Shown here: positions 1 to 64,000 of the stretch, piece after piece
Position numbering within the stretch: position 1 is the first letter of the stretch
How the letters are laid out: each line of letters opens with the position of its first letter
From: a virus
Taxonomy: Duplodnaviria; Caudoviricetes
Length of the DNA: 64,000 nt
Virus record (IMG/VR): IMGVR_UViG_3300031555_006395
Location: 17,682 to 81,681 of that record
Direction: 5' to 3' (one strand)
Made by a program: the position numbers and the translations under genes
Notes under the pieces: model-generated
Told to the model about the DNA's origin: nothing
Database searches by the model: none
Seen by the model: only the letters and a program-made list of their open reading frames with translations

Positions 1-430
1 CGCCTTCACGCAGGGCAATTAATGCCGCTTTTTGCATTTCATGTCTCAAATTCATGTTCTCGACAGTATTTATAATTTTTACATAGTTCTTGCGAACGGT
101 CTCCTTATTAATTTTTGCACCATCTAATTTAACAGGCGCAATTACATATTTCCAAGAGGGAAGATAAGCGTAATACTGAATTAATCTCCGGTAGTGGCTA
201 GAATTATTAAACATGTATATTGAAGCATTACGTAAATTCTTTGCATTCGCTTGCGGAGATTTTAGATATGTAAGGATTTGCTCCTTAGTATACTGAGAAA
301 ATGTAACGGATGATTGAGTGTTTGATGTGAGATCTCTCAATACTTGGCGGGCAAGCTGCGCAAAACGCACTGCATACTCTTTGTGGCCATCCGCCTGATC
401 AACATTAAGCTCTTTATTTTGCTCGTCTAT
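1..430 (-). CDS. probable portal protein, N-terminal part (runs off the window); ATA start
   Basis: Not in ORF track. Open frame IDEQNKELNVDQ...YLKSPQANAKNLRNASIYMFNNSSHYRRLIQYY begins at ATA after RBS AAAGGAGGGGG, directly downstream of terL as in SPbeta-like head modules. Confidence 0.65.
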   Translation of the reverse strand, partial: MDEQNKELNVDQADGHKEYAVRFAQLARQVLRDLTSNTQSSVTFSQYTKEQILTYLKSPQANAKNLRNASIYMFNNSSHYRRLIQYYAYLPSWKYVIAPVKLDGAKINKETVRKNYVKIINTVENMNLRHEMQKAALIALREG

Positions 431-446
431 TTTAACCCCCTCCTTT

Positions 447-2204
447 CTAGCGTCTATTTATTACAGGTTTTCTATAAATCAGCTGCGGCAAAAATGCTTC
501 TTGATTAAAGGATTGTAATCCACGTTCAATTTCTTTTGCCACATAAATGTTATAACTTAAACTACTGTAGCGGTCTTTTCTCATACCGCTTTTTTCTTTT
601 ACGCGAACAACACCATTTCTGGCTTCATACTCTAAGTTGATTAGTTCGTCAACTAACAAAGTTGTGTGAATATATGGCAATTGGAAATGGTAGCGCTCTT
701 CGTACGGAAGATTTACCCCCATTTCAGCCAATAGCTCGTCTGTATTTACCTCATGCTCTAATAATTGGATTTTCCCAATTCTAAAAGCCTCACGAAGACC
801 AAGAGCGCACTCTGAATTGAATGAAGCATTACCTTTAATTGCATATATTTTTTTAGGCGCATTTGGTACCTGGCATCGTTCTGCGATTTCTGGGTTATTA
901 AAACAACTTAATGCCTCATACACAACACCAGTATCTGGATCATATATATCCTTCATTAAAGCCTCAACAACACCAAAACCGATACCGTTTGCATCGATAA
1001 CGATATAATCGCATTCATACTCATCAAATAAACGCCGGATTAATAAAGCTTGCTGATCAATTAGCATTCCTTCGTGATTTTCTGTATAAACAATGCGATT
1101 CACATAACGGTTTCTTGAGGTTGCCACCATGCTATTAATAAAAATGGACGTTGCATCGTTATCTCGTTTTTTCGACGACATAAGAGCAATGTCCGCTGAT
1201 AAAATTCGCTTTTCATTCTCCGCTTTACGGGGAATTTCAACCTGTTTTCCTTTAATACCAATACGAAGTTTTTTAGGCAACCACGGATATTTGAGTTGTC
1301 TACATTTTGAAATATCTTCATAACTGTATAAACTACCATCTGCTTCTGAAAACCAAAGAGCACACATTTCCATCATAAAAGCTACTGCATTAAAATCTGA
1401 TTCACTCATCTCATCTTCGATGGCCTTTTTTAAATACAATCCCTCTTTAATAGCTAATTGATAGGGAAGAGAGCACACAAAATATTTATGTGTATCCTTT
1501 ACCATATTGGTGCAAAAAGTTTTAACCTTTTCGAAGGACCAATGGCTTTTATACCAACAAGAGCTCAAATACATTTCTTGGTTTGGCTCTTGCATGTTGT
1601 GATATTCAGGCTTTTTGAGATATTCTGGATCACGCGCAGAAGTTAGAAACTTCCGGAGAACAGTGTTAATTACACTCGCATCGACCATACGGAATTCATC
1701 GATTATCAGTATATTCGCACGATTCGATCTAGCATTATCGTTTGCTGTTACAATCTTTATTGTAGATCCATTATGAAATTCCACTTTACCTTTTTCAGTG
1801 CTTGTGTTGATATCTTTAATTTCCATCCGCAAGTTAGCAGATTTAAACATGAGTTCGTTTTTAATTTTCTCAAGAACATTGGCTGCTTGAGATTTCGTTT
1901 TGGAACAGATTACAATTTTTGTGCCTGGGTACAAGATACATCGTGTAACGGCATAAATTGCAATTAAAAACGATTTGCCTTGACCACGACTGGCCAAATA
2001 CATAAAATGCGTTGAACACATCATCATATAGATTAAAATCTGTTGGAACAGTTTTAAATCTATTGATAAATAATCTTTTACAAAACGTTGTGGGTTCGCT
2101 CTATAAAATGAACACCATTTTGCAACAGCGTTCATAGTTTTTTTAATTTTTTGCTGTTCAAATTCTTCGGTGGAGATTTTAACGTTGCTTACCATCATAA
2201 TCAC
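447..2204 (-). CDS. terL: terminase large subunit (SPbeta-like)
   Basis: Walker A LASRGQGKS, Walker B LIIDEFR, RNaseH-like nuclease SADIAL...DAT, C-terminal RKDRYSS. Confidence 0.9.
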   Translation of the reverse strand: MIMMVSNVKISTEEFEQQKIKKTMNAVAKWCSFYRANPQRFVKDYLSIDLKLFQQILIYMMMCSTHFMYLASRGQGKSFLIAIYAVTRCILYPGTKIVICSKTKSQAANVLEKIKNELMFKSANLRMEIKDINTSTEKGKVEFHNGSTIKIVTANDNARSNRANILIIDEFRMVDASVINTVLRKFLTSARDPEYLKKPEYHNMQEPNQEMYLSSCWYKSHWSFEKVKTFCTNMVKDTHKYFVCSLPYQLAIKEGLYLKKAIEDEMSESDFNAVAFMMEMCALWFSEADGSLYSYEDISKCRQLKYPWLPKKLRIGIKGKQVEIPRKAENEKRILSADIALMSSKKRDNDATSIFINSMVATSRNRYVNRIVYTENHEGMLIDQQALLIRRLFDEYECDYIVIDANGIGFGVVEALMKDIYDPDTGVVYEALSCFNNPEIAERCQVPNAPKKIYAIKGNASFNSECALGLREAFRIGKIQLLEHEVNTDELLAEMGVNLPYEERYHFQLPYIHTTLLVDELINLEYEARNGVVRVKEKSGMRKDRYSSLSYNIYVAKEIERGLQSFNQEAFLPQLIYRKPVINRR

Positions 2205-3249
2205 CTACCTGAAACAGCTCCTCAAAAGACTCCTCGTCGTCGTTATACTCCGGAGGCTGTACGGTATACTTCTCCAGCTCTTCATCTGACTCGCGCGAAT
2301 AAGTATTCTTAATACCTAACATCCTGCATAAATGACCGAGGAACCAAGACCGAACGTAATGTCCAATCCCATCAACATCTTTCCAAGCTTCATCAGGTTC
2401 TGGGATAGGATCGCTATCTTCCCATTTCTTTATCAGAGTTCCAAAAGTATTTTGATCAGCAATCGCCTTTTCATCTCGCTGAGAAGGCTTTAAATTTGCA
2501 GAGCTCAAAAGATCTTGGAATGCTTTCATCGCTGAAGCAACATTGCCACCACGTTTCTGTTCTTCCAAAATATTTAGCTGCGCAATACAGATCGTTTTAA
2601 ATAATTCTTCCTGAGTCTTAGTAACGCATTCATTTCTGGCAGTCCAATCAATATACTGCTCTGTCATGTACGCATACTGTTCAGGTTTAAATCCATATCC
2701 AAAGAAAGATACGGGGTCGTCAATTGCAGCGCTTTCACTTTCACGAACATGTTCAATGTATCGTTCTGCCGATAGATAAATCTCATCATCGACAGTGTGA
2801 CCATAAGTTTTTCCTTCATACTTACGGAGACCTAGTACTTTTATGTAGTGAAATATTAATCCATTTTTCTTGTTTTTTGAAAAATTGGAATAAGCAGAAT
2901 CAAAAGCATCATTATCAAAATACCAATCAAATATGCGGCATAACATACGAACTGTTTCGTGTGCATCTTTACATTCAGAATAAAACTGATTATACATATC
3001 CTCTACACAGAAATTGCACCAATTGATGCGACCATTATTGCCAATAAATAGATGGCTATAACTGGGCGGGAAGTTTTTATCCTGTTCGCTATAAACTCTG
3101 CCGCATTTTGAGCACTTGTATAAAGCATTTGACGGTATAATCACTTCTTTTACAAGAGTCTTTGTTGTAGGTTGCGGGGCTTTAGGCTTTTTAGGCTTTG
3201 ATTCTTTCGGCGCCGGCTTTTTATCGACCAAACTTTTTGGTCTTGCCAT
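2179..3249 (-). CDS. conserved phage protein with CxxC motifs; terminase small subunit candidate
   Basis: 356 aa ORF overlapping the terL start; CSKCG and CNFC motifs; the small-subunit role is positional inference. Confidence 0.5.
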   Translation of the reverse strand: MARPKSLVDKKPAPKESKPKKPKAPQPTTKTLVKEVIIPSNALYKCSKCGRVYSEQDKNFPPSYSHLFIGNNGRINWCNFCVEDMYNQFYSECKDAHETVRMLCRIFDWYFDNDAFDSAYSNFSKNKKNGLIFHYIKVLGLRKYEGKTYGHTVDDEIYLSAERYIEHVRESESAAIDDPVSFFGYGFKPEQYAYMTEQYIDWTARNECVTKTQEELFKTICIAQLNILEEQKRGGNVASAMKAFQDLLSSANLKPSQRDEKAIADQNTFGTLIKKWEDSDPIPEPDEAWKDVDGIGHYVRSWFLGHLCRMLGIKNTYSRESDEELEKYTVQPPEYNDDEESFEELFQVGDYDGKQR

Positions 3250-3272
3250 ATAATCTCCTTTCGTTCGATACT

Positions 3273-4250
3273 CTAAACTTCAAAAATATCCTTGTTTTCA
3301 CTTACTTTTCGTTTATCTGCACGAATATAGAATTTGTTAGTAACATCAGTAGATTGGTGATTCAGTAACGCAGACACATCCTCCAATGACATACCATTAT
3401 TTTTAAGTAGTGTCGCACCGGAATGACGAAAATCATGTGGATGTAATGTTGGTACATCAATTAGCTCACCAACACGTTTGCACCATTGCGTTAAGGCACC
3501 AACCGAGGCCTGGACATATTCATCGCCTTTGCTGACCACAAAAACAAAACCATTATCGTTTATTTGAGCATCTGCTCTATAATGACGAAGATGTTCTAGA
3601 AGATCCAATACTTCTTTAGAAAAATACAAAGTAACCAGATAACCTTCCTTCTCTAAAACATCATTTATCATTCGATTTTGGAAATCAATCATATCCCATT
3701 TGATATTATGGATAGCGTTAATTCTCGCCATGGTAGAAAGCGACAATAGAGCATAGCATTGAATTTGCATGGCGTAATGTTTATTGCTATGGGTATCCAC
3801 ATAGCTCGCAAGAACTTCACGCATCAAATCGACTTGTTCTTTTGTTAGAAAGGTTTGAGTAATAATATCTGTATCCTTTTTGGGTCTATCAATAAACTCT
3901 GTAGGATTTTCGCTAATGATTCGTTTTTTACGTAAAAATTTATAGAACGCAGCGATAGAAGAGATTCGACGTTTCATTCTACGAGAATTGTTTCCCTGCG
4001 TTTTACAATAGTAAAGAAATTCAGTTATATCGTCCTCATCTAAATCAACAATCGATTGGTTACCTTGGTTATCATAGATATAAATCCACCATTGGGTCAG
4101 ATCATTATAGTAACCATAAATACTCTTAGGGCTTAATTCTCGAAGTGTCATATCAATTTCATACTTCTTCCAAAGCTTCAGTGTTTCTGGATTAATAAGT
4201 TTTAATTTTTCTTCATCATAAAAACGAATCTTCTTACTTAATTCAGCCAT
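3273..4250 (-). CDS. tyrosine recombinase (XerC/D-like)
   Basis: N-terminal SAM-like domain; catalytic R (TMARINA), HDFRH, LNH, Y (NKFY). Confidence 0.9.
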   Translation of the reverse strand: MAELSKKIRFYDEEKLKLINPETLKLWKKYEIDMTLRELSPKSIYGYYNDLTQWWIYIYDNQGNQSIVDLDEDDITEFLYYCKTQGNNSRRMKRRISSIAAFYKFLRKKRIISENPTEFIDRPKKDTDIITQTFLTKEQVDLMREVLASYVDTHSNKHYAMQIQCYALLSLSTMARINAIHNIKWDMIDFQNRMINDVLEKEGYLVTLYFSKEVLDLLEHLRHYRADAQINDNGFVFVVSKGDEYVQASVGALTQWCKRVGELIDVPTLHPHDFRHSGATLLKNNGMSLEDVSALLNHQSTDVTNKFYIRADKRKVSENKDIFEV

Positions 4251-4269
4251 ATGGACCCCCTTTCTTGAT

Positions 4270-4303
4270 AAAATAAAATAAAGGAGCCTCCGCAGAGACT
4301 CCC
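4270..4303 (-). terminator. intrinsic terminator after the left tRNA cluster
   Basis: On the minus strand, GGAGTCTC-TGCG-GAGGCTCC is followed by a T-rich tract. Confidence 0.65.
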
Positions 4304-4343
4304 TTGGCCACAGTCCTCACAGGATCTTGCGGCACGATCATTA

Positions 4344-4419
4344 TGGAGCATCCAACAGGAATCGAACCTGCAACCTGCTGATTACAAATCAGCTGCTCTA
4401 CCAATTGAGCTATAGATGC
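4344..4419 (-). tRNA. tRNA-Thr(UGU)
   Basis: Cloverleaf GCATCTA...TGGATGC-T-CCA; anticodon arm CTGAT-TTGTAA-TCAG; encoded CCA. Confidence 0.93.
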
Positions 4420-4458
4420 ATGTATGACCATAAATAATAGTCATATAGGAAATATTTG

Positions 4459-4534
4459 TGGAAGCGTGTAGGGGATTCGAACCCCTGAATGTCTGATAGA
4501 AAGTCAGATGTCTTGGCCACTTGACTAACACGCC
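4459..4534 (-). tRNA. tRNA-Glu(UUC) with atypical U37
   Basis: Glu-type D arm GTCAAGTGGCCAAGAC; anticodon arm TCTGA-CTTTCTA-TCAGA; T arm AGGGG-TTCGAAT-CCCCT. Confidence 0.85.
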
Positions 4535-4576
4535 ATATATTGACATTAATGATAAAATTAAACTGAGGTGAGAAAT

Positions 4577-5149
4577 ATGGCTCAAAAAGAAAGAATGGAA
4601 CAGTATCATGCAATTATTAAGAAATGCCTTAAACTATCCACTACAATTATCGAGATTATCGAAGAAAATGTTCAGCCTATAGAGTTGAATGATGGAGATT
4701 CGCTGACGATTTCGAAATGTAATCTTACCATACTCTTAAGGCAAGAAAAGATTTATTCTGAACTTCAAGCGATTTCTGAAATATTCAAAGACATTAGCAA
4801 CGATTATGAAGAAAATATGGAGGGGAGTAATAGGTTAATAAACAATATTCGATTCAACAAATTAAATATTGCTGCCATATTTAACGCATCTATTACTGAA
4901 TCATTAGCCAAGGAAATAAAATATTATGATTTACCTGATATAGATGCATTTACCCCTATCGAGATTAAAGGTAAAGAATATAAAACTACAATTGATGATT
5001 TGGGTGAGCATAAAACAATACTTTACTCAACAGCAGAAAATGAATGTTTAGTTTGCTTAAAACAATACACACCATACGAGTTATTGCGTATTTTAAATAC
5101 ATTAATTAGTTGTTGTAGCAACGCAATTGGAAGCAGGGAAACGGATTAG
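4577..5149 (+). CDS. hypothetical protein (AT-rich moron inserted between tRNA genes)
   Basis: ORF on the strand opposite to its neighbours; RBS GAGGTG before ATG 4577; extended -10 TGATAAAAT near 4550. Confidence 0.7.
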   Translation: MAQKERMEQYHAIIKKCLKLSTTIIEIIEENVQPIELNDGDSLTISKCNLTILLRQEKIYSELQAISEIFKDISNDYEENMEGSNRLINNIRFNKLNIAAIFNASITESLAKEIKYYDLPDIDAFTPIEIKGKEYKTTIDDLGEHKTILYSTAENECLVCLKQYTPYELLRILNTLISCCSNAIGSRETD

Positions 5150-5225
5150 TGGGTGCGGCTACAGGATTCGAACCTGTGATCTCCGACTAATGGGGACGGC
5201 GAGATGACCACTTCTCCAAGCCGCA
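5150..5225 (-). tRNA. tRNA-Met(CAU)-like, degenerate anticodon arm
   Basis: TGCGGCT/AGCCGCA acceptor stem, ACAGG-TTCGAAT-CCTGT T arm; anticodon arm CCGTC-CCCATTA-GTCGG has C33, U37 and a U-U mismatch. Confidence 0.7.
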
Positions 5226-5240
5226 ATACATAAATACATC

Positions 5241-5264
5241 GGGGGAGCTTAATGCTCCCCTTTT
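5241..5264 (+). terminator. intrinsic terminator
   Basis: GGGGAGC-TTAAT-GCTCCCC followed by TTTT. Confidence 0.65.
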
Positions 5265-5289
5265 GTATTTGGAGGAAAACACACGAAAA

Positions 5290-5613
5290 CTATTCGTTGA
5301 GGAAATCTTTTAAAGCTTGACTGGGGCGAAGTACAGGTTCCATTCTAGGGGGGACCACAAAGGTTTCGCCTTTATGCTCACCAAACTGATATACACCGGT
5401 ACGGGATTTACGCTCTTTGCAAGTCAAGGTGCCAATACCGTCGAGTTTGATTCCGCCATCTTTAATTGCATCCATCAAGGCGGTACAAAAATCATCATAA
5501 ATCATTTCGCAATGCTCAAAGGTAAAGTAAACATCCTGCCCTTTTGCAGCAAAAGCCTGCCGAACATCATGAAGGTTTTCCTGAAAACTTTTAATAAATT
5601 CTTTTTTAGTCAT
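5290..5613 (-). CDS. HU/IHF-family DNA-binding protein
   Basis: MTKKEFIK N-terminus; IKLDGIGTLTCKERKSRTG; VPPRMEPVLRPSQALKD. Confidence 0.85.
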   Translation of the reverse strand: MTKKEFIKSFQENLHDVRQAFAAKGQDVYFTFEHCEMIYDDFCTALMDAIKDGGIKLDGIGTLTCKERKSRTGVYQFGEHKGETFVVPPRMEPVLRPSQALKDFLNE

Positions 5614-5627
5614 ACTCTAATACTCCT

Positions 5628-6773
5628 TTAATTCAAATTGACGTCATACAAGCAGTCGATTCCGTCATTATCTACTACCAGAATTATTTGTTCTGGCTCT
5701 CCTTTAATTCGATTTGCGATACAAAAATTATCAATACCGCTGCAAGATCCGCCCTCTACAACCTTTACTCCAGACGGGCTGCCATAACCGTTTTGATGTC
5801 GATGCCCCATGATAATTATCTTCGGTTTTTCACCTAACATCATGGTAATACGGTCGGCAACAGTTTTGGGTGTATCTTTATCTCCATGAGTAGCAATACA
5901 TAGATTATCTCTCACAGTGAAACACTGAATGCTTTCATCAACCAACCCATCAATAATTGAAATGTTTGGATAGCCTCTGTAATAACATTTGATGTAAAAA
6001 GGGATAAGTGAATCAAAAAACTCACCCTTAAAATTCTGCTCTTTTTTTGCAGATACCCTAGAATGGTTTCCAGGGACAGAAACAATCTTGATTTCATTAA
6101 AATACGGCAAAATCGTCTCTATAAACTCAACAATATAATTCGACGCCAGCATTACCTGCTGAATTACATTATACCCATTCTCTAGTCTTAAATCCTGATG
6201 TATGATACCACTAATCATATCCCCACCTAATACCAAGAAACAATTTTCAGATCGGTGTAAAGTGGCAACATCAATTACTTTAGATGCGTATTTTGACAGT
6301 CGATACTTTAATATTTCATCATTATATTTATTGAAGAAATTATCGATATCGATACCTGTATGTAAATCAGATAGATGAACAATTAAATCATTTTCGGAAG
6401 AGGGGAGTGGCGTATGTGTAATCACGCCGGTTCTGTGGATGTGATTCTCTATGCACTCCTTAATCTGGTCTACAACGTTCTCTTCTTTAGCCTTATCGAC
6501 AATATGTTTATTGAGTTTTCGACGTTCATCACGCAACTTGTAGGTTGCTTTCGCCATTACATAAACATCAGTATTTTCATTCGATGGAACACCCTCGCCG
6601 ATTTCATAAGCTCGATACATTTTTCTGTATGTAGACTCATTGCAGTTTCGGTCGAGCTCATCGTTAATGATATCGGCTACATCATACCATGTACCAATAT
6701 TGGGTTTAGCGGCGCAAATACGAATAATATAATCTACTTCGGATTCGTTTTTTCTTTTGCGAAAATCTATCAT
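5628..6773 (-). CDS. calcineurin-like metallophosphoesterase with N-terminal helical domain
   Basis: Motifs LSDLH, GGDMI, PGNH, THGD, MGHRH. Confidence 0.85.
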   Translation of the reverse strand: MIDFRKRKNESEVDYIIRICAAKPNIGTWYDVADIINDELDRNCNESTYRKMYRAYEIGEGVPSNENTDVYVMAKATYKLRDERRKLNKHIVDKAKEENVVDQIKECIENHIHRTGVITHTPLPSSENDLIVHLSDLHTGIDIDNFFNKYNDEILKYRLSKYASKVIDVATLHRSENCFLVLGGDMISGIIHQDLRLENGYNVIQQVMLASNYIVEFIETILPYFNEIKIVSVPGNHSRVSAKKEQNFKGEFFDSLIPFYIKCYYRGYPNISIIDGLVDESIQCFTVRDNLCIATHGDKDTPKTVADRITMMLGEKPKIIIMGHRHQNGYGSPSGVKVVEGGSCSGIDNFCIANRIKGEPEQIILVVDNDGIDCLYDVNLN

Positions 6774-6952
6774 ATATTAGCTTTCCAACTCACTTCCACA
6801 GTTACATTGCTATTATTGAAGTCGGCAAAAAAATTAGCTAATGAGATTGGATCTTCACAATCTTCAACCAAAATGGTCATTCCATTCTCTCGATCAATAG
6901 ATAACACCCCACTAATTGAAGTGGAATATGATCTAAGGATTTTACTCATCAA
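6770..6952 (-). CDS. small hypothetical protein
   Basis: 60 aa ORF packed in the operon. Confidence 0.55.
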   Translation of the reverse strand: MMSKILRSYSTSISGVLSIDRENGMTILVEDCEDPISLANFFADFNNSNVTVEVSWKANI

Positions 6953-6966
6953 ATTCTCCTTTAACT

Positions 6967-8391
6967 CTAAATTTTTATCGTTGTACTTTTGTTAACGCAA
7001 ATAACCTTCGATGTACGATTCTTTCGACTAATTTCCTCCTGAAGGTCCTTTGCGAACTCTATTTTTCCGTCGAACTCGCCGTGGACGAGAGCTACCTTCT
7101 CGCAATATACGTCGCTATAGTATTTGATTAATGATTCGCGTTGCATATGGCTGCTGAAGGTATGCAGAATCGTAACATTACATCGATTGGCTATTTTTCG
7201 GCCGGCGACAGATACATATTTCTGAATACCAGTCTTAATTTTTCCTGCTAATGAATCAGGCGGAGCGTATCCGCAGAAAACAATGTGATTGTTAGAATTG
7301 GGAATTATTTTTGATGCCCAATTCAACACTCTCCCTGCTTGCATCATACCACCACACGATAATATGATCATCGGACCATCTTCGCCCTGATATACTTTAC
7401 TCTGCTCATAGCCTTCAACAAATACCAAATTATCCCAAGATAAAACCTTGTTATAATAGCTATCGTCTAGTATGGTCCCATACATTTTGCTTATTTTGAC
7501 AGCCATAGGACTATCAACTAATACTTTAACCTTAAAGGATGGATCGTTTCCGTATAAATCATAAATATATGAGAATATATTCTGACAACGATCATTAGCG
7601 AAAACTGGGATCAGAATCTTGCCATTATTCTCAATACACGTTTGCTGAATAATTGAGCTCAACTTCTTTAAATCTTTTTCTCTATCCTTTTCGGTAAATG
7701 TTTTCTTTTCTCTGGCGTATGTTGTTTCACCAATCAGAACATCGCATTGGTCAACAAACTGAATTTCATTAGCATATTTCTTTTCTATCAAACAATTACC
7801 CAAATCACTTGTATATACAATCTTCCGGACATGACTTCCAACTTTCAGCCACAAAACAAGTTGGGCGGAATTTAGGATATGTCCGCTGTGAATAAACTGA
7901 AACGATATTTCATCGTCCAATTGGATACGCTCATTAAATGGGTATTCGTGATAATATGTTAAGCACAAATCTACATCAGAAGAAGTGTACAATGGTTCGT
8001 GCTCGTTCCCATCTCTTCGTTTAAGAGTCTCAACATCCTTTTCGCAAATATAAGCACAATCGTCCAACAAGGCTTTTGCGATCGCCTTATTATGCTCTGG
8101 GGCCACTATCTGCGCTGTCGATCCTTTTTTGTATAAGTATGGAAGCTTTCCAATGTGGTCAATATGATTATGACACACAAAGACATAATCAATTTCCTTC
8201 GGATGGTATTTGAGTCGGGAAAAATTAACTTTGTAATCATGAGCAACTCCCTTACAACTCTGATATAACCCACACTCAAGTAAAATTTGTTTTCCACTAG
8301 GAAGCTGAATGTGTATACTGCTGCCGGTTACATCGCTTGCATTTTCACCTACAAAAGAAATGACTATTCTACCTTTTTTATTTTTCCCCAT
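6967..8391 (-). CDS. MBL-fold beta-CASP ribonuclease (YSH1/CPSF73-like)
   Basis: HNHIDH, SGHILNS, YTSDLG, GETTY, GGMMQAGR, FSSH motifs. Confidence 0.9.
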   Translation of the reverse strand: MGKNKKGRIVISFVGENASDVTGSSIHIQLPSGKQILLECGLYQSCKGVAHDYKVNFSRLKYHPKEIDYVFVCHNHIDHIGKLPYLYKKGSTAQIVAPEHNKAIAKALLDDCAYICEKDVETLKRRDGNEHEPLYTSSDVDLCLTYYHEYPFNERIQLDDEISFQFIHSGHILNSAQLVLWLKVGSHVRKIVYTSDLGNCLIEKKYANEIQFVDQCDVLIGETTYAREKKTFTEKDREKDLKKLSSIIQQTCIENNGKILIPVFANDRCQNIFSYIYDLYGNDPSFKVKVLVDSPMAVKISKMYGTILDDSYYNKVLSWDNLVFVEGYEQSKVYQGEDGPMIILSCGGMMQAGRVLNWASKIIPNSNNHIVFCGYAPPDSLAGKIKTGIQKYVSVAGRKIANRCNVTILHTFSSHMQRESLIKYYSDVYCEKVALVHGEFDGKIEFAKDLQEEISRKNRTSKVICVNKSTTIKI

Positions 8392-8402
8392 TCATAAAAC
8401 AC

Positions 8403-9011
8403 CTACAAGATTTTATCGACTAAGCCTTTTTCAAGCATAGTCTCTGAGTCCATATACCATTCAGACCTCTCCATCTTTTCGTATTCTTCTGCAGTAATTT
8501 TTGTATTAGACAAAATATACTCTTTAATTCGATGGTCAATCCGTTTATGAAATTCAAAGGTGTCTTTTACTGAATACGAATTACCTTGCAACAAAGTGTC
8601 TCCACCGTGCAGAAGGGCGGTCGAAAATGGGTAACAAACCTTTGTTACGTGTGGGTTTTTGCTTCCGGCCGATAGGAAAATACCACCCATACTATACGCA
8701 TAACCCATTACCTTAATTGTGGTGGGCGTTTTTAAGCGGTCAATAACGTCGCAAAAAATCAACCCATCAAAAGTGGAACCGCCAGGTGAACACATAATAA
8801 TTTCAATTGGCTCTCCGGTACCATCCTCATCCATATCTATTAAGGGAATAATGAGTTTTTCAACAATATCGTTAGTAACTGTATCATTAAAAATCAATCG
8901 ACGCTTTGTGAGTCCAAGATAATACTGGTATTCACGTGGCGCAATACTGGTTGGGCTTTCAAGAAGCTCTTCTAACACAGCATCAATATCCATTTCACGC
9001 TTACTGATCAA
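8403..9011 (-). CDS. clpP: ClpP-family protease subunit
   Basis: SPGGS, AYSMGG (catalytic Ser), LLH (His), WYMDSETMLEKGLVDKI. Confidence 0.88.
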   Translation of the reverse strand: MISKREMDIDAVLEELLESPTSIAPREYQYYLGLTKRRLIFNDTVTNDIVEKLIIPLIDMDEDGTGEPIEIIMCSPGGSTFDGLIFCDVIDRLKTPTTIKVMGYAYSMGGIFLSAGSKNPHVTKVCYPFSTALLHGGDTLLQGNSYSVKDTFEFHKRIDHRIKEYILSNTKITAEEYEKMERSEWYMDSETMLEKGLVDKIL

Positions 9012-9022
9012 CTACATTCCCC

Positions 9023-9190
9023 TTACTTATTTTTTCTTAATTCTTTAATGCGCCGCATAGCAGCAGGATGCTCTTCCATGTAATACTTATGTCTTCTTGC
9101 TTTTGACTTTTGTTTACATGTTTGCGAAATTGCCACCTTTGGAAATTCTTTGCGAATAACCTCGGCTTCATCTTTGAAAATCTGAATCAA
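9023..9190 (-). CDS. small basic hypothetical protein
   Basis: RBS GAGGG then TTG at 9190 (shorter than the ORF-track call); KQKSKARRHKYYMEE. Confidence 0.6.
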   Translation of the reverse strand: MIQIFKDEAEVIRKEFPKVAISQTCKQKSKARRHKYYMEEHPAAMRRIKELRKNK

Positions 9191-9283
9191 ATAATTTCCC
9201 TCACTTGTGTTTTTTCTTCGGAAACAAAAGGCGTTTCCATAAGTGTGTTTTTCCTTTTTTGTCATCTGAACCCAATAAGTATG

Positions 9284-9346
9284 GGAATTAAACGACAATT
9301 CCCCGAAGTTATGGGGTTTAGCGCACAATTGTTATCTAAACCCCAT
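9284..9346. repeat. two adjacent inverted repeats downstream of the RNAP gene
   Basis: GGGAATT/AATTCCC near 9284-9304; ATGGGGTTTAG (9311-21)/CTAAACCCCAT (9336-46). Confidence 0.7.
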
Positions 9347-9350
9347 AAAA

Positions 9351-12056
9351 TCAGGCTTTAGCGGAGATTCTTACCTGTCCACCAATTCTTCTCCTGGTGG
9401 CTTCGTTATTGGCTTTATAGAACTTTCGGTGTTTTGTATAACAATCTGGGCAAAGATCTTTTTGTCTGGCCGACGGATATACAGCAAATGTCTTACCACA
9501 CATATGACAAACCGCTTCACCTTTAACTCGTTCTAGATTAGAGATTTGATGATCCAAAGCGACATCACCGAAGCATTCAAAAAACACAGTTTTATTTTTT
9601 GTATTACGTTTCTCAAATAGATAACGCACCAAGACATCAACGATAAAATCGATATCCTTATACTTCTCAACGATCTCTTTACGAATTTGGCCATATACAA
9701 AAGAATAATTATTGCGCTCAGCATCACCGGTATAGAAATAAGATTTTACGGTTCTCGCATATTTTGAATAATCCTCTATCAAACTTTTCGCTAATCGAGT
9801 ATTCATTCTGACTTTAGGATTTTTCATTAATGTTGTGTGATCAAATGGACCGAGAAGATCAGCTGAAAAATAAAACTTATTTTTACCGATAATCCTTCTC
9901 ATTCGATTAACAACACTGTCGTTGATTTGTTCGACCTGACTTTCGGTTTTCCCTTTAGCCTCAACAAAAAACACAGGTAACTTCGACTTACCATAATTAG
10001 CAAACCGCTGTTCAAGCTCCGGCGGGCGAACAGGCTTGTATAACGTCTTGGCGTAATCGATTACGAAGTTATTTTCCATACAAAGAAGTTTAATTATCTC
10101 AAGATCTGGTTCGTTGCTGTTCCAGATCTTCGTTATCTTATTACTGATTTCGCCAATATTACCACCTGTGTATGCAGCAATTAAACCGTTATAAATAACT
10201 GAGGGGGTAATAACCTGAGATCCGGCTTTAGCCATATTGTAAAATAGGGGGACAATACCGTTCATATTACGTTCGGCGACAGACACAAAAGTTTCATCTG
10301 CACATACCAAACTCTTATCGCCATCATTATCGAATTGCAGCATTTTTGATATTAAATCGTGGCAACTTGTATAGATCCCTTTCGTAACAAACCATTTTCT
10401 ATACTCCGCAGCCCTTTCTGTAGCCGCAATATTGGGACGAACAGCATGTTCACGATATAAATGGGGGCTTCTGAGACAATCAAGTTTTGCGTTTTTTCTA
10501 AATAAATCGCAGAAAACCTCGTCATTTTGAAGTAAACCACTTGGGTTTTTCTCGTTTTTAAATAAAAACTGGCAAAAGGCGAACAAATCGGGGATTAAAA
10601 ACGTATAAACGCCTTTAATATCAATTTCACCGGCATAAGACTTACTTTCAATGCTATCACGTAACGACTTTATTACATTAGCAACATATGGATCCTGCAG
10701 GAGTCGCCAATCATTCGACAACATCTGTTGCAAAGGGTTTAATTTTTTCCCTGGCTTAACACCGAAAACATTTAGCATCATCTGATAATCCCGACTGAGG
10801 CGGCAAAGCTTGTCTTTTGTCTTTGCGCAAACTGCAGTTAATTCTTCATCGGTAAAATCAGTTAATGTCTGAATCATCTGATAATTTAGGGTGGCGTAAT
10901 CAAAGTCGTCCTCTTCATTGCATTTGCCAGCTTGACAGTTGTATTGCTCGTAATATTCGATGTACTGTTCCCAGCTCTCATAATACATCCACATTTTAAA
11001 CTGGCTTTTGGTGAAGATAACCTCAATTCCTTCTTCTAAAATGCGATGCTCTTTTCCGTAAATGTCTTTTACAACAACATCTTCTCCGCAATATTCAGAA
11101 ATAAAATGATCGAAAGGGAAGACCGCCAATAGACCTTTTACCCACGGTAAACGAACCATCATATTAACGTTATTTACGCGAGGCAACATCATTCCACACC
11201 CATCGGTATGAGTAATCGGTACGTCCATCATGCGACGTTCTATCCGATATGTCTTATCGTCTATGAAATCCACAAGTCCATTTACATTTGTTTCAAAATC
11301 GTCTACAACAATAGATTTATGTATATCAAAGCTCTCCCACACATCTGTGGCGCTATTACACAACGCAAGATATGCTAAGTACTTATTGACGTTTACTCCG
11401 CCGGCGGCGTTTATTTTATCTAGCGTTAGTCCACACATTAGAGTATTTTGATGTTTTTCCCACAGGCTCTCACGAATAAACACCGTCTTCTTCGTACGAA
11501 TCTGGCCGGCCGATGCTGTTAAGCAAATGTATTTTTCATCCCTCAAATAAAATCCGTTTTCAATAATGTCTTTTAATATAGGGAAATAATAAGCCCTAAC
11601 AATAATAATATCCTCACTTAACTCCCCAGTCTGCATCTGTAACGTACGTGTTAGAAATGATTCGAAAATCGAAACCACATTCGTAACCTTCAAATGGAAC
11701 TCACTAAGTTTTCTTATTTCATGATTCATAGGGAAAAGCTCGAACATTCTCTTCTTTTTACTATTGATACTTGCATTTAAAGCTTTTACAGCTGCCGGTA
11801 TACCATCGACAATTTTTTGAATTTCGTCCGGCGAAGGGAAAGGGTCGTCTTTCATTAAATGCAAACATGCTTTTATTTGCTTCTCTACTCTTTTGGTTGG
11901 TTTCATCTGATACCTTCCCCACAGAGCGGCCAACTCTTTAATACGAGATTTTTCTCCTCGATCTAAACTCATCGAAATCGCAGTATATCTTTCGTCAGCA
12001 GTGTAAAATGCGCTAGTATCAACACTATAGATATTTACCTGTCGATCTAAAGCTAT
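9351..12056 (-). CDS. yonO: YonO-like single-subunit (two-barrel, RdRP-related) RNA polymerase; ATA start
   Basis: Catalytic QFDNDGD, also TDGCG, VRLPWVKG, LRSPH. The frame extends 28 codons upstream of ATG 11972 to ATA 12056 (IALDRQVNIYSVDTSAFY) after an AGGGGCGGAG RBS. Confidence 0.9.
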   Translation of the reverse strand: MALDRQVNIYSVDTSAFYTADERYTAISMSLDRGEKSRIKELAALWGRYQMKPTKRVEKQIKACLHLMKDDPFPSPDEIQKIVDGIPAAVKALNASINSKKKRMFELFPMNHEIRKLSEFHLKVTNVVSIFESFLTRTLQMQTGELSEDIIIVRAYYFPILKDIIENGFYLRDEKYICLTASAGQIRTKKTVFIRESLWEKHQNTLMCGLTLDKINAAGGVNVNKYLAYLALCNSATDVWESFDIHKSIVVDDFETNVNGLVDFIDDKTYRIERRMMDVPITHTDGCGMMLPRVNNVNMMVRLPWVKGLLAVFPFDHFISEYCGEDVVVKDIYGKEHRILEEGIEVIFTKSQFKMWMYYESWEQYIEYYEQYNCQAGKCNEEDDFDYATLNYQMIQTLTDFTDEELTAVCAKTKDKLCRLSRDYQMMLNVFGVKPGKKLNPLQQMLSNDWRLLQDPYVANVIKSLRDSIESKSYAGEIDIKGVYTFLIPDLFAFCQFLFKNEKNPSGLLQNDEVFCDLFRKNAKLDCLRSPHLYREHAVRPNIAATERAAEYRKWFVTKGIYTSCHDLISKMLQFDNDGDKSLVCADETFVSVAERNMNGIVPLFYNMAKAGSQVITPSVIYNGLIAAYTGGNIGEISNKITKIWNSNEPDLEIIKLLCMENNFVIDYAKTLYKPVRPPELEQRFANYGKSKLPVFFVEAKGKTESQVEQINDSVVNRMRRIIGKNKFYFSADLLGPFDHTTLMKNPKVRMNTRLAKSLIEDYSKYARTVKSYFYTGDAERNNYSFVYGQIRKEIVEKYKDIDFIVDVLVRYLFEKRNTKNKTVFFECFGDVALDHQISNLERVKGEAVCHMCGKTFAVYPSARQKDLCPDCYTKHRKFYKANNEATRRRIGGQVRISAKA

Positions 12057-12070
12057 TGTTCTCCGCCCCT

Positions 12071-12250
12071 TTACATAAAGCTAACAGAACAATAATCATC
12101 GATCATCTCGATTAATGTATCCATACAATCAGGGCAAAGGTTCAGCTGATATATATTTCCATCGTAACGACTGCCATAAGGCATCTGAAACTCAATCTCG
12201 GTTACGGTATATTCTTTATGTGCTTTTCCGCACAGGTTACATACTTTCAA
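12071..12250 (-). CDS. small zinc-binding protein
   Basis: Not in ORF track (59 aa); TTG start after GGAG; CNLCGK...PYGSRYDG...LCPDC. Confidence 0.7.
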   Translation of the reverse strand: MKVCNLCGKAHKEYTVTEIEFQMPYGSRYDGNIYQLNLCPDCMDTLIEMIDDYCSVSFM

Positions 12251-12682
12251 TTAACTCTCTCCATTATTTAAATCTATTTGTTCATGGGCAAACCCATCCG
12301 GTGTCGAATAAAAAATGTTTTTGATCCCCAAGTCAGATATGGCTTTCATGCATCCTGCGCAGGGGCGAGCGTAAGATCTGTCGCCATTCTTTAATTTCCT
12401 ATACACATATATTTCCGCTTTACTCCAATCGACATCTAAATGTTTGGCGGAAGATATGGCGGCAATTTCTGCGTGTAAGGAATGGGGGGTAGTGTCATAC
12501 TCTTCAAAGCATCTACAGCGATTGTAAGCTTTTTGGAGTGGGGAAGTTTTGTGGGAGTTAAACCCAGTGGCAATGACATTTTTCCCGTAGCCAATTACAC
12601 ATCCAACATGTGTACGTCCATAATCGGACAAATCCGACATTTTGTCGGCGAATTTAAAAAAACGTTTTCTTCTACTGTTCAC
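12251..12682 (-). CDS. cytidine/deoxycytidylate deaminase-family protein
   Basis: HAE and PCAGC zinc-binding motifs. Confidence 0.85.
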   Translation of the reverse strand: MNSRRKRFFKFADKMSDLSDYGRTHVGCVIGYGKNVIATGFNSHKTSPLQKAYNRCRCFEEYDTTPHSLHAEIAAISSAKHLDVDWSKAEIYVYRKLKNGDRSYARPCAGCMKAISDLGIKNIFYSTPDGFAHEQIDLNNGES

Positions 12683-13001
12683 AAATTCTAATTAGTTGGT
12701 AGCCTGTACTGTGTTTTAGTACGCAGCAGGGTATAAACTGTAAAACATCAAGCATTGCTCTGACTGATGAAATAAAAACGCATCCGGTGTCATATAAACA
12801 ATCGACAGCATCGAATACTGACAAATAATGATAGTACGCAATTTCATTTAAACTATCGAGATAGTAAAGAGAGGAAGGATCCTCATTTGATATACAACGC
12901 CAAGATTCTAATAATACCTTAATTTCATTGTCATTTACAGGCTCATACCGCTCTCCTTGTTCACCTCCATCCGTGGTTGGTAAAACCGAATTTTTACTGA
13001 T
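12672..13001 (-). CDS. hypothetical protein; probable ATC start
   Basis: The promoter at 13030-58 lies over the ORF-track start; RBS AAGGAGGTG is followed by in-frame ATC at 13001. Confidence 0.5.
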   Translation of the reverse strand: MSKNSVLPTTDGGEQGERYEPVNDNEIKVLLESWRCISNEDPSSLYYLDSLNEIAYYHYLSVFDAVDCLYDTGCVFISSVRAMLDVLQFIPCCVLKHSTGYQLIRICEQ

Positions 13002-13029
13002 TGTGGTCACCTCCTTTAGGGACAATCTT

Positions 13030-13058
13030 ATTATAGACAATTGTTAAAATATTGTCAA
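13030..13058 (-). promoter_or_regulatory. consensus sigma-A promoter for the deaminase-RNAP operon
   Basis: TTGACA-17 nt-TATAAT on the minus strand. Confidence 0.85.
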
Positions 13059-13071
13059 TAATACAGAAACC

Positions 13072-13881
13072 CTACATCTTTTTCCTAGTTGTTTGAGCAA
13101 AATTTTCATTGATTTTATAAACGGTTCTACGCCCCACCTTCTCCTCGATCAATATCGGATATTCGCATCCATCATAAAAAAACACAACCTTTTTCAGATT
13201 ATCTATCAAAATATCTGGATTTTTCTCATTACTTTGAAGTAATAATGAAATCTGTTTTTTAGTTAATGGCCGGCATGAGTTAAACAGGGGTTCTTCAACA
13301 TTATTACATAGCAAGTTGTTATTGGAATTTAAATAAGGAAGTAGTCGAATTATATATGCTGCGTATACCAAAGAATTTTTACTACCCAAAATTAAAGATC
13401 TTACCGAGAGTGAATATAGCTTAATGATTCGACAATCAGCACTTCGCTGCTCCTTCTTAACCCTACCTTTCATAAAATACTTCTTTATCTTAATAACGCT
13501 TGAGAATTGGGACGTTTCTACGATTCCTTTACTGGATAACTCCCGCAGTATTTGATACGCTCTTCCTTCTGTGATATTGAGCATCTTACTCAATTTAGCC
13601 TTTGTGCATACACCATCTGCGCCTATCGTTTGATTGTAATTTACATAAGAGCCCAATACCATTGTCCTGGTTAATAGGGTGGGGGTTAGCTCTGGCATCA
13701 ACGGTGTAGCCGGTAGGCATTCAAGCCAAAAGAATTGACGGTTTTTATTTTTGAGAAAAGCCCTGGTGTTTTCATTAATTACTTTTCTATCCGGAACGCG
13801 ATCGGTTGTTCCGATTACTTCCCCATCAGTATTCACAATGTAGAATATGTTTTGTTTTTCAGTTTTCACTTTTTCCTCCAT
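13072..13881 (-). CDS. winged-HTH DNA-binding protein (possible replication or regulatory protein)
   Basis: TKAKLSKMLNITEGRAYQILRELSSKGIV HTH and a second HTH-like C-terminal segment. Confidence 0.55.
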   Translation of the reverse strand: MEEKVKTEKQNIFYIVNTDGEVIGTTDRVPDRKVINENTRAFLKNKNRQFFWLECLPATPLMPELTPTLLTRTMVLGSYVNYNQTIGADGVCTKAKLSKMLNITEGRAYQILRELSSKGIVETSQFSSVIKIKKYFMKGRVKKEQRSADCRIIKLYSLSVRSLILGSKNSLVYAAYIIRLLPYLNSNNNLLCNNVEEPLFNSCRPLTKKQISLLLQSNEKNPDILIDNLKKVVFFYDGCEYPILIEEKVGRRTVYKINENFAQTTRKKM

Positions 13882-13904
13882 TAGAGCAAATTACAAACGT
13901 ATTA

Positions 13905-13962
13905 TTTTCAAAAAATACCGAAAAACCGCATCAGAATGCCATTTTTTAAGGTTTTTTGAAAA
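13905..13962. repeat. 11-bp inverted repeat in an A-tract region
   Basis: TTTTCAAAAAA (13905-15)/TTTTTTGAAAA (13952-62). Confidence 0.65.
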
Positions 13963-14202
13963 ACAAAAACTCAAAAAAATATTTTGACTTAATTTCCCTA
14001 TAGTTATTGGGTCTAGAAGGCAAAATGTCCAAAATGTAGTTCATTATATTCTTATGGAAAAAACTTGCCACTGGCAACTTTTTCCCAAAGCATATAATGC
14101 CTATAGTTACTGGGATGAAATAATGGTTAGCTTCAGCTATCGCTTCGCCTCGGAGCAAAAGAGTATCGTTTTTTAAAATTTAAAAAAAAAGAAAAAGCAA
14201 AC

Positions 14203-14452
14203 GAGCGTCAGCGAAGTGCGCAGAGCGCCAGCGCTACTAACTATTAGTATCGTTAAACTTTTGTGTATCGGCTGGCTATTTATAGAGCGACGCCTATACA
14301 CACATTAATAGAATTTCAGTCAGGCGACAGTTTATAGCTAGTACAGGATTTTTTTATTTTTTTAGGCTTGAGATCGCCACAGGATTCCTCGGAGTTGGTT
14401 GCAATCAGATCGAAAGCCGCGCTGTCGCCGAGCTCCGCCAAAGGCGTCGCTC
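14203..14452. repeat. GC-rich direct and nested inverted repeats (origin/att-like)
   Basis: GAGCGYCAGCG at 14203 and 14223; GAGCGACGCCT (14285-95)/AGGCGTCGCTC (14442-52); GGCGACAG (14323-30)/CTGTCGCC (14422-29). Confidence 0.7.
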
Positions 14453-14461
14453 ATTATTATA

Positions 14462-15337
14462 TTATTTTTTAATTTGATTAAGCTTAGCTGATACGTATTG
14501 GCTAAGAACTTCAAATCCAAGGTTATGATTCAGATATACAGATTTAATGACATCATTGGTGTAGCCGGCATATCTCAAAGTAATATCTGCTTTGGAATGA
14601 CCAAAGATCTTTTGGAGGAGTTCAACGCTGTTGTAATGCTTTTCGAGGCCATCTACGGTATTAGCATTAGCAAGTACATGATATCCAAAAGTCTTTCTGA
14701 AACAGTGGGTACCAAATCTTCCTTCAATATTTAACTTGTACGCAGCCTTTTTAATAACATCTTCAGCAGCTCTTCTTGTCATTGGCTTTTGGATTGTAAC
14801 AGTATTGCCATTCGGATCCTCAAAATCAATTGTGGGTGCATTCTTACTTTCACTTACAAACAGGTAATCATCATAGCTTTTACCGTTTGTATTAGACAGA
14901 TAAATCTGAATGGCGAGTTTGGCTGCCTTATTAATGTAAACATGCCGGTTGGTTGTATGTTTACGAGTATTTGCGGTTTTACGCTCGACCAGGACGAGCT
15001 TCTCTCTAAACTGTTTAGTTTGAGGGTCAATAACGTCTTTAAATCGAATATTTGATAAATCAGAGAAGCGAAGTCCGAAATTGATTCCTAAGACCAGGAG
15101 CATCATATTCCGGTACTGGCCATTAGAAAGAAAATAAGAGATCAGACTGTTAATATCAGAAACGTTTTTAATGGGAGTAGCATCGTGCTCTTCAGCTGCT
15201 TCTAACGGATCATAAATAAGGGAAGGGGAGAGATTTGATTGAGAGTCTTGTAAAAGCGTTAACGGATCAAACCCTTTGGCGGCCGCCATTTGAGAGAAAA
15301 GATCTAAAAAGACCGGACTATACGTAAATGTATTCAT
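14462..15337 (-). CDS. tyrosine recombinase (catalytic-domain type)
   Basis: GINFGLRFSDL, GTHCFRKTFGY, FGHS, TLRYAG. Confidence 0.9.
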   Translation of the reverse strand: MNTFTYSPVFLDLFSQMAAAKGFDPLTLLQDSQSNLSPSLIYDPLEAAEEHDATPIKNVSDINSLISYFLSNGQYRNMMLLVLGINFGLRFSDLSNIRFKDVIDPQTKQFREKLVLVERKTANTRKHTTNRHVYINKAAKLAIQIYLSNTNGKSYDDYLFVSESKNAPTIDFEDPNGNTVTIQKPMTRRAAEDVIKKAAYKLNIEGRFGTHCFRKTFGYHVLANANTVDGLEKHYNSVELLQKIFGHSKADITLRYAGYTNDVIKSVYLNHNLGFEVLSQYVSAKLNQIKK

Positions 15338-15375
15338 AATTAACCTCCATTAATTTTATTTTTCATTGTAGAAAA

Positions 15376-15404
15376 ATTATACCATGGAGACCAAATTCTG
15401 TTAA
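15376..15404 (-). promoter_or_regulatory. sigma-A promoter for the recombinase
   Basis: TTAACA-17 nt-TATAAT with TG extension. Confidence 0.7.
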
Positions 15405-15803
15405 GAGTTTAGAAAGGTTGAAGTTTAGGAAGTTAATTGTGGACCAGGATGCAGAAGTTAAGGAGAGAGCAGAAGAATAAAAAGAGAGAAAGGGTAGGGT
15501 AGAAATGAAAAATGACGTATAGGAAAATTTGGCGACATATCCTATTTCTAAAAAAGACGAATTGTCAAAAAATGTAAAATACGCCCGTCTTTATCGCTTT
15601 AGCACTTTAGCGCAGTAACTTCCGCATTTGGGGGAAGAGGATGTCTGGCACATGTCCAAAGCGTGTCAGACAAACCGCTGTAAAATTTTGGCAAAATGGG
15701 AAAAGTTGGAAAAAATGAAAAATGGCTTTCAACGATAGTAAATATGTTTACTAAAGCCAGAAAATGTGGTTTTTGATACTATATTTGATAGTCCTGGACA
15801 CTA

Positions 15804-15992
15804 TCATTCCCAGTTTATTTCACCATTTAAATCTTTCTTTACCAATTTCTGGAAATACGCTGCCATACTCAAATCAAGTTCCTTTGCACGACTCTGAATA
15901 GCCTCTTTTTGTCCTTTTTTGACTCTGAAACGTATTTCTTCTAAAAATTTTTTCTGATATTCAATGGTATATTTTGTGCTATCAAACGGCAT
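15804..15992 (-). CDS. Arc/ribbon-helix-helix DNA-binding protein
   Basis: EEIRFRVKKGQKEAIQSRAKELDLSMAAYFQKLV pattern; RBS AGAGGTG. Confidence 0.7.
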   Translation of the reverse strand: MPFDSTKYTIEYQKKFLEEIRFRVKKGQKEAIQSRAKELDLSMAAYFQKLVKKDLNGEINWE

Positions 15993-16070
15993 TTTCTCAC
16001 CTCTACCACTATATATTGTATAGTCAATATTGTTCGTTATAAAAATATCAATTTGTTACCATTCTGTAAC

Positions 16071-16099
16071 TTTACAATAGCGCACTATGGGTATATACT
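16071..16099 (+). promoter_or_regulatory. main early sigma-A promoter
   Basis: TTTACA-17 nt-TATACT; palindrome GTTAC-N6-GTAAC (16055-70) abuts the -35. Confidence 0.8.
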
Positions 16100-16229
16100 G
16101 TAATCACAGGGAACGGTAGAGCGGTCGCCGCTGCACAGCATAGACCGAAAGCAAGTTCCTCACCCAATATCCGAAACCTCTCCAAGCGGTCGGTGTGCCC
16201 GTAAAGCTTGCGACGTAGTCACCCTCTAT

Positions 16230-16246
16230 CACCTTGAAAACTGAAC
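16230..16246 (+). promoter_or_regulatory. boxA-like antitermination site
   Basis: CACCTTGAAAACTGAAC resembles Firmicutes rrn boxA; TGAAAACTGAA recurs at 17364. Confidence 0.55.
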
Positions 16247-16651
16247 ACAATCCGCCATTGTGATATCGCCGTGATTGCGGGTTTAGATTCCGTCTGACAA
16301 GCGGATAAACGGCAAACGGTTTAAGGGTTTAACCGCCGGCTTACAGTAAAGGACAAGTGTCTGAGCATGGAAAAAACCCGCTGTATGCGAAACGTCTAAA
16401 AAATGACGATGCCTTGCAGACTCTGCAAATTTGCAAGGATAAGGCGGAACTGTGGACGGCAGCAGGACAACGCAAAAGGAAAGTCAGGCGGACCATGCCG
16501 GAAAGGAGTGATAAAATTTGCAGTAAAAGCATAGGTTCACACCCGCTTGAATTTTGCGTTTTAGTGTGCATCGACCAAGCGCACAAGGGACTTGTGCGTT
16601 TGGATGGGTGCATACCCAAATTATATTCAAAAAATGAAAGGATGTCAAATC

Positions 16652-17194
16652 ATGAAAGCAAATTTTAACGAGAAAACTATGTCCGCCATTCTGTCCGTAT
16701 CCGCCGAGAATTACAAAGGCTTTTCTAAAGCCGAGGACTTAAAGCCTATGCTGAAAGCTGCCCGCAAATTGTGGGAACAAGGTCTCCGTCTGGCAACTGC
16801 GAAACCCGACAAAGCAGACGCCATGTATGAACGTTTCACCGAAAAAGCCGCCGCATTTTTCGAAACCGTCTGCGATTCTGTCACCCTGTCGCCGGTGGAT
16901 TATGTATCCATTTATTCTCTCATGGGCATCCGTTTTGGAACGTCTAAAGGCGAAGGCGCGCTGCGGTACAATTCCGAATCCACGTTCAAAAAGTCTATCA
17001 TGGAATACACCTTACGTGCATACGCCGGCGATTCTATGGTATCGGTGAAAGAGTCTGACCAGAAAAAACTGGATGGCAAAAAAGCAAAAGACTGCAAGTC
17101 CGTCAGAATCCCCATGGAAGAAGTGCTGCGGTTCCAGAATATGACCATCGAAGAAAAAGCTGCCTTCATGGACAAATATTTCACCGCTGCCTAA
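16652..17194 (+). CDS. first early gene, unknown function
   Basis: RBS AAAGGA, ATG 16652; Ala/Lys-rich with strongly biased codons; hairpin at 17208-26 follows. Confidence 0.8.
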   Translation: MKANFNEKTMSAILSVSAENYKGFSKAEDLKPMLKAARKLWEQGLRLATAKPDKADAMYERFTEKAAAFFETVCDSVTLSPVDYVSIYSLMGIRFGTSKGEGALRYNSESTFKKSIMEYTLRAYAGDSMVSVKESDQKKLDGKKAKDCKSVRIPMEEVLRFQNMTIEEKAAFMDKYFTAA

Positions 17195-17453
17195 TCATCA
17201 ATCAAATTGCAGGGCTTGTCCCTGCATGGACTCATGCAAAAGCCTCCACGTGGCGAGTCTGGATATCCAACTAATTTTGCAAATAAAGCAGTCCCAATGT
17301 CAAAATGGGCATCGAATCAATTTGGATTCCATATGTTTTTGGACTTAGACGGCGGCGCTGCGATGAAAACTGAATAGGGTTCTGAACGGCATCCCGATAA
17401 AAGCCGTATCCCATGGCGCACAATGTTGCGCCTATTATTTTGTCAAAGGAGAT

Positions 17454-18032
17454 ATGAAAATGAAAAGAGTAGTCAAAGCTATGATTTTCCGCAACGTCAA
17501 TATTCATCAGGAGAATCTCGCTGCATACGCAACCGTTCTGTCTGTCTGTGATGAAGAGGATATCAAAAGCGCAGGCTATATCCCTATGAATACCCATGCA
17601 AACGGGCATCCGTATGAATCTGGATTGCTGGAATATCACTTTATTGCGCCGAGATCCTGCAATGCCGTCAACGGATTGAATTTGGAGCATATCCCTGCGA
17701 AATCTGTCGGCATCACCCTGGCTAACTATGAATCTATGTTGCGGTACTATGGATATGAATTTGTGTGTACTGTTAAAGGTGCGCATGGGAAAAGTATCAG
17801 CACTGCGGCTGAGACAGCGATGCAAATGATTTGGGGAATCCTTCAGGCTTTTCGAATGAAGAAACGCCCTGAATATGAAATCGCTATCACCGATAGCATG
17901 ACCGGCGAAGTTTACTTTACCATCAACAGATGGTTTGAGTCTCGCCATGATGCAGAATGTTTCTGCGCACAGCATGATTTCAGATGGATGTACGGCGATA
18001 TCTGCTGCGATATGAATATCGTTCGCAAATAA
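17454..18032 (+). CDS. hypothetical protein
   Basis: 192 aa ORF with RBS AAAGGAG. Confidence 0.75.
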   Translation: MKMKRVVKAMIFRNVNIHQENLAAYATVLSVCDEEDIKSAGYIPMNTHANGHPYESGLLEYHFIAPRSCNAVNGLNLEHIPAKSVGITLANYESMLRYYGYEFVCTVKGAHGKSISTAAETAMQMIWGILQAFRMKKRPEYEIAITDSMTGEVYFTINRWFESRHDAECFCAQHDFRWMYGDICCDMNIVRK

Positions 18033-18108
18033 TGCTATGCTTGCGCATTGAAAATGAATTGCTATTGATTCTGGCCAGGACTGGAACTCATAGCGATCTT
18101 TTCCGATG

Positions 18109-18133
18109 AGACCTGAGAAATCAGGTCTTTTTT
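18109..18133 (+). terminator. intrinsic terminator
   Basis: AGACCTGA-GAAA-TCAGGTCT followed by a T tract. Confidence 0.8.
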
Positions 18134-18192
18134 ATTGTCATCAAAGGCTCTGCGTTTCTGGAGCCTTGAAAATATCAAAGGAGTGTATCAAA

Positions 18193-18372
18193 ATGAAAAT
18201 GATTCAAAAACTCATGGGTCTTGCTCTGATTGCTATGGGCGCAGCCGTTGTCGCTATGGCTATGACTTCGCCGTGTAAATGCCCTGACTGCACCGATGTA
18301 ACCGCAGCCATTATGTTGATTCCTATGGGCATCTGGCTGTTGACCAGTCGCAAGATTCTGATTCATCTGTAA
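18193..18372 (+). CDS. small two-TM membrane protein
   Basis: RBS AAGGAG; two hydrophobic segments. Confidence 0.7.
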   Translation: MKMIQKLMGLALIAMGAAVVAMAMTSPCKCPDCTDVTAAIMLIPMGIWLLTSRKILIHL

Positions 18373-18596
18373 TGAAAATGAAATTGAAAGGCGTGATGAA
18401 AACGAAAGTGTATTTTATGATGGCTTTGTATTGCATCTATCATAATGGCGGTATGTTTTTGGATAAGAATAAAAGAGGACCCGCCATGATTGAAAAAGCT
18501 TTGCATGAAACAGCCGAAGAAATGCATACTACCTATGAAAATGTATGCGCTATGATTCCCGTCAAAGAGCGGTATGAAATCCTTATGAGTATCTAA
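18372..18596 (+). CDS. hypothetical protein
   Basis: Stop-start overlap with the previous ORF. Confidence 0.6.
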   Translation: MKMKLKGVMKTKVYFMMALYCIYHNGGMFLDKNKRGPAMIEKALHETAEEMHTTYENVCAMIPVKERYEILMSI

Positions 18597-18641
18597 CTCA
18601 ATCAACCGCTAAAATACATATGAAAAAAGGAGCAAAAAATT

Positions 18642-19034
18642 ATGAAACCTATCAATGCTGAAATCAAATCCGCCATCATCGAAATGTACAAAGAGGGCAA
18701 TAACCAGAAAACGATTGCAGATCGCTATGGCGTTCATTACACTACCGTTTCCCGTCTTTTGAAAAGGGAAGGCTTGAACGACAGAACTCGCAGCCGTACC
18801 AACATGAAAACCGATGAACCTATCGGCATCATCTGTTTGAAATGCGGTCATCGTCATCCGAATAACTTTACCTTCTGTCCTGATTGCGGCAGCCGAATGA
18901 TTTTGGACAAAGACAGCGCAATCGAAGTGCTGAACAAAGTGATTACCGGCATTAACACGCCTACTGCATACATGAAAAACGATGCCGTTATGAAACTCGC
19001 CAGGGTTATTGATTTCATCAAAACGATTGAGTAG
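18642..19034 (+). CDS. HTH plus zinc-ribbon protein
   Basis: NQKTIADRYGVHYTTVSRLL HTH; CLKCG...FCPDCG. Confidence 0.75.
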   Translation: MKPINAEIKSAIIEMYKEGNNQKTIADRYGVHYTTVSRLLKREGLNDRTRSRTNMKTDEPIGIICLKCGHRHPNNFTFCPDCGSRMILDKDSAIEVLNKVITGINTPTAYMKNDAVMKLARVIDFIKTIE

Positions 19035-19151
19035 CGAGTAATTCAATCGCAATAATAGCGAATGAAATTAAAATGGTTTTCTGTGGGCTTGTACCTAACA
19101 AGCTCACGACCATGGCGAAAGCCTAAAAATTCTATGAAAGGAGCGATGTGT

Positions 19152-19421
19152 ATGAAGTGCGCTATCTGTGGACGTAAAGAAATGAATTTGGTTTATTCCA
19201 GCATCTACACCGGCGCAGTTTGTGTGGATTGCTACGACAAAGCCAAAGCAAAAACAAAGTGGGCGAGTGAAAGGATCGCCTACGAACAGCATGAAAATGG
19301 GTGGGTCACTGTCATTTGGAAGGGCATCGAAAAGAATGGCGTTTACAAGATGAAGTATCCCAACTATCGAATTGCAATGGAATTTGCAAAGCAACTGATT
19401 GACAACTTTTATGAATTTTAG
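19152..19421 (+). CDS. hypothetical protein with CxxC pairs
   Basis: RBS AAAGGAG; CAICG...VCVDC. Confidence 0.65.
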   Translation: MKCAICGRKEMNLVYSSIYTGAVCVDCYDKAKAKTKWASERIAYEQHENGWVTVIWKGIEKNGVYKMKYPNYRIAMEFAKQLIDNFYEF

Positions 19422-19433
19422 GAGGAAAAGACA

Positions 19434-21071
19434 ATGTTGAATGAATCTGTAAAAGCAAAACTGGTTGACGATATCGAGCAGGTCCTGACAGATAATGAGC
19501 AAGAGTATAAAGAAGCCGAAATTATCGCTCTCGTAAATCGTTGGTATGCAGCTAAGGAGCCGTTGATTAACTTGTTGCGGAAACATCCTAACTGGAATGA
19601 AAATGCTTTTGCCGTTGTATTTGATTGTGATTCTGTTCGCTCTGTGGATGAAAATAAAATCTATAATAAATTGCGAGAAAAATATATCTACTTCCCGAAT
19701 CATGACCTCTATCGTTATGACCCAACATTTAATTGGGTGTATAATTTTGCTCAACGTACAATGGTAATGGATGACCAGATTGAAAAAGCAGGGTACTATA
19801 TTCAGACAGAGCATCCTCTTCATGCCGGCAAAACAACCAGGGTTTTGAATAAGATTTTCACCGATCTTAATTGGGATTTTCCAACGAAAATGGGTACATA
19901 TGTAGATAGTAATGGAAAAGAACGCAATGAATATGACCGATGGTTTGCTGAATTAAGTGATTTGATCAATCCTATGAAAGTAACTCGCCATACATTGTTG
20001 AGTGTACACCCTTGTGACTATTTGAATATGAGTCATGGTACAGGATGGGCGTCTTGTCATAATATCTACGACGGTGAATATATGGCGGGAACTCTTTCTT
20101 ATATGTGTGATAAAACCAGCATGATTTTCTATACAGTCAGAGCAGAATACGATGGTGATTGCTATTGGAATGAAGAGAAAATCAATCGACAGGTTTATTG
20201 TTATTCTGGAACTACGATGTTACAGAGCCGGCTGTATCCTCGGTACAATGACTATGAAAACATTGAGATTTTCAGAAATGCAGTACAGAATATCCTTGCC
20301 GCTTGTCTGGGCGTACCAAACAGATGGATTTTGAAAAAGGGTGTGAATACAAGTATCACTCGTACGAATGGTTTGCAGTACCCTGACTATAATTACAGCG
20401 ATTTTAATACGAACATCTGTGTACTTCGTGATGAAGAGCCAAATGAAATTGAAATCGGTTCAGTAGCATACTGTATTGAATGTGGTTCGCGTTTAAGAGA
20501 TAACGACTATCTGAATTGTTGCTCCGGCGGTGGTTACACCTGCGAATGTTGCGGAAATCGTATTCATTATGACGATGTTCGTTGGGTGGGCGATACCCCT
20601 TACTGTGATGAATGTGCAATCTGGTGTGAACATTGTAATCGATACGAGTATTACGAAGATATCCATGAGTACCATGTAGATGGCGTTTGGATGTGGATTT
20701 GTAATGATTGTATCGACCAGTATTATTCGTTATGTGAATCTTGTAATGAATACTTTTTGAATAGCGAAATGAATACGGACGGAAACATTGATCTTTGTCA
20801 GAATTGCCTTGAAAACTATTATTATGTATGCGCTGAATGTGGAGAATTCGTACATCATGATGATGCTTGTATGGGTCTTGACGATGAATACCGTTGTCAG
20901 TATTGCCATGAACAGAAATATAAAACCTGCCATGATTGTGGTTGTATTGTTGATACTGACCGAGAGGGCGAATACATTCCTGAAAAAGGATATTATCTGT
21001 GTGATTACTGCTATGAGTCGTATATTGATTCAAACGATGATGAAATTGAAATGCGAGATGCAGGTTGTTAG
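19434..21071 (+). CDS. unknown-domain protein with C-terminal zinc-ribbon array (paralog A)
   Basis: LSVHPCDYLNMS, WASCH, LQSRLYP; many CxxC pairs at the C-terminus. Confidence 0.85.
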   Translation: MLNESVKAKLVDDIEQVLTDNEQEYKEAEIIALVNRWYAAKEPLINLLRKHPNWNENAFAVVFDCDSVRSVDENKIYNKLREKYIYFPNHDLYRYDPTFNWVYNFAQRTMVMDDQIEKAGYYIQTEHPLHAGKTTRVLNKIFTDLNWDFPTKMGTYVDSNGKERNEYDRWFAELSDLINPMKVTRHTLLSVHPCDYLNMSHGTGWASCHNIYDGEYMAGTLSYMCDKTSMIFYTVRAEYDGDCYWNEEKINRQVYCYSGTTMLQSRLYPRYNDYENIEIFRNAVQNILAACLGVPNRWILKKGVNTSITRTNGLQYPDYNYSDFNTNICVLRDEEPNEIEIGSVAYCIECGSRLRDNDYLNCCSGGGYTCECCGNRIHYDDVRWVGDTPYCDECAIWCEHCNRYEYYEDIHEYHVDGVWMWICNDCIDQYYSLCESCNEYFLNSEMNTDGNIDLCQNCLENYYYVCAECGEFVHHDDACMGLDDEYRCQYCHEQKYKTCHDCGCIVDTDREGEYIPEKGYYLCDYCYESYIDSNDDEIEMRDAGC

Positions 21072-21077
21072 GAGGAT

Positions 21078-22232
21078 ATGAAAATGAAATTTAGCACCAT
21101 TATTAAAGCAGAGCAGCATCAGCTGAAGAATTTATTGAAATCTGAATTAAAGTATCAAGGATATCATCCCATCAGCAAACAAGGCTTTTTGTATGCAGAG
21201 GGAGAAGTCCCCATTCTGTTGGTTGCCCATATGGATACAGTTCATATGAAACCAGTTAGTCAAATCTTTTACAGCGAAGATAACGACATTATGATGGCCA
21301 GAGAGGGCATCGGTGGAGATGATCGATGTGGGATCTTTATCATCATGGAATTGATTCGTGAAACAAAATGTCATGTTCTGTTCTGTGAAGATGAAGAAGT
21401 TGGCGGTATTGGAGCGAAAAAGTTTTGCGCATCCAATATCAAGCCGGATGTGAAATTCATGATTGAATTTGACCGTAAAGGTGCAGATGATTCGGTTTAC
21501 TACGATTGTGGTAACTATGAATTTCAAAAGTTTATAGATTCGTATGGATTTGAAGAGTCGTATGGCACATTTTCTGATATTTCGATTCTTGGTCCGCATT
21601 TTGATATCGCAGCGGTGAATTTGTCCAGCGGATATTATAACGCACATACAAAAGAAGAATACATTGTGAAAAGCGATGTATGGAAAACGATTGAAAGAGC
21701 TAGAAGAATCATCAGAACAAAAGATTTGAAATCTTATGATTATCAGGAGATTCAGTGGTCTTACAGCGCAGGTCTTTACGGGAAAAATTACCGTGGTGCT
21801 TATGGATATGATTACGATGATTGGGGGTATTATGGCGGATATGACTATGATAACAAAACCAATAAAGGTGCATTTCATGGGAAAGATGCCCCTTGGTCTG
21901 AGTATGGTGATGGTTGGTATAAAGGCTATGAAATGATGAAAGCTGTTCCGCTGAGCAGTGGTGAGTGGGCAACAACGATCGACGGCGAATTTCTCTGCGA
22001 TGAAGATGATTTGTGGCTTGGCGCCGATGGAAAAGGCTACATTGTTGATTATGACAATGATTTTCTACTGTTTATTGCAGACCAGGTTTTCACCGAAAAT
22101 GGATTGCCGCGCCGATGGACCGAAGAAGATGACATCGAAGGAACTTATGGCTATATCGATAATTATGTCGAATATGGCTTGAAAGATAAAGCAGAGGAGG
22201 AAAAAGTATTATGCTTGCCCACAAAGTCGTAG
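21078..22232 (+). CDS. M28/M20-family zinc peptidase with Tyr/Gly/Asp-rich tail
   Basis: AHMDTV, GGDDRCG, DEEVG, EFDRKG, TFSDI, GYYNAHT. Confidence 0.82.
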   Translation: MKMKFSTIIKAEQHQLKNLLKSELKYQGYHPISKQGFLYAEGEVPILLVAHMDTVHMKPVSQIFYSEDNDIMMAREGIGGDDRCGIFIIMELIRETKCHVLFCEDEEVGGIGAKKFCASNIKPDVKFMIEFDRKGADDSVYYDCGNYEFQKFIDSYGFEESYGTFSDISILGPHFDIAAVNLSSGYYNAHTKEEYIVKSDVWKTIERARRIIRTKDLKSYDYQEIQWSYSAGLYGKNYRGAYGYDYDDWGYYGGYDYDNKTNKGAFHGKDAPWSEYGDGWYKGYEMMKAVPLSSGEWATTIDGEFLCDEDDLWLGADGKGYIVDYDNDFLLFIADQVFTENGLPRRWTEEDDIEGTYGYIDNYVEYGLKDKAEEEKVLCLPTKS

Positions 22233-22417
22233 TTTACGCCACCATGAAAACGGTTCTTGATGAAATCCTTACAGACACCAGCGAACATTATGTACTCACA
22301 AGAGACTCACAAGAAGCTGTGGATCTTGTCCGTAAAAAGCTGCAGGATGCAGGTTGGGAAGTACATGAAATGAAAACAAAATGCATCTGGATCGATAAAA
22401 TAGGAGGTTTGGAATGA
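22211..22417 (+). CDS. hypothetical protein
   Basis: RBS GAGGAGG; overlaps neighbours. Confidence 0.6.
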   Translation: MLAHKVVVYATMKTVLDEILTDTSEHYVLTRDSQEAVDLVRKKLQDAGWEVHEMKTKCIWIDKIGGLE

Positions 22418-22854
22418 AACAGAAATTCTTTGTGGACATCGATAAAAAACTGACTGATTCGTTTGTCGTTGAAGCGGAAAGCAAAGACGAACTGCTTGCC
22501 AAAATCTTCGAATGTTATGAAAAAATGACGGGTCAAAACAGTGTCGTTTACAACTTTGCCATTACAGATGAAAATGGCGAAACAATCAAAGAACGAGACC
22601 GTTCTGACTATCATTACACCGACTTTGAAGATCCATTTCTCGAACGGCAGTATGCGGTTGATTTGGTTGCCCCAATTCATATGACTGAAATGGATTATGC
22701 GAAAGGGACCATGCTTAAAGATGAAAGAGGGTGGGCCATTTGGTTTGATTCCTTGGATGAAGCAAAGACGGCATGTATAAAAGCCGGAGGATATTGTGTG
22801 ATTGACAGCGAGGAATTAGAAGATGTTTGGTTTAACCCCAATTATCGAAAATAA
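22414..22854 (+). CDS. acidic hypothetical protein, N-terminal DpnD/PcfM-like motif
   Basis: FFVDIDKKLTDSFVVEAESKDELLAKI. Confidence 0.65.
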   Translation: MKQKFFVDIDKKLTDSFVVEAESKDELLAKIFECYEKMTGQNSVVYNFAITDENGETIKERDRSDYHYTDFEDPFLERQYAVDLVAPIHMTEMDYAKGTMLKDERGWAIWFDSLDEAKTACIKAGGYCVIDSEELEDVWFNPNYRK

Positions 22855-22863
22855 CAGGAGGAA

Positions 22864-24435
22864 ATGAAAATGACACAGGCACAGAGAATGAAATTAGCAA
22901 AGTCTATAATGGATGTTTTGGATATGCATAAGCATCATTATACTGAAAAAGGAATTTATTATACGATCGACCGATGGTACGATAATAAAAAGCCGCTGAT
23001 TGACATGTTGCGAAAACATCCTAATTGGGATGAAACACTTTGGGCTGTACACTTTGATATGGATTACGAACGAGTAGGTAATGTAAATGCCGCACACGAC
23101 TTGATTTATGCTCTATATCCGGCGTATGTTGGTGATGATTTGTATGGTTACCTTTACGACCTGTGTAATTCCACATGCGTTTCCTCTGAAAAGGCAGATG
23201 AAATTAACAATGATGTATCTTTACAACATCCGCTTCATGCCGGTGTGAAATCCACCAAGGCGATTAACCAAATCCTTGTAGAACATGGAATTGATGGGGA
23301 AATGGGTACGTACATTGATGGTTACGGAAAAGAGCGCCGAGAATACGACCGATGGTTTGCGCAGCTCGCAGATACCCTGTCGCCGATGAAAATCACCAGA
23401 CATACATTGTTAAGCGTTCATCCTTGTGACTATCTGCATATGAGTTATGGCGGCAAAGACAATGGAGACGCTTGGCGTTCTTGTCATAGTCTTGACCATG
23501 GCGAATATATGACCGGCTGCCTTTCGTATATGTGCGATAACGTTTCGATGATTTTCTACACCACATCTAATACTTACTCCGGCGATGAATTTTACAATCA
23601 GCGAAAAATCAATCGCCAGGTATATGCATATGAAAATGGAACACTTTTGCAGAGCCGGCTGTATCCTAATTATGGAGATACTGGTATGTTTGCAAATTTT
23701 CGTTCTATTGTTCAAAACATCATTGCTACAAGTTCTGATATCCCGAACAGATGGATTTTGAAAAAGGGTGTGAATACAAGTATCACTTTGACATGCGAAG
23801 ACTCTACGCATTATCCCGACTATGAATACGATGATTACAATACTAACATCGCAGTTCTTCGTGACCATGATCCACACCCAATTGTCATTGGATCTGTGGC
23901 ACATTGCCTTGATTGTTGTGAACCGCATACCGAAAGCAATCATCTTCGTTGTCTGTCGTGTACGGCAATTGGAATTTGCGCTATTTGCGGGCATCCTATT
24001 CAAGAAGGTGAATTTCACTATACCGATGAAAATGGAAATATGTTCTGCGGAGCTTGCTGTTATTATTGCGAAGGATGTCAAACTTACCATTCTATGAATG
24101 TGCATTATCACGTTGTGAGAGGTTACAGTTATTGTGATAAGTATTACGAAGCACATAAAGTAACCTGCAGTCATTGTGGAAAAATCTATATGGATTATCA
24201 AATGCATAGGGGGTTGAATGGGGAATCAATGTGTGTTAGTTGCTTGAATACCATATATCCTAGATGTTTTGTGTGTGGAGAAAGACATAAATTTAATCAC
24301 ACAATGAAAGACATCTGGGGTGATCCTCGGCCTATCTGCGAAAAATGCTATGAGCAGATACCAACGACGTATCAAGATGGTATATGCTCTACTTCTACAA
24401 CTTCAACAACAGGATACTATAATATTGTGTTTTAA
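22864..24435 (+). CDS. unknown-domain protein with zinc-ribbon array (paralog B of 19434)
   Basis: Shares HPNW, HPLHAG, RHTLLSVHPCDYL, KINRQVY, LQSRLYP, PNRWILKKGVNTSIT with paralog A. Confidence 0.85.
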   Translation: MKMTQAQRMKLAKSIMDVLDMHKHHYTEKGIYYTIDRWYDNKKPLIDMLRKHPNWDETLWAVHFDMDYERVGNVNAAHDLIYALYPAYVGDDLYGYLYDLCNSTCVSSEKADEINNDVSLQHPLHAGVKSTKAINQILVEHGIDGEMGTYIDGYGKERREYDRWFAQLADTLSPMKITRHTLLSVHPCDYLHMSYGGKDNGDAWRSCHSLDHGEYMTGCLSYMCDNVSMIFYTTSNTYSGDEFYNQRKINRQVYAYENGTLLQSRLYPNYGDTGMFANFRSIVQNIIATSSDIPNRWILKKGVNTSITLTCEDSTHYPDYEYDDYNTNIAVLRDHDPHPIVIGSVAHCLDCCEPHTESNHLRCLSCTAIGICAICGHPIQEGEFHYTDENGNMFCGACCYYCEGCQTYHSMNVHYHVVRGYSYCDKYYEAHKVTCSHCGKIYMDYQMHRGLNGESMCVSCLNTIYPRCFVCGERHKFNHTMKDIWGDPRPICEKCYEQIPTTYQDGICSTSTTSTTGYYNIVF

Positions 24436-24442
24436 GGAGGAT

Positions 24443-24871
24443 ATGAAAATGAAAGAAATCAGAACAATTAAAATGGTGGAGAGCGTTGAAGTGCAGTTTG
24501 TTGCAAATGACGGCACCGTTTTTGAAGGCGATAATGCTGAAATGAAATGTATCAATTATGAACGCACTTGTGATGTAAAGAAAGTTAAAGAAAGATTTAA
24601 ACGTTTAGAGTCGAAAGTGTTAAATACCTCTTATATTGAATGGTTTTATCCTGATGGTCGTTTTAGAAAGATTCTTCTAAATTCTAAAAGCGATTATATC
24701 GCTATGATGGATTATTACAATGTGGTTATTCAAGTGTGTGACAATGATTTAAATGAACCGGCATCATATCCATACTCAATGATTGTTGCAGAGTACTTTG
24801 ATTACGTCACAGAGTACATCGGCGACTTGGCGTCTGAACTGCAGAAAACCATTGACCAGCTTAATGAATAA
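24443..24871 (+). CDS. hypothetical protein
   Basis: RBS AAGGAGG; start shifted from the ORF-track call. Confidence 0.7.
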   Translation: MKMKEIRTIKMVESVEVQFVANDGTVFEGDNAEMKCINYERTCDVKKVKERFKRLESKVLNTSYIEWFYPDGRFRKILLNSKSDYIAMMDYYNVVIQVCDNDLNEPASYPYSMIVAEYFDYVTEYIGDLASELQKTIDQLNE

Positions 24872-24893
24872 TTAAGAATGATTAAAGGAGGAC

Positions 24894-25151
24894 ATGAAAA
24901 TGGATGAAAAACTAATCGTCTATCGTGTTGGTTTTAATGATGGAGATGAAACAGAAGTCGATGCAGAATCTGAAGCTGAAGCGATTGAATTGGCCAAAAC
25001 AATTGCAACAGAAAGTGGAGTAGGATTTGAACTTGATTATGTAGAGCCTTGCGGTTATAAGATTTCCGGTGGCAAAATGGTGGACGAAAAGACTGGCAAA
25101 ACTCTGCTCACCTTTGGTGAGGGCAGTATTTTATTCGGAAATAAGATGTAG
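24894..25151 (+). CDS. small acidic protein (DpnD/PcfM-like motif)
   Basis: YRVGFNDGDETEVDAESEAEAIELAK. Confidence 0.65.
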   Translation: MKMDEKLIVYRVGFNDGDETEVDAESEAEAIELAKTIATESGVGFELDYVEPCGYKISGGKMVDEKTGKTLLTFGEGSILFGNKM

Positions 25152-25173
25152 TTTTAAGTGGAGGATTTGAGTG

Positions 25174-25301
25174 TGAATGAATATAAGGTAGCAATCACCA
25201 TTGAAAGTGATGAAGAAATTTATGGTGAGGAATTTTGGGTAAGAGCAGATAGCATTGATGAAGCAATGGAATATATCAAAAGTAAACTTGATGTAGATTA
25301 A
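25174..25301 (+). CDS. 42-aa acidic protein
   Basis: Not in ORF track; RBS GGAGG, GTG start; YKVAITIESDEE...VRADSIDEAMEYIK. Confidence 0.6.
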
Positions 25302-25337
25302 AAGAATTATTTTAAGTGGTTTATGGAGGATTTAATT

Positions 25338-25595
25338 ATGCGTAAGATGAATAAAGAAGAAAAGAAACTGATTGAAGTTGAAATCACAAGTATGATGCAA
25401 TTCGCAGTCGGAAGCGATTATGCAAGATACATTCTTGGAGACAAGGGCGAAGATGGTGAAAATACCTTTATTGAAGATGTGATTGAAGATGTGATGTGTG
25501 CCTCTGCTTGGGGAGACGAGGGATTCTATAGTAGTGATGATGTTCGTCTTGCTATTGGCAGAGTACTGATGGATAGAATGGGAATTTACTATTAA
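25338..25595 (+). CDS. small acidic hypothetical protein
   Basis: RBS GGAGG; flanked by spacer palindromes. Confidence 0.7.
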   Translation: MRKMNKEEKKLIEVEITSMMQFAVGSDYARYILGDKGEDGENTFIEDVIEDVMCASAWGDEGFYSSDDVRLAIGRVLMDRMGIYY

Positions 25596-25621
25596 AATGT
25601 AATTTTATGAGGTAAATATAT

Positions 25622-25927
25622 ATGAGAAAAGATATTATGCTTGGAGTAAATAGCAAAAGTAATCGTTGTTGTAAACTTCTTTGCTTAGTGCCGTTTGAGA
25701 GAATTGTATCTTCAGAAGTCGAAGAATCTGATTTTATTCACGATGCTACAAACTGGTGTGGAAATGATGAAATCAAAAGAACTCTTGAACTTATCAAGAT
25801 GAAGCAGACTGGGAATAAAATTGTTCTTGATAAGCCTATTGTATTTCATGGATATGATTATGATTGGGGCAGAGAATGTCCTTGGCAGTTTGAAGTCGAT
25901 GAAATTCACGAATTGGAAGAGATTTAA
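25622..25927 (+). CDS. hypothetical protein
   Basis: RBS GAGGT; flanked by spacer palindromes. Confidence 0.7.
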   Translation: MRKDIMLGVNSKSNRCCKLLCLVPFERIVSSEVEESDFIHDATNWCGNDEIKRTLELIKMKQTGNKIVLDKPIVFHGYDYDWGRECPWQFEVDEIHELEEI

Positions 25928-25952
25928 AAGGATAATTTTATGAGGTGAAAGT

Positions 25953-26141
25953 ATGAATAGATACCTTATGAGAATTGAGGGTTATTTTTCTGGATGGAAA
26001 CAGTTTGAGATTGAAGCAGACAATAAGCAGGACGCTGTAGTAAGAGCAAAGGAATATTGTAAGAAACATTCCGAATATGGCATTGGTGGAAATTATAAGT
26101 TTGATTCAATCGAATGTGTTAAGAAGTTGAATATAAAATGA
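25953..26141 (+). CDS. small protein (DpnD/PcfM-like motif)
   Basis: FEIEADNKQDAVVRAKEY. Confidence 0.65.
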   Translation: MNRYLMRIEGYFSGWKQFEIEADNKQDAVVRAKEYCKKHSEYGIGGNYKFDSIECVKKLNIK

Positions 26142-26161
26142 CGATTTTGTGAGGTAGCGAT

Positions 26162-26359
26162 ATGGATTACAAAATAGAAGTTGATATGTGCCCACACGAA
26201 TGGGATAACGAAAATAGACCTTATTTTTGGATGATAACCAACGGTGTTTGTAACAACGGTTTTGGATGGAGCGAAACACCAGAACAAGCATGGAAAGATG
26301 CGTTAAATTATTATATTTACCATGTAAAAAGTAATTTACGGGGTGGTGAAACGGTGTGA
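26162..26359 (+). CDS. small Trp-rich hypothetical protein
   Basis: RBS GAGGT. Confidence 0.65.
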   Translation: MDYKIEVDMCPHEWDNENRPYFWMITNGVCNNGFGWSETPEQAWKDALNYYIYHVKSNLRGGETV

Positions 26360-26628
26360 AAAACGGATGCAAAGATTTTATTTCTCCTACAATGGATAAG
26401 ATTAAAATCGAACCCTTTTTTGAGAATCGTTTGCACGATATTGCTTTTGCTCAAGTTAGTTTACGACATTTAAATAATAGGGGTGTATATTTAGAAGATA
26501 CTATACAACTTACGCAAGAATTGTATAAATACATTATCTATCTGTATTCTCATATAGAACAACTTGAAAAAGACAAGCAGTACTTATTGGCTCAATATTT
26601 AAAAAAACACAAAAGAGATAGGTTGTGA
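26356..26628 (+). CDS. hypothetical protein
   Basis: GTGA overlap; RBS GGTGGTG. Confidence 0.55.
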   Translation: MKNGCKDFISPTMDKIKIEPFFENRLHDIAFAQVSLRHLNNRGVYLEDTIQLTQELYKYIIYLYSHIEQLEKDKQYLLAQYLKKHKRDRL

Positions 26629-26632
26629 TGAT

Positions 26633-26866
26633 ATGGATATCTTATATGATTGTTATGACGAAAATGAAAAGCCTATTGGGATTATTTTTGCTAAAGATTG
26701 TGCCGATTTATTGCAGAAAAATCCAAATGTAAAATATGTGAGAGGAATCGATGCTGTTACTCGCAGACCTCATTGGCACAAGGTAAAAGAAAATGGTTTA
26801 TGGCCTTACCAACCCAAAGTTAAAGCGCATAGGGACGAAAGTGACTGGCATTATTCAGACTATTGA
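26633..26866 (+). CDS. hypothetical protein
   Basis: 77 aa ORF in the operon. Confidence 0.55.
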   Translation: MDILYDCYDENEKPIGIIFAKDCADLLQKNPNVKYVRGIDAVTRRPHWHKVKENGLWPYQPKVKAHRDESDWHYSDY

Positions 26867-26902
26867 ATACATAAAAGAGTGATTTTGTGAGGAGGTAATG
26901 AA

Positions 26903-27142
26903 ATGGCAAGAATCTGGTTCAGAGTAGGTATGGAAGCGGATGTGACAGAAGAAGAAATGAATACCCTGCTTGTTTATAGTGGACAAGCGGAAGGTAAAAG
27001 AGATTGGAAAAAGGCACAGACCGTTATGAAATCTATCATTAAAAGATCAGAATTAAGCGGAGAAACTTACATCTTAGGTAAAGATTGCGGAGGTGTAGAT
27101 AATTACGATAATCCAGATAATGAAATTGGTTTCTTTTTCTAA
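26903..27142 (+). CDS. hypothetical protein
   Basis: RBS GAGGAGGT. Confidence 0.7.
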   Translation: MARIWFRVGMEADVTEEEMNTLLVYSGQAEGKRDWKKAQTVMKSIIKRSELSGETYILGKDCGGVDNYDNPDNEIGFFF

Positions 27143-27184
27143 TCTTATGAAAGAAAAATTTAAAAGGAGGATTTAAGAATTAAA

Positions 27185-27448
27185 ATGAATGTAGATCGAG
27201 AAAGATTAACGAAACTGTTGAATCAAATTAAATACACAAGAATTGAAAATGCGGTTAATATTCTGATTGATAATGGTGTGGTAATTCGGAAATGCGGAAA
27301 ACCAATTGAACATACTGAGATTTTCTTCAATTCGGATGGAAAGCCGGTTGTAGAATACATAGTTGGTAAGGCATGTCCGTTCTGTGAAAGTACAACGATT
27401 GAAAACTACTGTGCCAACTGTGGTGCGAAAATGGATAAGGAGGAATAA
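27185..27448 (+). CDS. zinc-ribbon protein (CANCGAKMD family, copy 1)
   Basis: CPFC...YCANCGAKMD. Confidence 0.7.
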   Translation: MNVDRERLTKLLNQIKYTRIENAVNILIDNGVVIRKCGKPIEHTEIFFNSDGKPVVEYIVGKACPFCESTTIENYCANCGAKMDKEE

Positions 27449-27450
27449 CT

Positions 27451-27798
27451 ATGCGGTTGATTGATGCTGATGCGCTGAAAAAGAAAGCGAGGTATGCGTT
27501 CGAGTCAAATACGGGTGGGCATATTCCTCCCGTAGTAAGCGCAGACGATATTGACGATGCTCCCACCATCGAAGCCGAACCTGTGAAGCGTGGGCAGTGG
27601 ATTGGGGATGGGTATTATGAAAAACCGTGCGTTTGCTCCTATTGTGGTGCAGAAGCACATTATATAAGCACATTCAAAGAGACCTATGACTATGATTGGG
27701 AAGAAAATTTGCAATCCACGGGGTTTGAAGAAATCTGTGAATATATTAAATCCGATTACTGCCCGAACTGCGGTGCAAAGATGGATTTGGAGGAATAG
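27451..27798 (+). CDS. zinc-ribbon protein (MRLIDAD...CPNCGAKMD family, copy 2)
   Basis: MRLIDADALK...APTIEAEPVKRGQW...CSYCG...YCPNCGAKMD. Confidence 0.75.
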   Translation: MRLIDADALKKKARYAFESNTGGHIPPVVSADDIDDAPTIEAEPVKRGQWIGDGYYEKPCVCSYCGAEAHYISTFKETYDYDWEENLQSTGFEEICEYIKSDYCPNCGAKMDLEE

Positions 27799-27800
27799 TT

Positions 27801-28142
27801 ATGCGGTTGATTGATGCAGATAAGCTTAAAGCGGTTTGGATTCGCTTTAAAAAGAGTGATATTGCCGATGGCGGTGGATTTGTATATGACCCTGATGATG
27901 TAATTGAAACGATTGACGAAAGTGAAACCGTCGAAGCTGAGCCTGTGAAGCACGGACGGTGGAAGAAAAGCAAGAAAGAAAAAATGTATTGCGATTGGGA
28001 AATGAATGGTTGGTTTGATTATCCGGAAATCTGTACGAATTGCGGATATGATGCAACTGAGGATGGAATGGGAGTTGGAAACTACTGCCCTAACTGTGGT
28101 GCGAAGATGGATTTGGTGGGTGAGAAAAATGAAAGAGTATAA
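27801..28142 (+). CDS. zinc-ribbon protein (copy 3)
   Basis: MRLIDADKLK...EAEPVKHGRW...CTNCG...YCPNCGAKMD. Confidence 0.75.
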   Translation: MRLIDADKLKAVWIRFKKSDIADGGGFVYDPDDVIETIDESETVEAEPVKHGRWKKSKKEKMYCDWEMNGWFDYPEICTNCGYDATEDGMGVGNYCPNCGAKMDLVGEKNERV

Positions 28143-28284
28143 GATCGAAGTCACAAGCACCACCACAGTATATATCGAAGCTGATAATGAGGAGGCTGCG
28201 CTAATGGCCGCCTACCACGAGGCACTAAACGCATCACCAGATTTCTATGATTCAGTTATTGTTGATGTGGTTGACACAGAGTAA
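28129..28284 (+). CDS. DpnD/PcfM-like small acidic protein
   Basis: MKEYKIEVTSTTTVYIEADNEEAAL. Confidence 0.65.
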   Translation: MKEYKIEVTSTTTVYIEADNEEAALMAAYHEALNASPDFYDSVIVDVVDTE

Positions 28285-28297
28285 AAGGAGGGTGATT

Positions 28298-28486
28298 ATG
28301 TATCAAACCAAAGAAGAAAATCTTGCACATGAAATCGTTGAGCTGTTCGAAGAATTTTTGGATGAAAGGGGGATTAAAATCGAAAATCCAGATAAACAAC
28401 AGGATGAAAATGCAGCCAATATTTATGGGCTAGATTATGCTGATTTGTTTTATGGGATCCAGGATTTGATTTCAAAATATAAATAG
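28298..28486 (+). CDS. small acidic hypothetical protein
   Basis: RBS AAGGAGGGTG; FEEFLDERGIKIENPD...IYG. Confidence 0.65.
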   Translation: MYQTKEENLAHEIVELFEEFLDERGIKIENPDKQQDENAANIYGLDYADLFYGIQDLISKYK

Positions 28487-28487
28487 G

Positions 28488-28516
28488 TTGAATTTATCCT
28501 ATCGTTGTGGCATACT
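28488..28516 (+). promoter_or_regulatory. promoter of the phd-doc cassette
   Basis: TTGAAT-17 nt-CATACT with TG extension. Confidence 0.6.
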
Positions 28517-28537
28517 ATTATTAAAGGAGGTATGAAA

Positions 28538-28780
28538 ATGAATGTGAATACGAATAATCTTGTGTCCATTACCGAAGCGAATCAGAATTTTTCCAAAGTG
28601 GCGCGCCTTGTTGACGAAAATGGGCCTGTTGTTATCCTGAAAAATAATGTACCCAAGTATGTTGTTATTGAATTCGATCAGGTAGCAACGGAGCAGATTG
28701 CCGGAGACGAAGATGTTAAAACTCTTTCCAAGCGTCTGATGGAAAAGAATCGTAAAGCCTACGAGGTACTTGCGAAATGA
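28538..28780 (+). CDS. phd: Phd/YefM-family antitoxin
   Basis: VSITEANQNFSKVARLVDENGPVVILKNNVPKYVV. Confidence 0.9.
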   Translation: MNVNTNNLVSITEANQNFSKVARLVDENGPVVILKNNVPKYVVIEFDQVATEQIAGDEDVKTLSKRLMEKNRKAYEVLAK

Positions 28781-29157
28781 AAAAATTAAGCTACAACCAA
28801 GTCGTTTCATTGCATCATGAAATGATTATGGAAACAGGCGGGGTAGAAGGAATTCGTGACAATACTTTGTTAGAATCAGCATTGAATGCTCCCTTTCAAG
28901 GATACCAAGACACGTATTTCTACCCAACGATCCAACAAAAAGGGGCAAGATTAGGCTATGGGCTAATTAAAAACCATGCATTTTATGACGGCAATAAGAG
29001 AATTGGCGCCCACGTTATGTTGATCTTTTTAGAATTAAATGGTGTACATCTTACATATTCTCAAGAGGAGTTGATTGATATCGTTTTGCAGATCGCAAGA
29101 GATGTTAAAACATTCGATGATTTAACTCAGTGGATCTATCAACATGAAAAGAAATAA
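28777..29157 (+). CDS. doc: Doc (Fic-family) toxin
   Basis: NHAFYDGNKRIG Fic motif; ATGA overlap with phd. Confidence 0.9.
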   Translation: MKKLSYNQVVSLHHEMIMETGGVEGIRDNTLLESALNAPFQGYQDTYFYPTIQQKGARLGYGLIKNHAFYDGNKRIGAHVMLIFLELNGVHLTYSQEELIDIVLQIARDVKTFDDLTQWIYQHEKK

Positions 29158-29162
29158 ACGGT

Positions 29163-29188
29163 AAAAGCCCAGCGATTGCTGGGCTTTT
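29163..29188 (+). terminator. intrinsic (bidirectional-type) terminator
   Basis: AAAAGCCCAGC-GATT-GCTGGGCTTTT. Confidence 0.8.
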
Positions 29189-29192
29189 CTAT

Positions 29193-29726
29193 ATGAAAAT
29201 GAAAATGGAGGAACACACAATGATTATGAATCAAAAACACAAAACTGCAGAAGAACTGGTTGCAATGTTAAAAGATCAATACATTAGCGACTATTGCCGG
29301 ATGAATGACGCAATGAATTGCGGTTCCATTTCGCCTGAGTCAAAACAACAGTTATTTAAACTAATGAAATTTATTTTAAAAACCTTCCGCATGACAGTAG
29401 AAGAGTTCGATGCCGTTGTCGCAAAAAGTCAGGAGAAAAAGAAAGCTGCCACCGCAAATGAAATCCAAAATATTATTCTTCTACATAAGGCTGGGTATAA
29501 AAACTATCAGATCGCTGATTTCATGCACTGGGATCCAATTAAAGTTGGTCGAATTTTAATTGAAAATGGCTATCGGCAAAAAACTGTACATAGAAGAAAA
29601 AAGAGCGAAATGGCCCAAGCAGAAATAATTATGGTAGATGATTTCCGTAAAGCTATGAAAAAACTTCCCCAGTCTGAGCAGCGGAGAATTGAAAAGGTAT
29701 TTCAAATTCTTAGCGCAATGAATTAA
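29193..29726 (+). CDS. hypothetical protein with HTH-like segment
   Basis: GYKNYQIADFMHWDPIKVGRIL. Confidence 0.6.
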   Translation: MKMKMEEHTMIMNQKHKTAEELVAMLKDQYISDYCRMNDAMNCGSISPESKQQLFKLMKFILKTFRMTVEEFDAVVAKSQEKKKAATANEIQNIILLHKAGYKNYQIADFMHWDPIKVGRILIENGYRQKTVHRRKKSEMAQAEIIMVDDFRKAMKKLPQSEQRRIEKVFQILSAMN

Positions 29727-29727
29727 C

Positions 29728-29755
29728 TTGACATAACCAACCATTATGATAAGAT
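29728..29755 (+). promoter_or_regulatory. sigma-A promoter
   Basis: TTGACA-16 nt-TAAGAT with TG extension. Confidence 0.6.
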
Positions 29756-29771
29756 GAAGGGGGTGATGAAT

Positions 29772-30044
29772 ATGGGTATTAAATGGAAACCGTTTATGAT
29801 TTTTTTCTTCATTATAGGAATACTTTGGGTTTTAGTTGGTATCATTGATGCTGATTATCAACCAGAAGCAATATCGTTCGGATTACTTTGTATGTTTCCT
29901 TTTGCAATCTATCGTCTCAGTTTGCTTCAAGATCGCTTAGAAGAAAAAGATAATAAGGACGAAAATCAAATCAGTATTCCAAGTGAAACCCAAGAGGAAA
30001 CAAAGGATGAAAGAGATAAATTTTTTGATCCAGAAGATTATTAA
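29772..30044 (+). CDS. two-TM membrane protein with acidic tail
   Basis: Hydrophobic N-terminal half; own promoter. Confidence 0.7.
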   Translation: MGIKWKPFMIFFFIIGILWVLVGIIDADYQPEAISFGLLCMFPFAIYRLSLLQDRLEEKDNKDENQISIPSETQEETKDERDKFFDPEDY

Positions 30045-30084
30045 AAGAAAATGGAAATATCTGGTAAATCAATTTTATTCTATA

Positions 30085-30112
30085 TTGACATTTTAATCAT
30101 ATTATATATAAT
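30085..30112 (+). promoter_or_regulatory. sigma-A promoter
   Basis: TTGACA-16 nt-TATAAT. Confidence 0.7.
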
Positions 30113-30124
30113 GAAATTGAAAGG

Positions 30125-31663
30125 ATGATAAAAATGAAAACAATGGATGTACATAACTGGAATGACTTTAAAAATAATTCGATGGAGAGGGTTCGCCTTC
30201 TCGATACGATTGTAAGAGCTGTTGAATACGATGGCGGTGCAGAATGTATTGCCGGTACGAATACTCTTGACGAGATTAAGTCTTTATTCCCTCAGTACAG
30301 AAAGACTTATAAAAATAATAAACTTTACATTGAAAAGGAGCAGAGAACTATGAAAACTATCGCCAACATGAATCACGAAGATACTTACGAAATGGATAAT
30401 GTTATCAGTTTGAATATGCTGGATGCGGAAGACATTATCAATGACGAGATCGATAGCGCCGATGAAGAGCAGGTAATGGAGGCCGACGAAGTAATGGAGG
30501 CTCTGAGCGCCGCAGCCGAAGAGCTCGATGATGAAAATGAAATTGAAATGAAGCAGCATGATTGGTCTTCTGAAACAATTACCGTCAGAGCTCTTTTAAA
30601 AAGATATAAGGACAATAAAATTGAATTGCCGCTGTGCCAGAGACTTTATGTCTGGACAAAGAACCAGCGTGAAGCATTGATGGATTCTGTACGTCTTGGT
30701 CTCCCTTGTGGAATGATCATTGTTGCTGATGTAGACGGCAAAAAATATCTTCTCGATGGACTGCAGAGAACAACGTCGCTGATGCTTATGAGCGACAACA
30801 AGAATCTGACCGCCGAAGAAAAGAAAATGATTCTGGATTATAAGATTACCATTGGAACGGTTTACGATATGGACATTGCCACTATGAAAATGTATTTTGG
30901 TCGATTGAATAGCGGTATGGCTTTGGCTACTGCAGTCAAAGAGAGATCGAAACTTTCTGAAGCTATCAATAACGCCATCCTGAAGGTCGCCAGTCATCCT
31001 TTCTTTAGAGATGCCGATACAAATGCCACTTTCAAAAAGGCGCATCATCATGAGCTGATCGCCATGAATTCGCTTTTGGCGGCTTCTAAATGCGATCAGA
31101 CGAAGAATAACGCAAAAGAGTTGGGCAGAGCGCTGGCCGCAAATGAAAACGTGATTCTGGAAAATGTAGATAAAGCCTGTAAGCTTGTTGAGCGTATGAT
31201 GAACGTAATGGCTGAGCTGCCCGCTGCGGTTATGAAACGCGCCATGAATGCAAACTATATTGGAGTGTTGGCATTTGTACTGGCTCGAAATGAAATCAGC
31301 GATAAAGCTGTAAAAGCTGCAACCGAATATATCTTTAAAGATAAACGAGCGGTAAAATCTTATTCCCGTACTACCAGTTCTGGTGCCGGTGATCTTCGTA
31401 TGGTGAAACAGAGATACGACGTGATTCTCGATGTAGTTAAAACATACAGTGATGCCGGATCGACCAATGAAGATGCTTTTAAAGTTTGGTGCCAGGACAA
31501 TAGTAATGGTGTATTGAAAACTTCTGATAAAGAGTATATCGTGGACTTCAATGAGTTTATTCAGGCGGAAAAAGAGGCGTTGTTTAATGCGATGCGAAAG
31601 AATGATATGAAAACCTACGATAAAATTATCCGTACTACCTATAATAACTTGGAGGCAGAGTAA
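30125..31663 (+). CDS. DUF262 (GmrSD N-terminal/ParB-Srx fold) protein with acidic tract; second in-frame start at 30348
   Basis: LPLCQRLYVW, GLPCGMII, LLDGLQRTTSL; internal RBS AAAGGAG. Confidence 0.75.
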   Translation: MIKMKTMDVHNWNDFKNNSMERVRLLDTIVRAVEYDGGAECIAGTNTLDEIKSLFPQYRKTYKNNKLYIEKEQRTMKTIANMNHEDTYEMDNVISLNMLDAEDIINDEIDSADEEQVMEADEVMEALSAAAEELDDENEIEMKQHDWSSETITVRALLKRYKDNKIELPLCQRLYVWTKNQREALMDSVRLGLPCGMIIVADVDGKKYLLDGLQRTTSLMLMSDNKNLTAEEKKMILDYKITIGTVYDMDIATMKMYFGRLNSGMALATAVKERSKLSEAINNAILKVASHPFFRDADTNATFKKAHHHELIAMNSLLAASKCDQTKNNAKELGRALAANENVILENVDKACKLVERMMNVMAELPAAVMKRAMNANYIGVLAFVLARNEISDKAVKAATEYIFKDKRAVKSYSRTTSSGAGDLRMVKQRYDVILDVVKTYSDAGSTNEDAFKVWCQDNSNGVLKTSDKEYIVDFNEFIQAEKEALFNAMRKNDMKTYDKIIRTTYNNLEAE

Positions 31664-31672
31664 TCTGCCTCC
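31651..31672 (+). terminator. hairpin terminator
   Basis: GGAGGCAGA-GTAA-TCTGCCTCC. Confidence 0.65.
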
Positions 31673-31742
31673 ACTCTTTCTATCGCTGCTTCTATGAAAA
31701 AGTATAAATATATGGTAGAATACAAAAGAAGGGAGTGATAAT

Positions 31743-32522
31743 ATGAGAACCCCAACGAAAATCACAACGGCCATAGGCTTGTTTTTAGGTGCCGGTCTTT
31801 TAGAATTCAAAGATCAGTTGAGAGCTGAAGCAGCGGAAGCCCATATGGATTATTTCTTCTATCAGATGGACAGGACATCTTTAAGTCTGGAACACGCCTT
31901 ATTTGATTATTATCGTATGGTAATCCATTTTACAACAAAAGGCTTGGTTAAATCCAAACTCAATGATTTTATGGATGAATTCTATGATGATCCTATTATT
32001 GCTCCATTGTCTAATGACGATGCCAATGAACTGGCTTTAGCCTTGGTAGAGCGATATTACGATACTTATAATTTTTTTCCGTTCGATAGTCATGCTCCAT
32101 TTAAGCATCTTATAAAGACGGCACCGATATATACTCAGGATTTTCTGTATGGTTGCTGTTATAAAAACGGGATCAGTTGGCGCTCTTGGATCGATTGGCG
32201 TATCCCTGATTACCAGTACAGAGGAATTCGGGATATGAAAAAGAATCCAAATCATCCTATTCTTTATAATCCAATGAAAGAGTGGGGACCAGTCGAGGAT
32301 CGAACAAAAATCATATATGAGCAACGCGAAGCTGCGCTGAAAACATATATCGAGAAGAAAGGATATAAATTCAGCGGAAACAATGCCCGCCATTTTTGGG
32401 GATATGGAACCAACAGAGAAAACGGTTCATTGGGTTCCGCTTGCTTTTATCTCGAAAAAATTGTGGATGACGATTACATTATCGCGGCGATGGCTACTCC
32501 TCATTCCCCCATCAGACTGTAA
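31743..32522 (+). CDS. hypothetical protein (moron-like)
   Basis: 259 aa; RBS GGGAGTG; extended -10 TGGTAGAAT upstream. Confidence 0.7.
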   Translation: MRTPTKITTAIGLFLGAGLLEFKDQLRAEAAEAHMDYFFYQMDRTSLSLEHALFDYYRMVIHFTTKGLVKSKLNDFMDEFYDDPIIAPLSNDDANELALALVERYYDTYNFFPFDSHAPFKHLIKTAPIYTQDFLYGCCYKNGISWRSWIDWRIPDYQYRGIRDMKKNPNHPILYNPMKEWGPVEDRTKIIYEQREAALKTYIEKKGYKFSGNNARHFWGYGTNRENGSLGSACFYLEKIVDDDYIIAAMATPHSPIRL

Positions 32523-32618
32523 CCGTTATGATTATTGAGCCTCTTCTATGAAGAGGCTCTCTCTTATAAAGTGCGCTTGGTCGATACAAAGGAAAAATTT
32601 AAAGGAGGTAAATATAAA

Positions 32619-33017
32619 ATGAAATTGATTCTATTAAGAGATTGTGAAAATGTTTTGTATATTGCATCAGTTGATTCTGACAACACTTTTACAATCGATA
32701 AATCCATTTCCATTCTTTTTGATCGCCAGAAGATCGAAACGATGGCAATCAGTAGAGTCTTTGAGGGAAATATGACAGATTTCATACCGGCTTTCCAACC
32801 GGTTGCTATTGATCCAAAAGGTCTGTTGCCTTGTCCTTTTTGTGGGTCAACTCAGTTAACGATTGGAACCAGTTACGAAATCAGTGGAGATCCTGACGGA
32901 CATGATAATTATTGTGTGTGTTGCGATTATACAAAGGGTGGATGCGGAGCTTGTTCTGGTGTACGTGAAACTGAAACTGAAGCCATACGAAGATGGAATC
33001 AAAGGGTGAAACGATGA
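32619..33017 (+). CDS. Lar-family restriction-alleviation zinc-finger protein
   Basis: LLPCPFCGS...CCD...GCGAC...EAIRRWNQR. Confidence 0.75.
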   Translation: MKLILLRDCENVLYIASVDSDNTFTIDKSISILFDRQKIETMAISRVFEGNMTDFIPAFQPVAIDPKGLLPCPFCGSTQLTIGTSYEISGDPDGHDNYCVCCDYTKGGCGACSGVRETETEAIRRWNQRVKR

Positions 33018-33244
33018 GATTATATTTTGCAAATCGATTTGATGAAAGACGTTTGATTGGCGAACCGAAAACAAAACAACAAGCAATGAAAATGATTGCG
33101 GATTTTTGTAAGGCACACGATTACTCTTTTATATACGTCAGAACTTGGGAAGATGACGATGGAGCAACCGTTTATGATGTGGGCAGCCATTCAGAATTCT
33201 TTTACTTATATTCTGATGAAAGGGGAGAGGAAAATGTTTTGTAA
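33014..33244 (+). CDS. hypothetical protein
   Basis: ATGA overlap; VYDVGSHSEFF. Confidence 0.65.
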   Translation: MRLYFANRFDERRLIGEPKTKQQAMKMIADFCKAHDYSFIYVRTWEDDDGATVYDVGSHSEFFYLYSDERGEENVL

Positions 33245-33455
33245 TAGTCTAGCATCCGTCGAGCAAATCGATATTTCTGTGTTGGGTACAGACAATCAGC
33301 ATTATGATTTACATGCACAAGATTTTTACCATTGTGAAAATGCGACTCTTTCTATTGAAAAATATAGTCGGCCTTTCCCCAAATATAAAATAACACTGCA
33401 ATTTGAATGCGATTCTTATTCGATGGAAACTCTACGAAAAAACTTAATATATTGA
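33234..33455 (+). CDS. hypothetical protein
   Basis: RBS GGAGAGG. Confidence 0.5.
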   Translation: MFCNSLASVEQIDISVLGTDNQHYDLHAQDFYHCENATLSIEKYSRPFPKYKITLQFECDSYSMETLRKNLIY

Positions 33456-33475
33456 AAAATAAAGGGTGGTTGTAT

Positions 33476-33925
33476 ATGAAAATTAAAGACATAAAATATG
33501 TAAACACAAAAGAAACCAGAACAGACGGCAGATATCCTTTGCGCATCGGCAGTATCGTAGATTATTATATTAAGCCTGAGATAGGTTATCCAATGTTATT
33601 GTCGTACAAAAAAGATAATAAAGGTAAAGATAAAGCCGGTATTCTTAGAACAAGTTTAATCAGAAAGATTGTAGAAACTGAAACAGAAATCAGTATTGAA
33701 ACCGTGAACAGTATTTATGTATTAGAAAAAGAGACGATTGGAGGAATGTATATGAATGAAGTGTGCGGAGATAATCGGTTTGAAATAATTTCGAAAGCGA
33801 AAAATCATTTGATCGAAAGCACCAATATTGAAACGGCTGCAGATGAGATGAAAGTATTAGATAGTTTCCTATATCGTTGTTGGCAGATGGGTTGGTTGGA
33901 TCAGTATGACACATCCAAACAGTAA
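33476..33925 (+). CDS. hypothetical protein; apparent in-frame fusion of two small genes (internal start 33752)
   Basis: Internal RBS GGAGG before MNEVCGDNRFE. Confidence 0.6.
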   Translation: MKIKDIKYVNTKETRTDGRYPLRIGSIVDYYIKPEIGYPMLLSYKKDNKGKDKAGILRTSLIRKIVETETEISIETVNSIYVLEKETIGGMYMNEVCGDNRFEIISKAKNHLIESTNIETAADEMKVLDSFLYRCWQMGWLDQYDTSKQ

Positions 33926-33939
33926 AGGGAGGCTTACAT

Positions 33940-34089
33940 ATTAGAAAACTGTATGGTTCTCTTATGTTTTTGGGAAAGGTATTGATAGTATTGGCTAGTA
34001 TTCCTGTTGCAATCGTTTTGGCTGTCGCAACAACCGCATTAATTGTTGCATCCGCTCTTGGCTTAGTATATTGCATGAGCAGATTTTAG
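33940..34089 (+). CDS. 49-aa membrane peptide; probable ATT start
   Basis: Not in ORF track; RBS GGGAGG 7 nt before ATT; long hydrophobic stretch. Confidence 0.45.
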   Translation: MRKLYGSLMFLGKVLIVLASIPVAIVLAVATTALIVASALGLVYCMSRF

Positions 34090-34100
34090 ACAAAAGAAAG

Positions 34101-34122
34101 GGGAGAGGTTACGACCTCTCCC
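34101..34122. terminator. hairpin at convergent transcription units
   Basis: GGGAGAGGT-TACG-ACCTCTCCC. Confidence 0.65.
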
Positions 34123-34558
34123 TTCCCATCAGCTCAAGTTTTAAATCTACGTATTGTTGCGGGATACCGGCAAGAATCGCAAGTTGCTCTTTTGAAAAAC
34201 TGATATGTTCTTCAATGAAATCATCAGATAACAATAACTCTGCTACAAAAAGATTTGCCTCTCGTTCAGGACGATATTCAAATCCCCAGGGTGAATCCGC
34301 TTCTGTGAATGCGGCCAAATGACGATGCAGAACCTGGTGTGCAATCTCGTGAGCAATAACAACCCTCTTTTCCTCATCGCTCAAATCTTCTTTTAACAAA
34401 ATGTAATCGAATCCAAACGAGGAATAAAATAATCCCTTCGTTTTATTCAGAGGGCGTTCCCAAATTTCAATGCAAAGACATTCACATAATTCATACGGAT
34501 CTCTTGTTCCATATAAAGAAATCAATTCTAAGGCTTTGCTTTTAATGAAACTTTTCAA
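34109..34558 (-). CDS. ImmA/IrrE-family metallopeptidase (anti-repressor)
   Basis: AHEIAH (HExxH), EREANLFVAELLL; GTRDPYELC N-terminus. Confidence 0.9.
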   Translation of the reverse strand: MKSFIKSKALELISLYGTRDPYELCECLCIEIWERPLNKTKGLFYSSFGFDYILLKEDLSDEEKRVVIAHEIAHQVLHRHLAAFTEADSPWGFEYRPEREANLFVAELLLSDDFIEEHISFSKEQLAILAGIPQQYVDLKLELMGRERS

Positions 34559-34564
34559 TTATAA

Positions 34565-34939
34565 TTACTCCTCATTTTTCGATTTGGCGATTCCGGCTTT
34601 GATTTTGGCATCAATATACATTTCTGAAATCGCATTATAAATAATTCCCAAATCGTTTTCATCCATTTTTCCACCCATATATAAAGCGGAAATCTGATTA
34701 ATAACTTCTTTGGGATCATTATAATTTATATCTTGTCCAATAAAGCGGTCTTCAACTAGAGCTGCGGGAGAAACATTTAAAGCTTGGGCTAAGCTGTTAA
34801 TACTTTTTAGAGTTGGCTGCTTTTCGTTACGCTCCCAAACACCAATGGATCTATCGGAGATACCCAGCTTTTCCGCAAGTTCAACTCTTGTCATTCCTGC
34901 ATTCGTTCGAATGGTTTTCAAATTATCTCCAAAACTCAT
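34565..34939 (-). CDS. XRE-family repressor (ImmR-like)
   Basis: FGDNLKTIR...MTRVELAEKLGISDRSIGVWERNEKQP. Confidence 0.9.
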   Translation of the reverse strand: MSFGDNLKTIRTNAGMTRVELAEKLGISDRSIGVWERNEKQPTLKSINSLAQALNVSPAALVEDRFIGQDINYNDPKEVINQISALYMGGKMDENDLGIIYNAISEMYIDAKIKAGIAKSKNEE

Positions 34940-34952
34940 GCTTTCTGTCCCC

Positions 34953-34981
34953 TTTACAAACTAAAAGATGTATGATATTAT
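34953..34981 (+). promoter_or_regulatory. rightward switch promoter
   Basis: TTTACA-17 nt-TATTAT with TG extension. Confidence 0.7.
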
Positions 34982-35038
34982 GACTTTGCAATCTTTAAAA
35001 CGGATATTTAATCAAAAAACAATTTTTAAGTTGTTTTT

Positions 35039-35067
35039 ATTCTATCAAAACATACTTGCTTTGTCAA
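35039..35067 (-). promoter_or_regulatory. leftward (repressor) promoter, face-to-face with 34953
   Basis: TTGACA-17 nt-TAGAAT with TG extension. Confidence 0.8.
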
Positions 35068-35083
35068 CAAAAGGAGTCAAAAA

Positions 35084-35395
35084 ATGAAGCTTTTAAACGA
35101 AGAAATTGAAACGATGTATTCTGATTACGATTTCTCTGGCTTGATTGTAAATTCACTGCCAAACCAAGTAGAATATCTTCTCCCAATTGTTCCACAGGTG
35201 AATTTTATTTTTGACGATTTTTTCTACCGGAATGAAATCGATATCCCGTTTGATAGTTCTTATTATTTAAGGATTATCCGTTCAGCGACGGCATTTTTAT
35301 TCGATCTATTTGCTTGTGATGATAATGCGAATTTCACCTCTGTACATATTCAATCTGTCGAAGATTGGATTTTAAAAAAGGTTGCAATTTTATAA
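35084..35395 (+). CDS. acidic hypothetical protein
   Basis: RBS AAGGAG; first gene after the switch. Confidence 0.7.
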   Translation: MKLLNEEIETMYSDYDFSGLIVNSLPNQVEYLLPIVPQVNFIFDDFFYRNEIDIPFDSSYYLRIIRSATAFLFDLFACDDNANFTSVHIQSVEDWILKKVAIL

Positions 35396-35410
35396 AGAAT
35401 ATGGTATTCT
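35382..35410 (+). promoter_or_regulatory. sigma-A promoter for the YopQ/MrpR-like operon
   Basis: TTGCAA-17 nt-TATTCT with TG extension. Confidence 0.65.
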
Positions 35411-35420
35411 TTACTAAGAG

Positions 35421-36722
35421 GTGATAAAATTGATTCATAACAGAGAAGAGCTTAATAAAGCCCTACAAACAATTTTTCAAACGAATGATGCTGTACTGCG
35501 TTCTGGCGCAGCTCAAAAACTTTATGAAAATAAAGGTATTTCCCAAATTGAAGTATTTAATATTTGGGGTGGAAATACGGCCATCGAAGATGCTCCTGAT
35601 GAATTAGTTTGTGCTCTGGCTCAATTTCTTCACCCTCACAACAAGAGATTGTTACAAGGATGGGATACTCTTTTTACAGATGAAGTGAAAAATAAATCCT
35701 TTAAACAAAAAACGGATGATGAAAAGACTTACCCAATTATTATTAAAAATGCAGTTTTAATTAACCATAATCATTACCTTGCATCGATTCACATTTCGCA
35801 ACTGTTTAAGCTTCAGCATCAAGGTTTACTGAGACGAGAAGCAGATACACAGCGAGAAACCATTACAAAGGTTGTCAATGGTGTGAAAATCTCGTATATC
35901 AACGTGGATTATGACCAGGTGTTTCAAATTGCGAAGGCATTAAAAGAACGAAAATATTTCCCCGATGAGCTTAAAATTAATATCATTGATAATGGAAACG
36001 CCCTATTTGAATATGATGATAATAAAAAAGAGTTAATTATTCGCGCCGGCGATTTAAGCGTTGTCGATGGTAATCACCGTCTTTTGGCGATTGAAGCTGC
36101 GATGGGGGAGGATCCTACAATAGACTTATCTTTCCCTGTATCGATAACCTATTATCCAATTTGGAAATCGCAGGAAATGTTAATCCAACAGGAGAAAAAG
36201 CGCCCCATCAATAAAGCTTTGATTAAAACGTTTGCAAATACGCAGGAAAATGCTGTCGTAGCTGAAATTTATCGAAATAACCTGCTCATGCCTGGACTTG
36301 AGATTACTAAAGAAGAATACGCAGCATATAATGGTTATGCGCATATTCTGTATTCTGACCTTGCTGATGCTGTTAATTTAAGCTACTCTCAAACAGAAAT
36401 AGCGATGAAAAAAGATGAGGTCGTCGAGAATGTCGTAAAAGCAATCAATCTCTTCGCAATGAATAAATCTCATTTCTTTTTCAATGAGTCAGGGTCGATT
36501 CGACGTAGAAATCTATTCATTAAAAAATGCGGCGGTTTGTACTATATGATTAAAGCGTATCAATATGCTCAAAAGAGTACGGATTCCAGTGCAGTTTATT
36601 TAAATATTATTGAAAATACAGATTATGATCGTTATTCCTATGCATTTACTCATGCAGGGCCTAACAATCTAAACCAGGTTCAGGCAATCGATCGTTTGAT
36701 TGAGGAGGCCGCTCATGCTTAA
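35421..36722 (+). CDS. DGQHR/DndB-like (ParB-fold) protein, SPbeta YopQ-like
   Basis: VVDGNHRLLAI motif, QRET, QQEKKRPI; synteny with the MrpR-like gene. Confidence 0.7.
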   Translation: MIKLIHNREELNKALQTIFQTNDAVLRSGAAQKLYENKGISQIEVFNIWGGNTAIEDAPDELVCALAQFLHPHNKRLLQGWDTLFTDEVKNKSFKQKTDDEKTYPIIIKNAVLINHNHYLASIHISQLFKLQHQGLLRREADTQRETITKVVNGVKISYINVDYDQVFQIAKALKERKYFPDELKINIIDNGNALFEYDDNKKELIIRAGDLSVVDGNHRLLAIEAAMGEDPTIDLSFPVSITYYPIWKSQEMLIQQEKKRPINKALIKTFANTQENAVVAEIYRNNLLMPGLEITKEEYAAYNGYAHILYSDLADAVNLSYSQTEIAMKKDEVVENVVKAINLFAMNKSHFFFNESGSIRRRNLFIKKCGGLYYMIKAYQYAQKSTDSSAVYLNIIENTDYDRYSYAFTHAGPNNLNQVQAIDRLIEEAAHA

Positions 36723-37662
36723 CGAAGAATTAAAAATGGAATATCTAAATGCTGTTTGTATGAACGCTCCCGAATCCCGCAGAACGGTTTATATAAACAA
36801 AATGAAACGCCTGTCTCAGAATATTGAGGTTGTCTTTAATAAGGATTTTTGCAATATTTCATTTGGAGAATACCAAGCTTTCTTTACAAGCGGCGCTTAT
36901 TCTGATACCCGTACTGCCGGTAATGATTTACGTTTCATTTCGAATTATATCGAGTGGTGTTTTTACAACAACAAATTCCCACGTGTGATGAATAATGCGC
37001 AGCTTTTGTTAAAACAGCTGAAGCCAACAGATATTGTTAAAGGTGCCATTCGAAACAAGATTTTATTTTCACCTGCAGAATTAATCGATTATATAGATAT
37101 ATTGTGTTCAGGAAGTTCAAAATACTACTTGTTTATGCCTGTTTCAATTCTTCTGTTTTCTGGTGTTTCGTTCGATGAAATACACTTGATCAAACGCGAT
37201 GATATTGATAATCTTGCGATGACAATTCATTTCAACGATGTAATTTTAGATATTCCCCATGAATTTCAATTACACGTTAATAGAATTCTAAATCGAGAGA
37301 AAAAAGTTGAGGTCTTCGCTTTTAGAACCGATGATTCTCGTTCGTACACAATGTATGACGCATATCCGGATATGTTTTGTACTGTATATAATCACACAGG
37401 TATTCCACCGTCAAATTCGATACAGAAATCTTATACTGTCTCTTTATCTACCGCAAAGGCAGCTGTTGATACGGGAGTTAAAAAAATCGGACCGTTGGAT
37501 ATTGCTATCTCAGGTTTATTTTATCGGTTAAATAAAAACAAATATACGGATTTAAATAATCCATTGGCGCAGCAATTTTTATTGAGATTTAATAATTCTG
37601 GAAATAAAATGAAAGAATTAACCCTGTTATATAGTGAGTATTTAGATAGTATAAATGAATAG
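36715..37662 (+). CDS. catalytically dead tyrosine-recombinase-fold protein, SPbeta MrpR/YopR-like repressor
   Basis: MLNEELKMEYL N-terminus; LLFSGVSFDEI (box I Arg absent); PLDIAISGLFYR; no HxxR. Confidence 0.75.
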   Translation: MLNEELKMEYLNAVCMNAPESRRTVYINKMKRLSQNIEVVFNKDFCNISFGEYQAFFTSGAYSDTRTAGNDLRFISNYIEWCFYNNKFPRVMNNAQLLLKQLKPTDIVKGAIRNKILFSPAELIDYIDILCSGSSKYYLFMPVSILLFSGVSFDEIHLIKRDDIDNLAMTIHFNDVILDIPHEFQLHVNRILNREKKVEVFAFRTDDSRSYTMYDAYPDMFCTVYNHTGIPPSNSIQKSYTVSLSTAKAAVDTGVKKIGPLDIAISGLFYRLNKNKYTDLNNPLAQQFLLRFNNSGNKMKELTLLYSEYLDSINE

Positions 37663-37683
37663 AAGCCCAATTATTTGGGCTTT
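37663..37683 (+). terminator. intrinsic terminator
   Basis: AAGCCCAA-TTAT-TTGGGCTTT. Confidence 0.7.
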
Positions 37684-37707
37684 ATAATATTAAATGAAAT
37701 TAAACTA

Positions 37708-37736
37708 TTGATAAAATTAGAGTTTTATGTTATAAT
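37708..37736 (+). promoter_or_regulatory. mazF promoter with an embedded palindrome
   Basis: TTGATA-17 nt-TATAAT; TAAAA-TTAGAG-TTTTA at 37712-27. Confidence 0.75.
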
Positions 37737-37765
37737 AACGACACCAAAACGAAAGGAGGACGTCA

Positions 37766-38107
37766 ATGGAAACAATTAAACGAGGAGATATTTATTATGC
37801 AGATCTTAGCCCCGTTGTTGGATCTGAGCAGGGAGGGACCAGACCAGTAATTGTATTACAAAACAATACCGGCAACCGTTTTTCTCCAACAATTATCGTT
37901 GCTCCGTTTACCAGTAATAAAGGGAAAAAGATGCTGCCAACACATCTTTTGATGAAAAGCGAAGAAACGGGATTGCCGAAGGATTCCATCGTCCTGCTCG
38001 AACAGGTGAGATCAATCGATAAAAGTCGATTGGTTAGCGAAAACGTTGGAAAGATTCGGAATTTGGATACTTTAAATGAAATCATTAAAGTAGCTTTTTT
38101 TGGGTAA
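37766..38107 (+). CDS. mazF: MazF/PemK endoribonuclease (no adjacent antitoxin)
   Basis: IKRGDIYYADLSPVVGSEQGGTRPVIVLQNNTGNRFSPTIIVAPFTS; LLEQVRSIDKSRL. Confidence 0.93.
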   Translation: METIKRGDIYYADLSPVVGSEQGGTRPVIVLQNNTGNRFSPTIIVAPFTSNKGKKMLPTHLLMKSEETGLPKDSIVLLEQVRSIDKSRLVSENVGKIRNLDTLNEIIKVAFFG

Positions 38108-38167
38108 TCAATAATAAAATTGATTACATCGATTTATAATAAAATGAAGCGCTATGCCGCTTCATAT

Positions 38168-38259
38168 GGGAAGTTGGCTGAGTGGTTGAAAGCGGCGGTC
38201 TTGAAAACCGCTGATGGAGTCAAATCCATCCGAGGGTTCGAATCCCCCACTTCCCGCCA
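38168..38259 (+). tRNA. tRNA-Ser(UGA)
   Basis: GCGGT-CTTGAAA-ACCGC; long variable arm; CCA. Confidence 0.93.
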
Positions 38260-38262
38260 AAT

Positions 38263-38338
38263 GCGGTCGTAGCTCAAATGGCGGAGCATCTGCCTTCCAA
38301 GCAGAGGGTTGCGAGTTCGATTCTCGTCGGCCGCTCCA
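38263..38338 (+). tRNA. tRNA-Gly(UCC)
   Basis: TCTGC-CTTCCAA-GCAGA; U73; CCA. Confidence 0.93.
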
Positions 38339-38357
38339 ATAACAAGGGAGGGTTAAT

Positions 38358-39227
38358 ATGAAAATTCAGTCCTTATCGGTTGTAGTACCGGCAAAACAAT
38401 GCATTAATAATTGTAAATTTTGTGTAGCCAGAATGAAAGAAGAGCCCTATAAAAATCAATTCGATGCAAATCTTCCGTTTTATCATCTCTATCAGGATGA
38501 TTACTTAAAACGATTGGCATTTGCTAGAGATAATGGTTGTAATACGGTGATGCTTACCGGCAATGCTGAGCCGCAACAGAATAGAGCTTTTCTAAAAGAT
38601 TTTGGAACACTAAACAGACAATTGGAAAGACCCTTCCGATGGATAGAGATGCAGACCACAGGGAGATTGTTGGATGATCCGTATCTTAGATTTTTAAGAA
38701 ACCATGTGGGTGTTTCTACAATTTCGCTCTCAATTTGCTCCTTTGATGATATAAAAAACGGAGAAATCTGCCAAATGAAAGAACCTGTGGATCTGCATTA
38801 TCTCTGCCATGAAATTAAACGATATGATTTTAATCTTAGAATTTCTGTGAACTTAACCGATGCGTTCAACCATATGGGCGCAGAAGAAATTATTGATTAT
38901 TGTAAAAATGAGTTGAAAGCAGATCAGATTACATTTCGTGTATTATATCAGTCTGATGGGAATACCGACCAAGATAAGTGGATTGATGAGCACGCTGCCA
39001 AACCAAAGCTAATTGAAGAAATCAAAGAATATATTCGGAGATTCGGCAGACCTTTGGAACGTTTGGTTTTTGGCGCAATGAAATATTCGATTAAGGGAAT
39101 GTCTGTTGTTTTGGACGATGATTGTATGGCTACAGCGACAGATAAAGAAGAGCTGAAATACTTAATCCTTCGTCCTAATTGTAAACTTTATAGTAAGTGG
39201 GATGATCCGGCAAGTTTGATTTTTTAG
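38358..39227 (+). CDS. radical SAM protein
   Basis: CINNCKFC (CxxxCxxC), TGNAEP. Confidence 0.85.
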   Translation: MKIQSLSVVVPAKQCINNCKFCVARMKEEPYKNQFDANLPFYHLYQDDYLKRLAFARDNGCNTVMLTGNAEPQQNRAFLKDFGTLNRQLERPFRWIEMQTTGRLLDDPYLRFLRNHVGVSTISLSICSFDDIKNGEICQMKEPVDLHYLCHEIKRYDFNLRISVNLTDAFNHMGAEEIIDYCKNELKADQITFRVLYQSDGNTDQDKWIDEHAAKPKLIEEIKEYIRRFGRPLERLVFGAMKYSIKGMSVVLDDDCMATATDKEELKYLILRPNCKLYSKWDDPASLIF

Positions 39228-39235
39228 GGGGATTT

Positions 39236-39508
39236 ATGATGTTGACGAATTATGATGTTATTAAATCTATGAGCGGAAAAGATCTTCAATTATTTTTAGA
39301 TGTTGTTTATTGTGCCGGCTTAAATATTGGCGGTTATGCCGCGACTCTTCCGGAAGGTGAACAATGCGAAATCCTCGCTGATTCTCCTTTTAATGACTGG
39401 CTCTTTGAAGCTGCTGAAGAAGCGTTTGGGGTTGATGGAAATTGTTATTGCAAACCATACTTAAAAACTGTTATGAAAGCTGCGAGGATTCAAGATGACG
39501 AAAATTGA
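39236..39508 (+). CDS. hypothetical protein
   Basis: MTNYDVIKSMS-type N-terminus. Confidence 0.65.
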   Translation: MMLTNYDVIKSMSGKDLQLFLDVVYCAGLNIGGYAATLPEGEQCEILADSPFNDWLFEAAEEAFGVDGNCYCKPYLKTVMKAARIQDDEN

Positions 39509-39758
39509 AGAAAGTTTTTTTGAAGCGCTTCGTTATGCTGCAGATCGCGATATGTTGGTAAACATACAAACATATAAAGGAAAATTCTTTTGCCATGTCC
39601 AATATGATAAAAAAATAGAAGGATATGCAGGTTTTTCTCACAATCATTCTTTTCAAGAACAAGATTTGAATCTGATAAACCTGATACATTCGATTCGTTC
39701 TTCTACGGATATGATTTTAGAAAGAGTTAAGTTAAGTCAGCAATTAGATCATGATTAA
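39495..39758 (+). CDS. hypothetical protein
   Basis: Overlaps the previous ORF. Confidence 0.55.
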   Translation: MTKIEESFFEALRYAADRDMLVNIQTYKGKFFCHVQYDKKIEGYAGFSHNHSFQEQDLNLINLIHSIRSSTDMILERVKLSQQLDHD

Positions 39759-39876
39759 AAATTTGGTGCTGTTTTTACATAACAGTTAAATGTCCAGTAA
39801 GGCTAAATATCATATGGAGTCGCCAAGTGATCCGTGATAATCCTAAATGGTATAAAAGAGGAAACAGCCAATTTAT

Positions 39877-39955
39877 GCACCATTAGCTCAGTTGGTTAGA
39901 GCAGCGGCCTTATAAGCCGTGTTTGTCCAGAGTTCGAATCTCTGATGGTGTACCA
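39877..39955 (+). tRNA. tRNA-Ile(UAU), copy 1
   Basis: GCGGC-CTTATAA-GCCGT; cloverleaf with CCA. Confidence 0.85.
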
Positions 39956-40081
39956 ACCTCTCACTTGATTAGCTGCTAGGAGAGTGAGTCTCATTGCGTG
40001 AAGGCTACATGATGAATGAGGGTGTAAGCTAAGGAAAACCTTACAATGGATAGGTACCATAACAAATCCTGTCCACCTTAT

Positions 40082-40156
40082 GGAGATAAAAGGGACTCAT
40101 AAGGCTGACGAAAAGTGTAGGCACTGAGGGTGGCTCGACTCCACCTATCTCCACAA
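40082..40156 (+). ncRNA. tRNA-like RNA resembling a tmRNA tRNA-like domain
   Basis: GGAGATA/TATCTCC-A acceptor, GGTGG-CTCGACT-CCACC T arm, no D stem, CTCA/TGAG-closed long stem; ends ACAA. Confidence 0.45.
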
Positions 40157-40160
40157 ATAC

Positions 40161-40234
40161 TGTCAGTTAGTATAAAGGTAGTACACAAGACTTTGACTCT
40201 TGTAGAGTGGGTTCGAGTCCTACACTGACAACCA
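40161..40234 (+). tRNA. tRNA-Gln(UUG), copy 1
   Basis: CAAGA-CTTTGAC-TCTTG; TGTCAGT/ACTGACA; CCA. Confidence 0.9.
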
Positions 40235-40235
40235 A

Positions 40236-40394
40236 TTGGTCTATGTTGTTATCTGAACGATAGAGACCTGTCCTCGTAGTACAGCATCGAGTGGGGAACG
40301 ACAAGCCTACACGTTGAATAGTGTTCGTACAGGTGTTTTGTTGAACAAGCAGTAGGTTAAGAATAAACACCGTGGGAACTACGAGAGTGCCAAA
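40236..40394 (+). ncRNA. candidate pseudoknotted ncRNA
   Basis: CTCGTAGT/ACTACGAG closing stem; crossing GCCTAC/GTAGGT and GGTGTTT/AAACACC. Confidence 0.5.
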
Positions 40395-40397
40395 TAT

Positions 40398-40472
40398 ATT
40401 GGTGTAGTTTATCTGGTAAAACGGCGGTCTCCAAAACCGTTGATGAGAGTTCGAGTCTCTCCACCTTAGCCA
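40398..40472 (+). tRNA. tRNA-Trp(CCA) with mismatched acceptor-stem top
   Basis: GCGGT-CTCCAAA-ACCGT; pairs 1-3 are A/A, U/U, U/U. Confidence 0.7.
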
Positions 40473-40616
40473 GTGGGGGCAGAGAGCAAATGTCCACCAG
40501 CCCCAGTGTCAAGTGAACAAAATAGCATTAATTGTGCACGTTAATGTTATTAGTAGCAAGACAGGCCAAGAGAGGTGGGATGTGTGGTTGCCGGTGAATC
40601 CTAAAACCGAAGATAC

Positions 40617-40692
40617 GCACCACTAACTCAATGGTTAGAGTACCCGGCTTATATCCGGTTAGTTCAAGGTTCGAGTCCTTGGTGGTGTACCA
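40617..40692 (+). tRNA. tRNA-Ile(UAU), copy 2
   Basis: CCGG-CTTATAT-CCGG; GCACCAC/GTGGTGT; CCA. Confidence 0.85.
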
Positions 40693-40774
40693 ACATACTT
40701 CTTATATCATGTTCCTTTCATTTTCATGTTGACAAATCGGAAAGACGGTTGACGGTGGGACAGACCACAACTAT

Positions 40775-40850
40775 GTCCTTGTAGCCCAACGGCAGAGGCA
40801 GAAGTCTCAAAAACTTCTTAGTGTGGGTTCGAATCCCACCAAGGACACCA
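40775..40850 (+). tRNA. tRNA-Leu(CAA), short variable loop
   Basis: GAAGT-CTCAAAA-ACTTC; 76 nt. Confidence 0.85.
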
Positions 40851-41290
40851 ATTCTCCGTGGACATAATAATCGGATGGGTTTTAGGAGGTCCATAAACGA
40901 AGCCCCTCAAGCCAAAATGTTGTAATTGCGGACAGATAATATCACTGCCCAAAAGTTTGGTATTTGATGATATTCGTGGAAGCTACGATAGTGTCAACTT
41001 CCCAACATACTCTCATGCGTGGGTGAAATAAGAAGAGAGAGCGTGGAAACTACGTAAGTGCCAATCACAGCTAAGACTTTGACCGAAGCAACCCAAAAAC
41101 TTTGGCAGATGTAACAGCTGTACTATTTGGATAGCTTCCAAATGATGTGTGAGATTATCGGCTTACCACACAGAGAATGAAAATGTCCGCTGAAAACTGC
41201 GGAGCAATCGGGTATACACGGTTGTTTGCGAACGAAACCTTTACTCTCAAATAGACGATGTGACAATCTAAGCGGGAAGCCGATTTATAT
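40851..41290 (+). ncRNA. candidate large ornate ncRNA (GOLLD/ROOL-class or novel)
   Basis: About 440 nt with no credible ORF, bounded by two tRNAs; long-range helices and two pseudoknots. Confidence 0.6.
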
Positions 41291-41367
41291 GCTCCCATAG
41301 TCCAATTGGCAGAGACAGAGGACTTAAAATCCTTACAGTGTGGGTTCGAATCCCACTGGGAGTACCA
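41291..41367 (+). tRNA. tRNA-Leu(UAA), short variable loop
   Basis: GAGGA-CTTAAAA-TCCTT; CCA. Confidence 0.88.
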
Positions 41368-41482
41368 TATCATTAAATCACCAGTCGAACAAAGGAAAGC
41401 CTTTAGTGGGTCGTGAGTTACCTTAAGATCCTATTTAGCGGTTGAGAAAAGCGAAGTACAAGCCAGGTGAGCCGCCATATAT

Positions 41483-41557
41483 TCTGGGTTGGTGTAATTG
41501 GTAACACAACGGACTTTGGATCCGTTATTGGGAGTTCGAATCTTCTACCCAGAACCA
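41483..41557 (+). tRNA. tRNA-Gln(UUG), copy 2
   Basis: ACGGA-CTTTGGA-TCCGT; TCTGGGT/ACCCAGA; CCA. Confidence 0.88.
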
Positions 41558-41582
41558 TTTTTATATTAGGAGGGAATTACAT

Positions 41583-41813
41583 ATGGCAATGAAACCGCAA
41601 CAGTTACAAGAGTTTGAAAAAATGGTGCATGACAAAATGAAACAGGTATACAACGATGGAATGACTGTGGGCGCAAAAGCAATTATGTCTGCTATTAATG
41701 ATATGATTGAGCGTGGAAAAGGTCGGCCTTGCAAAATGATTCTTTCTGAAATCAAAAGCTTTGTCAGCACCGCCGTAAGGGAGGAAAACGATGAGAATAC
41801 TTCTGCTTCTTAG
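41583..41813 (+). CDS. hypothetical protein
   Basis: RBS AGGAGG. Confidence 0.7.
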   Translation: MAMKPQQLQEFEKMVHDKMKQVYNDGMTVGAKAIMSAINDMIERGKGRPCKMILSEIKSFVSTAVREENDENTSAS

Positions 41814-44007
41814 AGGTAGTCCTGGTTGTGGAAAAACGACTTGGATTGAAAAAAATGGTTTAAAACCATACACTCTGTCTGCCGACGATATTCGCATGAT
41901 GTGCCAAAGCCCAATTTTAACTGTTAATGGCGGCGAAGCAATTGATCAAACGAACGATAAATTGGTTTGGCAGACATTATTTAAATTACTTGAAAATCGA
42001 ATGGAAAAGGGCGCTTTCACGGTAATCGATGCAACAAATTCTAAAACGACTGAAATGAATCGGTATAAAACTTTATGTGAGACATATCGCTATCGTATTT
42101 ATTGTGTCGATTTTACTGATATCCCTATTGATGAAGCAAAACGCAGAAATAAATGCCGTCCTTTATCGAAAGTCGTTCCTGAAGAAGTAATCGATAAAAT
42201 GTATTCCAGATTTGCAACTCAGAAAATACCCTCTGGCATTAAAGTAATTCGTCCTGACGAATTAGACTCTATTTGGATCCACAAAATTGATCTTTCGCAA
42301 TACAATAAAGTCCATATGATTGGCGATATTCATGGGTGTTGCACTGTATTAAAAGAATATATGGATGCAAATTGGAATGAAAATGATTTTTATATTTTTT
42401 GCGGAGATTATATCGATCGTGGCATTGAGAACGTACAGGTAATTAATTATCTGCTTTCTATTTATACCAAGCCTAATGTTTTATTATTAGAGGGTAACCA
42501 TGAACGATGGCTTCAGATATATGCTCATGGAGGAGCAACCAGGTCACAAGAATTTGAAACGCATACAAGAGCCCAGTTAGATGCAGCCAATTTCGACAAT
42601 CGACAGCTCCGGCAGCTATACAGGAAACTTGGACAATGCGCTTACTTTTCCTTCGGTGACTACACTTATCTTGTAACGCATGGTGGCTTAAGCCAAATTC
42701 CAATCAATCTCAGTTTAGTTCCTACACATCAAATGATTCATGGAGTTGGCAGCTACAGTGATTATGAAAAGGTTGCCGACACTTTTTATTATTGTACCCC
42801 TGAGAAAACCTATCAGGTTTTTGGGCATCGAAATATTAAAAATGCTCCTATTCAATTAAACGATAAAGTATTTGATCTCGAAGGTGGAGTTGAGTTTGGC
42901 GGATCTTTGCGATGTGTCCAATTTGCGAAAGATGGATCTTTTGAAACATTTTCAATAAAGAATAATGTGTATCGTCAAACTGAATCAAAACCTCAAGAGG
43001 TATCGAATAATAAAACCGTTGCCGACATTATTGTTGAGTTCCGAAATAATAAGTATATCAAGGAAAAGAAGTTTGGTAATATATCATCTTTTAACTTTAC
43101 CCCTACAGCGTTTTATGAAAAGATTTGGGATTCTCAAACTATTAAGGCCAGAGGACTATATATCGATATTGAAAAACAAAAAGTAGTTGCACGCAGCTAT
43201 GAAAAGTTTTTTAGAATTAACGAGCGGCCGGAAACGAAGTTGGAGATGTTGCAGTATAAACTTCAATTTCCAATTAGCATTTATGTTAAAGAAAATGGAT
43301 TTTTGGGAATTGTTAGCTACGACGAGTATAAAGATGATCTGTTTGTAACAACGAAATCTGATCCTACCGGTGATTACGCAGAATGGTTAAAGGCTATGTT
43401 ATGCGAGAAATTATCGGATCAACAGAGATTACAGTTAAAGGAATACTGCAAACAGCATAATGTTTCCTTTATTTTCGAATGTGTTGATATGAAAAACGAT
43501 CCTCATATCATCGAGTACCAAGACAATCAACTGTATTTGTTGGACATTATAAAAAACGCAATTACATTTGAAAAATTGCCATATGAGGATCTTTGTCATG
43601 TTGGTCATAGTATTGGACTGCTTGTTAAAACGAAAGCTTGCGATATATGCACTTGGCAGGAGTTTTACGATTGGTATCATGAGGTCAACTTAGAGGATTA
43701 TGAATATAATGGCGCACCGGTCGAGGGTTTTGTTATTGAGGATTCGAAAGGATATATGGTAAAGGTAAAACTTCATTATTATAACTTTTGGAAATTCATG
43801 AGAGGCATCTCCCATGAAACCCTTCGGAAAGGATATATTTCAAAAACATCTTCATTAACATCAGCGCTGGCGAATCAATACTACGGGTGGCTTAAATCTA
43901 TTTATGATCCACAGAATCGTGATCAAATACCGAAAGATATTATTACATTAAGAAAAATGTTTTATATCGCAATGGCTGAAAAGGAGGGGTTTTCCAATGA
44001 TTGTTAA
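41791..44007 (+). CDS. trifunctional RNA repair enzyme: polynucleotide kinase, metallophosphatase and T4 Rnl1-like RNA ligase
   Basis: GSPGCGKT P-loop; GDIHG, GDYIDRG, GNHE; KENG (motif I), EGFV, VKVK. Confidence 0.88.
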   Translation: MRILLLLRGSPGCGKTTWIEKNGLKPYTLSADDIRMMCQSPILTVNGGEAIDQTNDKLVWQTLFKLLENRMEKGAFTVIDATNSKTTEMNRYKTLCETYRYRIYCVDFTDIPIDEAKRRNKCRPLSKVVPEEVIDKMYSRFATQKIPSGIKVIRPDELDSIWIHKIDLSQYNKVHMIGDIHGCCTVLKEYMDANWNENDFYIFCGDYIDRGIENVQVINYLLSIYTKPNVLLLEGNHERWLQIYAHGGATRSQEFETHTRAQLDAANFDNRQLRQLYRKLGQCAYFSFGDYTYLVTHGGLSQIPINLSLVPTHQMIHGVGSYSDYEKVADTFYYCTPEKTYQVFGHRNIKNAPIQLNDKVFDLEGGVEFGGSLRCVQFAKDGSFETFSIKNNVYRQTESKPQEVSNNKTVADIIVEFRNNKYIKEKKFGNISSFNFTPTAFYEKIWDSQTIKARGLYIDIEKQKVVARSYEKFFRINERPETKLEMLQYKLQFPISIYVKENGFLGIVSYDEYKDDLFVTTKSDPTGDYAEWLKAMLCEKLSDQQRLQLKEYCKQHNVSFIFECVDMKNDPHIIEYQDNQLYLLDIIKNAITFEKLPYEDLCHVGHSIGLLVKTKACDICTWQEFYDWYHEVNLEDYEYNGAPVEGFVIEDSKGYMVKVKLHYYNFWKFMRGISHETLRKGYISKTSSLTSALANQYYGWLKSIYDPQNRDQIPKDIITLRKMFYIAMAEKEGFSNDC

Positions 44008-45106
44008 AAAGGAAGGCCCCTTTCTGATTTTTGATTTTGAAGACGGTAAAAAAGTAAAATACAATTTTGCAACCAAAGAGTGTATTGGGAAAAGCGGCAA
44101 AGTTGTTCATGATTTAAAAAGTCAATTAAAGGGCATTTCGATTCGTGAGATATGTGATTGTTGCGAAGATACAAACTACGGTAACTATTTACGTTACGTT
44201 TATGAACGAGAGTCATATATCCGTAATATTGGCACTGTTTTAGAAAGAAGTAGATTTTATGCTCAAAAAGAACAGTTTTTCTCGGCAGGAATCAAAAAAA
44301 TTTCTTCAAATTTTCATAAAACAATATCTGATGTACCGAAAGGATTAATTAAAATACATCGTGAAACGGGGCTTACATTAACAAATGAAGCCCTTGGTAC
44401 ATACTTATTGGAGCCGGATGCGTACAATATTGCTTTTTCATTGCAGTATGATACTTTAACCGATAATCAAGTTTATACAGCTCTAACTGCTGGATTTTGG
44501 AGCAGTTATCATGGCGGAACGACACCATCATATTTTGTAAAACTAATGCGAGAGTATCATTATAATGCCAAAAGCTTGCTTCTTTATATTGACCATCTTG
44601 CTACTTACGAAGCTATTGATGATATAAATCATCTTTGTAGAGAACTCTGTGATTATTGTCGAATGATGACCTCAATCAGCGCCAAATTTGAAAAATATCC
44701 AAGAAACTTTTTAACAACTCATCGGATTGCGGTTCGCAATTATAATCGATTGCGTCAGGTGTTTGAAGAGGAGAAATTCCAAAATCGAATCAACGAAAAA
44801 ATGGAATATCGATACAAGGATTTTCAATTTTTGTATCCGAAATCTACTGCAGATATTAAAACTGAAGCAGCTCAACAAAGTAATTGTGTCGCTAGTTATA
44901 TTCAAAAAGTAATCGATGGCGAATGCGATATCCTCTTTTTGAGAAAAACAAAAGATTTGTCCGAAAGTTTGGTTACCATTGAGGTGAAAAATAACAAAGT
45001 TGTTCAAGCGAGAGGTCGTTTTAATAGAATGACTACGCCGGAAGAAGATGATGTTATTGAAAAATATAATCTGTATTTAAGAAAGGAGTTTGCCTGTGCT
45101 AGTTAA
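43997..45106 (+). CDS. PcfJ-domain protein
   Basis: TEAAQQSNCVASY...ILFLR...LVTIEV...VVQARG. Confidence 0.8.
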   Translation: MIVKKEGPFLIFDFEDGKKVKYNFATKECIGKSGKVVHDLKSQLKGISIREICDCCEDTNYGNYLRYVYERESYIRNIGTVLERSRFYAQKEQFFSAGIKKISSNFHKTISDVPKGLIKIHRETGLTLTNEALGTYLLEPDAYNIAFSLQYDTLTDNQVYTALTAGFWSSYHGGTTPSYFVKLMREYHYNAKSLLLYIDHLATYEAIDDINHLCRELCDYCRMMTSISAKFEKYPRNFLTTHRIAVRNYNRLRQVFEEEKFQNRINEKMEYRYKDFQFLYPKSTADIKTEAAQQSNCVASYIQKVIDGECDILFLRKTKDLSESLVTIEVKNNKVVQARGRFNRMTTPEEDDVIEKYNLYLRKEFACAS

Positions 45107-45506
45107 GGGTGACAAAATTAAACTAAAAGAGGATATTGATTCACGACTTACTCAGGGGATGGAATTCGAAGTTGTTGATATCAGCCCCAAAATGATGATT
45201 CGTTTTCGATCGGAGATTGGGTATGGTTTGATGAGTTATAGCGAGTTTGAAGAAAAGTTTGAAAAAATTCAACCTCCGAAGCGGATTTGGAGCAATTGGA
45301 TTCAAAACTGGGATCCTACTAATGGATTCTACGATTGGAAACACAACGGGAAAACCGTTAAAGTCAAATACAAAGATCAAATCGGCAAAGCCACTTGCCA
45401 TAAAGATGACGAGTTTTCCACTTCTAAAGGATGTAGATTGGCTCTTGCGAGAGCAAAGGTTAAAGCGGCTGAAGCTCATTTGCGAAATGTCAAAGCGGAG
45501 CTTTAA
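45090..45506 (+). CDS. hypothetical protein
   Basis: GKATCHKDDEFSTSKGCRLALARA motif. Confidence 0.7.
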   Translation: MPVLVKGDKIKLKEDIDSRLTQGMEFEVVDISPKMMIRFRSEIGYGLMSYSEFEEKFEKIQPPKRIWSNWIQNWDPTNGFYDWKHNGKTVKVKYKDQIGKATCHKDDEFSTSKGCRLALARAKVKAAEAHLRNVKAEL

Positions 45507-45509
45507 GCC

Positions 45510-45878
45510 ATGGTGATAAAATGGTTTCGCCGTCGTAGGCCCAATAAAATGTTGCCAGCTTTAAGAGTTCTAAATAAAGAAATAGAACGTGATCATAAAG
45601 TCGTTGTTAATGCTGAAATATATCCTAGAGAAAAGACCGGATTATGGTACAGCTTTTTTGTTAATTGTATAAAGTCAAATTCTTTAATATCGGAGCAAGA
45701 TCTAGAGATTGACAATCAATGCGTAATTAAAATACAAAAGTTTTTTGGATGCAATGAGACGATTGGCAAAAATATATACGAATATATTATCACACGTAAT
45801 CGAATCCACACCGAAACAGATAAAATCGTGGCAACAAATGAATTTCTAAATATATTTGAGGAGGGATCCAATGATTAA
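45510..45878 (+). CDS. hypothetical protein
   Basis: 122 aa ORF in the operon. Confidence 0.5.
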   Translation: MVIKWFRRRRPNKMLPALRVLNKEIERDHKVVVNAEIYPREKTGLWYSFFVNCIKSNSLISEQDLEIDNQCVIKIQKFFGCNETIGKNIYEYIITRNRIHTETDKIVATNEFLNIFEEGSND

Positions 45879-46059
45879 GTTATTAACCTTGATTGCTGTA
45901 ATATCATCGATTGCTAATGCGAATGGATGGTTTATTGTTCCAAAATCAACAATCGGTTTTTGTTGGTGCCTCGTCATATTATATATTATAGTATATGGTT
46001 ACGGCGCCGGAGCTTCTATTGTAGAAAGAGCGTTTGAGAAAATCAATGTTAAATTCTGA
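45856..46059 (+). CDS. small membrane protein
   Basis: Two hydrophobic segments; RBS GAGGAGG. Confidence 0.6.
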   Translation: MRRDPMIKLLTLIAVISSIANANGWFIVPKSTIGFCWCLVILYIIVYGYGAGASIVERAFEKINVKF

Positions 46060-46279
46060 TTATATTTGCTTAACTTGTGAAAAAGCATTTGATGTACCCC
46101 ACTTTCGTTATCCACGCATTTTAGAATGTCCATTTTGCGGTAGTGGGGATTACATCCCTTTATTGGTATGTGATTTATGTCAAAAGCCAATCCTTAACGA
46201 CTTTATTGAGTTAAAAACGGGTGAAAAGGTGTGTGAAAATTGTTTTTCAAAGCAAAGAATCGACGATTTGCCTATCTGA
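46034..46279 (+). CDS. zinc-ribbon protein
   Basis: CLTC, CPFCGS, CDLC, CENC. Confidence 0.65.
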   Translation: MRKSMLNSDYICLTCEKAFDVPHFRYPRILECPFCGSGDYIPLLVCDLCQKPILNDFIELKTGEKVCENCFSKQRIDDLPI

Positions 46280-46587
46280 TTCATCGAATAAAACCTGTAT
46301 TTTGTTTAGAAAATATTGCGATCGAAGATAATGTTGTATACTGTAAAACTTGTAACAGACCAATTGCAGCAATTGCACCAGATAAAATATACATACTCAG
46401 GCCTTTTAAAAGATTTCGACCGCAGTTAGAGGAGATGACAGATGGGTATCGGGAAAAACGAAAGAATTTGGATGACATACAGCGAGAATGGGATGCCTTT
46501 ATATCTGATCTCAAGCAGACCAGACAGAACGCTTTATTACCTGTACAAGATGACGAATGGGCAATGGGAGAAGATTCAGAGGGCTAA
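46240..46587 (+). CDS. hypothetical protein
   Basis: Start uncertain; CKTC motif. Confidence 0.4.
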   Translation: MFFKAKNRRFAYLIHRIKPVFCLENIAIEDNVVYCKTCNRPIAAIAPDKIYILRPFKRFRPQLEEMTDGYREKRKNLDDIQREWDAFISDLKQTRQNALLPVQDDEWAMGEDSEG

Positions 46588-46635
46588 ATCTCCATCCGAT
46601 TTAGAAGAATCTATTGTTTAGAACGGAGAAAAATA

Positions 46636-47403
46636 ATGATTGACAAAAAGAAAGTGTTTTCTGAGGATGTAGAGAAAATCTGCAACGAGAATATCCGGCG
46701 ATTCGTTTACCAGTGTATATGCGAATTACCAGATTATTTCTTTACGACTGCTGCTTCATCAACAGGAAAATATCATCCCAGTTATTCTTTGGGAGATGGC
46801 GGCTTGGTGCGCCATACCAAAGCGGCTGTTAAAATTGGAGCAGAACTTCTGAGATTGGAGCAGTATCGTAATCAGTTCAATGAATTAGAGCAAGACTGTA
46901 TTTTGGCCGCAATCATTTTGCATGACGGAATGAAGCACGGATTAAATGGCAGTAAATATACGGTAGCTGAGCATCCAACCGTAATGGCGAATTATCTTTT
47001 AGATATAAAAACGGATCTGGAAAATGATATCGTTAAGCTTATTTCCGATAATATTGCATCACATATGGGGGAATTCAACACAGATTTTAAAACAAAAAAA
47101 GAGATTTTACCGAAACCTCAGACAGAATCTCAAAAATTTGTTCATCTGTGTGATTATCTGGCTTCACGCAAATACCTAACGGTTGATTTTGATTCGTACT
47201 ATCAGCCGAAAAATTATGAAGTTAACAAACTGAATGACCTAATTGATGAGATTATTGCAGTTTGCAAAACAAAAATTGGTGCCGGTGTAGATCGAGAAGA
47301 TCTGTATGCAAAGATTGAAGAAGTAAACGGAAATAAAAATCCCAGGGCAATCAAAGACGAATCTGTTGCCCAAGAGATTTTAAATCTAATTAATCAAATG
47401 TAG
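46636..47403 (+). CDS. HD-domain hydrolase (YhaM-like)
   Basis: AASSTGKYH, GGLVRHT, ILHD, SHMG, HLCDYLAS. Confidence 0.85.
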   Translation: MIDKKKVFSEDVEKICNENIRRFVYQCICELPDYFFTTAASSTGKYHPSYSLGDGGLVRHTKAAVKIGAELLRLEQYRNQFNELEQDCILAAIILHDGMKHGLNGSKYTVAEHPTVMANYLLDIKTDLENDIVKLISDNIASHMGEFNTDFKTKKEILPKPQTESQKFVHLCDYLASRKYLTVDFDSYYQPKNYEVNKLNDLIDEIIAVCKTKIGAGVDREDLYAKIEEVNGNKNPRAIKDESVAQEILNLINQM

Positions 47404-47412
47404 GAGGGTTTT

Positions 47413-48045
47413 ATGGAGAATTACTTTACTGGTCTTTACGCAGTAGACGTAAGTGAAAAAGTACGTAAAAAAAATAATTTGTCGTATTTGCCTTGGGCGG
47501 CTGCTTGGGCAGAAGTGAAAAAATCACATCCGGATGCTACATATAACGTATATGAGAGAGAAGATGGACGTTTTTGGTGGGATGATGGGAAAAGTGCATG
47601 GGTGAAAGCCAGCGTAATCGTCAATGAAATTGAGCATATTGAACGACTGCCCATTATGGATATGAGAAATAAAGCAATCCCTGCAGAGGAAGTCTTGTCA
47701 ACCGATGCAAACAAAGCGGTGCAAAGAGCATTGGCAAAAGCTTGCGGCAGACATGGTATTGGTCTTTACATTTATGAAGGTGAAGATCTTCCGGAAGAGA
47801 CTAGAAGAGAGCGTAAGCAGAAGACTGCAGAAGAGGCTGCGGCAAAAGCTATGTTGGATGCTGCGCATAAAGCGATTGTAGATCTTTGTAAAAAACTAAT
47901 TGACAAAGGAATCGATAAACAGAAAATTTACGATCTTATTGCTGAAAACAATGCTGGTAAAAACAATCCCAATTCCATTCCTACCGTGGAACTTTGTGAA
48001 GAGATTACCAAGAAACTTAATAAACTGACAAAGGAGAGTAAATAA
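47413..48045 (+). CDS. Sak3/DUF1071-type single-strand annealing protein
   Basis: LSYLPWAAAW, LPIMD.RNK, QRALAKAC.RHGIGLYIYEGED. Confidence 0.85.
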   Translation: MENYFTGLYAVDVSEKVRKKNNLSYLPWAAAWAEVKKSHPDATYNVYEREDGRFWWDDGKSAWVKASVIVNEIEHIERLPIMDMRNKAIPAEEVLSTDANKAVQRALAKACGRHGIGLYIYEGEDLPEETRRERKQKTAEEAAAKAMLDAAHKAIVDLCKKLIDKGIDKQKIYDLIAENNAGKNNPNSIPTVELCEEITKKLNKLTKESK

Positions 48046-48404
48046 TGGGTTTCAGAAATGATGCATATGCGACCGTCTGGGCGGTCGAGAATAAAGGAAA
48101 TTATTCTGTTGTAGAGCTTTCGACTAGCCATAAGAATAAACAGACCGATAAATACGAGACTGATTTTTCAAGTAAGTTCGTACGCTTCATCGGTACTGCT
48201 CACGAGAAAGCTGCTAGTTTGAGCCCGAAGGATAGAATTAAACTTGGAAATGTAGAGACCACAATTTCAAAAAGTTCAGAGAATAAATACTTCACCAATT
48301 TCTTGGTGTATAGCTTTGATAAAACAGATGAAGCGCAGCAGAAATCAGATTCTGAAAACACTGACGTTCTCGCATCAGAAGATGATGAAGAGTTGCCGTT
48401 TTAG
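48045..48404 (+). CDS. ssb: single-stranded DNA-binding protein
   Basis: OB-fold pattern; acidic tail EDDEELPF. Confidence 0.85.
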   Translation: MGFRNDAYATVWAVENKGNYSVVELSTSHKNKQTDKYETDFSSKFVRFIGTAHEKAASLSPKDRIKLGNVETTISKSSENKYFTNFLVYSFDKTDEAQQKSDSENTDVLASEDDEELPF

Positions 48405-48413
48405 GAGTAAATA

Positions 48414-49226
48414 ATGTACGAACTAATCCTTGACGGTATCAAATGGTCATTCTCTTCCGTAAACTGTTACGAAAATTGTCCAAAATGTTTCTTTTTATCT
48501 TATATCGAAGCGTTACCGAAACTAAATAATGCATTTGCCCAGTGGGGAAGCTTCGGCCATTCATTATTAGAGGGGTATTATCAAGGAAAATACGAGCTGT
48601 TTGATTTGGCTCAGGAATACGAGGATGGTTACACACAAAATGTAACCATCCCATTTCCCAATAACAAGTATATTGATTTGAATCAAAAATACTATGAAGC
48701 AGGACTGCAGTATTTTTGTTCGTTTCAAGGGCTTGATTCTAAATATGAAGTAATTGCAGTGGAGCAAAAAATAAATAGCTACATTGGTAATCGAAAGTTT
48801 GTTGGGTTTATTGATTTAATACTTAGGGACAAAGACGATGGTAGATATGTTATCGTTGATCATAAAAGTAAATCCGGCTTTAAGAATAGGGACGAAGAAT
48901 GCGATTATCTTCGGCAGCTTTATCTGTATTCTTCATATATAAAAGATAAATATGGTGAATTCCCCAAAGAACTCATCTTTAATATGTTTCGTGCGCAAAA
49001 TATTGTGGTAGAACAATTTAATGAAAAAGACTACGACAGGGCAATTCAATGGTTTCTATCTACAATAGAAAAAATATACCACGATAAAAAATTTGTCGAT
49101 AAAATCGCATTTGAATATAAGAATAAAAAGAAAAAATTATCTGAATACAAGCGGAATGATTATTTTTGTAATGAGCTTTGCGGCGTGAGAACCCATTGTA
49201 AACGGTCATTTCACGGCAAGGGGTGA
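48414..49226 (+). CDS. PD-(D/E)XK nuclease (Cas4/RecB-like)
   Basis: WSFSS..CYENCP, GFIDL, IVDHKS, QLYLY, FCNELCGVRTHC. Confidence 0.85.
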   Translation: MYELILDGIKWSFSSVNCYENCPKCFFLSYIEALPKLNNAFAQWGSFGHSLLEGYYQGKYELFDLAQEYEDGYTQNVTIPFPNNKYIDLNQKYYEAGLQYFCSFQGLDSKYEVIAVEQKINSYIGNRKFVGFIDLILRDKDDGRYVIVDHKSKSGFKNRDEECDYLRQLYLYSSYIKDKYGEFPKELIFNMFRAQNIVVEQFNEKDYDRAIQWFLSTIEKIYHDKKFVDKIAFEYKNKKKKLSEYKRNDYFCNELCGVRTHCKRSFHGKG

Positions 49227-52156
49227 TACTACTGATTATAGATAAAGAACTAATTGCTCAAGCAAAAGAGGTATTAGGAGATAGAAACGCAGAAATAATT
49301 GCTGAACTATTTTCTATTGAAAAATGGAATGAGGATCAGAGAAAGGGCTGCTGTCCCAATCCAGCGCATGATGATTCTACTCCTAGTTGCTCTTATAACC
49401 CCAAAACATATTCAATAAAATGTTTTGGTTGCGGATTCACAGCAGATATTCTAGATGCATATATGTTCCATGACGGCTGTACTTTTTCCGAAGCTTGTGA
49501 GAAATTATTTTCCGAAGCAGGTATTAAATATGACTTTGGTGAAAGAGGAGTGATATCCTCTAGAAGTTATCGGTATCCCAAACCTGTCTATGCCGATAAT
49601 AACGAAAAAGTATATGCGTATTGGAAATTACGTGGCATTTCAAAGAGCACTGTTGATTATCTCGATATGAGACAGGATATGGATGGGAATACATTATTCC
49701 AATACTACGATTTGAATGATGTGTTGGTCAGCTGTAAAGTTAGACCATCCAGAGCCGTCCGAAAACCTGATATTAAAATTTGGTATCTGCCAGGCGCAGA
49801 CCACACAGATGTTTTATTTAATATCAATCGTATCAATTCTTCTCAGCCTCTGATTATTTGCAGCGGGGAAGGAGATTGTGCTTCTCTTATTGAATGTGGT
49901 TTTTTGAACTCTGTCAGTATAAACGGCGGCGATCAGAATACCAATTGGATCGGAGAATGTTGGGATTTTTTACAGCAGTTTGAAGAAATTATTCTTGTAC
50001 CAGATAAAGATGAAAGCGGAAAAAAATTCTGCAAAGACGTTTCAACCAGATTAGGAGAATACCGAATCAAAGTGGCAGATGTCCCTTCAGTTGTTACTAA
50101 GGAGGACGGTACAAAAATTCGGATTAAAGATGTTAACGACCTGCTGTATCTCTGTGGTAAAAGCGCAGTACAAGAAATAATTAATAATGCAAAGGAAAGC
50201 GAAATTCCGTCAATTGTAGATTATTCCGATGTCAAAAAATTCGATATGAGTGATGTGGACGGTTTCACTACCAGTTTCGCCGAATTAGATGCAGCGCTAG
50301 ATAAATTTTATGTTGGGACCACAACCATCTTAACAGGTATTGCAGGGTGTGTAGACGCTAAAACGGAATATTTTAATGGACACGAATGGAGATCGATTGC
50401 AAATTTCCGTGGCGGCGATAAAGTATTGCAGTATAACGCTGATGGAACAGCTGAACTTGTAACGCCAAGTTATTATTATAAGATTCCTTGCGAAGATTTT
50501 TGGGAAATTAAAAATAGCACCGGAGTAAACCAGTGCGTTTCAGATGAGCATAATCTTGTATACATAACCAGTAAGGGCAATTTATATAAAACAAATGTCC
50601 AAAACTTTGTGCGTCGCCATAATTTGTCTCCACGTGGAGCAAGCGGTAAATTTATAACGTCCTTTCAATATAATGGTCCAGGACTTCCATTATCTGATAC
50701 TGAATTAAGAATTATGTGTGCAGTCGTATGTGATGGGCACTTCCCAAACCATAAATCTTCAAAATGTCGAATCAATATTAAGAAGCCCAGAAAAATCAAC
50801 AGGTTAAAAAAACTTCTCGACGAAAGCGGAATACCATATATCATAAAACAGCATAATCCTAAAGATCCTGCATATCGGACTTTTATTTTTAATGCGCCGA
50901 TTAAGACAAAACTGTTTTCTGACTTTGGTTATCAGTGTAATAATAAGCAATTAAGTATTATTGCCGAAGAGGTTTTTCATTGGGATGGTTGTGTTAGTAA
51001 CGGACGACAAAAGTTTTTTACTAGCATAAAATCTAATGCGGATTTTATCCAATTTGCATTTAGCGCTACTGGAAGACGTTCAAGGATTTCGATGTATGAT
51101 AGGCGAGGTCAGCAATACGGAAATTATATTCGAAAGTCAATAGAATACTGTGTTAGCTCTACAGATAAAGCACTTAGCAGTATGTGTACATCTCATGATG
51201 CCTATCATAAAATAAACAAAATTAAAACAGGTGATGGATATAAATATTGTTTTACCGTCCCCAGCGGAATGCTTGTACTGCGCCGAGAAGGTGTTATAAA
51301 TATCACCGGCAACTCAGGGAAAAGCAGCCTAATCTCAACATTAATCTGCCAATCTATTGAGCAGGATTTTCCTTGTTTCGTTTATAGTGGAGAACTTAGT
51401 AATCCTTCTTTAAAAAACTGGATTGATAGCGTTCATGTTGGACAACGAAATCTAATTGAATTTCGGAAGAATTCATCTGTTTTTTATAAAATAAAGCAAG
51501 AGGCTTATGCTGCGCTCAATCGCTTCTATAAAGGAAAAATATTCTTTTATAAGGATGGATTCGACCACAAGACCTCACATCTGATGGATACAATGGAGTC
51601 TGTTGTACGTCGATTTGGTGTTAAAACAATTATTATAGACAATATGTCTTCTGTAGATCTGGAAAACGATGATAACAACAAATATATCAAACAAGATGAG
51701 TTTATTCGATCTGTTATTGAATTCTCTAAACGATGGCAGGTTGTTTGTATTGTAGTTCTTCATCCCAAAAAGATGGAAGCATTGAGGCGTATGTCAATTT
51801 TCGATTTGCAGGGATCTGTTAGCGCAGTAAATCTTGCTCACCGAGTACTTTCTTTATATCGTGTTCAACCAAAAGAAAAAGAAGGTATGATCAAAGGAAA
51901 TAAAGTGATCCAGCGGCCCATTAAATACGATGTTTTAATAGATGTTTTAAAAGACCGTTTTGGATCTGGTGCCAATAAGACAATTGGTTTGTACTACGAT
52001 GTACCCAGCAGACGTTTCTTTGATAGCGAGGAAAACTTAGATTACCAGTATGCTTGGGATAAAACCGACTATACGGGCGTTCCTCTCCCGTATCCACCCC
52101 CTCAATTAGAAGCCGAAAGAGAATTCTTTGGCCAGGAGGGAAGATATGGGCAATAA
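49223..52156 (+). CDS. primase-helicase (T7 gp4/Twinkle-like) interrupted by an intein
   Basis: CHC2 zinc finger, TOPRIM (SGEGDC, VPDKD), split Walker A TGIAG|SGKS, IIIDN. Confidence 0.88.
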   Translation: MILLIIDKELIAQAKEVLGDRNAEIIAELFSIEKWNEDQRKGCCPNPAHDDSTPSCSYNPKTYSIKCFGCGFTADILDAYMFHDGCTFSEACEKLFSEAGIKYDFGERGVISSRSYRYPKPVYADNNEKVYAYWKLRGISKSTVDYLDMRQDMDGNTLFQYYDLNDVLVSCKVRPSRAVRKPDIKIWYLPGADHTDVLFNINRINSSQPLIICSGEGDCASLIECGFLNSVSINGGDQNTNWIGECWDFLQQFEEIILVPDKDESGKKFCKDVSTRLGEYRIKVADVPSVVTKEDGTKIRIKDVNDLLYLCGKSAVQEIINNAKESEIPSIVDYSDVKKFDMSDVDGFTTSFAELDAALDKFYVGTTTILTGIAGCVDAKTEYFNGHEWRSIANFRGGDKVLQYNADGTAELVTPSYYYKIPCEDFWEIKNSTGVNQCVSDEHNLVYITSKGNLYKTNVQNFVRRHNLSPRGASGKFITSFQYNGPGLPLSDTELRIMCAVVCDGHFPNHKSSKCRINIKKPRKINRLKKLLDESGIPYIIKQHNPKDPAYRTFIFNAPIKTKLFSDFGYQCNNKQLSIIAEEVFHWDGCVSNGRQKFFTSIKSNADFIQFAFSATGRRSRISMYDRRGQQYGNYIRKSIEYCVSSTDKALSSMCTSHDAYHKINKIKTGDGYKYCFTVPSGMLVLRREGVINITGNSGKSSLISTLICQSIEQDFPCFVYSGELSNPSLKNWIDSVHVGQRNLIEFRKNSSVFYKIKQEAYAALNRFYKGKIFFYKDGFDHKTSHLMDTMESVVRRFGVKTIIIDNMSSVDLENDDNNKYIKQDEFIRSVIEFSKRWQVVCIVVLHPKKMEALRRMSIFDLQGSVSAVNLAHRVLSLYRVQPKEKEGMIKGNKVIQRPIKYDVLIDVLKDRFGSGANKTIGLYYDVPSRRFFDSEENLDYQYAWDKTDYTGVPLPYPPPQLEAEREFFGQEGRYGQ
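50348..51313 (+). mobile_element. intein with LAGLIDADG endonuclease (322 aa) in the helicase Walker A motif
   Basis: Starts CVDAKTEY, ends ITGN, +1 Ser; AVVCDG and FHWDG motifs. Confidence 0.88.
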
Positions 52157-55100
52157 TTACTTCCTCTATCATCTCCATTCGGATCTCAGTAATGGAGTTA
52201 CTAATATCGATTCTGTTACAAAATATAAAGAGTATATTGATAAAGCAAAAGAGTGCGGTATGACCTCTTTGGCGTTTAGCGAACATGGGTCAGTCTTTGA
52301 ATGGTGGCATAAAAAATGTGATATTGAAGCTGCCGGAATGAAGTATGTTCATGCGGTCGAAACTTATGTAACAGAGTCCTTAGAAGAAAAAATTAGGGAT
52401 AATTACCATTGTGTCCTTCTCGCTAAGAATAAGGCTGGCGTTTTCGAGTTAAATAAGTTGATTTCAACTTCTTTTTGCAGAGAAGATAATCATTATTACT
52501 ATACGCCACGAATCAGTTTTGAAGAGCTGAAACACACTTCAGATAATATTTTAATTACAACGGCCTGTATCGGCGGTCCTTTAAGTAAAGGAAACGAAGA
52601 TTTTAAAGAGCGATTTATCGATTTTCTTCTCGAAAACAACAACCGAGTATGGCTGGAGATAGGTCACCATCTCGATCCTAAACAGGTACAATATAACCAA
52701 TACCTCTACAGCTTAAATAAAAAGTATGGTTTAAGATTAATTGCCGGCACAGATACACATTGTTTAAACGATACCCATGTGAAAGGTAGAAAAATTCTTC
52801 AGCTTTCTAAAAATATTCATTTCAGTGATGAAGATAATTGGGATTTAACTTTTAAAACATATGACCAATTAGTGGCTGCATACAGCGAACAGAACGCGAT
52901 TCCTGAAAAGGTGTATTTAGATGCAATAGAGAATACTAATATACTTGCGGATCAAATTGAATCTTTTAATATAGATAAATCTACGAAATATCCTCATATT
53001 TATGAAGATTCAGCTACGACCTTTCGACAGAAAATCAATACGGCAATTAAAAATCATCCGTATATCAACAAGCGATACACTATAGAGGAGATCAATAAAA
53101 CTGTTGACGAGGAATTTGCGGTTTATAAGAAAACTGGATCCATCGATTTTATGTTGCTACAAAACTATATCCGAGAATGGGAGAGAGAGAATGGTATTTT
53201 GTGCGGCTATGGGCGTGGATCTGTTTCAGGCAGTTTTATTGCATACATCTTAGGAATTACTCAGATGGATAGTAAACGTTTTGATTTAAACTTTTTCCGA
53301 TTTGCCAATCCAGAACGTGTTACAAATGCCGATATTGATACAGATTATTCTAGTAAAGATAGAGACAGAGTAAAACAATTTCTCTTGCGTGATAAAATGA
53401 ATCTTCCTCAAATTAAAACCAGTGAGATTATTACATTTAACACTGTAGCTGAAAAAGGTGCGGTAAGAGATGTTGCGAGAGCCATGGATATTCCGCTATC
53501 AGAAGTAGCAGATATTTGTGACCAAATAGGGAAAAACGGGATCCCAGAAAAACTGCGAAAAAAATACCCTGAGCTTTTTGAATATGTGGATATTGTCTCT
53601 GGAACAATCGTTTCGATTGGCACCCACCCTAGCGGTGTACTAGTTAGCGATTTAGATTTGACAGAAAACGTTGGTACTTGCACAACATCTACTTCAGACT
53701 ACCCCATTTCGATGCTAAATATGAAAGAATTGGACGATCTTTTCTTCGTAAAACTGGATATTTTAGGGTTGGATAACATTGGTGTTATCAATGAAACGTG
53801 TAAAATGGTAGGTATTGATAGAGCCGACCCTGATAATACTGATTTAGAAGATATGGATGTATGGGAAAAAATCAGAGATGATACCACACTTATTTTCCAA
53901 TGGGAGAGTGAACAAGCTCAAGCCTACTTGCGCAAATTTATGTCTGACGAAACATTAAATAAGGTAAGGCCAAACATTCCGAATTTTTCGATGCTAAAAT
54001 GGCTTTCTCTTGGCAATGGTTTAATTAGACCGGCATGTTCCAGCTACCGTAATGAAGTAGCGGACGGAATATTTTATGATAACGGGTTGGAGGAATTAAA
54101 TCAGTTTCTTGCAAAAGAAATGGGTCATATCTGTATGCAGGAAACAATTATGCAGTTCTTAGTTCAGTTTTGTGGATATTCTCAAGCAGAATCAGATAAT
54201 GTCCGAAGAGCGATTGCTAAGAAAAAGGGAACAGAAACACTTTTGCCGGAAATTGAAAGTCGGTTTATTAAATACACCTCGCAAAACTATAATGTATCTA
54301 AGGAGAAATGTGAGGATGTCATCAAGCCTTTTTTGCAGGTTATTTTAGATGCATCAGATTATGGCTTTTCATGGAATCATTCTGATTCTTACTCATGTAC
54401 AGGATATATTTGTGGATATTTACGACATTATTACCCGTATGAGTTCGTTACATCTGCTTTAAATATATTTAAAGATAACGAAGATAAAGTCAGAGCGATT
54501 ACGGAGTATGCACAAAATAATGGTATTCGGATTATACCCCCTAAATTTGGCGTATCAAAAGATCAGTATATGTTTGATAAGAGTCAAAAGGTTATCGCAA
54601 AAGGTGTTGCCTCTATTAAATATCTGAACGAACAGGTACCGAATGAGCTATATGAGTTGTCTAAACGGTCATACGATTATTTCGTAGATCTGTTGTGGGA
54701 CATCAATAGGGAGACATCGGCCAATTCACGACAATTAGACATCTTAATCAAAATTGATTATTTCTCTGATTTTGGCAATGGTAAAGAGTTATTGCGCATC
54801 AATGATATGTTTAATTTATTTAAACAGGGAACCGCAAAAACAATTAAAAAAGATAAGGTGGATGTAACTCTTTCTAAGATATTGAAGCGGTATGCCAATG
54901 GCGTTACTAAATCCGGAGCAGAAGCAAAAAGCTATTCAATTATCGATATGAGAGGTTTGCTTCGAGAGTGTGAACAGTATATCCGTTCTCTTCAGATTGA
55001 AGATTTTGATTATAAAAACAAAATGATTACTCAAGAGGAGCTTTTGGGGTATATTGATCTGACTACGGGTAGAGAAGAGGATCGGAAAAAGCTTCTGTTG

Positions 55101-55355
55101 ACAGATGTTGTACCATTGCGAAGTAAAACAGACGATACCATTTGGGCATATGCTTTATTCACACGAAGCATTGGCAGTGGAAAGAGTGGCCGGCTAACTT
55201 TAAGAACGAAATTGTATGAGAGTAATCCCGTACAAAAAAACGATATCATCTATGCGGAAAACATTACGAAAAATAAGGCAGGATATTGGTATTTACTTGA
55301 TTACTATCGTATTGTTGGTGACAATATAAAATTTTACGGAGGTGGGCGAGCATAA
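52146..55355 (+). CDS. dnaE: DNA polymerase III alpha subunit (family C)
   Basis: PHP HLHSD, GRGSVSGS, ADIDTD, THPSG, KLDILGL. Confidence 0.93.
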   Translation: MGNNYFLYHLHSDLSNGVTNIDSVTKYKEYIDKAKECGMTSLAFSEHGSVFEWWHKKCDIEAAGMKYVHAVETYVTESLEEKIRDNYHCVLLAKNKAGVFELNKLISTSFCREDNHYYYTPRISFEELKHTSDNILITTACIGGPLSKGNEDFKERFIDFLLENNNRVWLEIGHHLDPKQVQYNQYLYSLNKKYGLRLIAGTDTHCLNDTHVKGRKILQLSKNIHFSDEDNWDLTFKTYDQLVAAYSEQNAIPEKVYLDAIENTNILADQIESFNIDKSTKYPHIYEDSATTFRQKINTAIKNHPYINKRYTIEEINKTVDEEFAVYKKTGSIDFMLLQNYIREWERENGILCGYGRGSVSGSFIAYILGITQMDSKRFDLNFFRFANPERVTNADIDTDYSSKDRDRVKQFLLRDKMNLPQIKTSEIITFNTVAEKGAVRDVARAMDIPLSEVADICDQIGKNGIPEKLRKKYPELFEYVDIVSGTIVSIGTHPSGVLVSDLDLTENVGTCTTSTSDYPISMLNMKELDDLFFVKLDILGLDNIGVINETCKMVGIDRADPDNTDLEDMDVWEKIRDDTTLIFQWESEQAQAYLRKFMSDETLNKVRPNIPNFSMLKWLSLGNGLIRPACSSYRNEVADGIFYDNGLEELNQFLAKEMGHICMQETIMQFLVQFCGYSQAESDNVRRAIAKKKGTETLLPEIESRFIKYTSQNYNVSKEKCEDVIKPFLQVILDASDYGFSWNHSDSYSCTGYICGYLRHYYPYEFVTSALNIFKDNEDKVRAITEYAQNNGIRIIPPKFGVSKDQYMFDKSQKVIAKGVASIKYLNEQVPNELYELSKRSYDYFVDLLWDINRETSANSRQLDILIKIDYFSDFGNGKELLRINDMFNLFKQGTAKTIKKDKVDVTLSKILKRYANGVTKSGAEAKSYSIIDMRGLLRECEQYIRSLQIEDFDYKNKMITQEELLGYIDLTTGREEDRKKLLLTDVVPLRSKTDDTIWAYALFTRSIGSGKSGRLTLRTKLYESNPVQKNDIIYAENITKNKAGYWYLLDYYRIVGDNIKFYGGGRA

Positions 55356-56623
55356 AAAAGGTATATCCTATCTTTCAAAAAATTATCGAGACTAATAGCA
55401 AAAAAGAAATGATTGAAATTCTGAGAGAGAACCAAGATAATCAAAGGTTTCTTTCTATTTTAAAATTTCTTTTAGATCCGTTTATTATTACAGGTCTTTC
55501 AAAAAAGAAAATAAACAAAAAAGTATCTTGCCCGCCATCCATGTCGTTAGATGATATATATGAAGCAATGGCCTTTGTTAGAGTCAACAATAACGGCAGC
55601 GATTCTGTAATCGCCACTGTGCAAGACTTTATTAATAAACAGGAGGAGCCATATCGCTCCTTCTGTAAAGATATTTTGTCAAAGAATTTAAAACTAGGTT
55701 GTGGCGCCAAAACAGTAAACGCAGCGTATGAAACCAAATTTATTCCTGAATTTGATTGTATGTTGGCAGAAAAATACTATGAGAAAACAGAGTATGTTAA
55801 AGGTAAAGAGTTCTATCTTACATTAAAGTTAGACGGTATTCGTTGCTTATGCGTACGCCAGGATAATGTTATTACTTTTTACAGCCGACAAGGACAGATT
55901 ATTGAAGGCCTTATAGAGTTGGAGAAAGATATTCTATCTTTGATTCCGAATGGGGTAGTATTAGACGGTGAATTGTTGGCAACGCCAATAGGAAATGAAG
56001 TGAGTAAAGATCTTTATAAAAGAACCACCCAAATCGTCAGAAGCAAGGGGAATAAAGTAGGTATTGAATATCATATTTTCGATGTTATTAATCTGTCGGA
56101 TTTTAAAGATGGCAACGCAAATAATCCATATTATGAGCGCAGAAAGTATTTAGATCAACTAAAGGCAACCGGCCATACCCGCATTTTACCAGTCTTATAT
56201 CATGGAGATGATATCAATATGATTGACCAACTTGTATCGTGGGCCAGAAGTAATGGGCAAGAAGGTATCATGCTGAATATAGCGGATGCTCCATATGAGT
56301 TTAAAAGAACAAAAAATCTTTTAAAAGTCAAAGTAATGCAAGATGTTGATCTGAGAATTATAGGTTATAAAGAAGGCGAGGGGAATCTCGCCGGTACTTT
56401 AGGAGCCTTAATTGTAAACTATAAAAACAACAAATTAAATGTTGGTAGTGGCTACACTCTTGACGAAAGAGATCGTCTATGGTATAACAGGGACACTCTT
56501 CTTGATAAAATTGTAACAATCCAGTATTTTGAGGAAACCGAGAACAAAGATGGAGTTAAGTCTCTTCGGTTCCCAGTATTTCTTAGAATAAGAGAAGATA
56601 AAATTGAAGAAAGTTATAATTAG
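55352..56623 (+). CDS. ATP-dependent DNA ligase; ATA start overlapping the dnaE stop
   Basis: KLDGIRC, LDGEL, FDVI, EGIML, LLKVK, RFP; frame open back to ATA 55352 after GGAGGTG. Confidence 0.9.
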   Translation: MKKVYPIFQKIIETNSKKEMIEILRENQDNQRFLSILKFLLDPFIITGLSKKKINKKVSCPPSMSLDDIYEAMAFVRVNNNGSDSVIATVQDFINKQEEPYRSFCKDILSKNLKLGCGAKTVNAAYETKFIPEFDCMLAEKYYEKTEYVKGKEFYLTLKLDGIRCLCVRQDNVITFYSRQGQIIEGLIELEKDILSLIPNGVVLDGELLATPIGNEVSKDLYKRTTQIVRSKGNKVGIEYHIFDVINLSDFKDGNANNPYYERRKYLDQLKATGHTRILPVLYHGDDINMIDQLVSWARSNGQEGIMLNIADAPYEFKRTKNLLKVKVMQDVDLRIIGYKEGEGNLAGTLGALIVNYKNNKLNVGSGYTLDERDRLWYNRDTLLDKIVTIQYFEETENKDGVKSLRFPVFLRIREDKIEESYN

Positions 56624-56632
56624 GAGGTAACT

Positions 56633-57127
56633 ATGAAGAAAACAATCCAATGTTTCATTTCAGTTTTTGTGTTAGCTTGTCTGATGATATCTCAAATTAA
56701 CGTAGCATATGCGGATGAATATGTTGTATCGTTAGAAGATTGTAAATCGTATTACATAAATGATAATGAAATTGAGATGATTGAATCGGTAGTAATGCAT
56801 GAAGTTGGATATTGTTCGGAAGAAAGTATGATTGCGGTTACACATATTATATTAAATCGGTTGAAAAGTCCTCTTTTTCCAGATAACGTATATGATATTC
56901 TCCATGCCGAAGACCAGTTTACAGCTATCCATAATTACTACGACCATACTTTGCCGGTAACCAAAGAAGTCAAAGTGGCAGTTAAAAAGGCGTTTATTCT
57001 TCCAGATACAATCAATGGAGCAGTTTATTACTGTAATTTTACATATATTAAAGACCCCAAAACGATTGATTGGTTCCGCAGTCTAATAAAATGTAATGAA
57101 ATTGACGGACAAGAGTATTTTAAATAA
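56633..57127 (+). CDS. SleB-family cell wall hydrolase with signal peptide
   Basis: VMHEVG, IILNRLKSPLFPDNVYDIL...QF, GAVYY. Confidence 0.8.
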   Translation: MKKTIQCFISVFVLACLMISQINVAYADEYVVSLEDCKSYYINDNEIEMIESVVMHEVGYCSEESMIAVTHIILNRLKSPLFPDNVYDILHAEDQFTAIHNYYDHTLPVTKEVKVAVKKAFILPDTINGAVYYCNFTYIKDPKTIDWFRSLIKCNEIDGQEYFK

Positions 57128-57135
57128 GAGGCTTT

Positions 57136-58290
57136 ATGGGTAAATACACTTACGAAGATTTAAAAATAATGCGCTCTTGGCCATTACAGAGAAAAATCCA
57201 AGTTTCACAAACAAGGATTATAGAGTGGTTACAGCATTACAACGATAAAGTATATATTTCGTTTTCGGGTGGGAAGGATTCAACCGTTTTAATAGATTTA
57301 GTCCGAAGAATTAATCCGGATATCACAGCTGTTTTTGTTGATACAGGGTTGGAATATCCCGAAATCAAAGATTTTGTCAGATGTTTTGAAAATGTCCAAT
57401 GGTTACGGCCACAAAAATACGACAATAAAACTAAAAAGCATATCTATTTTCCTTTTTCAGAAGTCATTTTAGAATACGGCTATCCAATTCTCAGTAAGGA
57501 AGTGGCCAGCTCCATCGAATCGTATCGATCTGCTAAAACAGAAAAACAGAAAGATAGATATATGAATGGAGACAAGTATAAACACTATAAAATCCCATTA
57601 AAATGGCGATATCTGATTGATGAGGATATCAAAATATCAGCACGATGTTGTGATGTAATGAAAAAACAGCCAATACACCGCTTTACAGAACAAACAGGAC
57701 TCGTAGGAATTGTAGGGATGCTGGCAGAGGAAAGCCGATTGAGAGAATCTCATTGGCTTCAATATGGGTGTAATGCATTTGATAAATCTTATCCTACTTC
57801 AAACCCACTATCATTTTGGACTAATCAAGATATTTTGCAGTATCTTGCGTTATTCGAAGATTCAATAATGCAACGAATTAAGTCTCAGCGGTTTTTAACA
57901 GAAGAGAATCAACAATATATTGATAAGTTGACTCATCCGTGGGCATCAGTTTATGGAGATATTATCGAGCAAGATGGTGAGTATGTAACAACTGGTTTAT
58001 CACGTTCGGGGTGCATGTTTTGTCTTTTCGGGATCCACTTAGAAGATGAACCAAATCGTATTCAAAAAATGAAGCTTTCCCATCCAAAACAATATGAGTT
58101 TTGTATCAATGAAACAAGAGCTTGGGATCTTGATACCGGCGAAGAGTGGGAGTTCATCGATGATGATGGAAAAGAAATGTCTCATGCAGAAATTGAAGAT
58201 ATCTGCAAAGCGTATAAAAATGATTTAAAGATAAAACATGGATTGGGGTTAGGAAAAGTACTCGACTTGATCCATGTGAATTATAAATAG
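57136..58290 (+). CDS. PAPS reductase-family (PP-loop) protein
   Basis: SFSGGKDS, DTGLEYPE, CCDVMKK, RSGCMFC. Confidence 0.88.
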   Translation: MGKYTYEDLKIMRSWPLQRKIQVSQTRIIEWLQHYNDKVYISFSGGKDSTVLIDLVRRINPDITAVFVDTGLEYPEIKDFVRCFENVQWLRPQKYDNKTKKHIYFPFSEVILEYGYPILSKEVASSIESYRSAKTEKQKDRYMNGDKYKHYKIPLKWRYLIDEDIKISARCCDVMKKQPIHRFTEQTGLVGIVGMLAEESRLRESHWLQYGCNAFDKSYPTSNPLSFWTNQDILQYLALFEDSIMQRIKSQRFLTEENQQYIDKLTHPWASVYGDIIEQDGEYVTTGLSRSGCMFCLFGIHLEDEPNRIQKMKLSHPKQYEFCINETRAWDLDTGEEWEFIDDDGKEMSHAEIEDICKAYKNDLKIKHGLGLGKVLDLIHVNYK

Positions 58291-58295
58291 GAGGA

Positions 58296-58526
58296 ATGAC
58301 AATGAAGTTTAAAGCAAACCTATCCAATGTAAAAGATGTTAAAGAATTTGTGGCTTTGGCAAATCGGTTGCCTAACATTGTAAAGGTAAGTCACGGCTTG
58401 TTTACCGTAAATGGCAAATCCTTACTGGGCCTTTTTAGCTTGGATCTATCTTACGATGTAGATGTTGAAGTTATTGGAGAGGTTAACGAGGCATTTCGTT
58501 ACGAACTAGAAGTATTTTCTGCATAG
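58296..58526 (+). CDS. HPr-like phosphocarrier protein lacking His15
   Basis: VNGKSLLGLFSL (Ser46 motif). Confidence 0.8.
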   Translation: MTMKFKANLSNVKDVKEFVALANRLPNIVKVSHGLFTVNGKSLLGLFSLDLSYDVDVEVIGEVNEAFRYELEVFSA

Positions 58527-58535
58527 GAGAGAAAA

Positions 58536-59255
58536 ATGAAAGTTAGTCTTTTGACGTGTACTGAACGCCCAGAAAAAATCGTCGCTGCAGCCGCAAAACT
58601 CTGTTATAGCAATGCTGAAGTAGACGATTTGATGGATAAATTAACTCCCATTAAAATTGAAGGATTTTTAAACCGTCTAAGTAAAATTGGGCATGAAAGC
58701 CCCTTTGAACATATCTCATTCACCTTCGCTATCGAAGGTATTTCAAGAGCGTGTAGCCATCAGCTGGTAAGACATAGAATCGCAAGCTATTCGCAGCAAT
58801 CTCAACGATATGTAAACCTAAAAAAAACGTTCGCTTACGTAGAACCCAAAGCTATTCAGGAAGATGCCAAAGCATCACGTGAATTCCATAAAATTATGAA
58901 AGATATTCATAATGCGTATGAGAAAATCACCGAACTCCTAAAAGAGGAATATATCGCTGATGGATATGATGAAAAAACATCGGAAAAAATGTCAATCGAA
59001 GATGCCAGATATGTATTACCAAATGCCTGTGAAACCAAAATTATCGTCACTATGAATGCAAGAGCTTTAATGAACTTCTTTAAACTGCGTTGTTGTAATA
59101 GAGCTCAGTGGGAAATTAGAGAATTGGCGGATAAAATGTTGGAAATTTGCAAAGAAAAAGCACCTAACATTTTTAAATATGCCGGTGCCGCATGTATGCA
59201 TGGTCAATGTTCCGAGGGAGAAATGTCCTGTGGCAAACCAAGAAGGAGTGTATAA
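58536..59255 (+). CDS. thyX: FAD-dependent thymidylate synthase
   Basis: GHESPFEH, RHRIASYSQQSQRY, EDARYVLP, AQWEIR. Confidence 0.95.
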   Translation: MKVSLLTCTERPEKIVAAAAKLCYSNAEVDDLMDKLTPIKIEGFLNRLSKIGHESPFEHISFTFAIEGISRACSHQLVRHRIASYSQQSQRYVNLKKTFAYVEPKAIQEDAKASREFHKIMKDIHNAYEKITELLKEEYIADGYDEKTSEKMSIEDARYVLPNACETKIIVTMNARALMNFFKLRCCNRAQWEIRELADKMLEICKEKAPNIFKYAGAACMHGQCSEGEMSCGKPRRSV

Positions 59256-59795
59256 ATGAAATATCAAATCGGAGATAGAGTAAAAGTCAAAGAGGGTAAT
59301 TTCCCAATTTTTATGGGAATTGCGCGAGATGGCGACGGTTATGGAGCGCTTGCCGGTAAAGTTGTAACGATTGCCGGTATTCATCCTCAACACTATAAAG
59401 GTTATTCTGTTACATACTGGATTAAAGAATTTGGATCAGAATCTGCTGATTTGTGGATTGACGATTCCTTTGAAGGGCTTGCTGATGAGCTCGTTGTAGA
59501 TAATGATTGTAACAAAGATGAAGATAAAATGTCTAGCATCGCAGATTCAGATATTATCAATCATCCGTCCCACTATTGTTTTGGAGGTATGGAAGCAATC
59601 GATGAGATGGAGACGGTGTTTGGCACCGAAGCGGTTATGCATTTTTGCCTGTTGAATGTTTGGAAATATCGTAAACGTGCTCTCAGAAAGAACGGAGAGC
59701 AGGATATTCAGAAATCAGATTGGTATATGAACAAGTATAAAGAGCTAAAACATAAGATTGTGGCTGCTGAGGCAGCCACATCATCACATTTCTAA
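59256..59795 (+). CDS. DUF3310-domain protein
   Basis: INHPSHY...EAID...KYRKRA...DIQKSDWY. Confidence 0.8.
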   Translation: MKYQIGDRVKVKEGNFPIFMGIARDGDGYGALAGKVVTIAGIHPQHYKGYSVTYWIKEFGSESADLWIDDSFEGLADELVVDNDCNKDEDKMSSIADSDIINHPSHYCFGGMEAIDEMETVFGTEAVMHFCLLNVWKYRKRALRKNGEQDIQKSDWYMNKYKELKHKIVAAEAATSSHF

Positions 59796-59953
59796 AAAAA
59801 CGATAAAAATGAAAAAATCCAATTGTCATTTTTCCCCCTAAAATAGGGCGAAATCGTCGAATGAAAAAATGAGATTTTTTGAATAAAATTGTTATTTTAT
59901 TATGAGGTAAGCTTTGAAAGGGTACCCGCCTCCTGGACGCAGGAGGAATTATT

Positions 59954-62218
59954 ATTACACAGCATGTTTCTGTTTTATCATTGTTTGACGGTATGTCTTG
60001 CGGAATGATTGCAATGAAAAACGCAGGAGTCACCGTGAACAAATACATATCATACGAAATAGATAAATTTGCAATTAAAGTATCGAGTCACAATTTTCCA
60101 GAGATAAAACAATGCGGGGATGTATTCGCTGCAGATTTTACAAAATGGTTGGGGATAGACTATTTGATCGGAGGGAGCCCCTGCTTTACGAAGGGACATC
60201 TCGTTCTGACAAAAGATGGGTATAAAGATGTATCTGAAATTCAAATTGGCGATATGGTTCTAACTCATGCTGGCGAATATCATAAAGTTGTTCGAACTAA
60301 TACTAGGATTGCAGATACTTACGCAGTAAAAATCGTTGGATATCCGGAGTTTATCACAACTGCAGGACACCCCTTTTATACTATTAAAAAAAGAAAGGCA
60401 AGTTATTCTGAATATGTCTCCACGCATTCACAACGTATATTTTCAGAAGAGCCAGAGTGGACTCCGGCATCAGCCTTGACATCCAATCACTTTTGTGGGC
60501 AACACTTAAAAGCTTCTGCAGTAGTTGATAATGATTTTTTAACAACTGAATTGTGTTGGCTATTGGGAAGATATTTGGCTGATGGACATATTAGAAAGGA
60601 CAAAAGAAAAGAGCGGAAAAATAGTTTTATTTACCAGCTTATTATTTCTGTTGGCAAAGATAAATTAAATGACTTTAAAGCCCATGTCAAAGAACGACAT
60701 TATTCATGCTATAAGCACACGCAATCTGTTTACCGATGCACTTTCTCATCGCAACAACTCGTTGAGTATGTCATTGAGAATCGTTTCGGAGATCATTCGT
60801 ACAATAAACGTATTCCCGAATTTATTTACAGCTTAAGTTATGAAAAAAGAAACGCTTTTTTAGAGGGCTATTTAAGCGGGGACGGATGTTATAACAAAAA
60901 TTCAGATTCGTGGGCAATGAGTACGGTAAGTAAAGAGTTGGCTTTTGGACTGCAGAGATTGATTACAACACTTTATCAGACAAACGCTGGCGTATCAATT
61001 GCTCCTATTCGTGATGGCCATATGATTGATAATCGAATTATTAAAGCAAATTACCCTTTATATATTGTTCAATTTAAGAAACAAATTCGAAAACAGTCTG
61101 TGGCTTATATTCAAAATAATATTATTTGGACTCAAGTTAAAGCAGTCAAACCAACCGGCAAGAAAGAGGTTGTTTATAACATCGAAGTTGAAAAGGACCA
61201 TTCGTATACGGTCAATAATTGTATTGTACATAATTGTACCCATTGGTCTATTGCGCAAACAAAAAACAGAGAAACTGAAGCGAGTGGAGTAGGTTGGGAA
61301 TTATTTTCTCAGTATGTTCGTGCATTACGCGAAGCAGCACCGAAATTTTTCATTTATGAAAATAACAAATCAATGTCTGCTGCGATCCGAAAAAGCATTT
61401 CAGATACGTTTGGATTTGAACCTATTTGTATAAATTCAGCTCTTGTTTCTGCTCAGAATAGGGAACGTCTATATTGGGTCGGTGAGCGCAACGATGATGG
61501 TACGTATAGTAAAGTAAATGTTGAGCAACCCCAAGATAAGGGAATAATGTTAAAAACAATTCTTGAGATTGCGACATCTGAAAAAGGATATACCTTAAAA
61601 CCTTTGTCTACAAAAGAAATGGAGTATATGGTGCGTACCATTAAAGATGGGCGAAACCATTTTGATTTTGGATATATCCAAGATGCCACTAAAGATAAGG
61701 GCAAGTGTCTGACAGCAAATGTTAGCAAGGGGGTACCATACAATGTTTGTTGTGTGCCAATTAGAATAGGGACTATTGAAAATAGTCTCAAAAATCCGGC
61801 ACACAATTCAAAACAGTATCGTGTTTATTCTCCCGAAGGCAAGTCCACTACTCTTTGCGGCCAAGGCGGAGGCGTAGGAGCAAAAACTGGTTTATATGCT
61901 TGCCCCATTAATATTAATAATACACATAACGATGATATGGTCTTTCCGATCTATAAAGTGGAAAATGGCATGATTGGAGTAAATGATAGTTTATACCCAA
62001 TTAAATTGCCAGATGGATATTATATTATAAGAAAACTGACTGTTAACGAATGTAAACGACTGCAGACAGTTCCTGATTGGTATGATATGACTTGTTTAAG
62101 CGACACACAGGCTTATAAATGTTTAGGTAATGGATGGACTGTAGATGTAATCTCGCATTTAATTAAAGCGACATTAGCGCAATATGACGAAGAGAAGGAA
62201 AGAGGCGAAGCTCAATAA
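59954..62218 (+). CDS. C5 DNA cytosine methyltransferase with intein; probable ATT start
   Basis: VLSLFDG motif I lies upstream of the ORF-track start; GGSP|C, YENN, QNRERLYW, RKLT..EC.RLQ, LGNGW. Confidence 0.88.
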   Translation: MTQHVSVLSLFDGMSCGMIAMKNAGVTVNKYISYEIDKFAIKVSSHNFPEIKQCGDVFAADFTKWLGIDYLIGGSPCFTKGHLVLTKDGYKDVSEIQIGDMVLTHAGEYHKVVRTNTRIADTYAVKIVGYPEFITTAGHPFYTIKKRKASYSEYVSTHSQRIFSEEPEWTPASALTSNHFCGQHLKASAVVDNDFLTTELCWLLGRYLADGHIRKDKRKERKNSFIYQLIISVGKDKLNDFKAHVKERHYSCYKHTQSVYRCTFSSQQLVEYVIENRFGDHSYNKRIPEFIYSLSYEKRNAFLEGYLSGDGCYNKNSDSWAMSTVSKELAFGLQRLITTLYQTNAGVSIAPIRDGHMIDNRIIKANYPLYIVQFKKQIRKQSVAYIQNNIIWTQVKAVKPTGKKEVVYNIEVEKDHSYTVNNCIVHNCTHWSIAQTKNRETEASGVGWELFSQYVRALREAAPKFFIYENNKSMSAAIRKSISDTFGFEPICINSALVSAQNRERLYWVGERNDDGTYSKVNVEQPQDKGIMLKTILEIATSEKGYTLKPLSTKEMEYMVRTIKDGRNHFDFGYIQDATKDKGKCLTANVSKGVPYNVCCVPIRIGTIENSLKNPAHNSKQYRVYSPEGKSTTLCGQGGGVGAKTGLYACPININNTHNDDMVFPIYKVENGMIGVNDSLYPIKLPDGYYIIRKLTVNECKRLQTVPDWYDMTCLSDTQAYKCLGNGWTVDVISHLIKATLAQYDEEKERGEAQ
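60182..61234 (+). mobile_element. intein with LAGLIDADG endonuclease (351 aa) at the MTase catalytic Cys
   Basis: Starts CFTKGHLV, ends IVHN, +1 Cys; YLADG and YLSGDG motifs. Confidence 0.92.
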
Positions 62219-62952
62219 AATATATGGGAAGTAAAAGTCGAATTGCCAAAGATATTGTTCCAATTATCCAAAAATATATAGATGGCAATGAGACGGATAA
62301 GTATTATGAGCCATTTGTAGGTGGTGCAAATATCATCGACAAAATAAAAAGTTCACATAAATTTGCATCCGATCTTAATCCATACTTAATTGCTCTTTTG
62401 AGTCATGTTCAACACGGTGGCGAATTATACGATTCAGTTTCTAAAGAACTATACGATAAAGCACGACTGGCGCTTAAATCTGGAAACACATCTGAATTTG
62501 AGGATTGGCAGATTGGGAATATAGGGTTTCTCGCTTCGTATAATGGGCGATGGTTTGATGGCGGATTTGCGAAACCTACATATGAAAAATCAAAAACTGG
62601 CGTGAGATATAGAGATTATTATAAAGAATCGGCCACAAACCTTTTAAAACAGGCACCTGATTTGAATGGAATTGTGTTTAAAACCTGTGATTATAAAGAG
62701 CTTCATCCTCAAAAATCTGTGATATATTGCGACCCTCCATATATTGGCACTACACATTATGCTAACGCTCAAAACTTCGATTACGAAGAATTTTGGGGCA
62801 AAATGGACGAATGGTCAAAAGACAACATTGTAATCGTCAGCGAGCAGAGTGCTCCGAAAGATTGGCTATGTATTTGGGAAGGCTCTGTAACTAGAAGTAT
62901 AAAAGCAAAGGATAAAAAAGTGGTAGTCGAACGATTGTTTATGAAAGGCTGA
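62215..62952 (+). CDS. Dam/D12-class DNA adenine methyltransferase; ATA start
   Basis: IKYMGSK, EPFVGGA, YCDPPY. Confidence 0.88.
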   Translation: MKYMGSKSRIAKDIVPIIQKYIDGNETDKYYEPFVGGANIIDKIKSSHKFASDLNPYLIALLSHVQHGGELYDSVSKELYDKARLALKSGNTSEFEDWQIGNIGFLASYNGRWFDGGFAKPTYEKSKTGVRYRDYYKESATNLLKQAPDLNGIVFKTCDYKELHPQKSVIYCDPPYIGTTHYANAQNFDYEEFWGKMDEWSKDNIVIVSEQSAPKDWLCIWEGSVTRSIKAKDKKVVVERLFMKG

Positions 62953-62956
62953 TTTT

Positions 62957-63193
62957 ATGAGGGTTGATTTACCGAGATGTGGGTTCAAACTGTGTCGAAA
63001 TCAGTTTGACGGGAACTGTACAAAACCAGTTGAGTATCAAAGATGTGAATATATCTCAGCCATACAGAACCTCGAATTGATTATGGGCACACAAAAAATT
63101 TGCGTACTGTGCCAAAACGCTGCCTGTAAAAGCTCTACTACATCGGAAGCTGCCTGTGAGCCAGTGTGGAACGGTATGCGGATTGGAGGATAA
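62957..63193 (+). CDS. Cys-rich hypothetical protein
   Basis: Multiple Cys pairs. Confidence 0.6.
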   Translation: MRVDLPRCGFKLCRNQFDGNCTKPVEYQRCEYISAIQNLELIMGTQKICVLCQNAACKSSTTSEAACEPVWNGMRIGG

Positions 63194-63194
63194 T

Positions 63195-63539
63195 ATGCGC
63201 TTAGACAACTTAAAAGTTCAGCTTGCATTGACTATTCCATTTGGTCGTCCAGACAAAAATGGCGTTATGTACTCAAAGGAAGCCATCGAAAAAGCTGTGA
63301 GTGATTTCAACAGAAAACTGCCGATTCTCTACCGTGATAACGATTCGTGTAAAGATGGAGTAGTTGTTGGCAATACGGTTGGAGAAACCTGTTCTGTGTT
63401 ATGGGATGATGGGCGGCAGATTTGTGAAGTTGTCGTCAATGGCAATATATATTATGGCGGCGCAGATATTATTTTGAATGAAATTAAAGATGGTGTGGTA
63501 ACAGACTTCCGTATCACATCCGTTGGCTTGTCTCGATAA
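63195..63539 (+). CDS. hypothetical protein
   Basis: RBS GGAGG; PDKNGVMYSKEAIEKA. Confidence 0.7.
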   Translation: MRLDNLKVQLALTIPFGRPDKNGVMYSKEAIEKAVSDFNRKLPILYRDNDSCKDGVVVGNTVGETCSVLWDDGRQICEVVVNGNIYYGGADIILNEIKDGVVTDFRITSVGLSR

Positions 63540-63733
63540 TAAATGGTGATATTATACATCAATGTGATTGGTGTAAAAACGATTCGGAGTGTTCCGGCGT
63601 TCAGCGCAGCGAGTGTATCGACAGAGACTATTTTAGGTTTGAGACAGAACGCAGTCCGGCCGATGTTAAGGGAGAGGGTGACGGGCATAAATTGTATTTA
63701 TTTTTGATGAAAGTAAGAGGATTGAATGAGTGA
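63536..63733 (+). CDS. possible small Cys-containing protein (ATA start)
   Basis: Not in ORF track; open frame INGDIIHQCDWCKNDSEC...; overlaps both neighbours. Confidence 0.35.
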   Translation: MINGDIIHQCDWCKNDSECSGVQRSECIDRDYFRFETERSPADVKGEGDGHKLYLFLMKVRGLNE

Positions 63734-64000
63734 GTATATTTTATCATTAAGTTATGGTAAAGATAGTTTGGCGTGTTTAGGCGCCATAGAGAAGTTAGGC
63801 TGGCAACTTGACCGCATAGTACACGTAGAAATTTGGGCTACTGACACCATTTCCGCTGACCTACCGCCTATGGTTGAGTTTAAGAAGAAAGCGGACGCTA
63901 TCATCAAGGAACGTTACGGCATAGAAGTTGAACATATCCATGCAGTTAGGGGGGGGGAGAAGGACACCTACGAAAAGCGTTTCTATGCTAAACTCATCAA
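63726..64000 (+). CDS. second PAPS-reductase-like (PP-loop) protein, partial, with G9 tract
   Basis: LSLSYGKDSLA...DLPPMVEFK...AVRGGEKDTYEKRFY; runs off the window. Confidence 0.75.
   Translation, partial: MSEYILSLSYGKDSLACLGAIEKLGWQLDRIVHVEIWATDTISADLPPMVEFKKKADAIIKERYGIEVEHIHAVRGGEKDTYEKRFYAKLI

Follow-up and report, generated by a model that had tools for sequence, protein, structure and literature searches.

Some eight to nine genes of an SPbeta-like phage, those for its RNA polymerase, portal, DNA ligase and two DNA methylases included, very probably initiate translation at AUA, AUU or AUC (AUH) codons behind strong Shine-Dalgarno (SD) sequences, a reading drawn from sequence comparison. 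The window analyzed here is a 64-kb stretch of the 81.7-kb record (67%-complete) of this YonO-type phage. Its weak-start sites are ATA 430 and 12056 (minus strand), ATA 55352 and 62215 (plus strand), ATT 33940 and 59954 (plus strand), and ATC 13001 (minus strand). At eight AUH sites the aligned SD-to-start spacing is 7–10 nt and the SD duplex energies range from -10.0 to -17.7 kcal/mol; a usable ATG, GTG or TTG appears to be absent at the sites listed above, 62215 and 33940 being the less certain cases, and at an additional site outside the window, genome position 11159. The density amounts to about 8–9 AUH sites, AUC among them, per roughly 110 phage genes. Among bacterial starts, AUH codons account for well under 1%; in this one phage, about 7% of genes would use them.

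A first-pass annotation of this DNA had proposed starts at Ile codons behind well-placed SDs. All of its coordinates hold, independent strain assemblies retain each site that could be compared, and readings of the sites as miscalled starts or sequencing errors fail. The gene classes it named, namely RNA polymerase, portal and DNA-modifying enzymes, do carry AUH starts. A conserved N-terminus lies beyond the reach of any canonical start in YonO, the ligase, the portal, the C5 cytosine methylase (C5-MTase) and a virion protein, and the codon that relatives align with the AUH start is ATG, GTG, TTG or another AUH for YonO, the ligase, the portal and a small Cys-rich protein.

AUH start sites and their conservation

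The gene for the YonO-type single-subunit RNA polymerase (9351–12072, minus strand) opens with the SD AAAGGGGCGGAG (12072–12061; -10.0 kcal/mol), followed after 4 nt by ATA 12056–12054. The first ATG (11972) comes 28 codons later. This 28-codon extension holds the conserved N-terminal motif Q-[VI]-x-I-Y-S-x-D-T-S-A-F-Y, common to SPbeta, D-1873 and Perkons, and positions 2–845 of profile phrog_8308 match residues 3–878 when numbering begins at the ATA. The ATA codons of both YonO and the ligase align with ATG, TTG or GTG starts of relatives. We compared the YonO start codon across 80 IMG/VR loci and 28 genome loci. Most have ATG, TTG or GTG at the aligned position; ATT, ATA or ATC behind a strong SD occurs in 13 non-redundant viral sequences, the window's own included, and an AUH start is also found in prophages of Paenibacillus vulneris, a Paenibacillaceae isolate and a Clostridium MAG. 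The YonO-type prophage of P. vulneris JCM 18268 (L208) has ATT at this position, and yonO of SPbeta has TTG. AUH starts group together on the YonO tree, where 7 members form an all-AUH clade of long branches. The tree requires 6 changes, a count this low being reached in 0 of 500 shuffles. That AUH has been kept at the YonO start through deep divergence fits selection for a weak start. At close range, the ATA is retained in 5 assemblies 96–99% identical, and all five strain differences within the extension are synonymous.

The close strain assemblies (96–99% identical) were obtained solely through cluster look-ups. A megablast search of 'phages' with two stretches gave no match, the closest YonO relatives in 'phages' and IMG/VR are ~50% identical, and a metagenome scan with the ligase gave no match above 41%. 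In the 90% cluster of YonO (873 aa) and in that of the ligase (404 aa), every full-length member is called from the internal ATG; thus, none has a canonical codon upstream.

The operon that contains yonO and a dCMP deaminase gene is headed by a 109-aa ORF (12672–13058, minus strand), whose SD AAAGGAGGTGA (13017–13007; -17.7 kcal/mol) stands 5 nt from ATC 13001–12999. The codon is ATC in 4 strain assemblies, counting the window, and ATA in one (L201). A consensus promoter, TTGACA (13058–13053) and TATAAT (13035–13030) separated by 17 nt, precedes the ORF on the same strand, and the TTG start chosen by the gene caller falls within this promoter.

The portal gene, which extends past the left end of the window, has the SD AAAGGAGGGGG (446–436, minus strand; -17.1 kcal/mol) and, after a 5-nt spacer, ATA 430–428. 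Positions 7–500 of profile phrog_2739 match residues 5–491 numbered from this ATA. The codon is retained in 5 strain assemblies, both strain differences in the extension are synonymous, and the alternative start, GTG 370, reads GTA in one strain (L321). A 57%-identical portal (L084/85) likewise has ATA behind an SD, and starts in portal relatives lie 13–25 residues upstream of the residue aligned with GTG 370. The virion-protein gene outside the window has its ATA at genome position 11159 (window position -6522; SD -13.9 kcal/mol); the codon is retained in 3 assemblies and has two bases in common with the upstream stop (ATAG). A 49-aa membrane peptide (33924–34089, plus strand) has the SD AAAGGGAGG (33924–33932; -11.9 kcal/mol) 7 nt from ATT 33940, and its first ATG, 8 codons downstream, has no SD. 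A homolog search with the peptide gave none, and SD placement marks ATT 33940 as a candidate start.

Three DNA-enzyme genes lie on the plus strand. The ATP-dependent DNA ligase gene (55338–56623) carries the SD GGAGGTG (55338–55344; -14.3 kcal/mol) 7 nt before ATA 55352–55354, which overlaps the TAA of the preceding Pol III alpha gene; no ATG occurs until 19 codons further downstream, and that one lacks an SD. Counted from the ATA, residue 1 lines up with the first residue of homologs that start at ATG or TTG. The ATA is retained in 4 assemblies; two of three strain differences in the extension are non-synonymous, which counts against the upstream start. In the gene for the intein-bearing C5-MTase (59929–62218), the SD GGAGG (59942–59946; -10.7 kcal/mol) sits within a 7-bp hairpin (59929–59946) and is followed by A and three ATT codons (59948–59956). 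The third ATT (59954) has the best SD spacing, and the ATT start is retained in 3 assemblies; which ATT is used is uncertain because the one relative that is informative begins at a TTG placed 4 residues ahead of motif I. The need of motif I for an upstream ATT, pointed out at the outset, is borne out, as a downstream canonical start would delete the motif. The D12-class (Dam-type) N6-adenine methylase gene (62200–62952) has the SD AAGAGG (62200–62205; -11.2 kcal/mol) 9 nt before ATA 62215–62217. This ATA overlaps the TAA of the C5-MTase gene and is retained in 1 assembly; the start may instead be an ATG 3 codons downstream, 18 nt from the SD.

The ORF reported near 63536 is real and encodes a conserved small Cys-rich protein (63545–63733, plus strand), but its start was probably placed too far upstream. 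The ATG of homologs aligns with ATA 63554–63556, behind the SD-like GGTGAT (63545–63550), and not with ATA 63536, which is in frame 6 codons further upstream and lacks an SD; the more likely start, ATA 63554, is thus 18 nt downstream of the one claimed. Elsewhere in the window, ATT 27179 has GGAGG 8 nt upstream and was judged ambiguous; it was left out of the count because an ATG stands 2 codons further on.

ATAA stop-start overlaps, which the first-pass annotation had likened to coupled genes, are present at 55352, 62215 and 63536. However, A+TAA is the commonest gene end in the genome (22 of ~100 genes), so the overlap is no evidence of coupling by itself and the argument from it lies within chance. 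Translational coupling at the overlap sites is possible, though the overlap does not indicate it.

Chance placement of AUH codons was assessed at strong SDs that lie upstream of called genes and have no canonical start in reach, by scoring in-frame AUH at 5–11 nt. AUH was found at 7 of 12 such orphan SDs in this phage versus 2.0 expected (p=0.0012), and at 41 of 78 versus 13.4 expected (p=1e-12) when this phage was pooled with five related IMG/VR records and phage D-1873. This per-site test replaced an initial decoy-codon test, which had given a modest enrichment in this phage (odds ratio 3.3, p=0.015), because neighbours of a true AUH start fall in the spacing window too. A comparison pointing to stronger SDs at AUH sites is biased because those sites had been picked for strong SDs. 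A like bias is seen in related phages, where the AUH candidates are N6/N4 and C5 methylases, a methylase-helicase, HNH/AP2, GIY-YIG and LAGLIDADG endonucleases, a DnaB-like helicase, Pol III alpha and PD-(D/E)XK nucleases. Methylases and homing endonucleases may therefore be typical targets of start-codon control. Standard gene callers, which lack an AUH option, return proteins that are truncated or extended into promoters. The 'helicase' of D-1873 as annotated misses 126 codons, the start of its N6-methylase domain among them.

Probable near-cognate initiation and its alternatives

Near-cognate initiation that attenuates translation is, with high probability, the best explanation of these sites. 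AUA, AUU and AUC would serve as near-cognate starts decoded by the normal initiator tRNA. At an aligned spacing of 7–10 nt, a strong extended SD would hold the 30S subunit on the site, and the third-position mismatch with the CAU anticodon would lower initiation several-fold to tens-fold below that at AUG. An attenuator would thus be built into the genes for proteins of which little is needed, namely the late RNA polymerase, the portal with its 12 copies per head, the ligase, the DNA methylases and a minor virion protein. By analogy with the work on infC, pcnB and S. aureus ccpN, cvfC1 and citZ, from which we infer both a reduced yield and a role of IF3 as the discriminating factor, AUH starts probably keep the protein output of these genes low. 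The AUH start of the YonO-type RNA polymerase, found through a deep clade of Bacillota phages, would make a concrete, testable case of dosage control by a start codon.

The AUH starts may be real yet non-adaptive, having arisen by neutral or slightly deleterious ATG-to-ATH changes that are tolerated because extended SDs in Bacillota still yield enough protein, and that build up under A+T mutation pressure with no regulatory role; we consider this unlikely. The genomes are A+T-rich, and the AUA start of S. aureus citZ has been found in one lineage only (PMC13009471). Homologs of the ligase, Dam and small Cys-rich protein in other phages use ATG, TTG or GTG, so these three sites are not anciently conserved. 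Drift alone fits poorly, however, with an AUH start of YonO that persists in a deep clade even though a single mutation would give ATG, with a portal ATA common to the 57% relative, and with the clustering of relatives' AUH candidates on methylases, homing endonucleases and replication enzymes. Moreover, the third base varies among A, C and T between strains and is never G.

The first-pass annotation went further and envisaged a phage-wide AUH control layer keyed to IF3 or initiation fidelity. Under this reading, expression of polymerase, portal and DNA enzymes would shift together with host state or infection stage. This we regard as rather doubtful. AUH starts do occur on several functionally distinct modules, IF3 is the known discriminator of AUH codons, and output from the S. 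aureus ccpN AUA start moves from ~10% to 30% of AUG with the medium (PMC13009471). Yet beyond codon class no sequence feature links the AUH sites, and their spread over transcription units of the early, middle and late classes speaks against a shared timing. A search of the 67%-complete record for IF3 (IF3_C) and peptide deformylase domains gave no match, so an IF3-like or deformylase gene is absent from it. A selected dosage or noise filter of the temperate lineage, in which AUH starts form a start-codon-defined regulon, seems just as doubtful. If it existed, the weak start of the RNA polymerase would guard lysogens against leaky late expression, and the output of methylases, endonucleases and portal would rise jointly once initiation fidelity relaxes, for example if the ratio of IF3 to ribosomes shifts in the course of infection or with the growth state.

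It is very improbable that translation begins at the first downstream ATG, GTG or TTG and that the upstream AUH and SD are coincidental. Gene callers choose these downstream starts, and an in-frame canonical codon does occur in each gene 3–28 codons downstream, but these codons lack an SD (-0.7 to -2.9 kcal/mol) and their use would strip the conserved N-termini from YonO, ligase and portal, and motif I from the C5-MTase. The loss of the portal's GTG 370 (GTA in L321) and the fact that every strain difference in the YonO and portal extensions is synonymous also speak against them.

A dedicated AUA initiator encoded by one of two phage tRNA(UAU) genes is less credible still. The two genes (39877–39955 and 40617–40692) are divergent, and each has a weak G1-U72 pair atop the acceptor stem. 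Bacterial initiator tRNA is marked by a C1xA72 mismatch, G29-31/C39-41 pairs and A11-U24. Both tRNA(UAU) instead show the elongator features C11-G24 and U12-A23, with no C1xA72 mismatch and no G29-G30-G31/C39-C40-C41 run (anticodon stems GCGGC/GCCGU and CCCGG/CCGGU). In addition, AUH starts are present and tRNA(UAU) is absent in D-1873 and three other relatives (G003, G004 and G005), and such an initiator could not serve the ATT and ATC starts; the candidate was rejected on its structure and its absence from AUH-using relatives. Where yonO has an internal ATA, homologs have Ile (65%), Val (10%) or Leu (5%), and Met is outside the six commonest residues. An ordinary AUA-decoding role therefore suffices for tRNA(UAU), and reassignment of AUA to Met was discarded because internal yonO ATA aligns mainly with Ile.

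Sequencing or assembly errors, or decaying pseudogenes, might be suspected in a metagenome-derived viral contig and have next to no likelihood: the error reading is already refuted for seven sites, at which other assemblies 96–99% identical, from at least 9 other runs or samples, retain the AUH codons, isolate genomes have AUH at the yonO start, and the reading frames are all intact behind strong SDs.

Comparison with known weak starts

Our literature search turned up no publication describing dense AUH starts in phages and none on the yonO start codon. The infC gene of E. coli starts at AUU and is autoregulated by IF3, which discriminates against such codons. It has a near-cognate AUH start in common with the phage genes; infC, however, is subject to feedback by its own product, whereas the record of the phage lacks an IF3 domain and shows no sign of feedback. 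The overlaps at 55352 and 62215 (ATAA) and at genome position 11159 (ATAG) resemble ATGA-type coupling in that the ATA has two bases of the stop codon, but each of these sites, unlike ATGA-type coupling, carries a strong SD of its own.

The AUU codon of E. coli pcnB is an inefficient start that limits expression (Binns and Masters 2002, as described in PMC13009471). What pcnB would share with the proposed phage role is a constitutive brake on an enzyme whose excess is harmful or superfluous, with the difference that pcnB is one chromosomal gene and the phage starts are a recurrent habit of a lineage that includes structural genes.

The likeness to S. aureus extends to ccpN (AUA), cvfC1 (AUU), citZ (AUA) and infC (AUA), which are likewise of Bacillota type with an extended SD at proper spacing, and whose start codons are conserved among relatives, as here (PMC13009471). 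Expression from AUA and AUU starts behind extended SDs is about 10–30% of that from AUG in that host, depends on the growth medium for ccpN (about 10% to 30%), and in the case of citZ the AUA start is limited to one lineage (PMC13009471). S. aureus has four such sites genome-wide, verified by profiling and reporters (PMC13009471), in contrast to ~8–9 sites in ~110 genes of the phage, which extend to AUC and are sequence-based. The phage is thus a dense instance of an already known device, and the mechanism itself is not new.

Isoleucine start codons behind strong Shine-Dalgarno sites

Candidate starts of the ~110 called genes were scored by how well the sequence ahead of them pairs with a Bacillus-type 16S rRNA 3′ end. 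Eight genes were conspicuous: an in-frame ATA, ATT or ATC (AUH) codon lies at an aligned spacing of 7–10 nt from a strong Shine-Dalgarno (SD) site (−10.0 to −17.7 kcal/mol, 8–13 paired bases), and the gene's first canonical codon (ATG, GTG or TTG) has practically no SD (−0.7 to −2.9). On the minus strand, these are the portal gene (ATA 430), yonO (ATA 12056), and the first gene after a consensus TTGACA-17-TATAAT promoter (ATC 13001); on the plus strand, the genes for a membrane peptide (ATT 33940), the ligase (ATA 55352), the C5 methylase (ATT 59954), and a Dam-type methylase (ATA 62215). The eighth, encoding a virion protein (phrog_6123), starts with ATA at genome position 11159, just beyond the window. 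All sites reported in a first-pass annotation were found as described. At 27166–27187, GGAGG is followed by ATT 27179 at 8 nt and ATG 27185 at 14 nt in the same frame; this ambiguous start was left out of the count.

Strong SDs that lack a canonical start in reach (orphan SDs) are followed by an in-frame AUH codon at 5–11 nt at 7/12 sites in this phage vs 2.0 expected from the frequency of Ile codons (p = 0.0012, per-site test). Pooling this phage with five related IMG/VR records and Clostridium phage D-1873 gives 41/78 vs 13.4 expected (p about 1e-12). In SPbeta, the 50 kb scanned give no clear excess (2/4 sites). Stop-start overlaps of the ATAA type, which had been likened to ATGA coupling, are real at 55352 and 62215 but uninformative because A+TAA closes more genes here than any other ending (22 of ~100) and each overlapping site has its own SD; the overlap at genome 11159 is ATAG.

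The phage is represented by a single virus record of 81,681 bp (bases 17682–81681 in the window; CheckV completeness estimate, 67%), and no near-identical DNA was found in the phage collection. The record encodes a YonO-type single-subunit RNA polymerase (~43% identical to YonO of SPbeta, ~50% to that of D-1873), a replication module, two DNA methylases, 12 tRNAs, and an SPbeta-like head/packaging module (YonG, terminase, portal). The terminase large-subunit gene, 447–2204(−), is a single 585-aa frame; in five 98%-identical strains (L321, L323–L326) it is called as 181–182 aa plus 413 aa with ~320–990 nt between, which in L324 contain a 246-aa DUF723 ORF. The split resembles the insertion of a mobile intron or homing element, which the window's strain lacks.

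N-termini of YonO and the other AUH-started proteins

Alignment of homolog N-termini, a check proposed in the first-pass annotation, matches the extensions of YonO, ligase, and portal to the N-termini of their relatives. The 28 codons from ATA 12056 to the first ATG of yonO encode Q-V-x-I-Y-S-V-D-T-S-A-F-Y, the N-terminal motif also of YonO from SPbeta (TTG start), D-1873, and Perkons, and the match to the PHROG profile begins at profile position 2. We read the codon aligned to this ATA in 80 IMG/VR loci and 28 prokaryote-genome loci encoding YonO homologs. Most have ATG (M-A-L-D-K-Q...), TTG, or GTG one codon upstream; in 13 non-redundant sequences, the window's own included, the codon is ATT, ATA or ATC behind a strong SD, the protein begins I-S-L-D-K-Q... 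or I-A-L-D-K-Q..., and several lack any canonical codon nearby. AUH codons also occupy this position in prophages: ATT in Paenibacillus vulneris JCM 18268 and in a Clostridium MAG, ATA in a Paenibacillaceae isolate. On a FastTree phylogeny of 58 YonO sequences, computed with the N-terminal 12 residues omitted, the AUH state is clustered; all seven members of one long-branched clade have it, with the codon itself switching between ATT, ATA, and ATC. Six start-state changes are required on this tree, an approximate figure given that FastTree gives only local support values and that long branches join in many places; 0/500 label shuffles need as few.

The ligase counted from its ATA and its homologs at loci L087 (ATG) and L202 (TTG) align residue 1 to residue 1. 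Portal relatives start 13–25 residues upstream of the residue aligned to the window's GTG 370, and the match to the portal profile begins at position 7. A C5 methylase started at TTG 59981 would lose the strand before motif I (L-F-D-G-M-S-C-G); a 68% relative begins 4 residues ahead of this motif. The gene is also interrupted by a ~351-aa intein (Hint and LAGLIDADG domains, 60184–61236), whose insertion point follows G-G-S-P, at the motif IV catalytic Cys. The intein is polymorphic: precisely this stretch is missing from strain L316 (97.6% identical), whose methylase has 381 aa.

In Dam relatives (67–69% identical), I-K-Y-M-G-S-K is internal, behind an upstream GTG, and the Pfam D12 profile starts at its Y; the ATG three codons downstream of ATA 62215 is a possible alternative start. 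Dam and the following small genes (62219–63704) form a variable cassette: homology to strain L318 ends at 62178 and restarts at 63705 with different genes between, and L316 also lacks this Dam gene. A possible ORF had been placed at ATA 63536. It does belong to a conserved Cys-rich family, but the family's initial ATG (M-[HNR]-K-C-D-W-C) aligns with ATA 63554, which is well spaced after GGTGAT, and not with 63536.

Phage tRNAs and independent strains

Two divergent tRNA-Ile(UAU) genes (39877–39955 and 40617–40692) both encode CCA, and a G1-U72 wobble tops each acceptor stem. A dedicated AUA initiator among them is unlikely: G1-U72 aside, both have elongator and Ile-type features, and four relatives with AUH starts lack a tRNA(UAU). 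They are probably ordinary AUA decoders, independent of host TilS; ATA accounts for 216/1250 Ile codons in long genes. Two other tRNAs may be non-standard or decaying: tRNA-Trp(CCA), 40398–40472, has three non-Watson-Crick positions at the acceptor-stem top, and tRNA(CAU), 5150–5225(−), has C33 in place of U33 in the anticodon loop and a U1-A72 pair.

Logan and ENA contigs from other samples (96–99% identical to the window, reached by cluster look-ups) rule out sequencing error and pseudogene decay at the sites they cover. ATA is retained in 5 strain assemblies for portal, 5 for YonO, 4 for ligase, 1 for Dam, and 3 for the virion gene, and the three ATT codons at the C5-methylase start in 3. 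Site 13001 is ATC in three other strains and ATA in one, with identical promoter, SD, and spacer; strain L321 has GTA at the alternative portal start, GTG 370. Read in the AUH frame, strain differences in the extensions are synonymous in 5/5 cases for YonO, 2/2 for portal, and one of three for ligase (two non-synonymous). Reassignment of AUA is ruled out, as internal ATA codons align with Ile.

Gene classes in relatives and weak initiation

The same scan of related records flags AUH candidates that were not individually compared with homologs, and some may be false: a C5 methylase; three consecutive genes of one record, two N6/N4 methylases and one methylase-like, one of which would lose its DPPY motif at the next canonical start; HNH/AP2, GIY-YIG, and LAGLIDADG endonucleases; a DnaB-like helicase and PD-(D/E)XK nucleases; Pol III alpha, whose PHP domain requires an ATT start; and the D-1873 methylase-helicase, in which ATT adds 126 codons with the start of the N6_Mtase domain. 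The last, CLG_B2341 (L193:24439-27453), is annotated as a 'putative helicase' from an internal ATG; the upstream ATT has an SD of −14.3 kcal/mol, and the N6_Mtase match covers Pfam residues 70–255. SPbeta itself has ATA codons with good SDs upstream of two annotated starts, by 5 codons for yoqL (HNH endonuclease, L194:39353) and by 52 codons for yoqJ (YpsA family, L194:38434; Pfam domain from residue 38 of the extended frame); both annotated starts may be too short.

The simplest account is ordinary near-cognate initiation: the initiator tRNA would pair at the first two codon positions (A-U) and mismatch at the third, in a complex of the kind that IF3 disfavours, and a strong SD would compensate in part. 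No IF3 or deformylase domain was found in the record. The C5-methylase SD sits in a 7-bp hairpin (CCUCCUG-GACG-CAGGAGG, 59929–59946), identical in three other strains, that may act as a second brake on translation; the 64-nt fold as a whole is not unusual vs shuffles (z = −0.9). The first-pass proposal of an IF3-keyed control layer is supported in part: the weak starts on the named gene classes are genuine and attenuation of translation is likely; coordination keyed to IF3 is a hypothesis. Weak expression suits what these genes make: a polymerase, ligase and methylases that act catalytically, a portal of 12 copies, and a virion protein that is presumably minor. The YonO clade and the gene-class bias suggest, but do not prove, selection for the weak start over simple tolerance of it. 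The practical consequence is for phage annotation, and the yonO start offers a clean test case.

Start-site profiling in S. aureus mapped AUA/AUU starts behind extended SDs in infC, ccpN, cvfC1, and citZ, with ~10% of AUG output and, in rich medium, as much as 30% from ccpN (PMC13009471). The phage sites share the anatomy of these starts, and this phage adds a new, dense case to a mechanism already known.

Follow-up and report, generated by a model that had tools for sequence, protein, structure and literature searches.

We analysed a window of 64,000 nucleotides from an 81.7-kb phage contig that is estimated to be 67% complete. The genome, roughly 120 kb in size, is that of a temperate phage of a low-GC Firmicute host, probably of the Clostridia type. 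The phage is large and gut-type, and in its gene kit it resembles Bacillus phage SPbeta. Six ORFs between positions 34109 and 38107 were located exactly where a first-pass annotation of the DNA had placed them (Table 1). A leftward ImmR/ImmA-type operon faces a rightward operon in which orf103 is followed by a SroE/YopQ-like and a SroF/MrpR-like gene. Coordinates and domain matches agree with the anatomy described in that annotation: an ImmR/ImmA-type pair, a YopQ/MrpR-type pair and an orphan mazF with its own promoter.

Table 1. Features at the mazF locus (positions in the window; promoters and hairpins are predicted)
Feature	Position	Strand	Remarks
Intrinsic-terminator-like hairpin	34101..34122	-	9 pairs, 6 GC, T-rich tail; closes immR-immA operon
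ImmA-like M78 (COG2856) metalloprotease, 149 aa	34109..34558	-	Pfam Peptidase_M78 6.7e-14
ImmR-like Xre-family HTH repressor, 124 aa	34565..34939	-	Pfam HTH_3 2.1e-13
Control region	34940..35083	.	two predicted face-to-face promoters
orf103, acidic ORFan	35084..35395	+	leads rightward operon; no family match
SroE/YopQ-like DGQHR (DndB/ParB-like) protein, 433 aa	35421..36722	+	Pfam DndB 8.7e-07
SroF/MrpR-like repressor candidate, 315 aa	36714..37662	+	MrpR_N_CB 9.8e-12
8-bp hairpin, then TATAATATT	37663..37682	+	right after sroF-like stop; same stem listed on minus strand in terminator scan
mazF promoter TTGATA-17-TGtTATAAT (extended -10)	37708..37736	+	11/12 sigma-A match
Orphan mazF, 113 aa	37766..38107	+	PemK_toxin 3.2e-29
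Hairpin	38144-38165	+	between mazF and tRNA-Ser
tRNA-Ser(UGA)	38168-38259	+	first tRNA after mazF
tRNA-Gly(UCC)	38263-38338	+	second tRNA after mazF
Radical-SAM protein, 289 aa	38358..39227	+	Pfam Radical_SAM 1.8e-08; next gene in mazF run
Kinase-phosphatase-RNA ligase fusion (Pnkp + Rnl1 type)	41791..44007	+	behind 7-tRNA array, mazF run

In the leftward operon, which encodes a repressor/protease pair of the damage-sensing type, immR lies 6 nt upstream of immA. The ImmA-like protein also matched phrog_87 metallo-protease (3.6e-19) and PADLOC CapP (7e-13), and its translation reads H70ExxH74 with EREAN further downstream. The ImmR-like protein matched the NCBIfam RstR family repressor (2.7e-15) and PADLOC CapH (6.1e-9). 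Within the control region a predicted promoter P(-) at 35067-35039 (TTGACA-17-TAGAAT with TG, 11/12) reads into immR and a predicted P(+) at 34953-34981 (TTTACA-17-TATTAT with TG, 10/12) into orf103. The interval between these promoters contains two copies of the palindrome TAAAA-N6-TTTTA with one mismatch each (34996-35011 and 35013-35028). The orf103 product is strongly acidic (pI 4.1; D+E 16 vs K+R 6). It matched no family in Pfam, PHROGs, NCBIfam or PADLOC and no PDB entry, and among 5.8e9 clusters it found its own 90% cluster only.

The two following genes resemble experimentally defined lysogeny regulators, SroE/YopQ and SroF/MrpR (PMC10516654; 10.1101/2025.11.27.690993). The SroE/YopQ-like protein falls into phrog_5732 (1.9e-39) and shares 25% identity over 241 aa with SPbeta YopQ (BLASTP, pairwise E 4e-14); the columns Q144-R145 and D216-G-x-H219-R220 are invariant. 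The SroF/MrpR-like ORF is open from 36700, and its likely true start is the ATG at 36714 behind GAGGAGG. Its AF2 model (pLDDT 84.8) has a tyrosine-recombinase fold, and the best Foldseek matches were phi3T SroF (9rd5), YopR (8bpz/8bj6) and MrpR (8a0a) with E-values of 2e-9 to 3e-8. In the hhalign alignment Ser157 stands at Arg-I, Leu at His-II and Ala at Arg-II. By model and alignment, the recombinase-fold protein lacking catalytic residues that had been reported here is a DNA binder derived from a recombinase and without catalytic function. As the first-pass annotation had stated, SPbeta has MrpR/SroF as its repressor (PMC10516654). The lysogeny role of host MazF that it had also ascribed to SPbeta was reported to be specific to phi3T and was not found in SPbeta (bioRxiv 10.1101/2023.04.27.537455).

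Behind the sroF-like stop codon, the hairpin is predicted to be a weak terminator or insulator. The mazF promoter is among just 8 sites in the 81.7-kb contig with at least 11/12 positions matched. Near-consensus sigma-A promoters are few in this phage; the genes for ImmR, a GmrSD-like nuclease and a tyrosine recombinase have one as well. The spacer of the mazF promoter is filled by the exact palindrome TAAAATTAGAGTTTTA (37712-37727), and a strong RBS, AAAGGAGG, is found at 37753-37760. The best solved relatives of the product are Bacillus MazF/EndoA (E 4e-33 to 1.5e-32; 7bxy, 4hke, 4mdx and 4me7 at about 1e-33 to 1e-32). It shares about 65% identity with Bacillus MazF, keeps the catalytic Arg26 and Thr49 (B. 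subtilis R25 and T48) and conserves the segments GSEQGG, NRFSPT, LPTH and LLEQ.R.ID in the alignment with the solved structures. With a whole frame and these promoter and RBS elements, the protein appears to be the intact endoribonuclease that had been claimed. An identical protein occurs on 17 contigs from several sources, and other variants are 98-99% identical; like the conserved residues and segments, this is a sign of a functional MazF. The closest other relatives are chromosomal Clostridia MazFs (58-69% identity); judged by this 30-point gap to the nearest bacterial MazF, the gene is not a recent capture.

For the two-thirds of the genome that the contig covers, the absence of mazE and of arbitrium genes was confirmed. 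MazE_antitoxin (PF04014) and RHH_1 (PF01402) had no match in the 81.7-kb contig (67% of the genome), which likewise contains no homologue of the MazE-like upstream ORFs from 34 genomic mazF loci. The distances from the MrpR-like stop to the mazF start (103 nt) and from the mazF stop to the tRNA-Ser start (61 nt) leave no room for mazE. Since a complete canonical overlapping phd-doc pair is kept in the same contig, this phage does not generally dispense with antitoxin genes as it does with mazE. Accessory and defence-type genes are frequent around mazF and include phd-doc and a DUF262/GmrSD-like protein with PADLOC matches. Neither AimR (PF22871) nor SPbeta AimR found a match in the 81.7-kb contig (67% of the genome). 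However, the sampled non-SPbeta-like YopQ/YopR loci as a rule also gave no tblastn match to SPbeta AimR; the proposed use of ImmA instead of arbitrium is therefore nothing special. The remaining third of the genome could hold antitoxin or arbitrium genes.

UACAU specificity of the phage MazF was assumed from the 65% identity. For this motif there was none of the depletion in phage genes that the first-pass annotation had considered: overall 97 sites were observed vs 96 expected. An active MazF would therefore also cut phage replication and structural messages. The sense strand from 35348 to 38124, which spans sroE-sroF-mazF, contains no UACAU. It is the only UACAU-free run among 96 gene runs of at least 2.6 kb (Poisson P 0.03, with 3.4 sites expected). 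Gaps of that length without UACAU are expected about 2-3 times over the 73 kb of coding sequence. The last site before the block is at 35343 in orf103 and the next one at 38125 in the mazF 3' UTR, 18 nt past the stop; sites are also present in the immR 5' UTR and in immA. The sro operon of SPbeta, in contrast, has 9 sites in 4.3 kb. The palindrome TAAAA-N6-TTTTA occurs in 3 exact intergenic copies vs 0.06 expected, one of them that in the mazF promoter. For its joint occurrence there and, as near-copies, between the immR and orf103 promoters the family-wise p is about 0.04, a marginal value for an AT-rich motif found post hoc. The UACAU-free block and the common palindrome both point, weakly, to a connection of mazF with the switch.

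Between mazF and tRNA-Ser/tRNA-Gly neither a promoter nor a plus-strand terminator was predicted, and the terminator scan found no plus-strand terminator between mazF and 46145. mazF thus heads a terminator-free run with 9 tRNAs, the radical-SAM gene and the RNA-repair enzyme, in which we recognised RNA_lig_T4_1 (1.2e-41), AAA_33 (3.6e-20), Metallophos (4.4e-13) and NCBIfam bacterial Pnkp (1.6e-18). A position at the head of a tRNA/RNA-repair unit is as compatible with an early lytic function as with one in the decision. In the synteny survey no MazF lay within 7 kb of any of 41 other YopQ/YopR loci, which did not bear out the association. Orphan MazFs of other phages (PMBT24, Perkons) and the MazF of phage E3 sit in unrelated contexts. 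Enterocloster phage PMBT24, with a MazF 56% identical to ours, is virulent (PMC11035940), so that a MazF in a phage is not necessarily a lysogeny factor.

In phi3T host MazF promotes lysogeny, and AimX and YosL keep it in check (PMC10769878). As our best explanation, held tentatively and at well under even confidence, we propose that the region is the lysis-lysogeny control region of the phage and that a phage-borne MazF arm acts in its switch, a phage-borne version of the arm phi3T borrows from its host. mazF would be regulated separately and stay off in the lysogen; the candidate operator is the palindrome within the spacer of its promoter. It would fire when the switch opens, upon infection or ImmA-mediated loss of ImmR. 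MazF would then cut UACAU-type sites in host RNAs and most phage RNAs, and the UACAU-free messages of the two SPbeta-type repressor proteins and of MazF itself would survive; the immR-immA and orf103 messages both have sites. The net effect would be a damping of lytic expression and accumulation of repressor, favouring lysogeny or dormancy, and collateral RNA damage would be limited by the tRNAs of the phage together with its healing-and-sealing enzyme. Adjacency, the UACAU-free block and the palindrome speak for the earlier proposal that MazF is coupled to ImmA as an effector of the decision or of dormancy; the 41 loci, the unrelated phage contexts, the tRNA/RNA-repair unit and the general lack of AimR matches at the sampled non-SPbeta-like loci speak against it. 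Gene order in one genome and two marginal signals thus give this coupling partial support. If true, a phage with a MazF of its own could run by itself a decision circuit that is known to involve phage and host. The function is putative and the locus a good experimental lead.

MazF might instead be an early lytic host-takeover RNase without a role in the decision, its adjacency to the repressors being an accident of module boundaries; we consider this somewhat unlikely. The operon would run mazF, tRNAs, radical SAM, tRNAs, Pnkp-Rnl and replication genes. Similar to T4 RegB, MazF would shut off host translation and turn over early messages, and the phage's own tRNAs and repair enzyme would sustain phage translation. 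MazF cleavage leaves 2',3'-cyclic phosphate and 5'-OH ends, on which Pnkp/Rnl1-type repair acts; this counts for the takeover reading, as do the promoter-proximal place of mazF in the run, the missing promoter-like site before tRNA-Ser, the MazF of virulent PMBT24, the PHROGs classification of phage MazFs as host takeover and the lack of conservation with sroE/sroF in the 41 loci. On the other hand, late and replication messages would be self-cut, no recognised MazF inhibitor in the contig would end the shut-off, and the sole UACAU-free run of at least 2.6 kb coincides with the repressor pair and not with lytic genes. Less probable still is a moron or defence toxin expressed in the lysogen and checked by chromosomal MazE of the host or an unrecognised phage factor. 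It could add to the abortive or non-abortive defence by host MazEF, exclude superinfecting phages or enforce antitoxin dependence. The hairpin, own promoter and single gene are moron-like, the neighbours are accessory or defence-type (phd-doc, the DUF262/GmrSD-like protein), and near-consensus promoters also serve the immR, GmrSD-like nuclease and tyrosine recombinase genes, expected to be on in the lysogen. MazEF restricts SPbeta-like phages without antitoxin mimics (10.1101/2023.04.27.537455). As the nearest relatives are chromosomal Clostridia MazFs, cross-neutralisation by host MazE is conceivable. Against such a toxin stand the lack of an antitoxin in 81.7 kb, although phd is kept for doc, the lack of a PADLOC match for MazF and the lack of a terminator after mazF, so that its promoter would drive tRNAs and early genes in the lysogen.

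We regard as very unlikely that the locus is a DNA-damage-responsive cargo cassette of the CapH/CapP type, with orf103, the DGQHR protein, the recombinase-like protein and perhaps MazF as a defence-like operon and the true phage repressor elsewhere. Pairs of Xre and COG2856 proteins are reportedly partners of toxin modules, ParB-fold proteins of the DGQHR/DndB-like kind are also found in DNA-modification defence contexts, and on a 4-kb Clostridia MAG contig (L072) immA-immR is divergent from a small operon with mazF at its end. The PADLOC matches of ImmA and ImmR to CapP and CapH do not discriminate, because CapH belongs to one protein family with ImmR and CapP to one with ImmA. PADLOC had no match for the DGQHR protein, the recombinase-like protein or MazF, and sequence, fold and adjacency identify the first two specifically as SroE/YopQ-like and SroF/MrpR-like. 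Slightly more improbable is a decaying or neutral passenger, captured from a bacterial mazEF without mazE and tolerated if poorly expressed or inactive. An orphan gene not conserved in related lysogeny modules would suit this, but the whole frame, the catalytic residues, the near-consensus promoter with its RBS, the identity gap and the occurrence of the same protein, with close variants, in several sources argue against it.

All of the genes that had been listed for this region were found where the first-pass annotation had placed them (table below), and together they bring an ImmR/ImmA pair, a SroE/SroF-type pair and a phage-borne orphan MazF into one switch region. The combination is new, while each of the three kinds is already known; literature searches returned no description of such an arrangement. 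The source is an 81,681-bp IMG/VR virus contig, 67% complete according to CheckV, of which the window covers bases 17682-81681; GC content is 35–40%. Its gene kit resembles that of SPbeta: a YonO-type single-subunit RNA polymerase, DnaE, a primase and an ATP-dependent ligase are encoded together with two tyrosine recombinases, a large terminase, an intein-split C5 methylase and 12 tRNAs. With SPbeta the phage shares this polymerase (Pfam RdRP), DnaE and its size, ~120 kb. At the DNA level the phage collection held nothing resembling the region except short MazF and tRNA matches, and among 185k species genomes no prophage copy was present, the best match reaching 60% identity (Thomasclavelia, Clostridia MAGs).

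Features of the switch region and of other parts of the contig (window positions)
Feature	Position	Strand	Remark
immA	34109-34558	-	M78/COG2856 protease
immR	34565-34939	-	Xre-family HTH repressor
Predicted promoters of immR and orf103	34940-35083		face to face
orf103	35084-35395	+	
sroE-like gene	35421-36722	+	433 aa, DGQHR protein
sroF-like gene	36714-37662	+	315/320 aa; ORF open from 36700
mazF	37766-38107	+	113 aa
UACAU-free stretch	35348-38124	+	exactly sroE-like, sroF-like, mazF
Flanking UACAU	34401		in immA
Flanking UACAU	34968		immR 5' UTR
Flanking UACAU	35343		in orf103
Flanking UACAU	38125		18 nt behind mazF stop
TAAAA-N6-TTTTA, exact	25299, 25925, 37712, 59884		
TAAAA-N6-TTTTA, one mismatch	34996, 35013		
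M-x3-Y-x-[DE]-M match	37351-37374		MYDAYPDM, SroF-like residues 218-225
YonO-type RNA polymerase signature	9351-11972	-	873 aa, Pfam RdRP 1.1e-13
phd-doc	28505-29157		4-nt overlap
Sigma-A promoter	30085-30112		perfect 12/12 match
DUF262/GmrSD_N-type gene	30085-31663		512 aa
Kinase-phosphatase-ligase gene	41791-44007		
C5 cytosine methylase gene	59981-62218		split by intein

The leftward operon consists of a repressor gene (HTH_3 2.1e-13; RstR family repressor 2.7e-15) followed after 6 nt by a protease gene (Peptidase_M78 6.7e-14) whose product carries the ImmA motifs H70ExxH74 (HExxH) and EREAN. A strong hairpin terminator closes the operon. The earlier assignment to the ImmA/ImmR type is borne out by an Xre HTH protein and an adjoining HExxH M78 protease in the same operon. 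The order, the 6-nt spacing and the orientation, divergent from the presumed target operon, are those of the ICEBs1/phi105-type ImmR/ImmA systems. The phage differs from them in that a terminator and not an integrase gene lies behind immA, and in that a second, SPbeta-type repressor system is present as well. The rightward operon begins with orf103, which encodes an acidic protein (pI 4.1) and is an ORFan with no relatives beyond its own 90% cluster. The protein is small and acidic like Sar, with no detectable similarity to it. Look-alikes of orf103 in the Atlas (condensation-domain fragments, score ~0.9) fell within the range of chance matches and were discarded.

The second gene of this operon encodes a protein with 25% identity to SPbeta YopQ/SroE (pairwise E 4e-14) and with invariant QR and DGxHR motifs. 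As in the sro operon, the gene is located directly upstream of the sroF-like gene. Judged by sequence the protein is a true though distant homologue of YopQ/SroE. The N-terminus of the SroF-like protein matches MrpR_N_CB (PF22822, 9.8e-12). Among 1.84 billion representatives we found 49 relatives at E ≤ 1e-3, and with the exception of a 72-aa fragment none exceeded 33% identity; viral contigs and the phage collection contained no close relatives, and an index of 5.8e9 clusters only the protein's own cluster. MrpR_N_CB was detected in all 41 aligned relatives and the integrase catalytic domain PF00589 in none of them. The alignment of relatives yielded a confident AlphaFold2 model (pLDDT 84.8, pTM 0.79). 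In a Foldseek comparison with the PDB, ranks 1–6 were taken by 9rd5, 8bpz, 8bj6, 9rgl and 8a0a (E 2e-9 to 3e-8), and the best fold matches were phi3T SroF on DNA, YopR, the SroF-Sar complex and MrpR. Bona fide tyrosine recombinases (Tn1549 Int, XerA, lambda Int, Cre) ranked lower. When aligned by hhalign to six real integrases, including two encoded by the same phage, the protein shows Ser157 in place of Arg-I (box I), Leu in place of His-II and Ala in place of Arg-II (box II), the alignment ending before the position of the Tyr. Because of the fold ranks and these three substitutions the description as a recombinase fold without catalytic residues is upheld. A comparable loss of catalytic residues has been reported for MrpR (PMC10516654).

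The locus thus shares with the sro operon of SPbeta and phi3T a DGQHR gene and a catalytically dead recombinase-fold repressor that adjoin in the same order and orientation. In contrast to the sro operon, identity is only ~15–25% and sroA-D are absent, notably the YopP-like integrase: neither this gene nor small sroA-C genes are found upstream, where only orf103 precedes the sroE-like gene. The order YopP-YopQ-YopR is kept in SPbeta, in Geobacillus virus E3 and in two divergent loci (L009, L013). Further differences to SPbeta are the lack of AimR and of a LexA box in the 81.7-kb contig (~67% complete); an SPBRE-like repeat was not detected there. For the LexA box (CGAAC-N4-GTTCG) there was no match at ≤1 mismatch, and matches with two mismatches were at chance level. 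The AimR profile PF22871 gave no match at E ≤ 1 in the ~67%-complete contig with a positive B. subtilis control, and neither did the SPbeta AimR protein as query, in agreement with the earlier remark that no aimR is visible in the window. In 41 viral loci encoding YopQ-like proteins AimR was found only beside Bacillus SPbeta-like sro operons, so that its absence here is unremarkable. Finally, MazF is encoded by the phage here and by the host in SPbeta/phi3T, and a MazE mimic of the AimX or YosL type was not recognised in our phage.

MazF matches PemK_toxin (PF02452, 3.2e-29), and its residues 4–100 align with Bacillus MazF structures (7bxy and 4hke among them) at E ~4e-33. The GSEQGG(T)RP segment with the catalytic Arg, the Thr of A-x-x-T, NRFSPT, LPTH and LLEQ.R.ID are all kept. 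In comparison to canonical type II mazEF (B. subtilis ndoAI-ndoA; PDB 4ME7, 4MDX) the protein belongs to the same fold family, with ~65% identity over residues 4–93 and conservation of the catalytic Arg and Thr as well as the RNA-binding segments. It departs from the canonical system by its own promoter, a divergent stretch of 20 C-terminal residues, tRNAs downstream and the lack of an antitoxin gene, both upstream and, as far as recognisable, elsewhere in the 81.7 kb. Identical copies of MazF are present on 17 contigs (JGI, Logan, ENA), together with 98–99% variants. The next relatives are chromosomal MazFs of Clostridia (Caproiciproducens, Oscillospiraceae, Thomasclavelia) with 58–69% identity. 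Because identical copies are followed by this drop, we regard mazF as a maintained lineage-specific gene and not as a fresh capture.

Upstream of mazF a hairpin after the sroF-like stop codon is followed by the promoter TTGATA-17-TGtTATAAT and the ribosome binding site region AAAGGAGG. Only 8 promoter sites of at least 11/12 occur in the whole contig; the gene-proximal ones belong to immR, mazF, a GmrSD-like nuclease and a recombinase. The DUF262/GmrSD_N-type protein behind the perfect sigma-A promoter (Pfam 2.4e-18; PADLOC NsnA/HEC-05-like) is likely a prophage-borne defence nuclease. Downstream of mazF we found tRNA-Ser, tRNA-Gly, a radical-SAM gene, seven more tRNAs and a kinase-phosphatase-RNA-ligase fusion. 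No plus-strand terminator was detected from mazF to at least position 46145, and no promoter-like site between mazF and its downstream genes. Since neither promoter nor terminator precedes the tRNAs and the RNA-repair gene, mazF seems to occupy the promoter-proximal position in an early-type unit. The fusion gene, directly behind the 7-tRNA array and within the terminator-free run, combines a kinase (AAA_33), a metallophosphatase and a T4 Rnl1-type RNA ligase on one chain.

There is no room for mazE beside mazF: the gap before it, 103 nt, contains the promoter, and a tRNA follows. Profiles for MazE_antitoxin (PF04014) and RHH_1 (PF01402) had no match in the ~67%-complete contig while controls were positive, and neither MazE-like ORFs from genomic mazF loci nor a 140-aa ORF overlapping mazF in a Clostridia MAG had a counterpart there. 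Domain, residues, promoter and profile searches agree with the previous view of an intact-looking mazF with its own promoter and without mazE. In contrast, the same phage keeps a textbook phd-doc pair. This pair is complete (Phd/YefM, 91 aa, PF02604 1e-07; Doc, 126 aa, Fic/DOC 1.1e-14); it is P1-style addiction equipment and may hint at a plasmid-like prophage state. Other candidates for a MazF partner were rejected. The MazF-binding helix of MazE, AimX and YosL follows the pattern M-x3-Y-x-E-M, or more loosely M-x3-Y-x-[DE]-M, and the single match in a real ORF, MYDAYPDM, is probably due to chance, because it is located in a low-confidence loop, contains a proline and ~0.3 such matches are expected. 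The Xre/M78 pair is unlikely to serve as antitoxin, because 3 kb separate it from mazF, and it is encoded on the other strand and ends in a terminator of its own.

UACAU is the Firmicute MazF motif, derived from B. subtilis (PMC10769878; 10.1101/2023.04.27.537455). We assumed it for the phage enzyme. Depletion of the motif from phage genes had been suggested as a check, and it is not seen: UACAU occurs 97 times against 96.0 expected from synonymous-codon shuffles (z 0.12) and ranks 562nd of 1024 pentamers. On the sense strand of the sroE-like, sroF-like and mazF genes there is no site at all, and these genes form the sole zero-site run among 96 runs of consecutive genes of at least 2.6 kb (3.4 expected, P 0.03). 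For the contig as a whole 2–3 UACAU-free gaps of such length are expected, and the SPbeta sro operon is not free of the motif. As a sign of a link between mazF and the switch the block is suggestive, not decisive.

The spacer of the mazF promoter is exactly filled by the palindrome TAAAA-N6-TTTTA (TAAAATTAGAGTTTTA). Exact copies are also located upstream of three other genes. The predicted promoters of immR and orf103 face each other, and two copies with one mismatch lie between these. Intergenic copies are enriched (3 exact versus 0.06 expected), with a family-wise p ~0.04 over all half-sites and spacings. The palindrome could serve as operator for a dimeric HTH protein, and an operator shared by both promoter regions is a marginal lead; the candidate sequences are TAAAATTAGAGTTTTA and positions 34996-35028. 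Searches for an SPBRE-like operator returned only tRNA and A/T runs for exact 10–12-mers in at least three intergenic regions, and only the AT-rich palindrome family for 16-mers with ≤3 mismatches. One of the three other exact copies, TAAAATTGTTATTTTA at 59884, is found ~80 nt upstream of the C5 cytosine methylase gene, the intein of which carries a LAGLIDADG homing-endonuclease domain.

We also analyzed 7-kb neighborhoods of the 41 viral YopQ-like loci. Outside C. difficile phages YopQ and YopR are adjacent in nearly all loci, and a YopP-like integrase gene usually precedes them. The proposed synteny survey brought no second case: within 7 kb, 0 of the 41 loci contain MazF, and 0 contain anything related to the present ImmA/ImmR. 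An M78 protease is missing from five complete records of divergent SroE/F phages, and PemK-family genes were found only in that of Geobacillus virus E3, in the tail module and ~75 kb from its sroE/sroF pair. A peptide-pattern scan detected the phage MazF in no other viral contig, and in metagenomes yielded one unrelated chromosomal-type MazF locus. Phage-borne MazF as such is a known annotation class (phrog_1936, ‘MazF-like growth inhibitor’), since MazF-family genes are present in the large Firmicute siphophages E3 (GP40), Enterocloster phage PMBT24 (‘mRNA interferase’) and Psychrobacillus phage Perkons (ORF37). In the latter two no mazE-like gene is annotated beside MazF, as in our phage; E3 GP40 is preceded by a small ORF, GP39, which could be its antitoxin. 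Unlike here, all three are far from any lysogeny switch: the MazF of the virulent PMBT24 is located between tail genes and that of Perkons among small early genes. In E3 (L088, record 29435-31140) and PMBT24 (L003:6989-7345) the MazF/PemK genes directly precede the tape-measure gene. The authors of the PMBT24 paper do not comment on the MazF copy, and the literature searched contained no functional study of phrog_1936-type MazFs. As far as could be seen, no lineage but this one has a mazF that follows sroF and has a promoter of its own.

As the best-supported mechanism we tentatively favor a repressor-controlled, early-fired phage mRNA interferase which spares the SroE/SroF and MazF messages and would thereby bias the switch to repression. 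Host takeover and a moron or defence role are nearly as likely. A pure host-takeover RNase, itself a doubtful reading, would agree with the position of mazF at the head of an early-type tRNA/RNA-repair unit, a position that fits a decision effector equally. A functional parallel is T4 RegB, a phage-borne, sequence-specific mRNA endoribonuclease without antitoxin that acts early on host and phage early messages; it comes from a virulent phage, differs from our MazF both in motif and in fold family, and is not linked to repressor genes. That mazF is a defence or moron toxin expressed in the lysogen we consider unlikely. PADLOC classes the HTH/M78 pair as CapH/CapP-like, and the protein families of CapH/CapP are those of ImmR/ImmA; DdrO/IrrE belongs to them, too. 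A cargo cassette regulated by CapH/CapP is less likely than takeover or moron and seems quite improbable, and a neutral passenger, also less likely than those two, is the least probable of all.

The favored interferase could be part of a larger scheme, which we think is rather unlikely to hold in full: the phage would have internalised the MazF arm of a phi3T-type decision circuit. MazF endoribonuclease belongs to the phi3T decision network (PMC10769878). In the phage, the ImmR/ImmA damage switch would control the firing of MazF from its operator-bearing promoter, and MazF would destroy host RNAs, most phage RNAs and the messages of immR-immA and of orf103, the acidic product of which is a possible Sar-like antirepressor. 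The UACAU-free sroE-sroF-mazF messages would be spared. By such selective sparing a single nuclease would turn a transient signal into repressor dominance, i.e. lysogeny or dormancy, with no need for an arbitrium peptide and independently of host MazEF.

In phi3T the host toxin MazF is the effector by which the phage communication system picks lysogeny (PMC10769878). A distant SPbeta-type phage with its own MazF directly behind a SroE/SroF pair amounts to a natural experiment, to which the site-free repressor messages add, and offers a compact, self-contained system for testing whether selective RNA cleavage drives the lysis-lysogeny decision. It also indicates that SroE/SroF-type repressors are combinable with a putative ImmR/ImmA damage sensor in place of the LexA/Sar and arbitrium layers, and extends the SroE/SroF family beyond Bacillus. 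If takeover or defence should be true, the locus would still count among the clearest examples of a MazF without antitoxin at the head of a tRNA and RNA-repair unit.

Two further arrangements were noted in mazF loci of Clostridia. In two MAG contigs (Clostridia and Eubacterium sp. CAG:180; L072:1-3983 and L071) immA-immR is divergent from a small operon, in which genes for a Zn-ribbon protein and two HTH-like proteins are accompanied by a 140-aa ORF overlapping MazF by 16 nt. This MazF is 52% identical to that of the phage, and the ORF may encode a non-canonical antitoxin. Among 34 genomic mazF loci (L050-L083) many chromosomal mazF genes of Clostridia, detected with peptide patterns of the phage MazF, have no abutting upstream ORF of at least 35 aa, so that mazE must be very small there, or else this clade must commonly have orphan mazF.

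What the first reader, a model, noticed from the sequence alone, without database searches (positions are those of the whole stretch)
40851..41290. About 440-nt ornate, doubly pseudoknotted RNA bounded by two tRNA-Leu genes
Seen: no credible ORF; 9-bp TGGAAGCTA (40977-85)/TAGCTTCCA (41132-40); crossing TGCCAA/TTGGCA (41059-64/41102-07) and ACAGCT/AGCTGT (41067-72/41116-21); ATCGGCTT (41157-64) in the loop of GTGTG/CACAC pairs with AAGCCGAT (41277-84); several further hairpins. Known: GOLLD and ROOL large ncRNAs occur in Firmicutes phages, GOLLD often beside tRNAs, with unknown function. tRNA processing would release this RNA precisely. Inference: a GOLLD/ROOL-class or new large ncRNA.
Basis: partly seen in the sequence, partly recalled or inferred. 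Interest (0 to 1): 0.75.

Follow-up and report, generated by a model that had tools for sequence, protein, structure and literature searches.

The report
New pseudoknotted RNA behind phage tRNA
The 440-base gap between two phage tRNA genes is not one large RNA: its first 147 bases are an intact copy of an uncatalogued, knot-folded RNA family that phages keep as a single copy directly behind a tRNA, and the rest is poorly conserved filler.

Summary
The quoted bases are at the stated coordinates, between tRNA-Leu(CAA) and tRNA-Leu(UAA), in a phage tRNA cluster. Its longest helix clashes with a conserved hairpin. No Rfam 15 family matches, so this is not GOLLD or ROOL.

The interval is composite. 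Bases 40851-40997 are an intact member of an RNA family I found in about 19 lineages of uncultured phages. The family starts at the base after the upstream tRNA's CCA. Helices P1', H2, H3 and an H3-loop pseudoknot are backed by compensatory changes; the 3' hairpin H4 differs between lineages but was not counted. A second loop-loop contact is invariant and therefore untested.

All five other carrier records searched whole hold one copy, against 2-6 tRNAs. This window also holds a diverged copy at 40274-40397. One close relative lacks the whole interval and another lacks the diverged copy, so each keeps one copy. Bases 40998-41290 have no homologue. They hold a truncated repeat of the family's 3' end and one unusually stable hairpin pair.

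Function is untested. I favour a stable RNA released by tRNA processing. A self-cleaving tRNA-trailer ribozyme is the main rival. The scan has not noted this family on other DNA.

The parts
40775..40850 (+). tRNA-Leu(CAA) with encoded CCA. Its last base is the base before the family RNA.
   Evidence: ARAGORN; Rfam tRNA 61.5 bits
40851..40997 (+). Intact copy of the uncatalogued phage RNA family (the whole unit).
   Evidence: CM R1: 104.4 bits, E 6e-30. 87% identical to L103/L107 and 76% to L105. No Rfam hit.
40851..40864 (+). Nearly invariant 5' motif directly after the CCA (AAUUC, two variable bases, CG, UGGACA).
   Evidence: Alignment A3 invariant columns 4-7 and 10-16; upstream context
40855..40875 (+). 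Helix P1': 40855-58 pairs with 40872-75. In other phages it encloses an insertion of 0 to about 110 nt.
   Evidence: 97.7% of cells paired. The second pair occurs as C-G 9, A-U 7, G-C 4, G-U 1.
40860..40892 (+). Possible second pseudoknot: GGAC 40860-63 with GUCC 40889-92.
   Evidence: 100% complementary but invariant (one G-U), so neither supported nor refuted by covariation
40877..40905 (+). Helix H1: GGG 40877-79 with CCC 40903-05, enclosing the conserved AGGAAGUCC...GAACGAAG loop.
   Evidence: Recovered by RNAalifold. Almost invariant, with only G-U changes.
40911..40961 (+). Helix H2: 40911-16 pairs with 40956-61.
   Evidence: 3 pairs (A1) and 5 pairs (A3) with changes on both sides; RNAalifold
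40917..40929 (+). Junction J, 13 nt, containing the near-invariant GUAAUUGC.
   Evidence: Alignments A1 and A3. Part of this conservation was imposed by the search pattern.
40930..40950 (+). Hairpin H3: 40930-35 pairs with 40945-50, with a conserved mismatch at the third pair.
   Evidence: 5 of 6 pairs with changes on both sides
40938..40974 (+). Pseudoknot: H3 loop 40938-44 pairs with 40968-74.
   Evidence: 5 or more contiguous Watson-Crick pairs in 10 of 13 cognate loop/strand sets, against 6% of non-cognate sets, with nine different sequences
40975..40997 (+). Hairpin H4 (40975-79 with 40983-87) plus tail. This is the 23-nt motif copy B.
   Evidence: The motif occurs 3 times in the window against 0.04 expected. 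Other lineages have different complementary hairpins at the same place.
40998..41064 (+). Linker plus a truncated repeat (41029-41064) of the 3' end of the diverged copy at 40358-40393. Contains 23-nt motif copy C (41042-64).
   Evidence: 81% identity over 36 nt, z = 9.1 against shuffles. No other family similarity.
41067..41144 (+). Two hairpins (41067-41121 and 41124-41144) of unusual stability. Possibly an RNase III-type processing site (inference).
   Evidence: -24.9 kcal/mol against -11.8 +/- 2.5, z = -5.3, 0 of 200 shuffles. Of four variants in relatives, two fall on its two 1-nt bulges, one keeps a G-U pair and one opens an end pair.
41146..41290 (+). Remainder of unknown nature. Holds a 25-codon ORF at 41177-41254.
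   Evidence: Fold z = -2.1. No homologue in any fetched locus. The two variants in the ORF are synonymous third positions.
41291..41367 (+). tRNA-Leu(UAA).
40274..40397 (+). Second, diverged copy of the family, between tRNA-Gln and tRNA-Trp. H2 is 40305-10 with 40352-57, the pseudoknot is 40332-38 with 40365-71, and motif copy A is 40371-93.
   Evidence: CM with filters off gives E 0.24, the best sub-threshold hit. nhmmer E 0.007. Helices read.

Best explanation
The interval is composite.

Bases 40851-40997 encode an intact member of a phage-specific, multi-pseudoknotted RNA family of about 147 to 260 nt that no RNA catalogue holds. The family is normally a single-copy gene inside the phage tRNA cluster. 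Its first base follows the CCA of the upstream tRNA, and its last hairpin usually lies within about 12 bases of the next tRNA.

I propose that the RNA is transcribed as part of the tRNA precursor. It would be cut free at its 3' side by RNase P acting on the downstream tRNA, or here by cleavage in the hairpins downstream. At its 5' side it would be cut by an endonuclease in the invariant single-stranded AAUUC after the CCA. It would then persist as a compact stable RNA that acts in trans on an unknown partner.

Bases 40998-41290 are lineage-specific filler: a truncated duplicate of the family's 3' end, an unusually stable hairpin pair that may be a processing site, and 145 nt of unknown nature.

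Shown: family membership, the fold, copy number, tRNA adjacency, and presence or absence in relatives. Inferred: co-transcription, the cleaving enzymes, stability and action in trans.
For: Family and fold:
- The window copy scores 104 bits, E 6e-30, against a model built from homologues.
- There are 38 matches in uncultured phage contigs, and further diverse members in L270-L276.
- Compensatory changes support P1', H2 and H3.
- The pseudoknot is complementary only within cognate sequences.

Not catalogued:
- No Rfam 15 match on the window or on five homologue loci.

A gene rather than a per-tRNA signal:
- Five of five other records hold exactly one copy, against 2-6 tRNAs. Two of them are complete genomes.

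Ends tied to tRNAs.

Redundancy in this lineage:
- A contig of relative X18 joins 40852 to 41308, so it lacks the interval but keeps the diverged copy.
- A contig of relative X2 replaces 40236-40389 with 64 nt but keeps the interval (table 5).

Filler:
- No homologue of 40998-41290 beyond the 23-nt motif.
Against: - No transcript ends, abundance or stability were measured.
- The only RNA-library cover is an assembled contig that may derive from DNA.
- The 5' abutment to CCA is what a trailer ribozyme would also show.
- A structure flush against an encoded CCA would hinder exonucleolytic 3' trimming of that tRNA unless something cuts exactly there.
- Some members precede an ORF rather than a tRNA (L270, L273, L279), so the 3' release route is not uniform.
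- The window copy has lost its downstream tRNA.
- Most alignment rows come from one metagenome and are near-identical. Effective diversity is about 13 to 19 lineages.
Confidence: 0.55

Rival explanations
1. The family is a new class of self-cleaving ribozyme. It would cut at its own 5' end, directly after the encoded CCA of the upstream tRNA. That would mature the tRNA's 3' end, as theta (HDV-like) ribozymes are proposed to do for CCA-less phage tRNAs.
For: - The 5' end coincides with a tRNA or tRNA-like CCA in 16 of about 19 lineages, behind many different tRNAs.
- The compact multi-pseudoknot core has many invariant junction bases.
- The invariant AAUUC at the junction is unpaired in the model.
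- Theta ribozymes are a precedent in gut phages (PMC10879173).
- The window phage encodes a kinase-phosphatase-ligase that could clear a cyclic phosphate.
Against: - There is only one copy per genome against 2-6 tRNAs.
- No Rfam ribozyme family matches.
- There is no G at +1 and no P2-type helix as in HDV-like folds.
- Ten other carrier records, two of them complete, lack a T4-type RNA ligase (positive control).
- Three lineages lack an upstream tRNA (L105, L108, L271).
Confidence: 0.15
2. The RNA is a cis-acting spacer domain with no role in trans. It would insulate the folding of neighbouring tRNAs, present cleavage sites to host RNases, or block exonucleases at the ends of precursor pieces.
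For: - It sits between tRNAs.
- Its 3' hairpin-plus-tail motif also stands alone directly before tRNAs, ORFs and a tRNA-like element, once right after a consensus promoter.
- Earlier notes of this scan describe small protective pseudoknots in viral tRNA arrays. These are leads only.
Against: - Only one spacer per cluster carries it.
- About 45 invariant positions and at least one covariation-backed pseudoknot are more than a spacer needs.
- The window copy is intact although it no longer precedes a tRNA.
- The coremin-type signature named in those notes is not enriched in this window.
Confidence: 0.17
3. One reading: the whole 440 nt is one large ornate ncRNA of the GOLLD/ROOL class or a new large class, folded through the long-range helices listed.
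For: - There is no ORF.
- It is flanked by tRNAs.
- A contig from an RNA library runs from 40865 to 41212 without a break. This is weak, because DNA may be present in that library.
Against: - There is no GOLLD or ROOL match.
- The helices are at chance level.
- The 9-bp helix conflicts with conserved H4.
- Only 40851-40997 has homologues.
- The family ends at H4 and is followed by a tRNA or an ORF elsewhere.
Confidence: 0.03
4. The interval is non-functional debris from rearrangements in the tRNA cluster, such as decayed tRNAs and repeats.
For: - It is present or absent between close relatives.
- It contains a truncated repeat.
- The 3' 293 nt have no homologues.
Against: - The 5' 147 nt keep every conserved helix and motif of a family held across diverse phages.
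- Variant 40888 G>A in relatives restores the family consensus.
- No tRNA-model hit lies in the interval even at E <= 10.
Confidence: 0.05

Closest known systems
Phage T4 stable RNAs rnaD (species 2) and rnaC (species 1)
   Same: - Both are non-coding RNAs of 119 and 139 nt inside a phage tRNA cluster. rnaD starts one base after tRNA-Arg, and rnaC starts directly after the CCA end of rnaD.
- They are annotated as small stable RNAs, and no function is known (the latter is my own knowledge).
- rnaC begins AAUUAUCG, much like the family's AAUUCUCCG.
   Different: No detectable homology: model R1 finds nothing above noise in the T4 region. T4 rnaC ends in a tRNA-like T arm. No pseudoknot core of the kind seen here is described for them.
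Theta (minimal HDV-like) ribozymes of gut phages (PMC10879173)
   Same: Both sit directly at the 3' end of phage tRNAs in gut Caudoviricetes, carry nested pseudoknots, and are confined to phages.
   Different: Theta ribozymes are minimal HDV-like folds (their size of about 50-60 nt is from my memory). They start with G1 in a P1 helix and have a catalytic C in J4/2. They mostly follow tRNAs without an encoded CCA (4.5% with CCA). This family is 147-260 nt, starts with an unpaired AAUUC after an encoded CCA, matches no HDV model, and has not been shown to cleave.
GOLLD and ROOL large ornate RNAs (Rfam; PMC12286853)
   Same: Structured ncRNAs of unknown function.
   Different: They are several-fold larger (from my knowledge), and their Rfam models give no match here at E <= 10. 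The conserved unit here is 147 nt.
Pistol self-cleaving ribozyme
   Same: The core shares a topology: a hairpin whose loop pairs downstream, an A-rich linker, a helix, and then a terminal hairpin. The order here would equal a circular permutation of pistol. This comparison rests on my recollection of the pistol fold.
   Different: No Rfam pistol match. No shared conserved nucleotides could be verified. A further conserved 5' domain of 60-170 nt is present. Cleavage is untested.
Coremin-type exonuclease-resistant pseudoknots (xrRNA-C/WCC; PMC6546385, PMC10321173), reported by earlier notes of this scan in viral tRNA arrays
   Same: Both are small structured elements placed before tRNAs or genes in viral arrays. 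The family's stand-alone 23-nt 3' motif occupies similar positions.
   Different: The YGAD or YGNNAD loop and the conserved spacer that define coremin are absent. The AGAC-N3-AAAC signature is at chance level in the window and absent from the tRNA cluster.
tRNA-spacer-derived sRNAs such as E. coli 3'ETS-leuZ (my own knowledge)
   Same: A functional RNA excised from a tRNA precursor by the tRNA-processing enzymes.
   Different: Those are short, little-structured, Hfq-dependent base-pairing sponges. This is a compact pseudoknotted fold with invariant junctions.

Membership tests
GOLLD (RF01998) / ROOL (RF03087) | Match to the family covariance model | tested here: not met
   cmscan of 37500-42000 at E <= 10 lists no hit inside 40851-41290, and none at gathering score in the window
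GOLLD / ROOL | A single conserved unit of roughly 500-800 nt (size from my knowledge) | tested here: not met
   Only 147 nt are conserved. The family ends at H4 and is followed by a tRNA or ORF in other phages.
HDV-like / theta ribozymes | P1 helix beginning at G+1, the cleavage site | tested here: not met
   The unit starts with an unpaired, invariant AAUUC. The first helix begins at +5.
HDV-like / theta ribozymes | P2 helix joining J1/2 to the 3' end, and a match to HDV-family models | tested here: not met
   No complement between junction J and the tail (by eye). No Rfam HDV-family hit.
HDV-like / theta ribozymes | Self-cleavage | not testable with these tools
   Needs an in vitro transcription assay
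Pistol ribozyme (RF02679) | Match to the model or its conserved nucleotides | tested here: not met
   No hit at E <= 10 or E <= 1 on homologues. A permuted order would escape a covariance model, so the topological likeness stays a lead only.
tRNA or decayed tRNA | Cloverleaf match | tested here: not met
   No RF00005 hit in 40851-41290 at E <= 10. ARAGORN finds none.
T4 rnaC/rnaD | Sequence or structure homology | tested here: not met
   R1 with filters off on the T4 tRNA region: best 3.8 bits, and not in rnaC or rnaD
Coremin-type xrRNA | Short hairpin with YGAD/YGNNAD loop, conserved 10-nt spacer, second hairpin | tested here: not met
   H4 loops are GAA or GAAAGA types with no such spacer. 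Pattern scan gives 7 hits against 6.8 expected, none in the cluster. Criteria.
The new family itself (model R1) | 5' motif after CCA, P1', H1, H2, junction J, H3 with loop pseudoknot, H4 | tested here: met
   All are present at 40851-40997. 104.4 bits; helices.

The most novel reading that the evidence does not exclude
The family is a previously unknown class of self-cleaving ribozyme. It would cut precisely after the encoded CCA of a phage tRNA, making it a second, structurally unrelated tRNA-trailer ribozyme beside the HDV-like theta ribozymes. Alternatively, it is a new trans-acting phage RNA that targets a host tRNA-directed defence or processing enzyme.
Probability: 0.15. Interest if true: 0.9.

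Novelty: new variant of a known kind. Interest (0 to 1): 0.62.

Why it matters
Phage tRNA clusters are increasingly seen as counter-defence and translation-tuning modules. The non-tRNA RNAs inside them have stayed unexplained since T4 species 1 and 2 RNAs were first described.

This work defines a concrete, testable RNA family:
- about 150 nt in its shortest form;
- four helices (P1', H2, H3 and the H3-loop pseudoknot) supported by compensatory changes;
- a 5' end welded to a tRNA's CCA;
- one copy per genome;
- confined, as far as searched, to uncultured phages, with near-identical copies of this one in animal-gut and manure samples;
- absent from Rfam 15.

If it cleaves itself, it is a new ribozyme class and a new route of tRNA 3' maturation. 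If it does not, it is a compact stable phage RNA with an unknown partner.

It is also a caution. Plausible long-range helices in a 440-nt spacer were chance. The real fold was invisible to minimum-free-energy statistics (z = 0.03) and emerged only from homologues.

Tried and rejected
Searches that found nothing useful:
- blastn of the interval and of 38000-44000 against 50,697 GenBank phages gave no match. Family members from other phages hit only one unannotated uncultured record, MT835520.1.
- Synteny through the downstream kinase-phosphatase-ligase (viral and metagenome contigs) and the radical-SAM gene gave relatives of 61% identity or less, without the element and mostly without tRNAs nearby.
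- Exact tRNA-Leu anchors in viral contigs gave nothing.
- The strict core pattern in 185,579 species genomes gave two chance hits in small MAG contigs. This does not prove absence from cells.

Ideas tested and dropped:
- 41065-41145 as a decayed tRNA-Gln. The only link is an 11-nt identity, which is about as likely as not by chance in 2 kb. There is no tRNA-model hit and no similarity to any tRNA in the loci.
- 41146-41290 as a third family copy. nhmmer with --max finds nothing.
- Linkage of the family to T4-type RNA ligase: 0 of 10 other carrier records (control).
- Homology to T4 rnaC/rnaD.
- A coremin-type fold.
- A pairing of junction J with the CCA/AAUU junction. It is possible on paper, but the one variant (L271) is uncompensated, so it is inconclusive.

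Expression:
- A 348-nt contig from a bovine-gut metatranscriptome lies wholly within 40865-41212. The flanking coding sequence has no cover there. Contigs show neither ends nor strand, and DNA may be in the library, so I do not count this as evidence of transcription.

Literature:
- Seven searches returned results. None describes this family.

Full report
**Setting.** The window is part of an 81.7-kb IMG/VR virus record, about 67% complete. The interval 40851-41290 lies in a + strand cluster of nine tRNA genes at 38168-41557.
- Upstream are a MazF-family toxin gene and a radical-SAM gene.
- Downstream is a single-chain kinase/phosphoesterase/T4-type RNA ligase.
- Near-identical DNA occurs in contigs of animal-gut and manure metagenomes: 20 of 24 listed runs, from 14 studies, hold it. 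In the long contigs of the runs I laid, X2 and X11, identity is about 97-98.5%; X20's contig over 40865-41212 differs at 6 of 348 bases.

**The observation.** The flanks are tRNA-Leu(CAA) and tRNA-Leu(UAA), and no credible ORF is present. The helices, however, carry no signal.
- 26.5% of dinucleotide shuffles contain a perfect stem of 9 bp or more.
- Stems of 6 bp or more number 22, against 17.2 expected.
- The fold of the whole interval is ordinary: z = -1.0 on the + strand and -0.7 on the - strand.
- No Rfam 15 family matches inside the interval even at E <= 10. That excludes GOLLD, ROOL and the catalogued ribozymes as far as covariance models can see.

**The interval is dispensable as a block.** Four public runs were laid on the region.
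- A 2.35-kb contig of run X18 joins 40852 to 41308 with 18 replacement bases. In that close relative the two tRNA-Leu genes are about 4 nt apart.
- A contig of X2 replaces 40236-40389, the tRNA-Gln/tRNA-Trp spacer, with 64 unrelated bases. It keeps the interval with 9 differences over the contig's 613 aligned bases (40683-41295).

**A repeated motif led to homologues.** A repeat search found a 23-nt hairpin-plus-tail motif three times in the window: at 40371-93, 40975-97 and 41042-64. Chance expectation is 0.04.
- Scanning viral contigs with this motif gave 14 loci. In most, the motif sits a few bases before a tRNA.
- Bases 40866-40998 proved 87% identical to L103/L107 and 76% to L105.
- A second scan with conserved core blocks gave 39 stretches, 34 of them new loci. 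A third scan with the 5' motif added more diverse members, L270-L276.
- A covariance model (R1) built from 21 sequences finds 38 copies at E between 1e-16 and 1e-48. The window copy scores 104 bits, E 6e-30.
- About 19 lineages are really different. Many rows come from one metagenome and are near-identical.

**The fold, in window coordinates.**

| Element | Position | Support |
|---|---|---|
| 5' motif | 40851-64, first base follows the CCA; AAUUC, two variable bases, CG, UGGACA | nearly invariant |
| P1' | 40855-58 with 40872-75 | 97.7% paired; second pair C-G 9, A-U 7, G-C 4, G-U 1 |
| Insertion inside P1' | none in the window; a covarying hairpin of about 25 nt in most phages; about 90-110 nt with two T-arm-like hairpins in five lineages | |
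| GGAC/GUCC contact | 40860-63 with 40889-92 | always complementary but invariant, so untested |
| H1 | 40877-79 with 40903-05 | recovered by RNAalifold, nearly invariant |
| H2 | 40911-16 with 40956-61 | changes on both sides in 3 of 6 pairs (A1) and 5 of 6 (A3) |
| H3 | 40930-35 with 40945-50 | changes on both sides in 5 of 6 pairs |
| Pseudoknot | H3 loop 40938-44 with 40968-74 | see below |
| H4 and tail | 40975-87, tail to 40997 | different complementary hairpins in other lineages |

For H1, H2 and H3 together on alignment A1, 82.5% of cells are paired against 71.3% in shuffles. The covariation score is 0.248 against 0.079, and 0 of 500 shuffles reach it. Sliding the partners by one to three columns drops pairing to 28-48%.

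The pseudoknot has nine different sequences that are complementary only within their own molecule. Five or more contiguous Watson-Crick pairs occur in 10 of 13 cognate sets, against 6% of non-cognate sets.

The minimum-free-energy z-score of this 147-nt unit is 0.03. Stability statistics are therefore blind to this fold.

**Where the family lives.**
- No Rfam match on five homologue loci at E <= 1.
- Only one GenBank phage record holds it, and that record is uncultured and unannotated.
- The strict core pattern is absent from 185,579 species genomes apart from two chance hits.
- All five other records searched whole hold exactly one copy, beside 2-6 tRNA genes. Two of these are complete genomes.
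- Upstream, 11 lineages have a called tRNA that ends at the element's first base. Five more have a T arm plus acceptor strand plus CCA that the tRNA models do not call. Three have none.
- Downstream there is usually a tRNA within about 12 nt of H4. In three loci (L270, L273, L279) there is instead a ribosome-binding site and ATG, and in others something else.

**The window's own copies.** Besides the intact copy there is a diverged one at 40274-40397 (CM E 0.24 with filters off; nhmmer E 0.007). By eye it has H2 at 40305-10 with 40352-57 and the pseudoknot at 40332-38 with 40365-71. These are the same two crossing helices that an earlier first-stage note had marked there.

Relative X18 keeps that copy and lacks the interval. 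Relative X2 keeps the interval and lacks that copy. Together with the single-copy rule, this suggests that one copy is what selection keeps.

**The other 293 nt.**
- 41029-41064 repeats the last 36 nt of the diverged copy (81% identity, z = 9.1). It lacks the core.
- 41067-41144 folds into two hairpins far more stable than shuffles (z = -5.3). Of the four variants seen in relatives, two fall on the long hairpin's two single-base bulges, one turns C-G into U-G, and one opens an end pair. I read this as a real local structure, possibly an RNase III-type processing site. That reading is an inference.
- 41146-41290 is marginal (z = -2.1) and has no homologue in any locus.
- Both variants of relative X2 that fall in the 25-codon ORF at 41177-41254 are synonymous third positions. 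A metatranscriptome contig matches just 41170-41273 at 85%. I leave this unexplained.

**Mechanism.** I favour a discrete stable RNA gene that uses the tRNA-processing machinery for its ends, as T4 rnaC and rnaD do beside tRNA-Arg.
- Shown: single copy per genome, intact conservation even where the downstream tRNA is lost, and ends tied to tRNAs.
- Inferred: cleavage in the invariant single-stranded AAUUC, release by RNase P, stability, and a partner in trans.

The main rival is a self-cleaving trailer ribozyme. A tight fold flush against an encoded CCA would otherwise obstruct 3' trimming of that tRNA, and theta ribozymes are a precedent (PMC10879173). Against it:
- one copy stands against 2-6 tRNAs;
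- nothing resembles a known ribozyme model;
- ten other carriers lack a T4-type RNA ligase.

A purely cis-acting spacer role is the third option.

**Comparison with known families.** Membership was tested and not met for GOLLD/ROOL, HDV-like/theta, pistol, tRNA, T4 rnaC/rnaD and coremin-type xrRNA. The core's order of helices equals a circular permutation of the pistol fold as I recall it. That is a lead, not a result. Seven literature searches found no description of the family.

**Verdict.** The interval is not a 440-nt ornate RNA. It does hold a real, uncatalogued, pseudoknotted phage RNA of 147 nt whose function is open and readily testable.

Noticed in passing
window 41177-41254 (+): A 25-codon ORF. 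Both variants of relative X2 that fall in it (41218, 41236) are synonymous third positions. A metatranscriptome contig matches only 41170-41273, at 85%. There is no good Shine-Dalgarno sequence.
   Followed up: partly
window 40775-40850 and 41291-41367: Both tRNA-Leu genes are only 76-77 nt, so they lack the long variable arm expected of bacterial-type tRNA-Leu.
   Followed up: no
window 40079-40149; L102:3138-3208: A tRNA-like element (weak tmRNA-model hit at 40082-40156, E 0.0066) is 94% identical to a stretch in L102. There it directly follows a copy of the 23-nt motif.
   Followed up: partly
L106:630-652 (-); L101:1881-1903; L112:1257-1279 (-): The 23-nt hairpin-plus-tail motif also stands alone. 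In L106 it lies right after a consensus -35/-10 promoter and before a tRNA. In L101 and L112 it lies before apparent ORF starts.
   Followed up: partly
L105:315-567 (-), L260:956-1218 (-), L275:4450-4705 (-), L111:1663-1918, L261:900-1045: Long forms of the family carry an insertion of about 90-110 nt inside helix P1', containing two tandem T-arm-like hairpins (GUUCGAnUC loops).
   Followed up: no
window 40730-40765; L103:1987-2023; L107:3325-3361; L102:1266-1317: A further conserved spacer block lies upstream of a tRNA (92% identity to L103/L107). It contains TTGACA-like hexamers and may be a promoter.
   Followed up: no
L268 (T4) 3047 downwards, - strand: T4 rnaC begins AAUUAUCG directly after the CCA end of rnaD. 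This resembles the family's start after a CCA, but the covariance model sees no homology.
   Followed up: partly
window 41791-44007 and 37766-38107: A single-chain kinase/phosphoesterase/T4-type RNA ligase and a MazF-family toxin gene flank the tRNA cluster. The ligase is not found in ten other phages that carry the RNA family.
   Followed up: partly
L270:4238-4420, L279, L273:3460-3633: In these phages the family RNA is followed by a ribosome-binding site and ATG instead of a tRNA.
   Followed up: no
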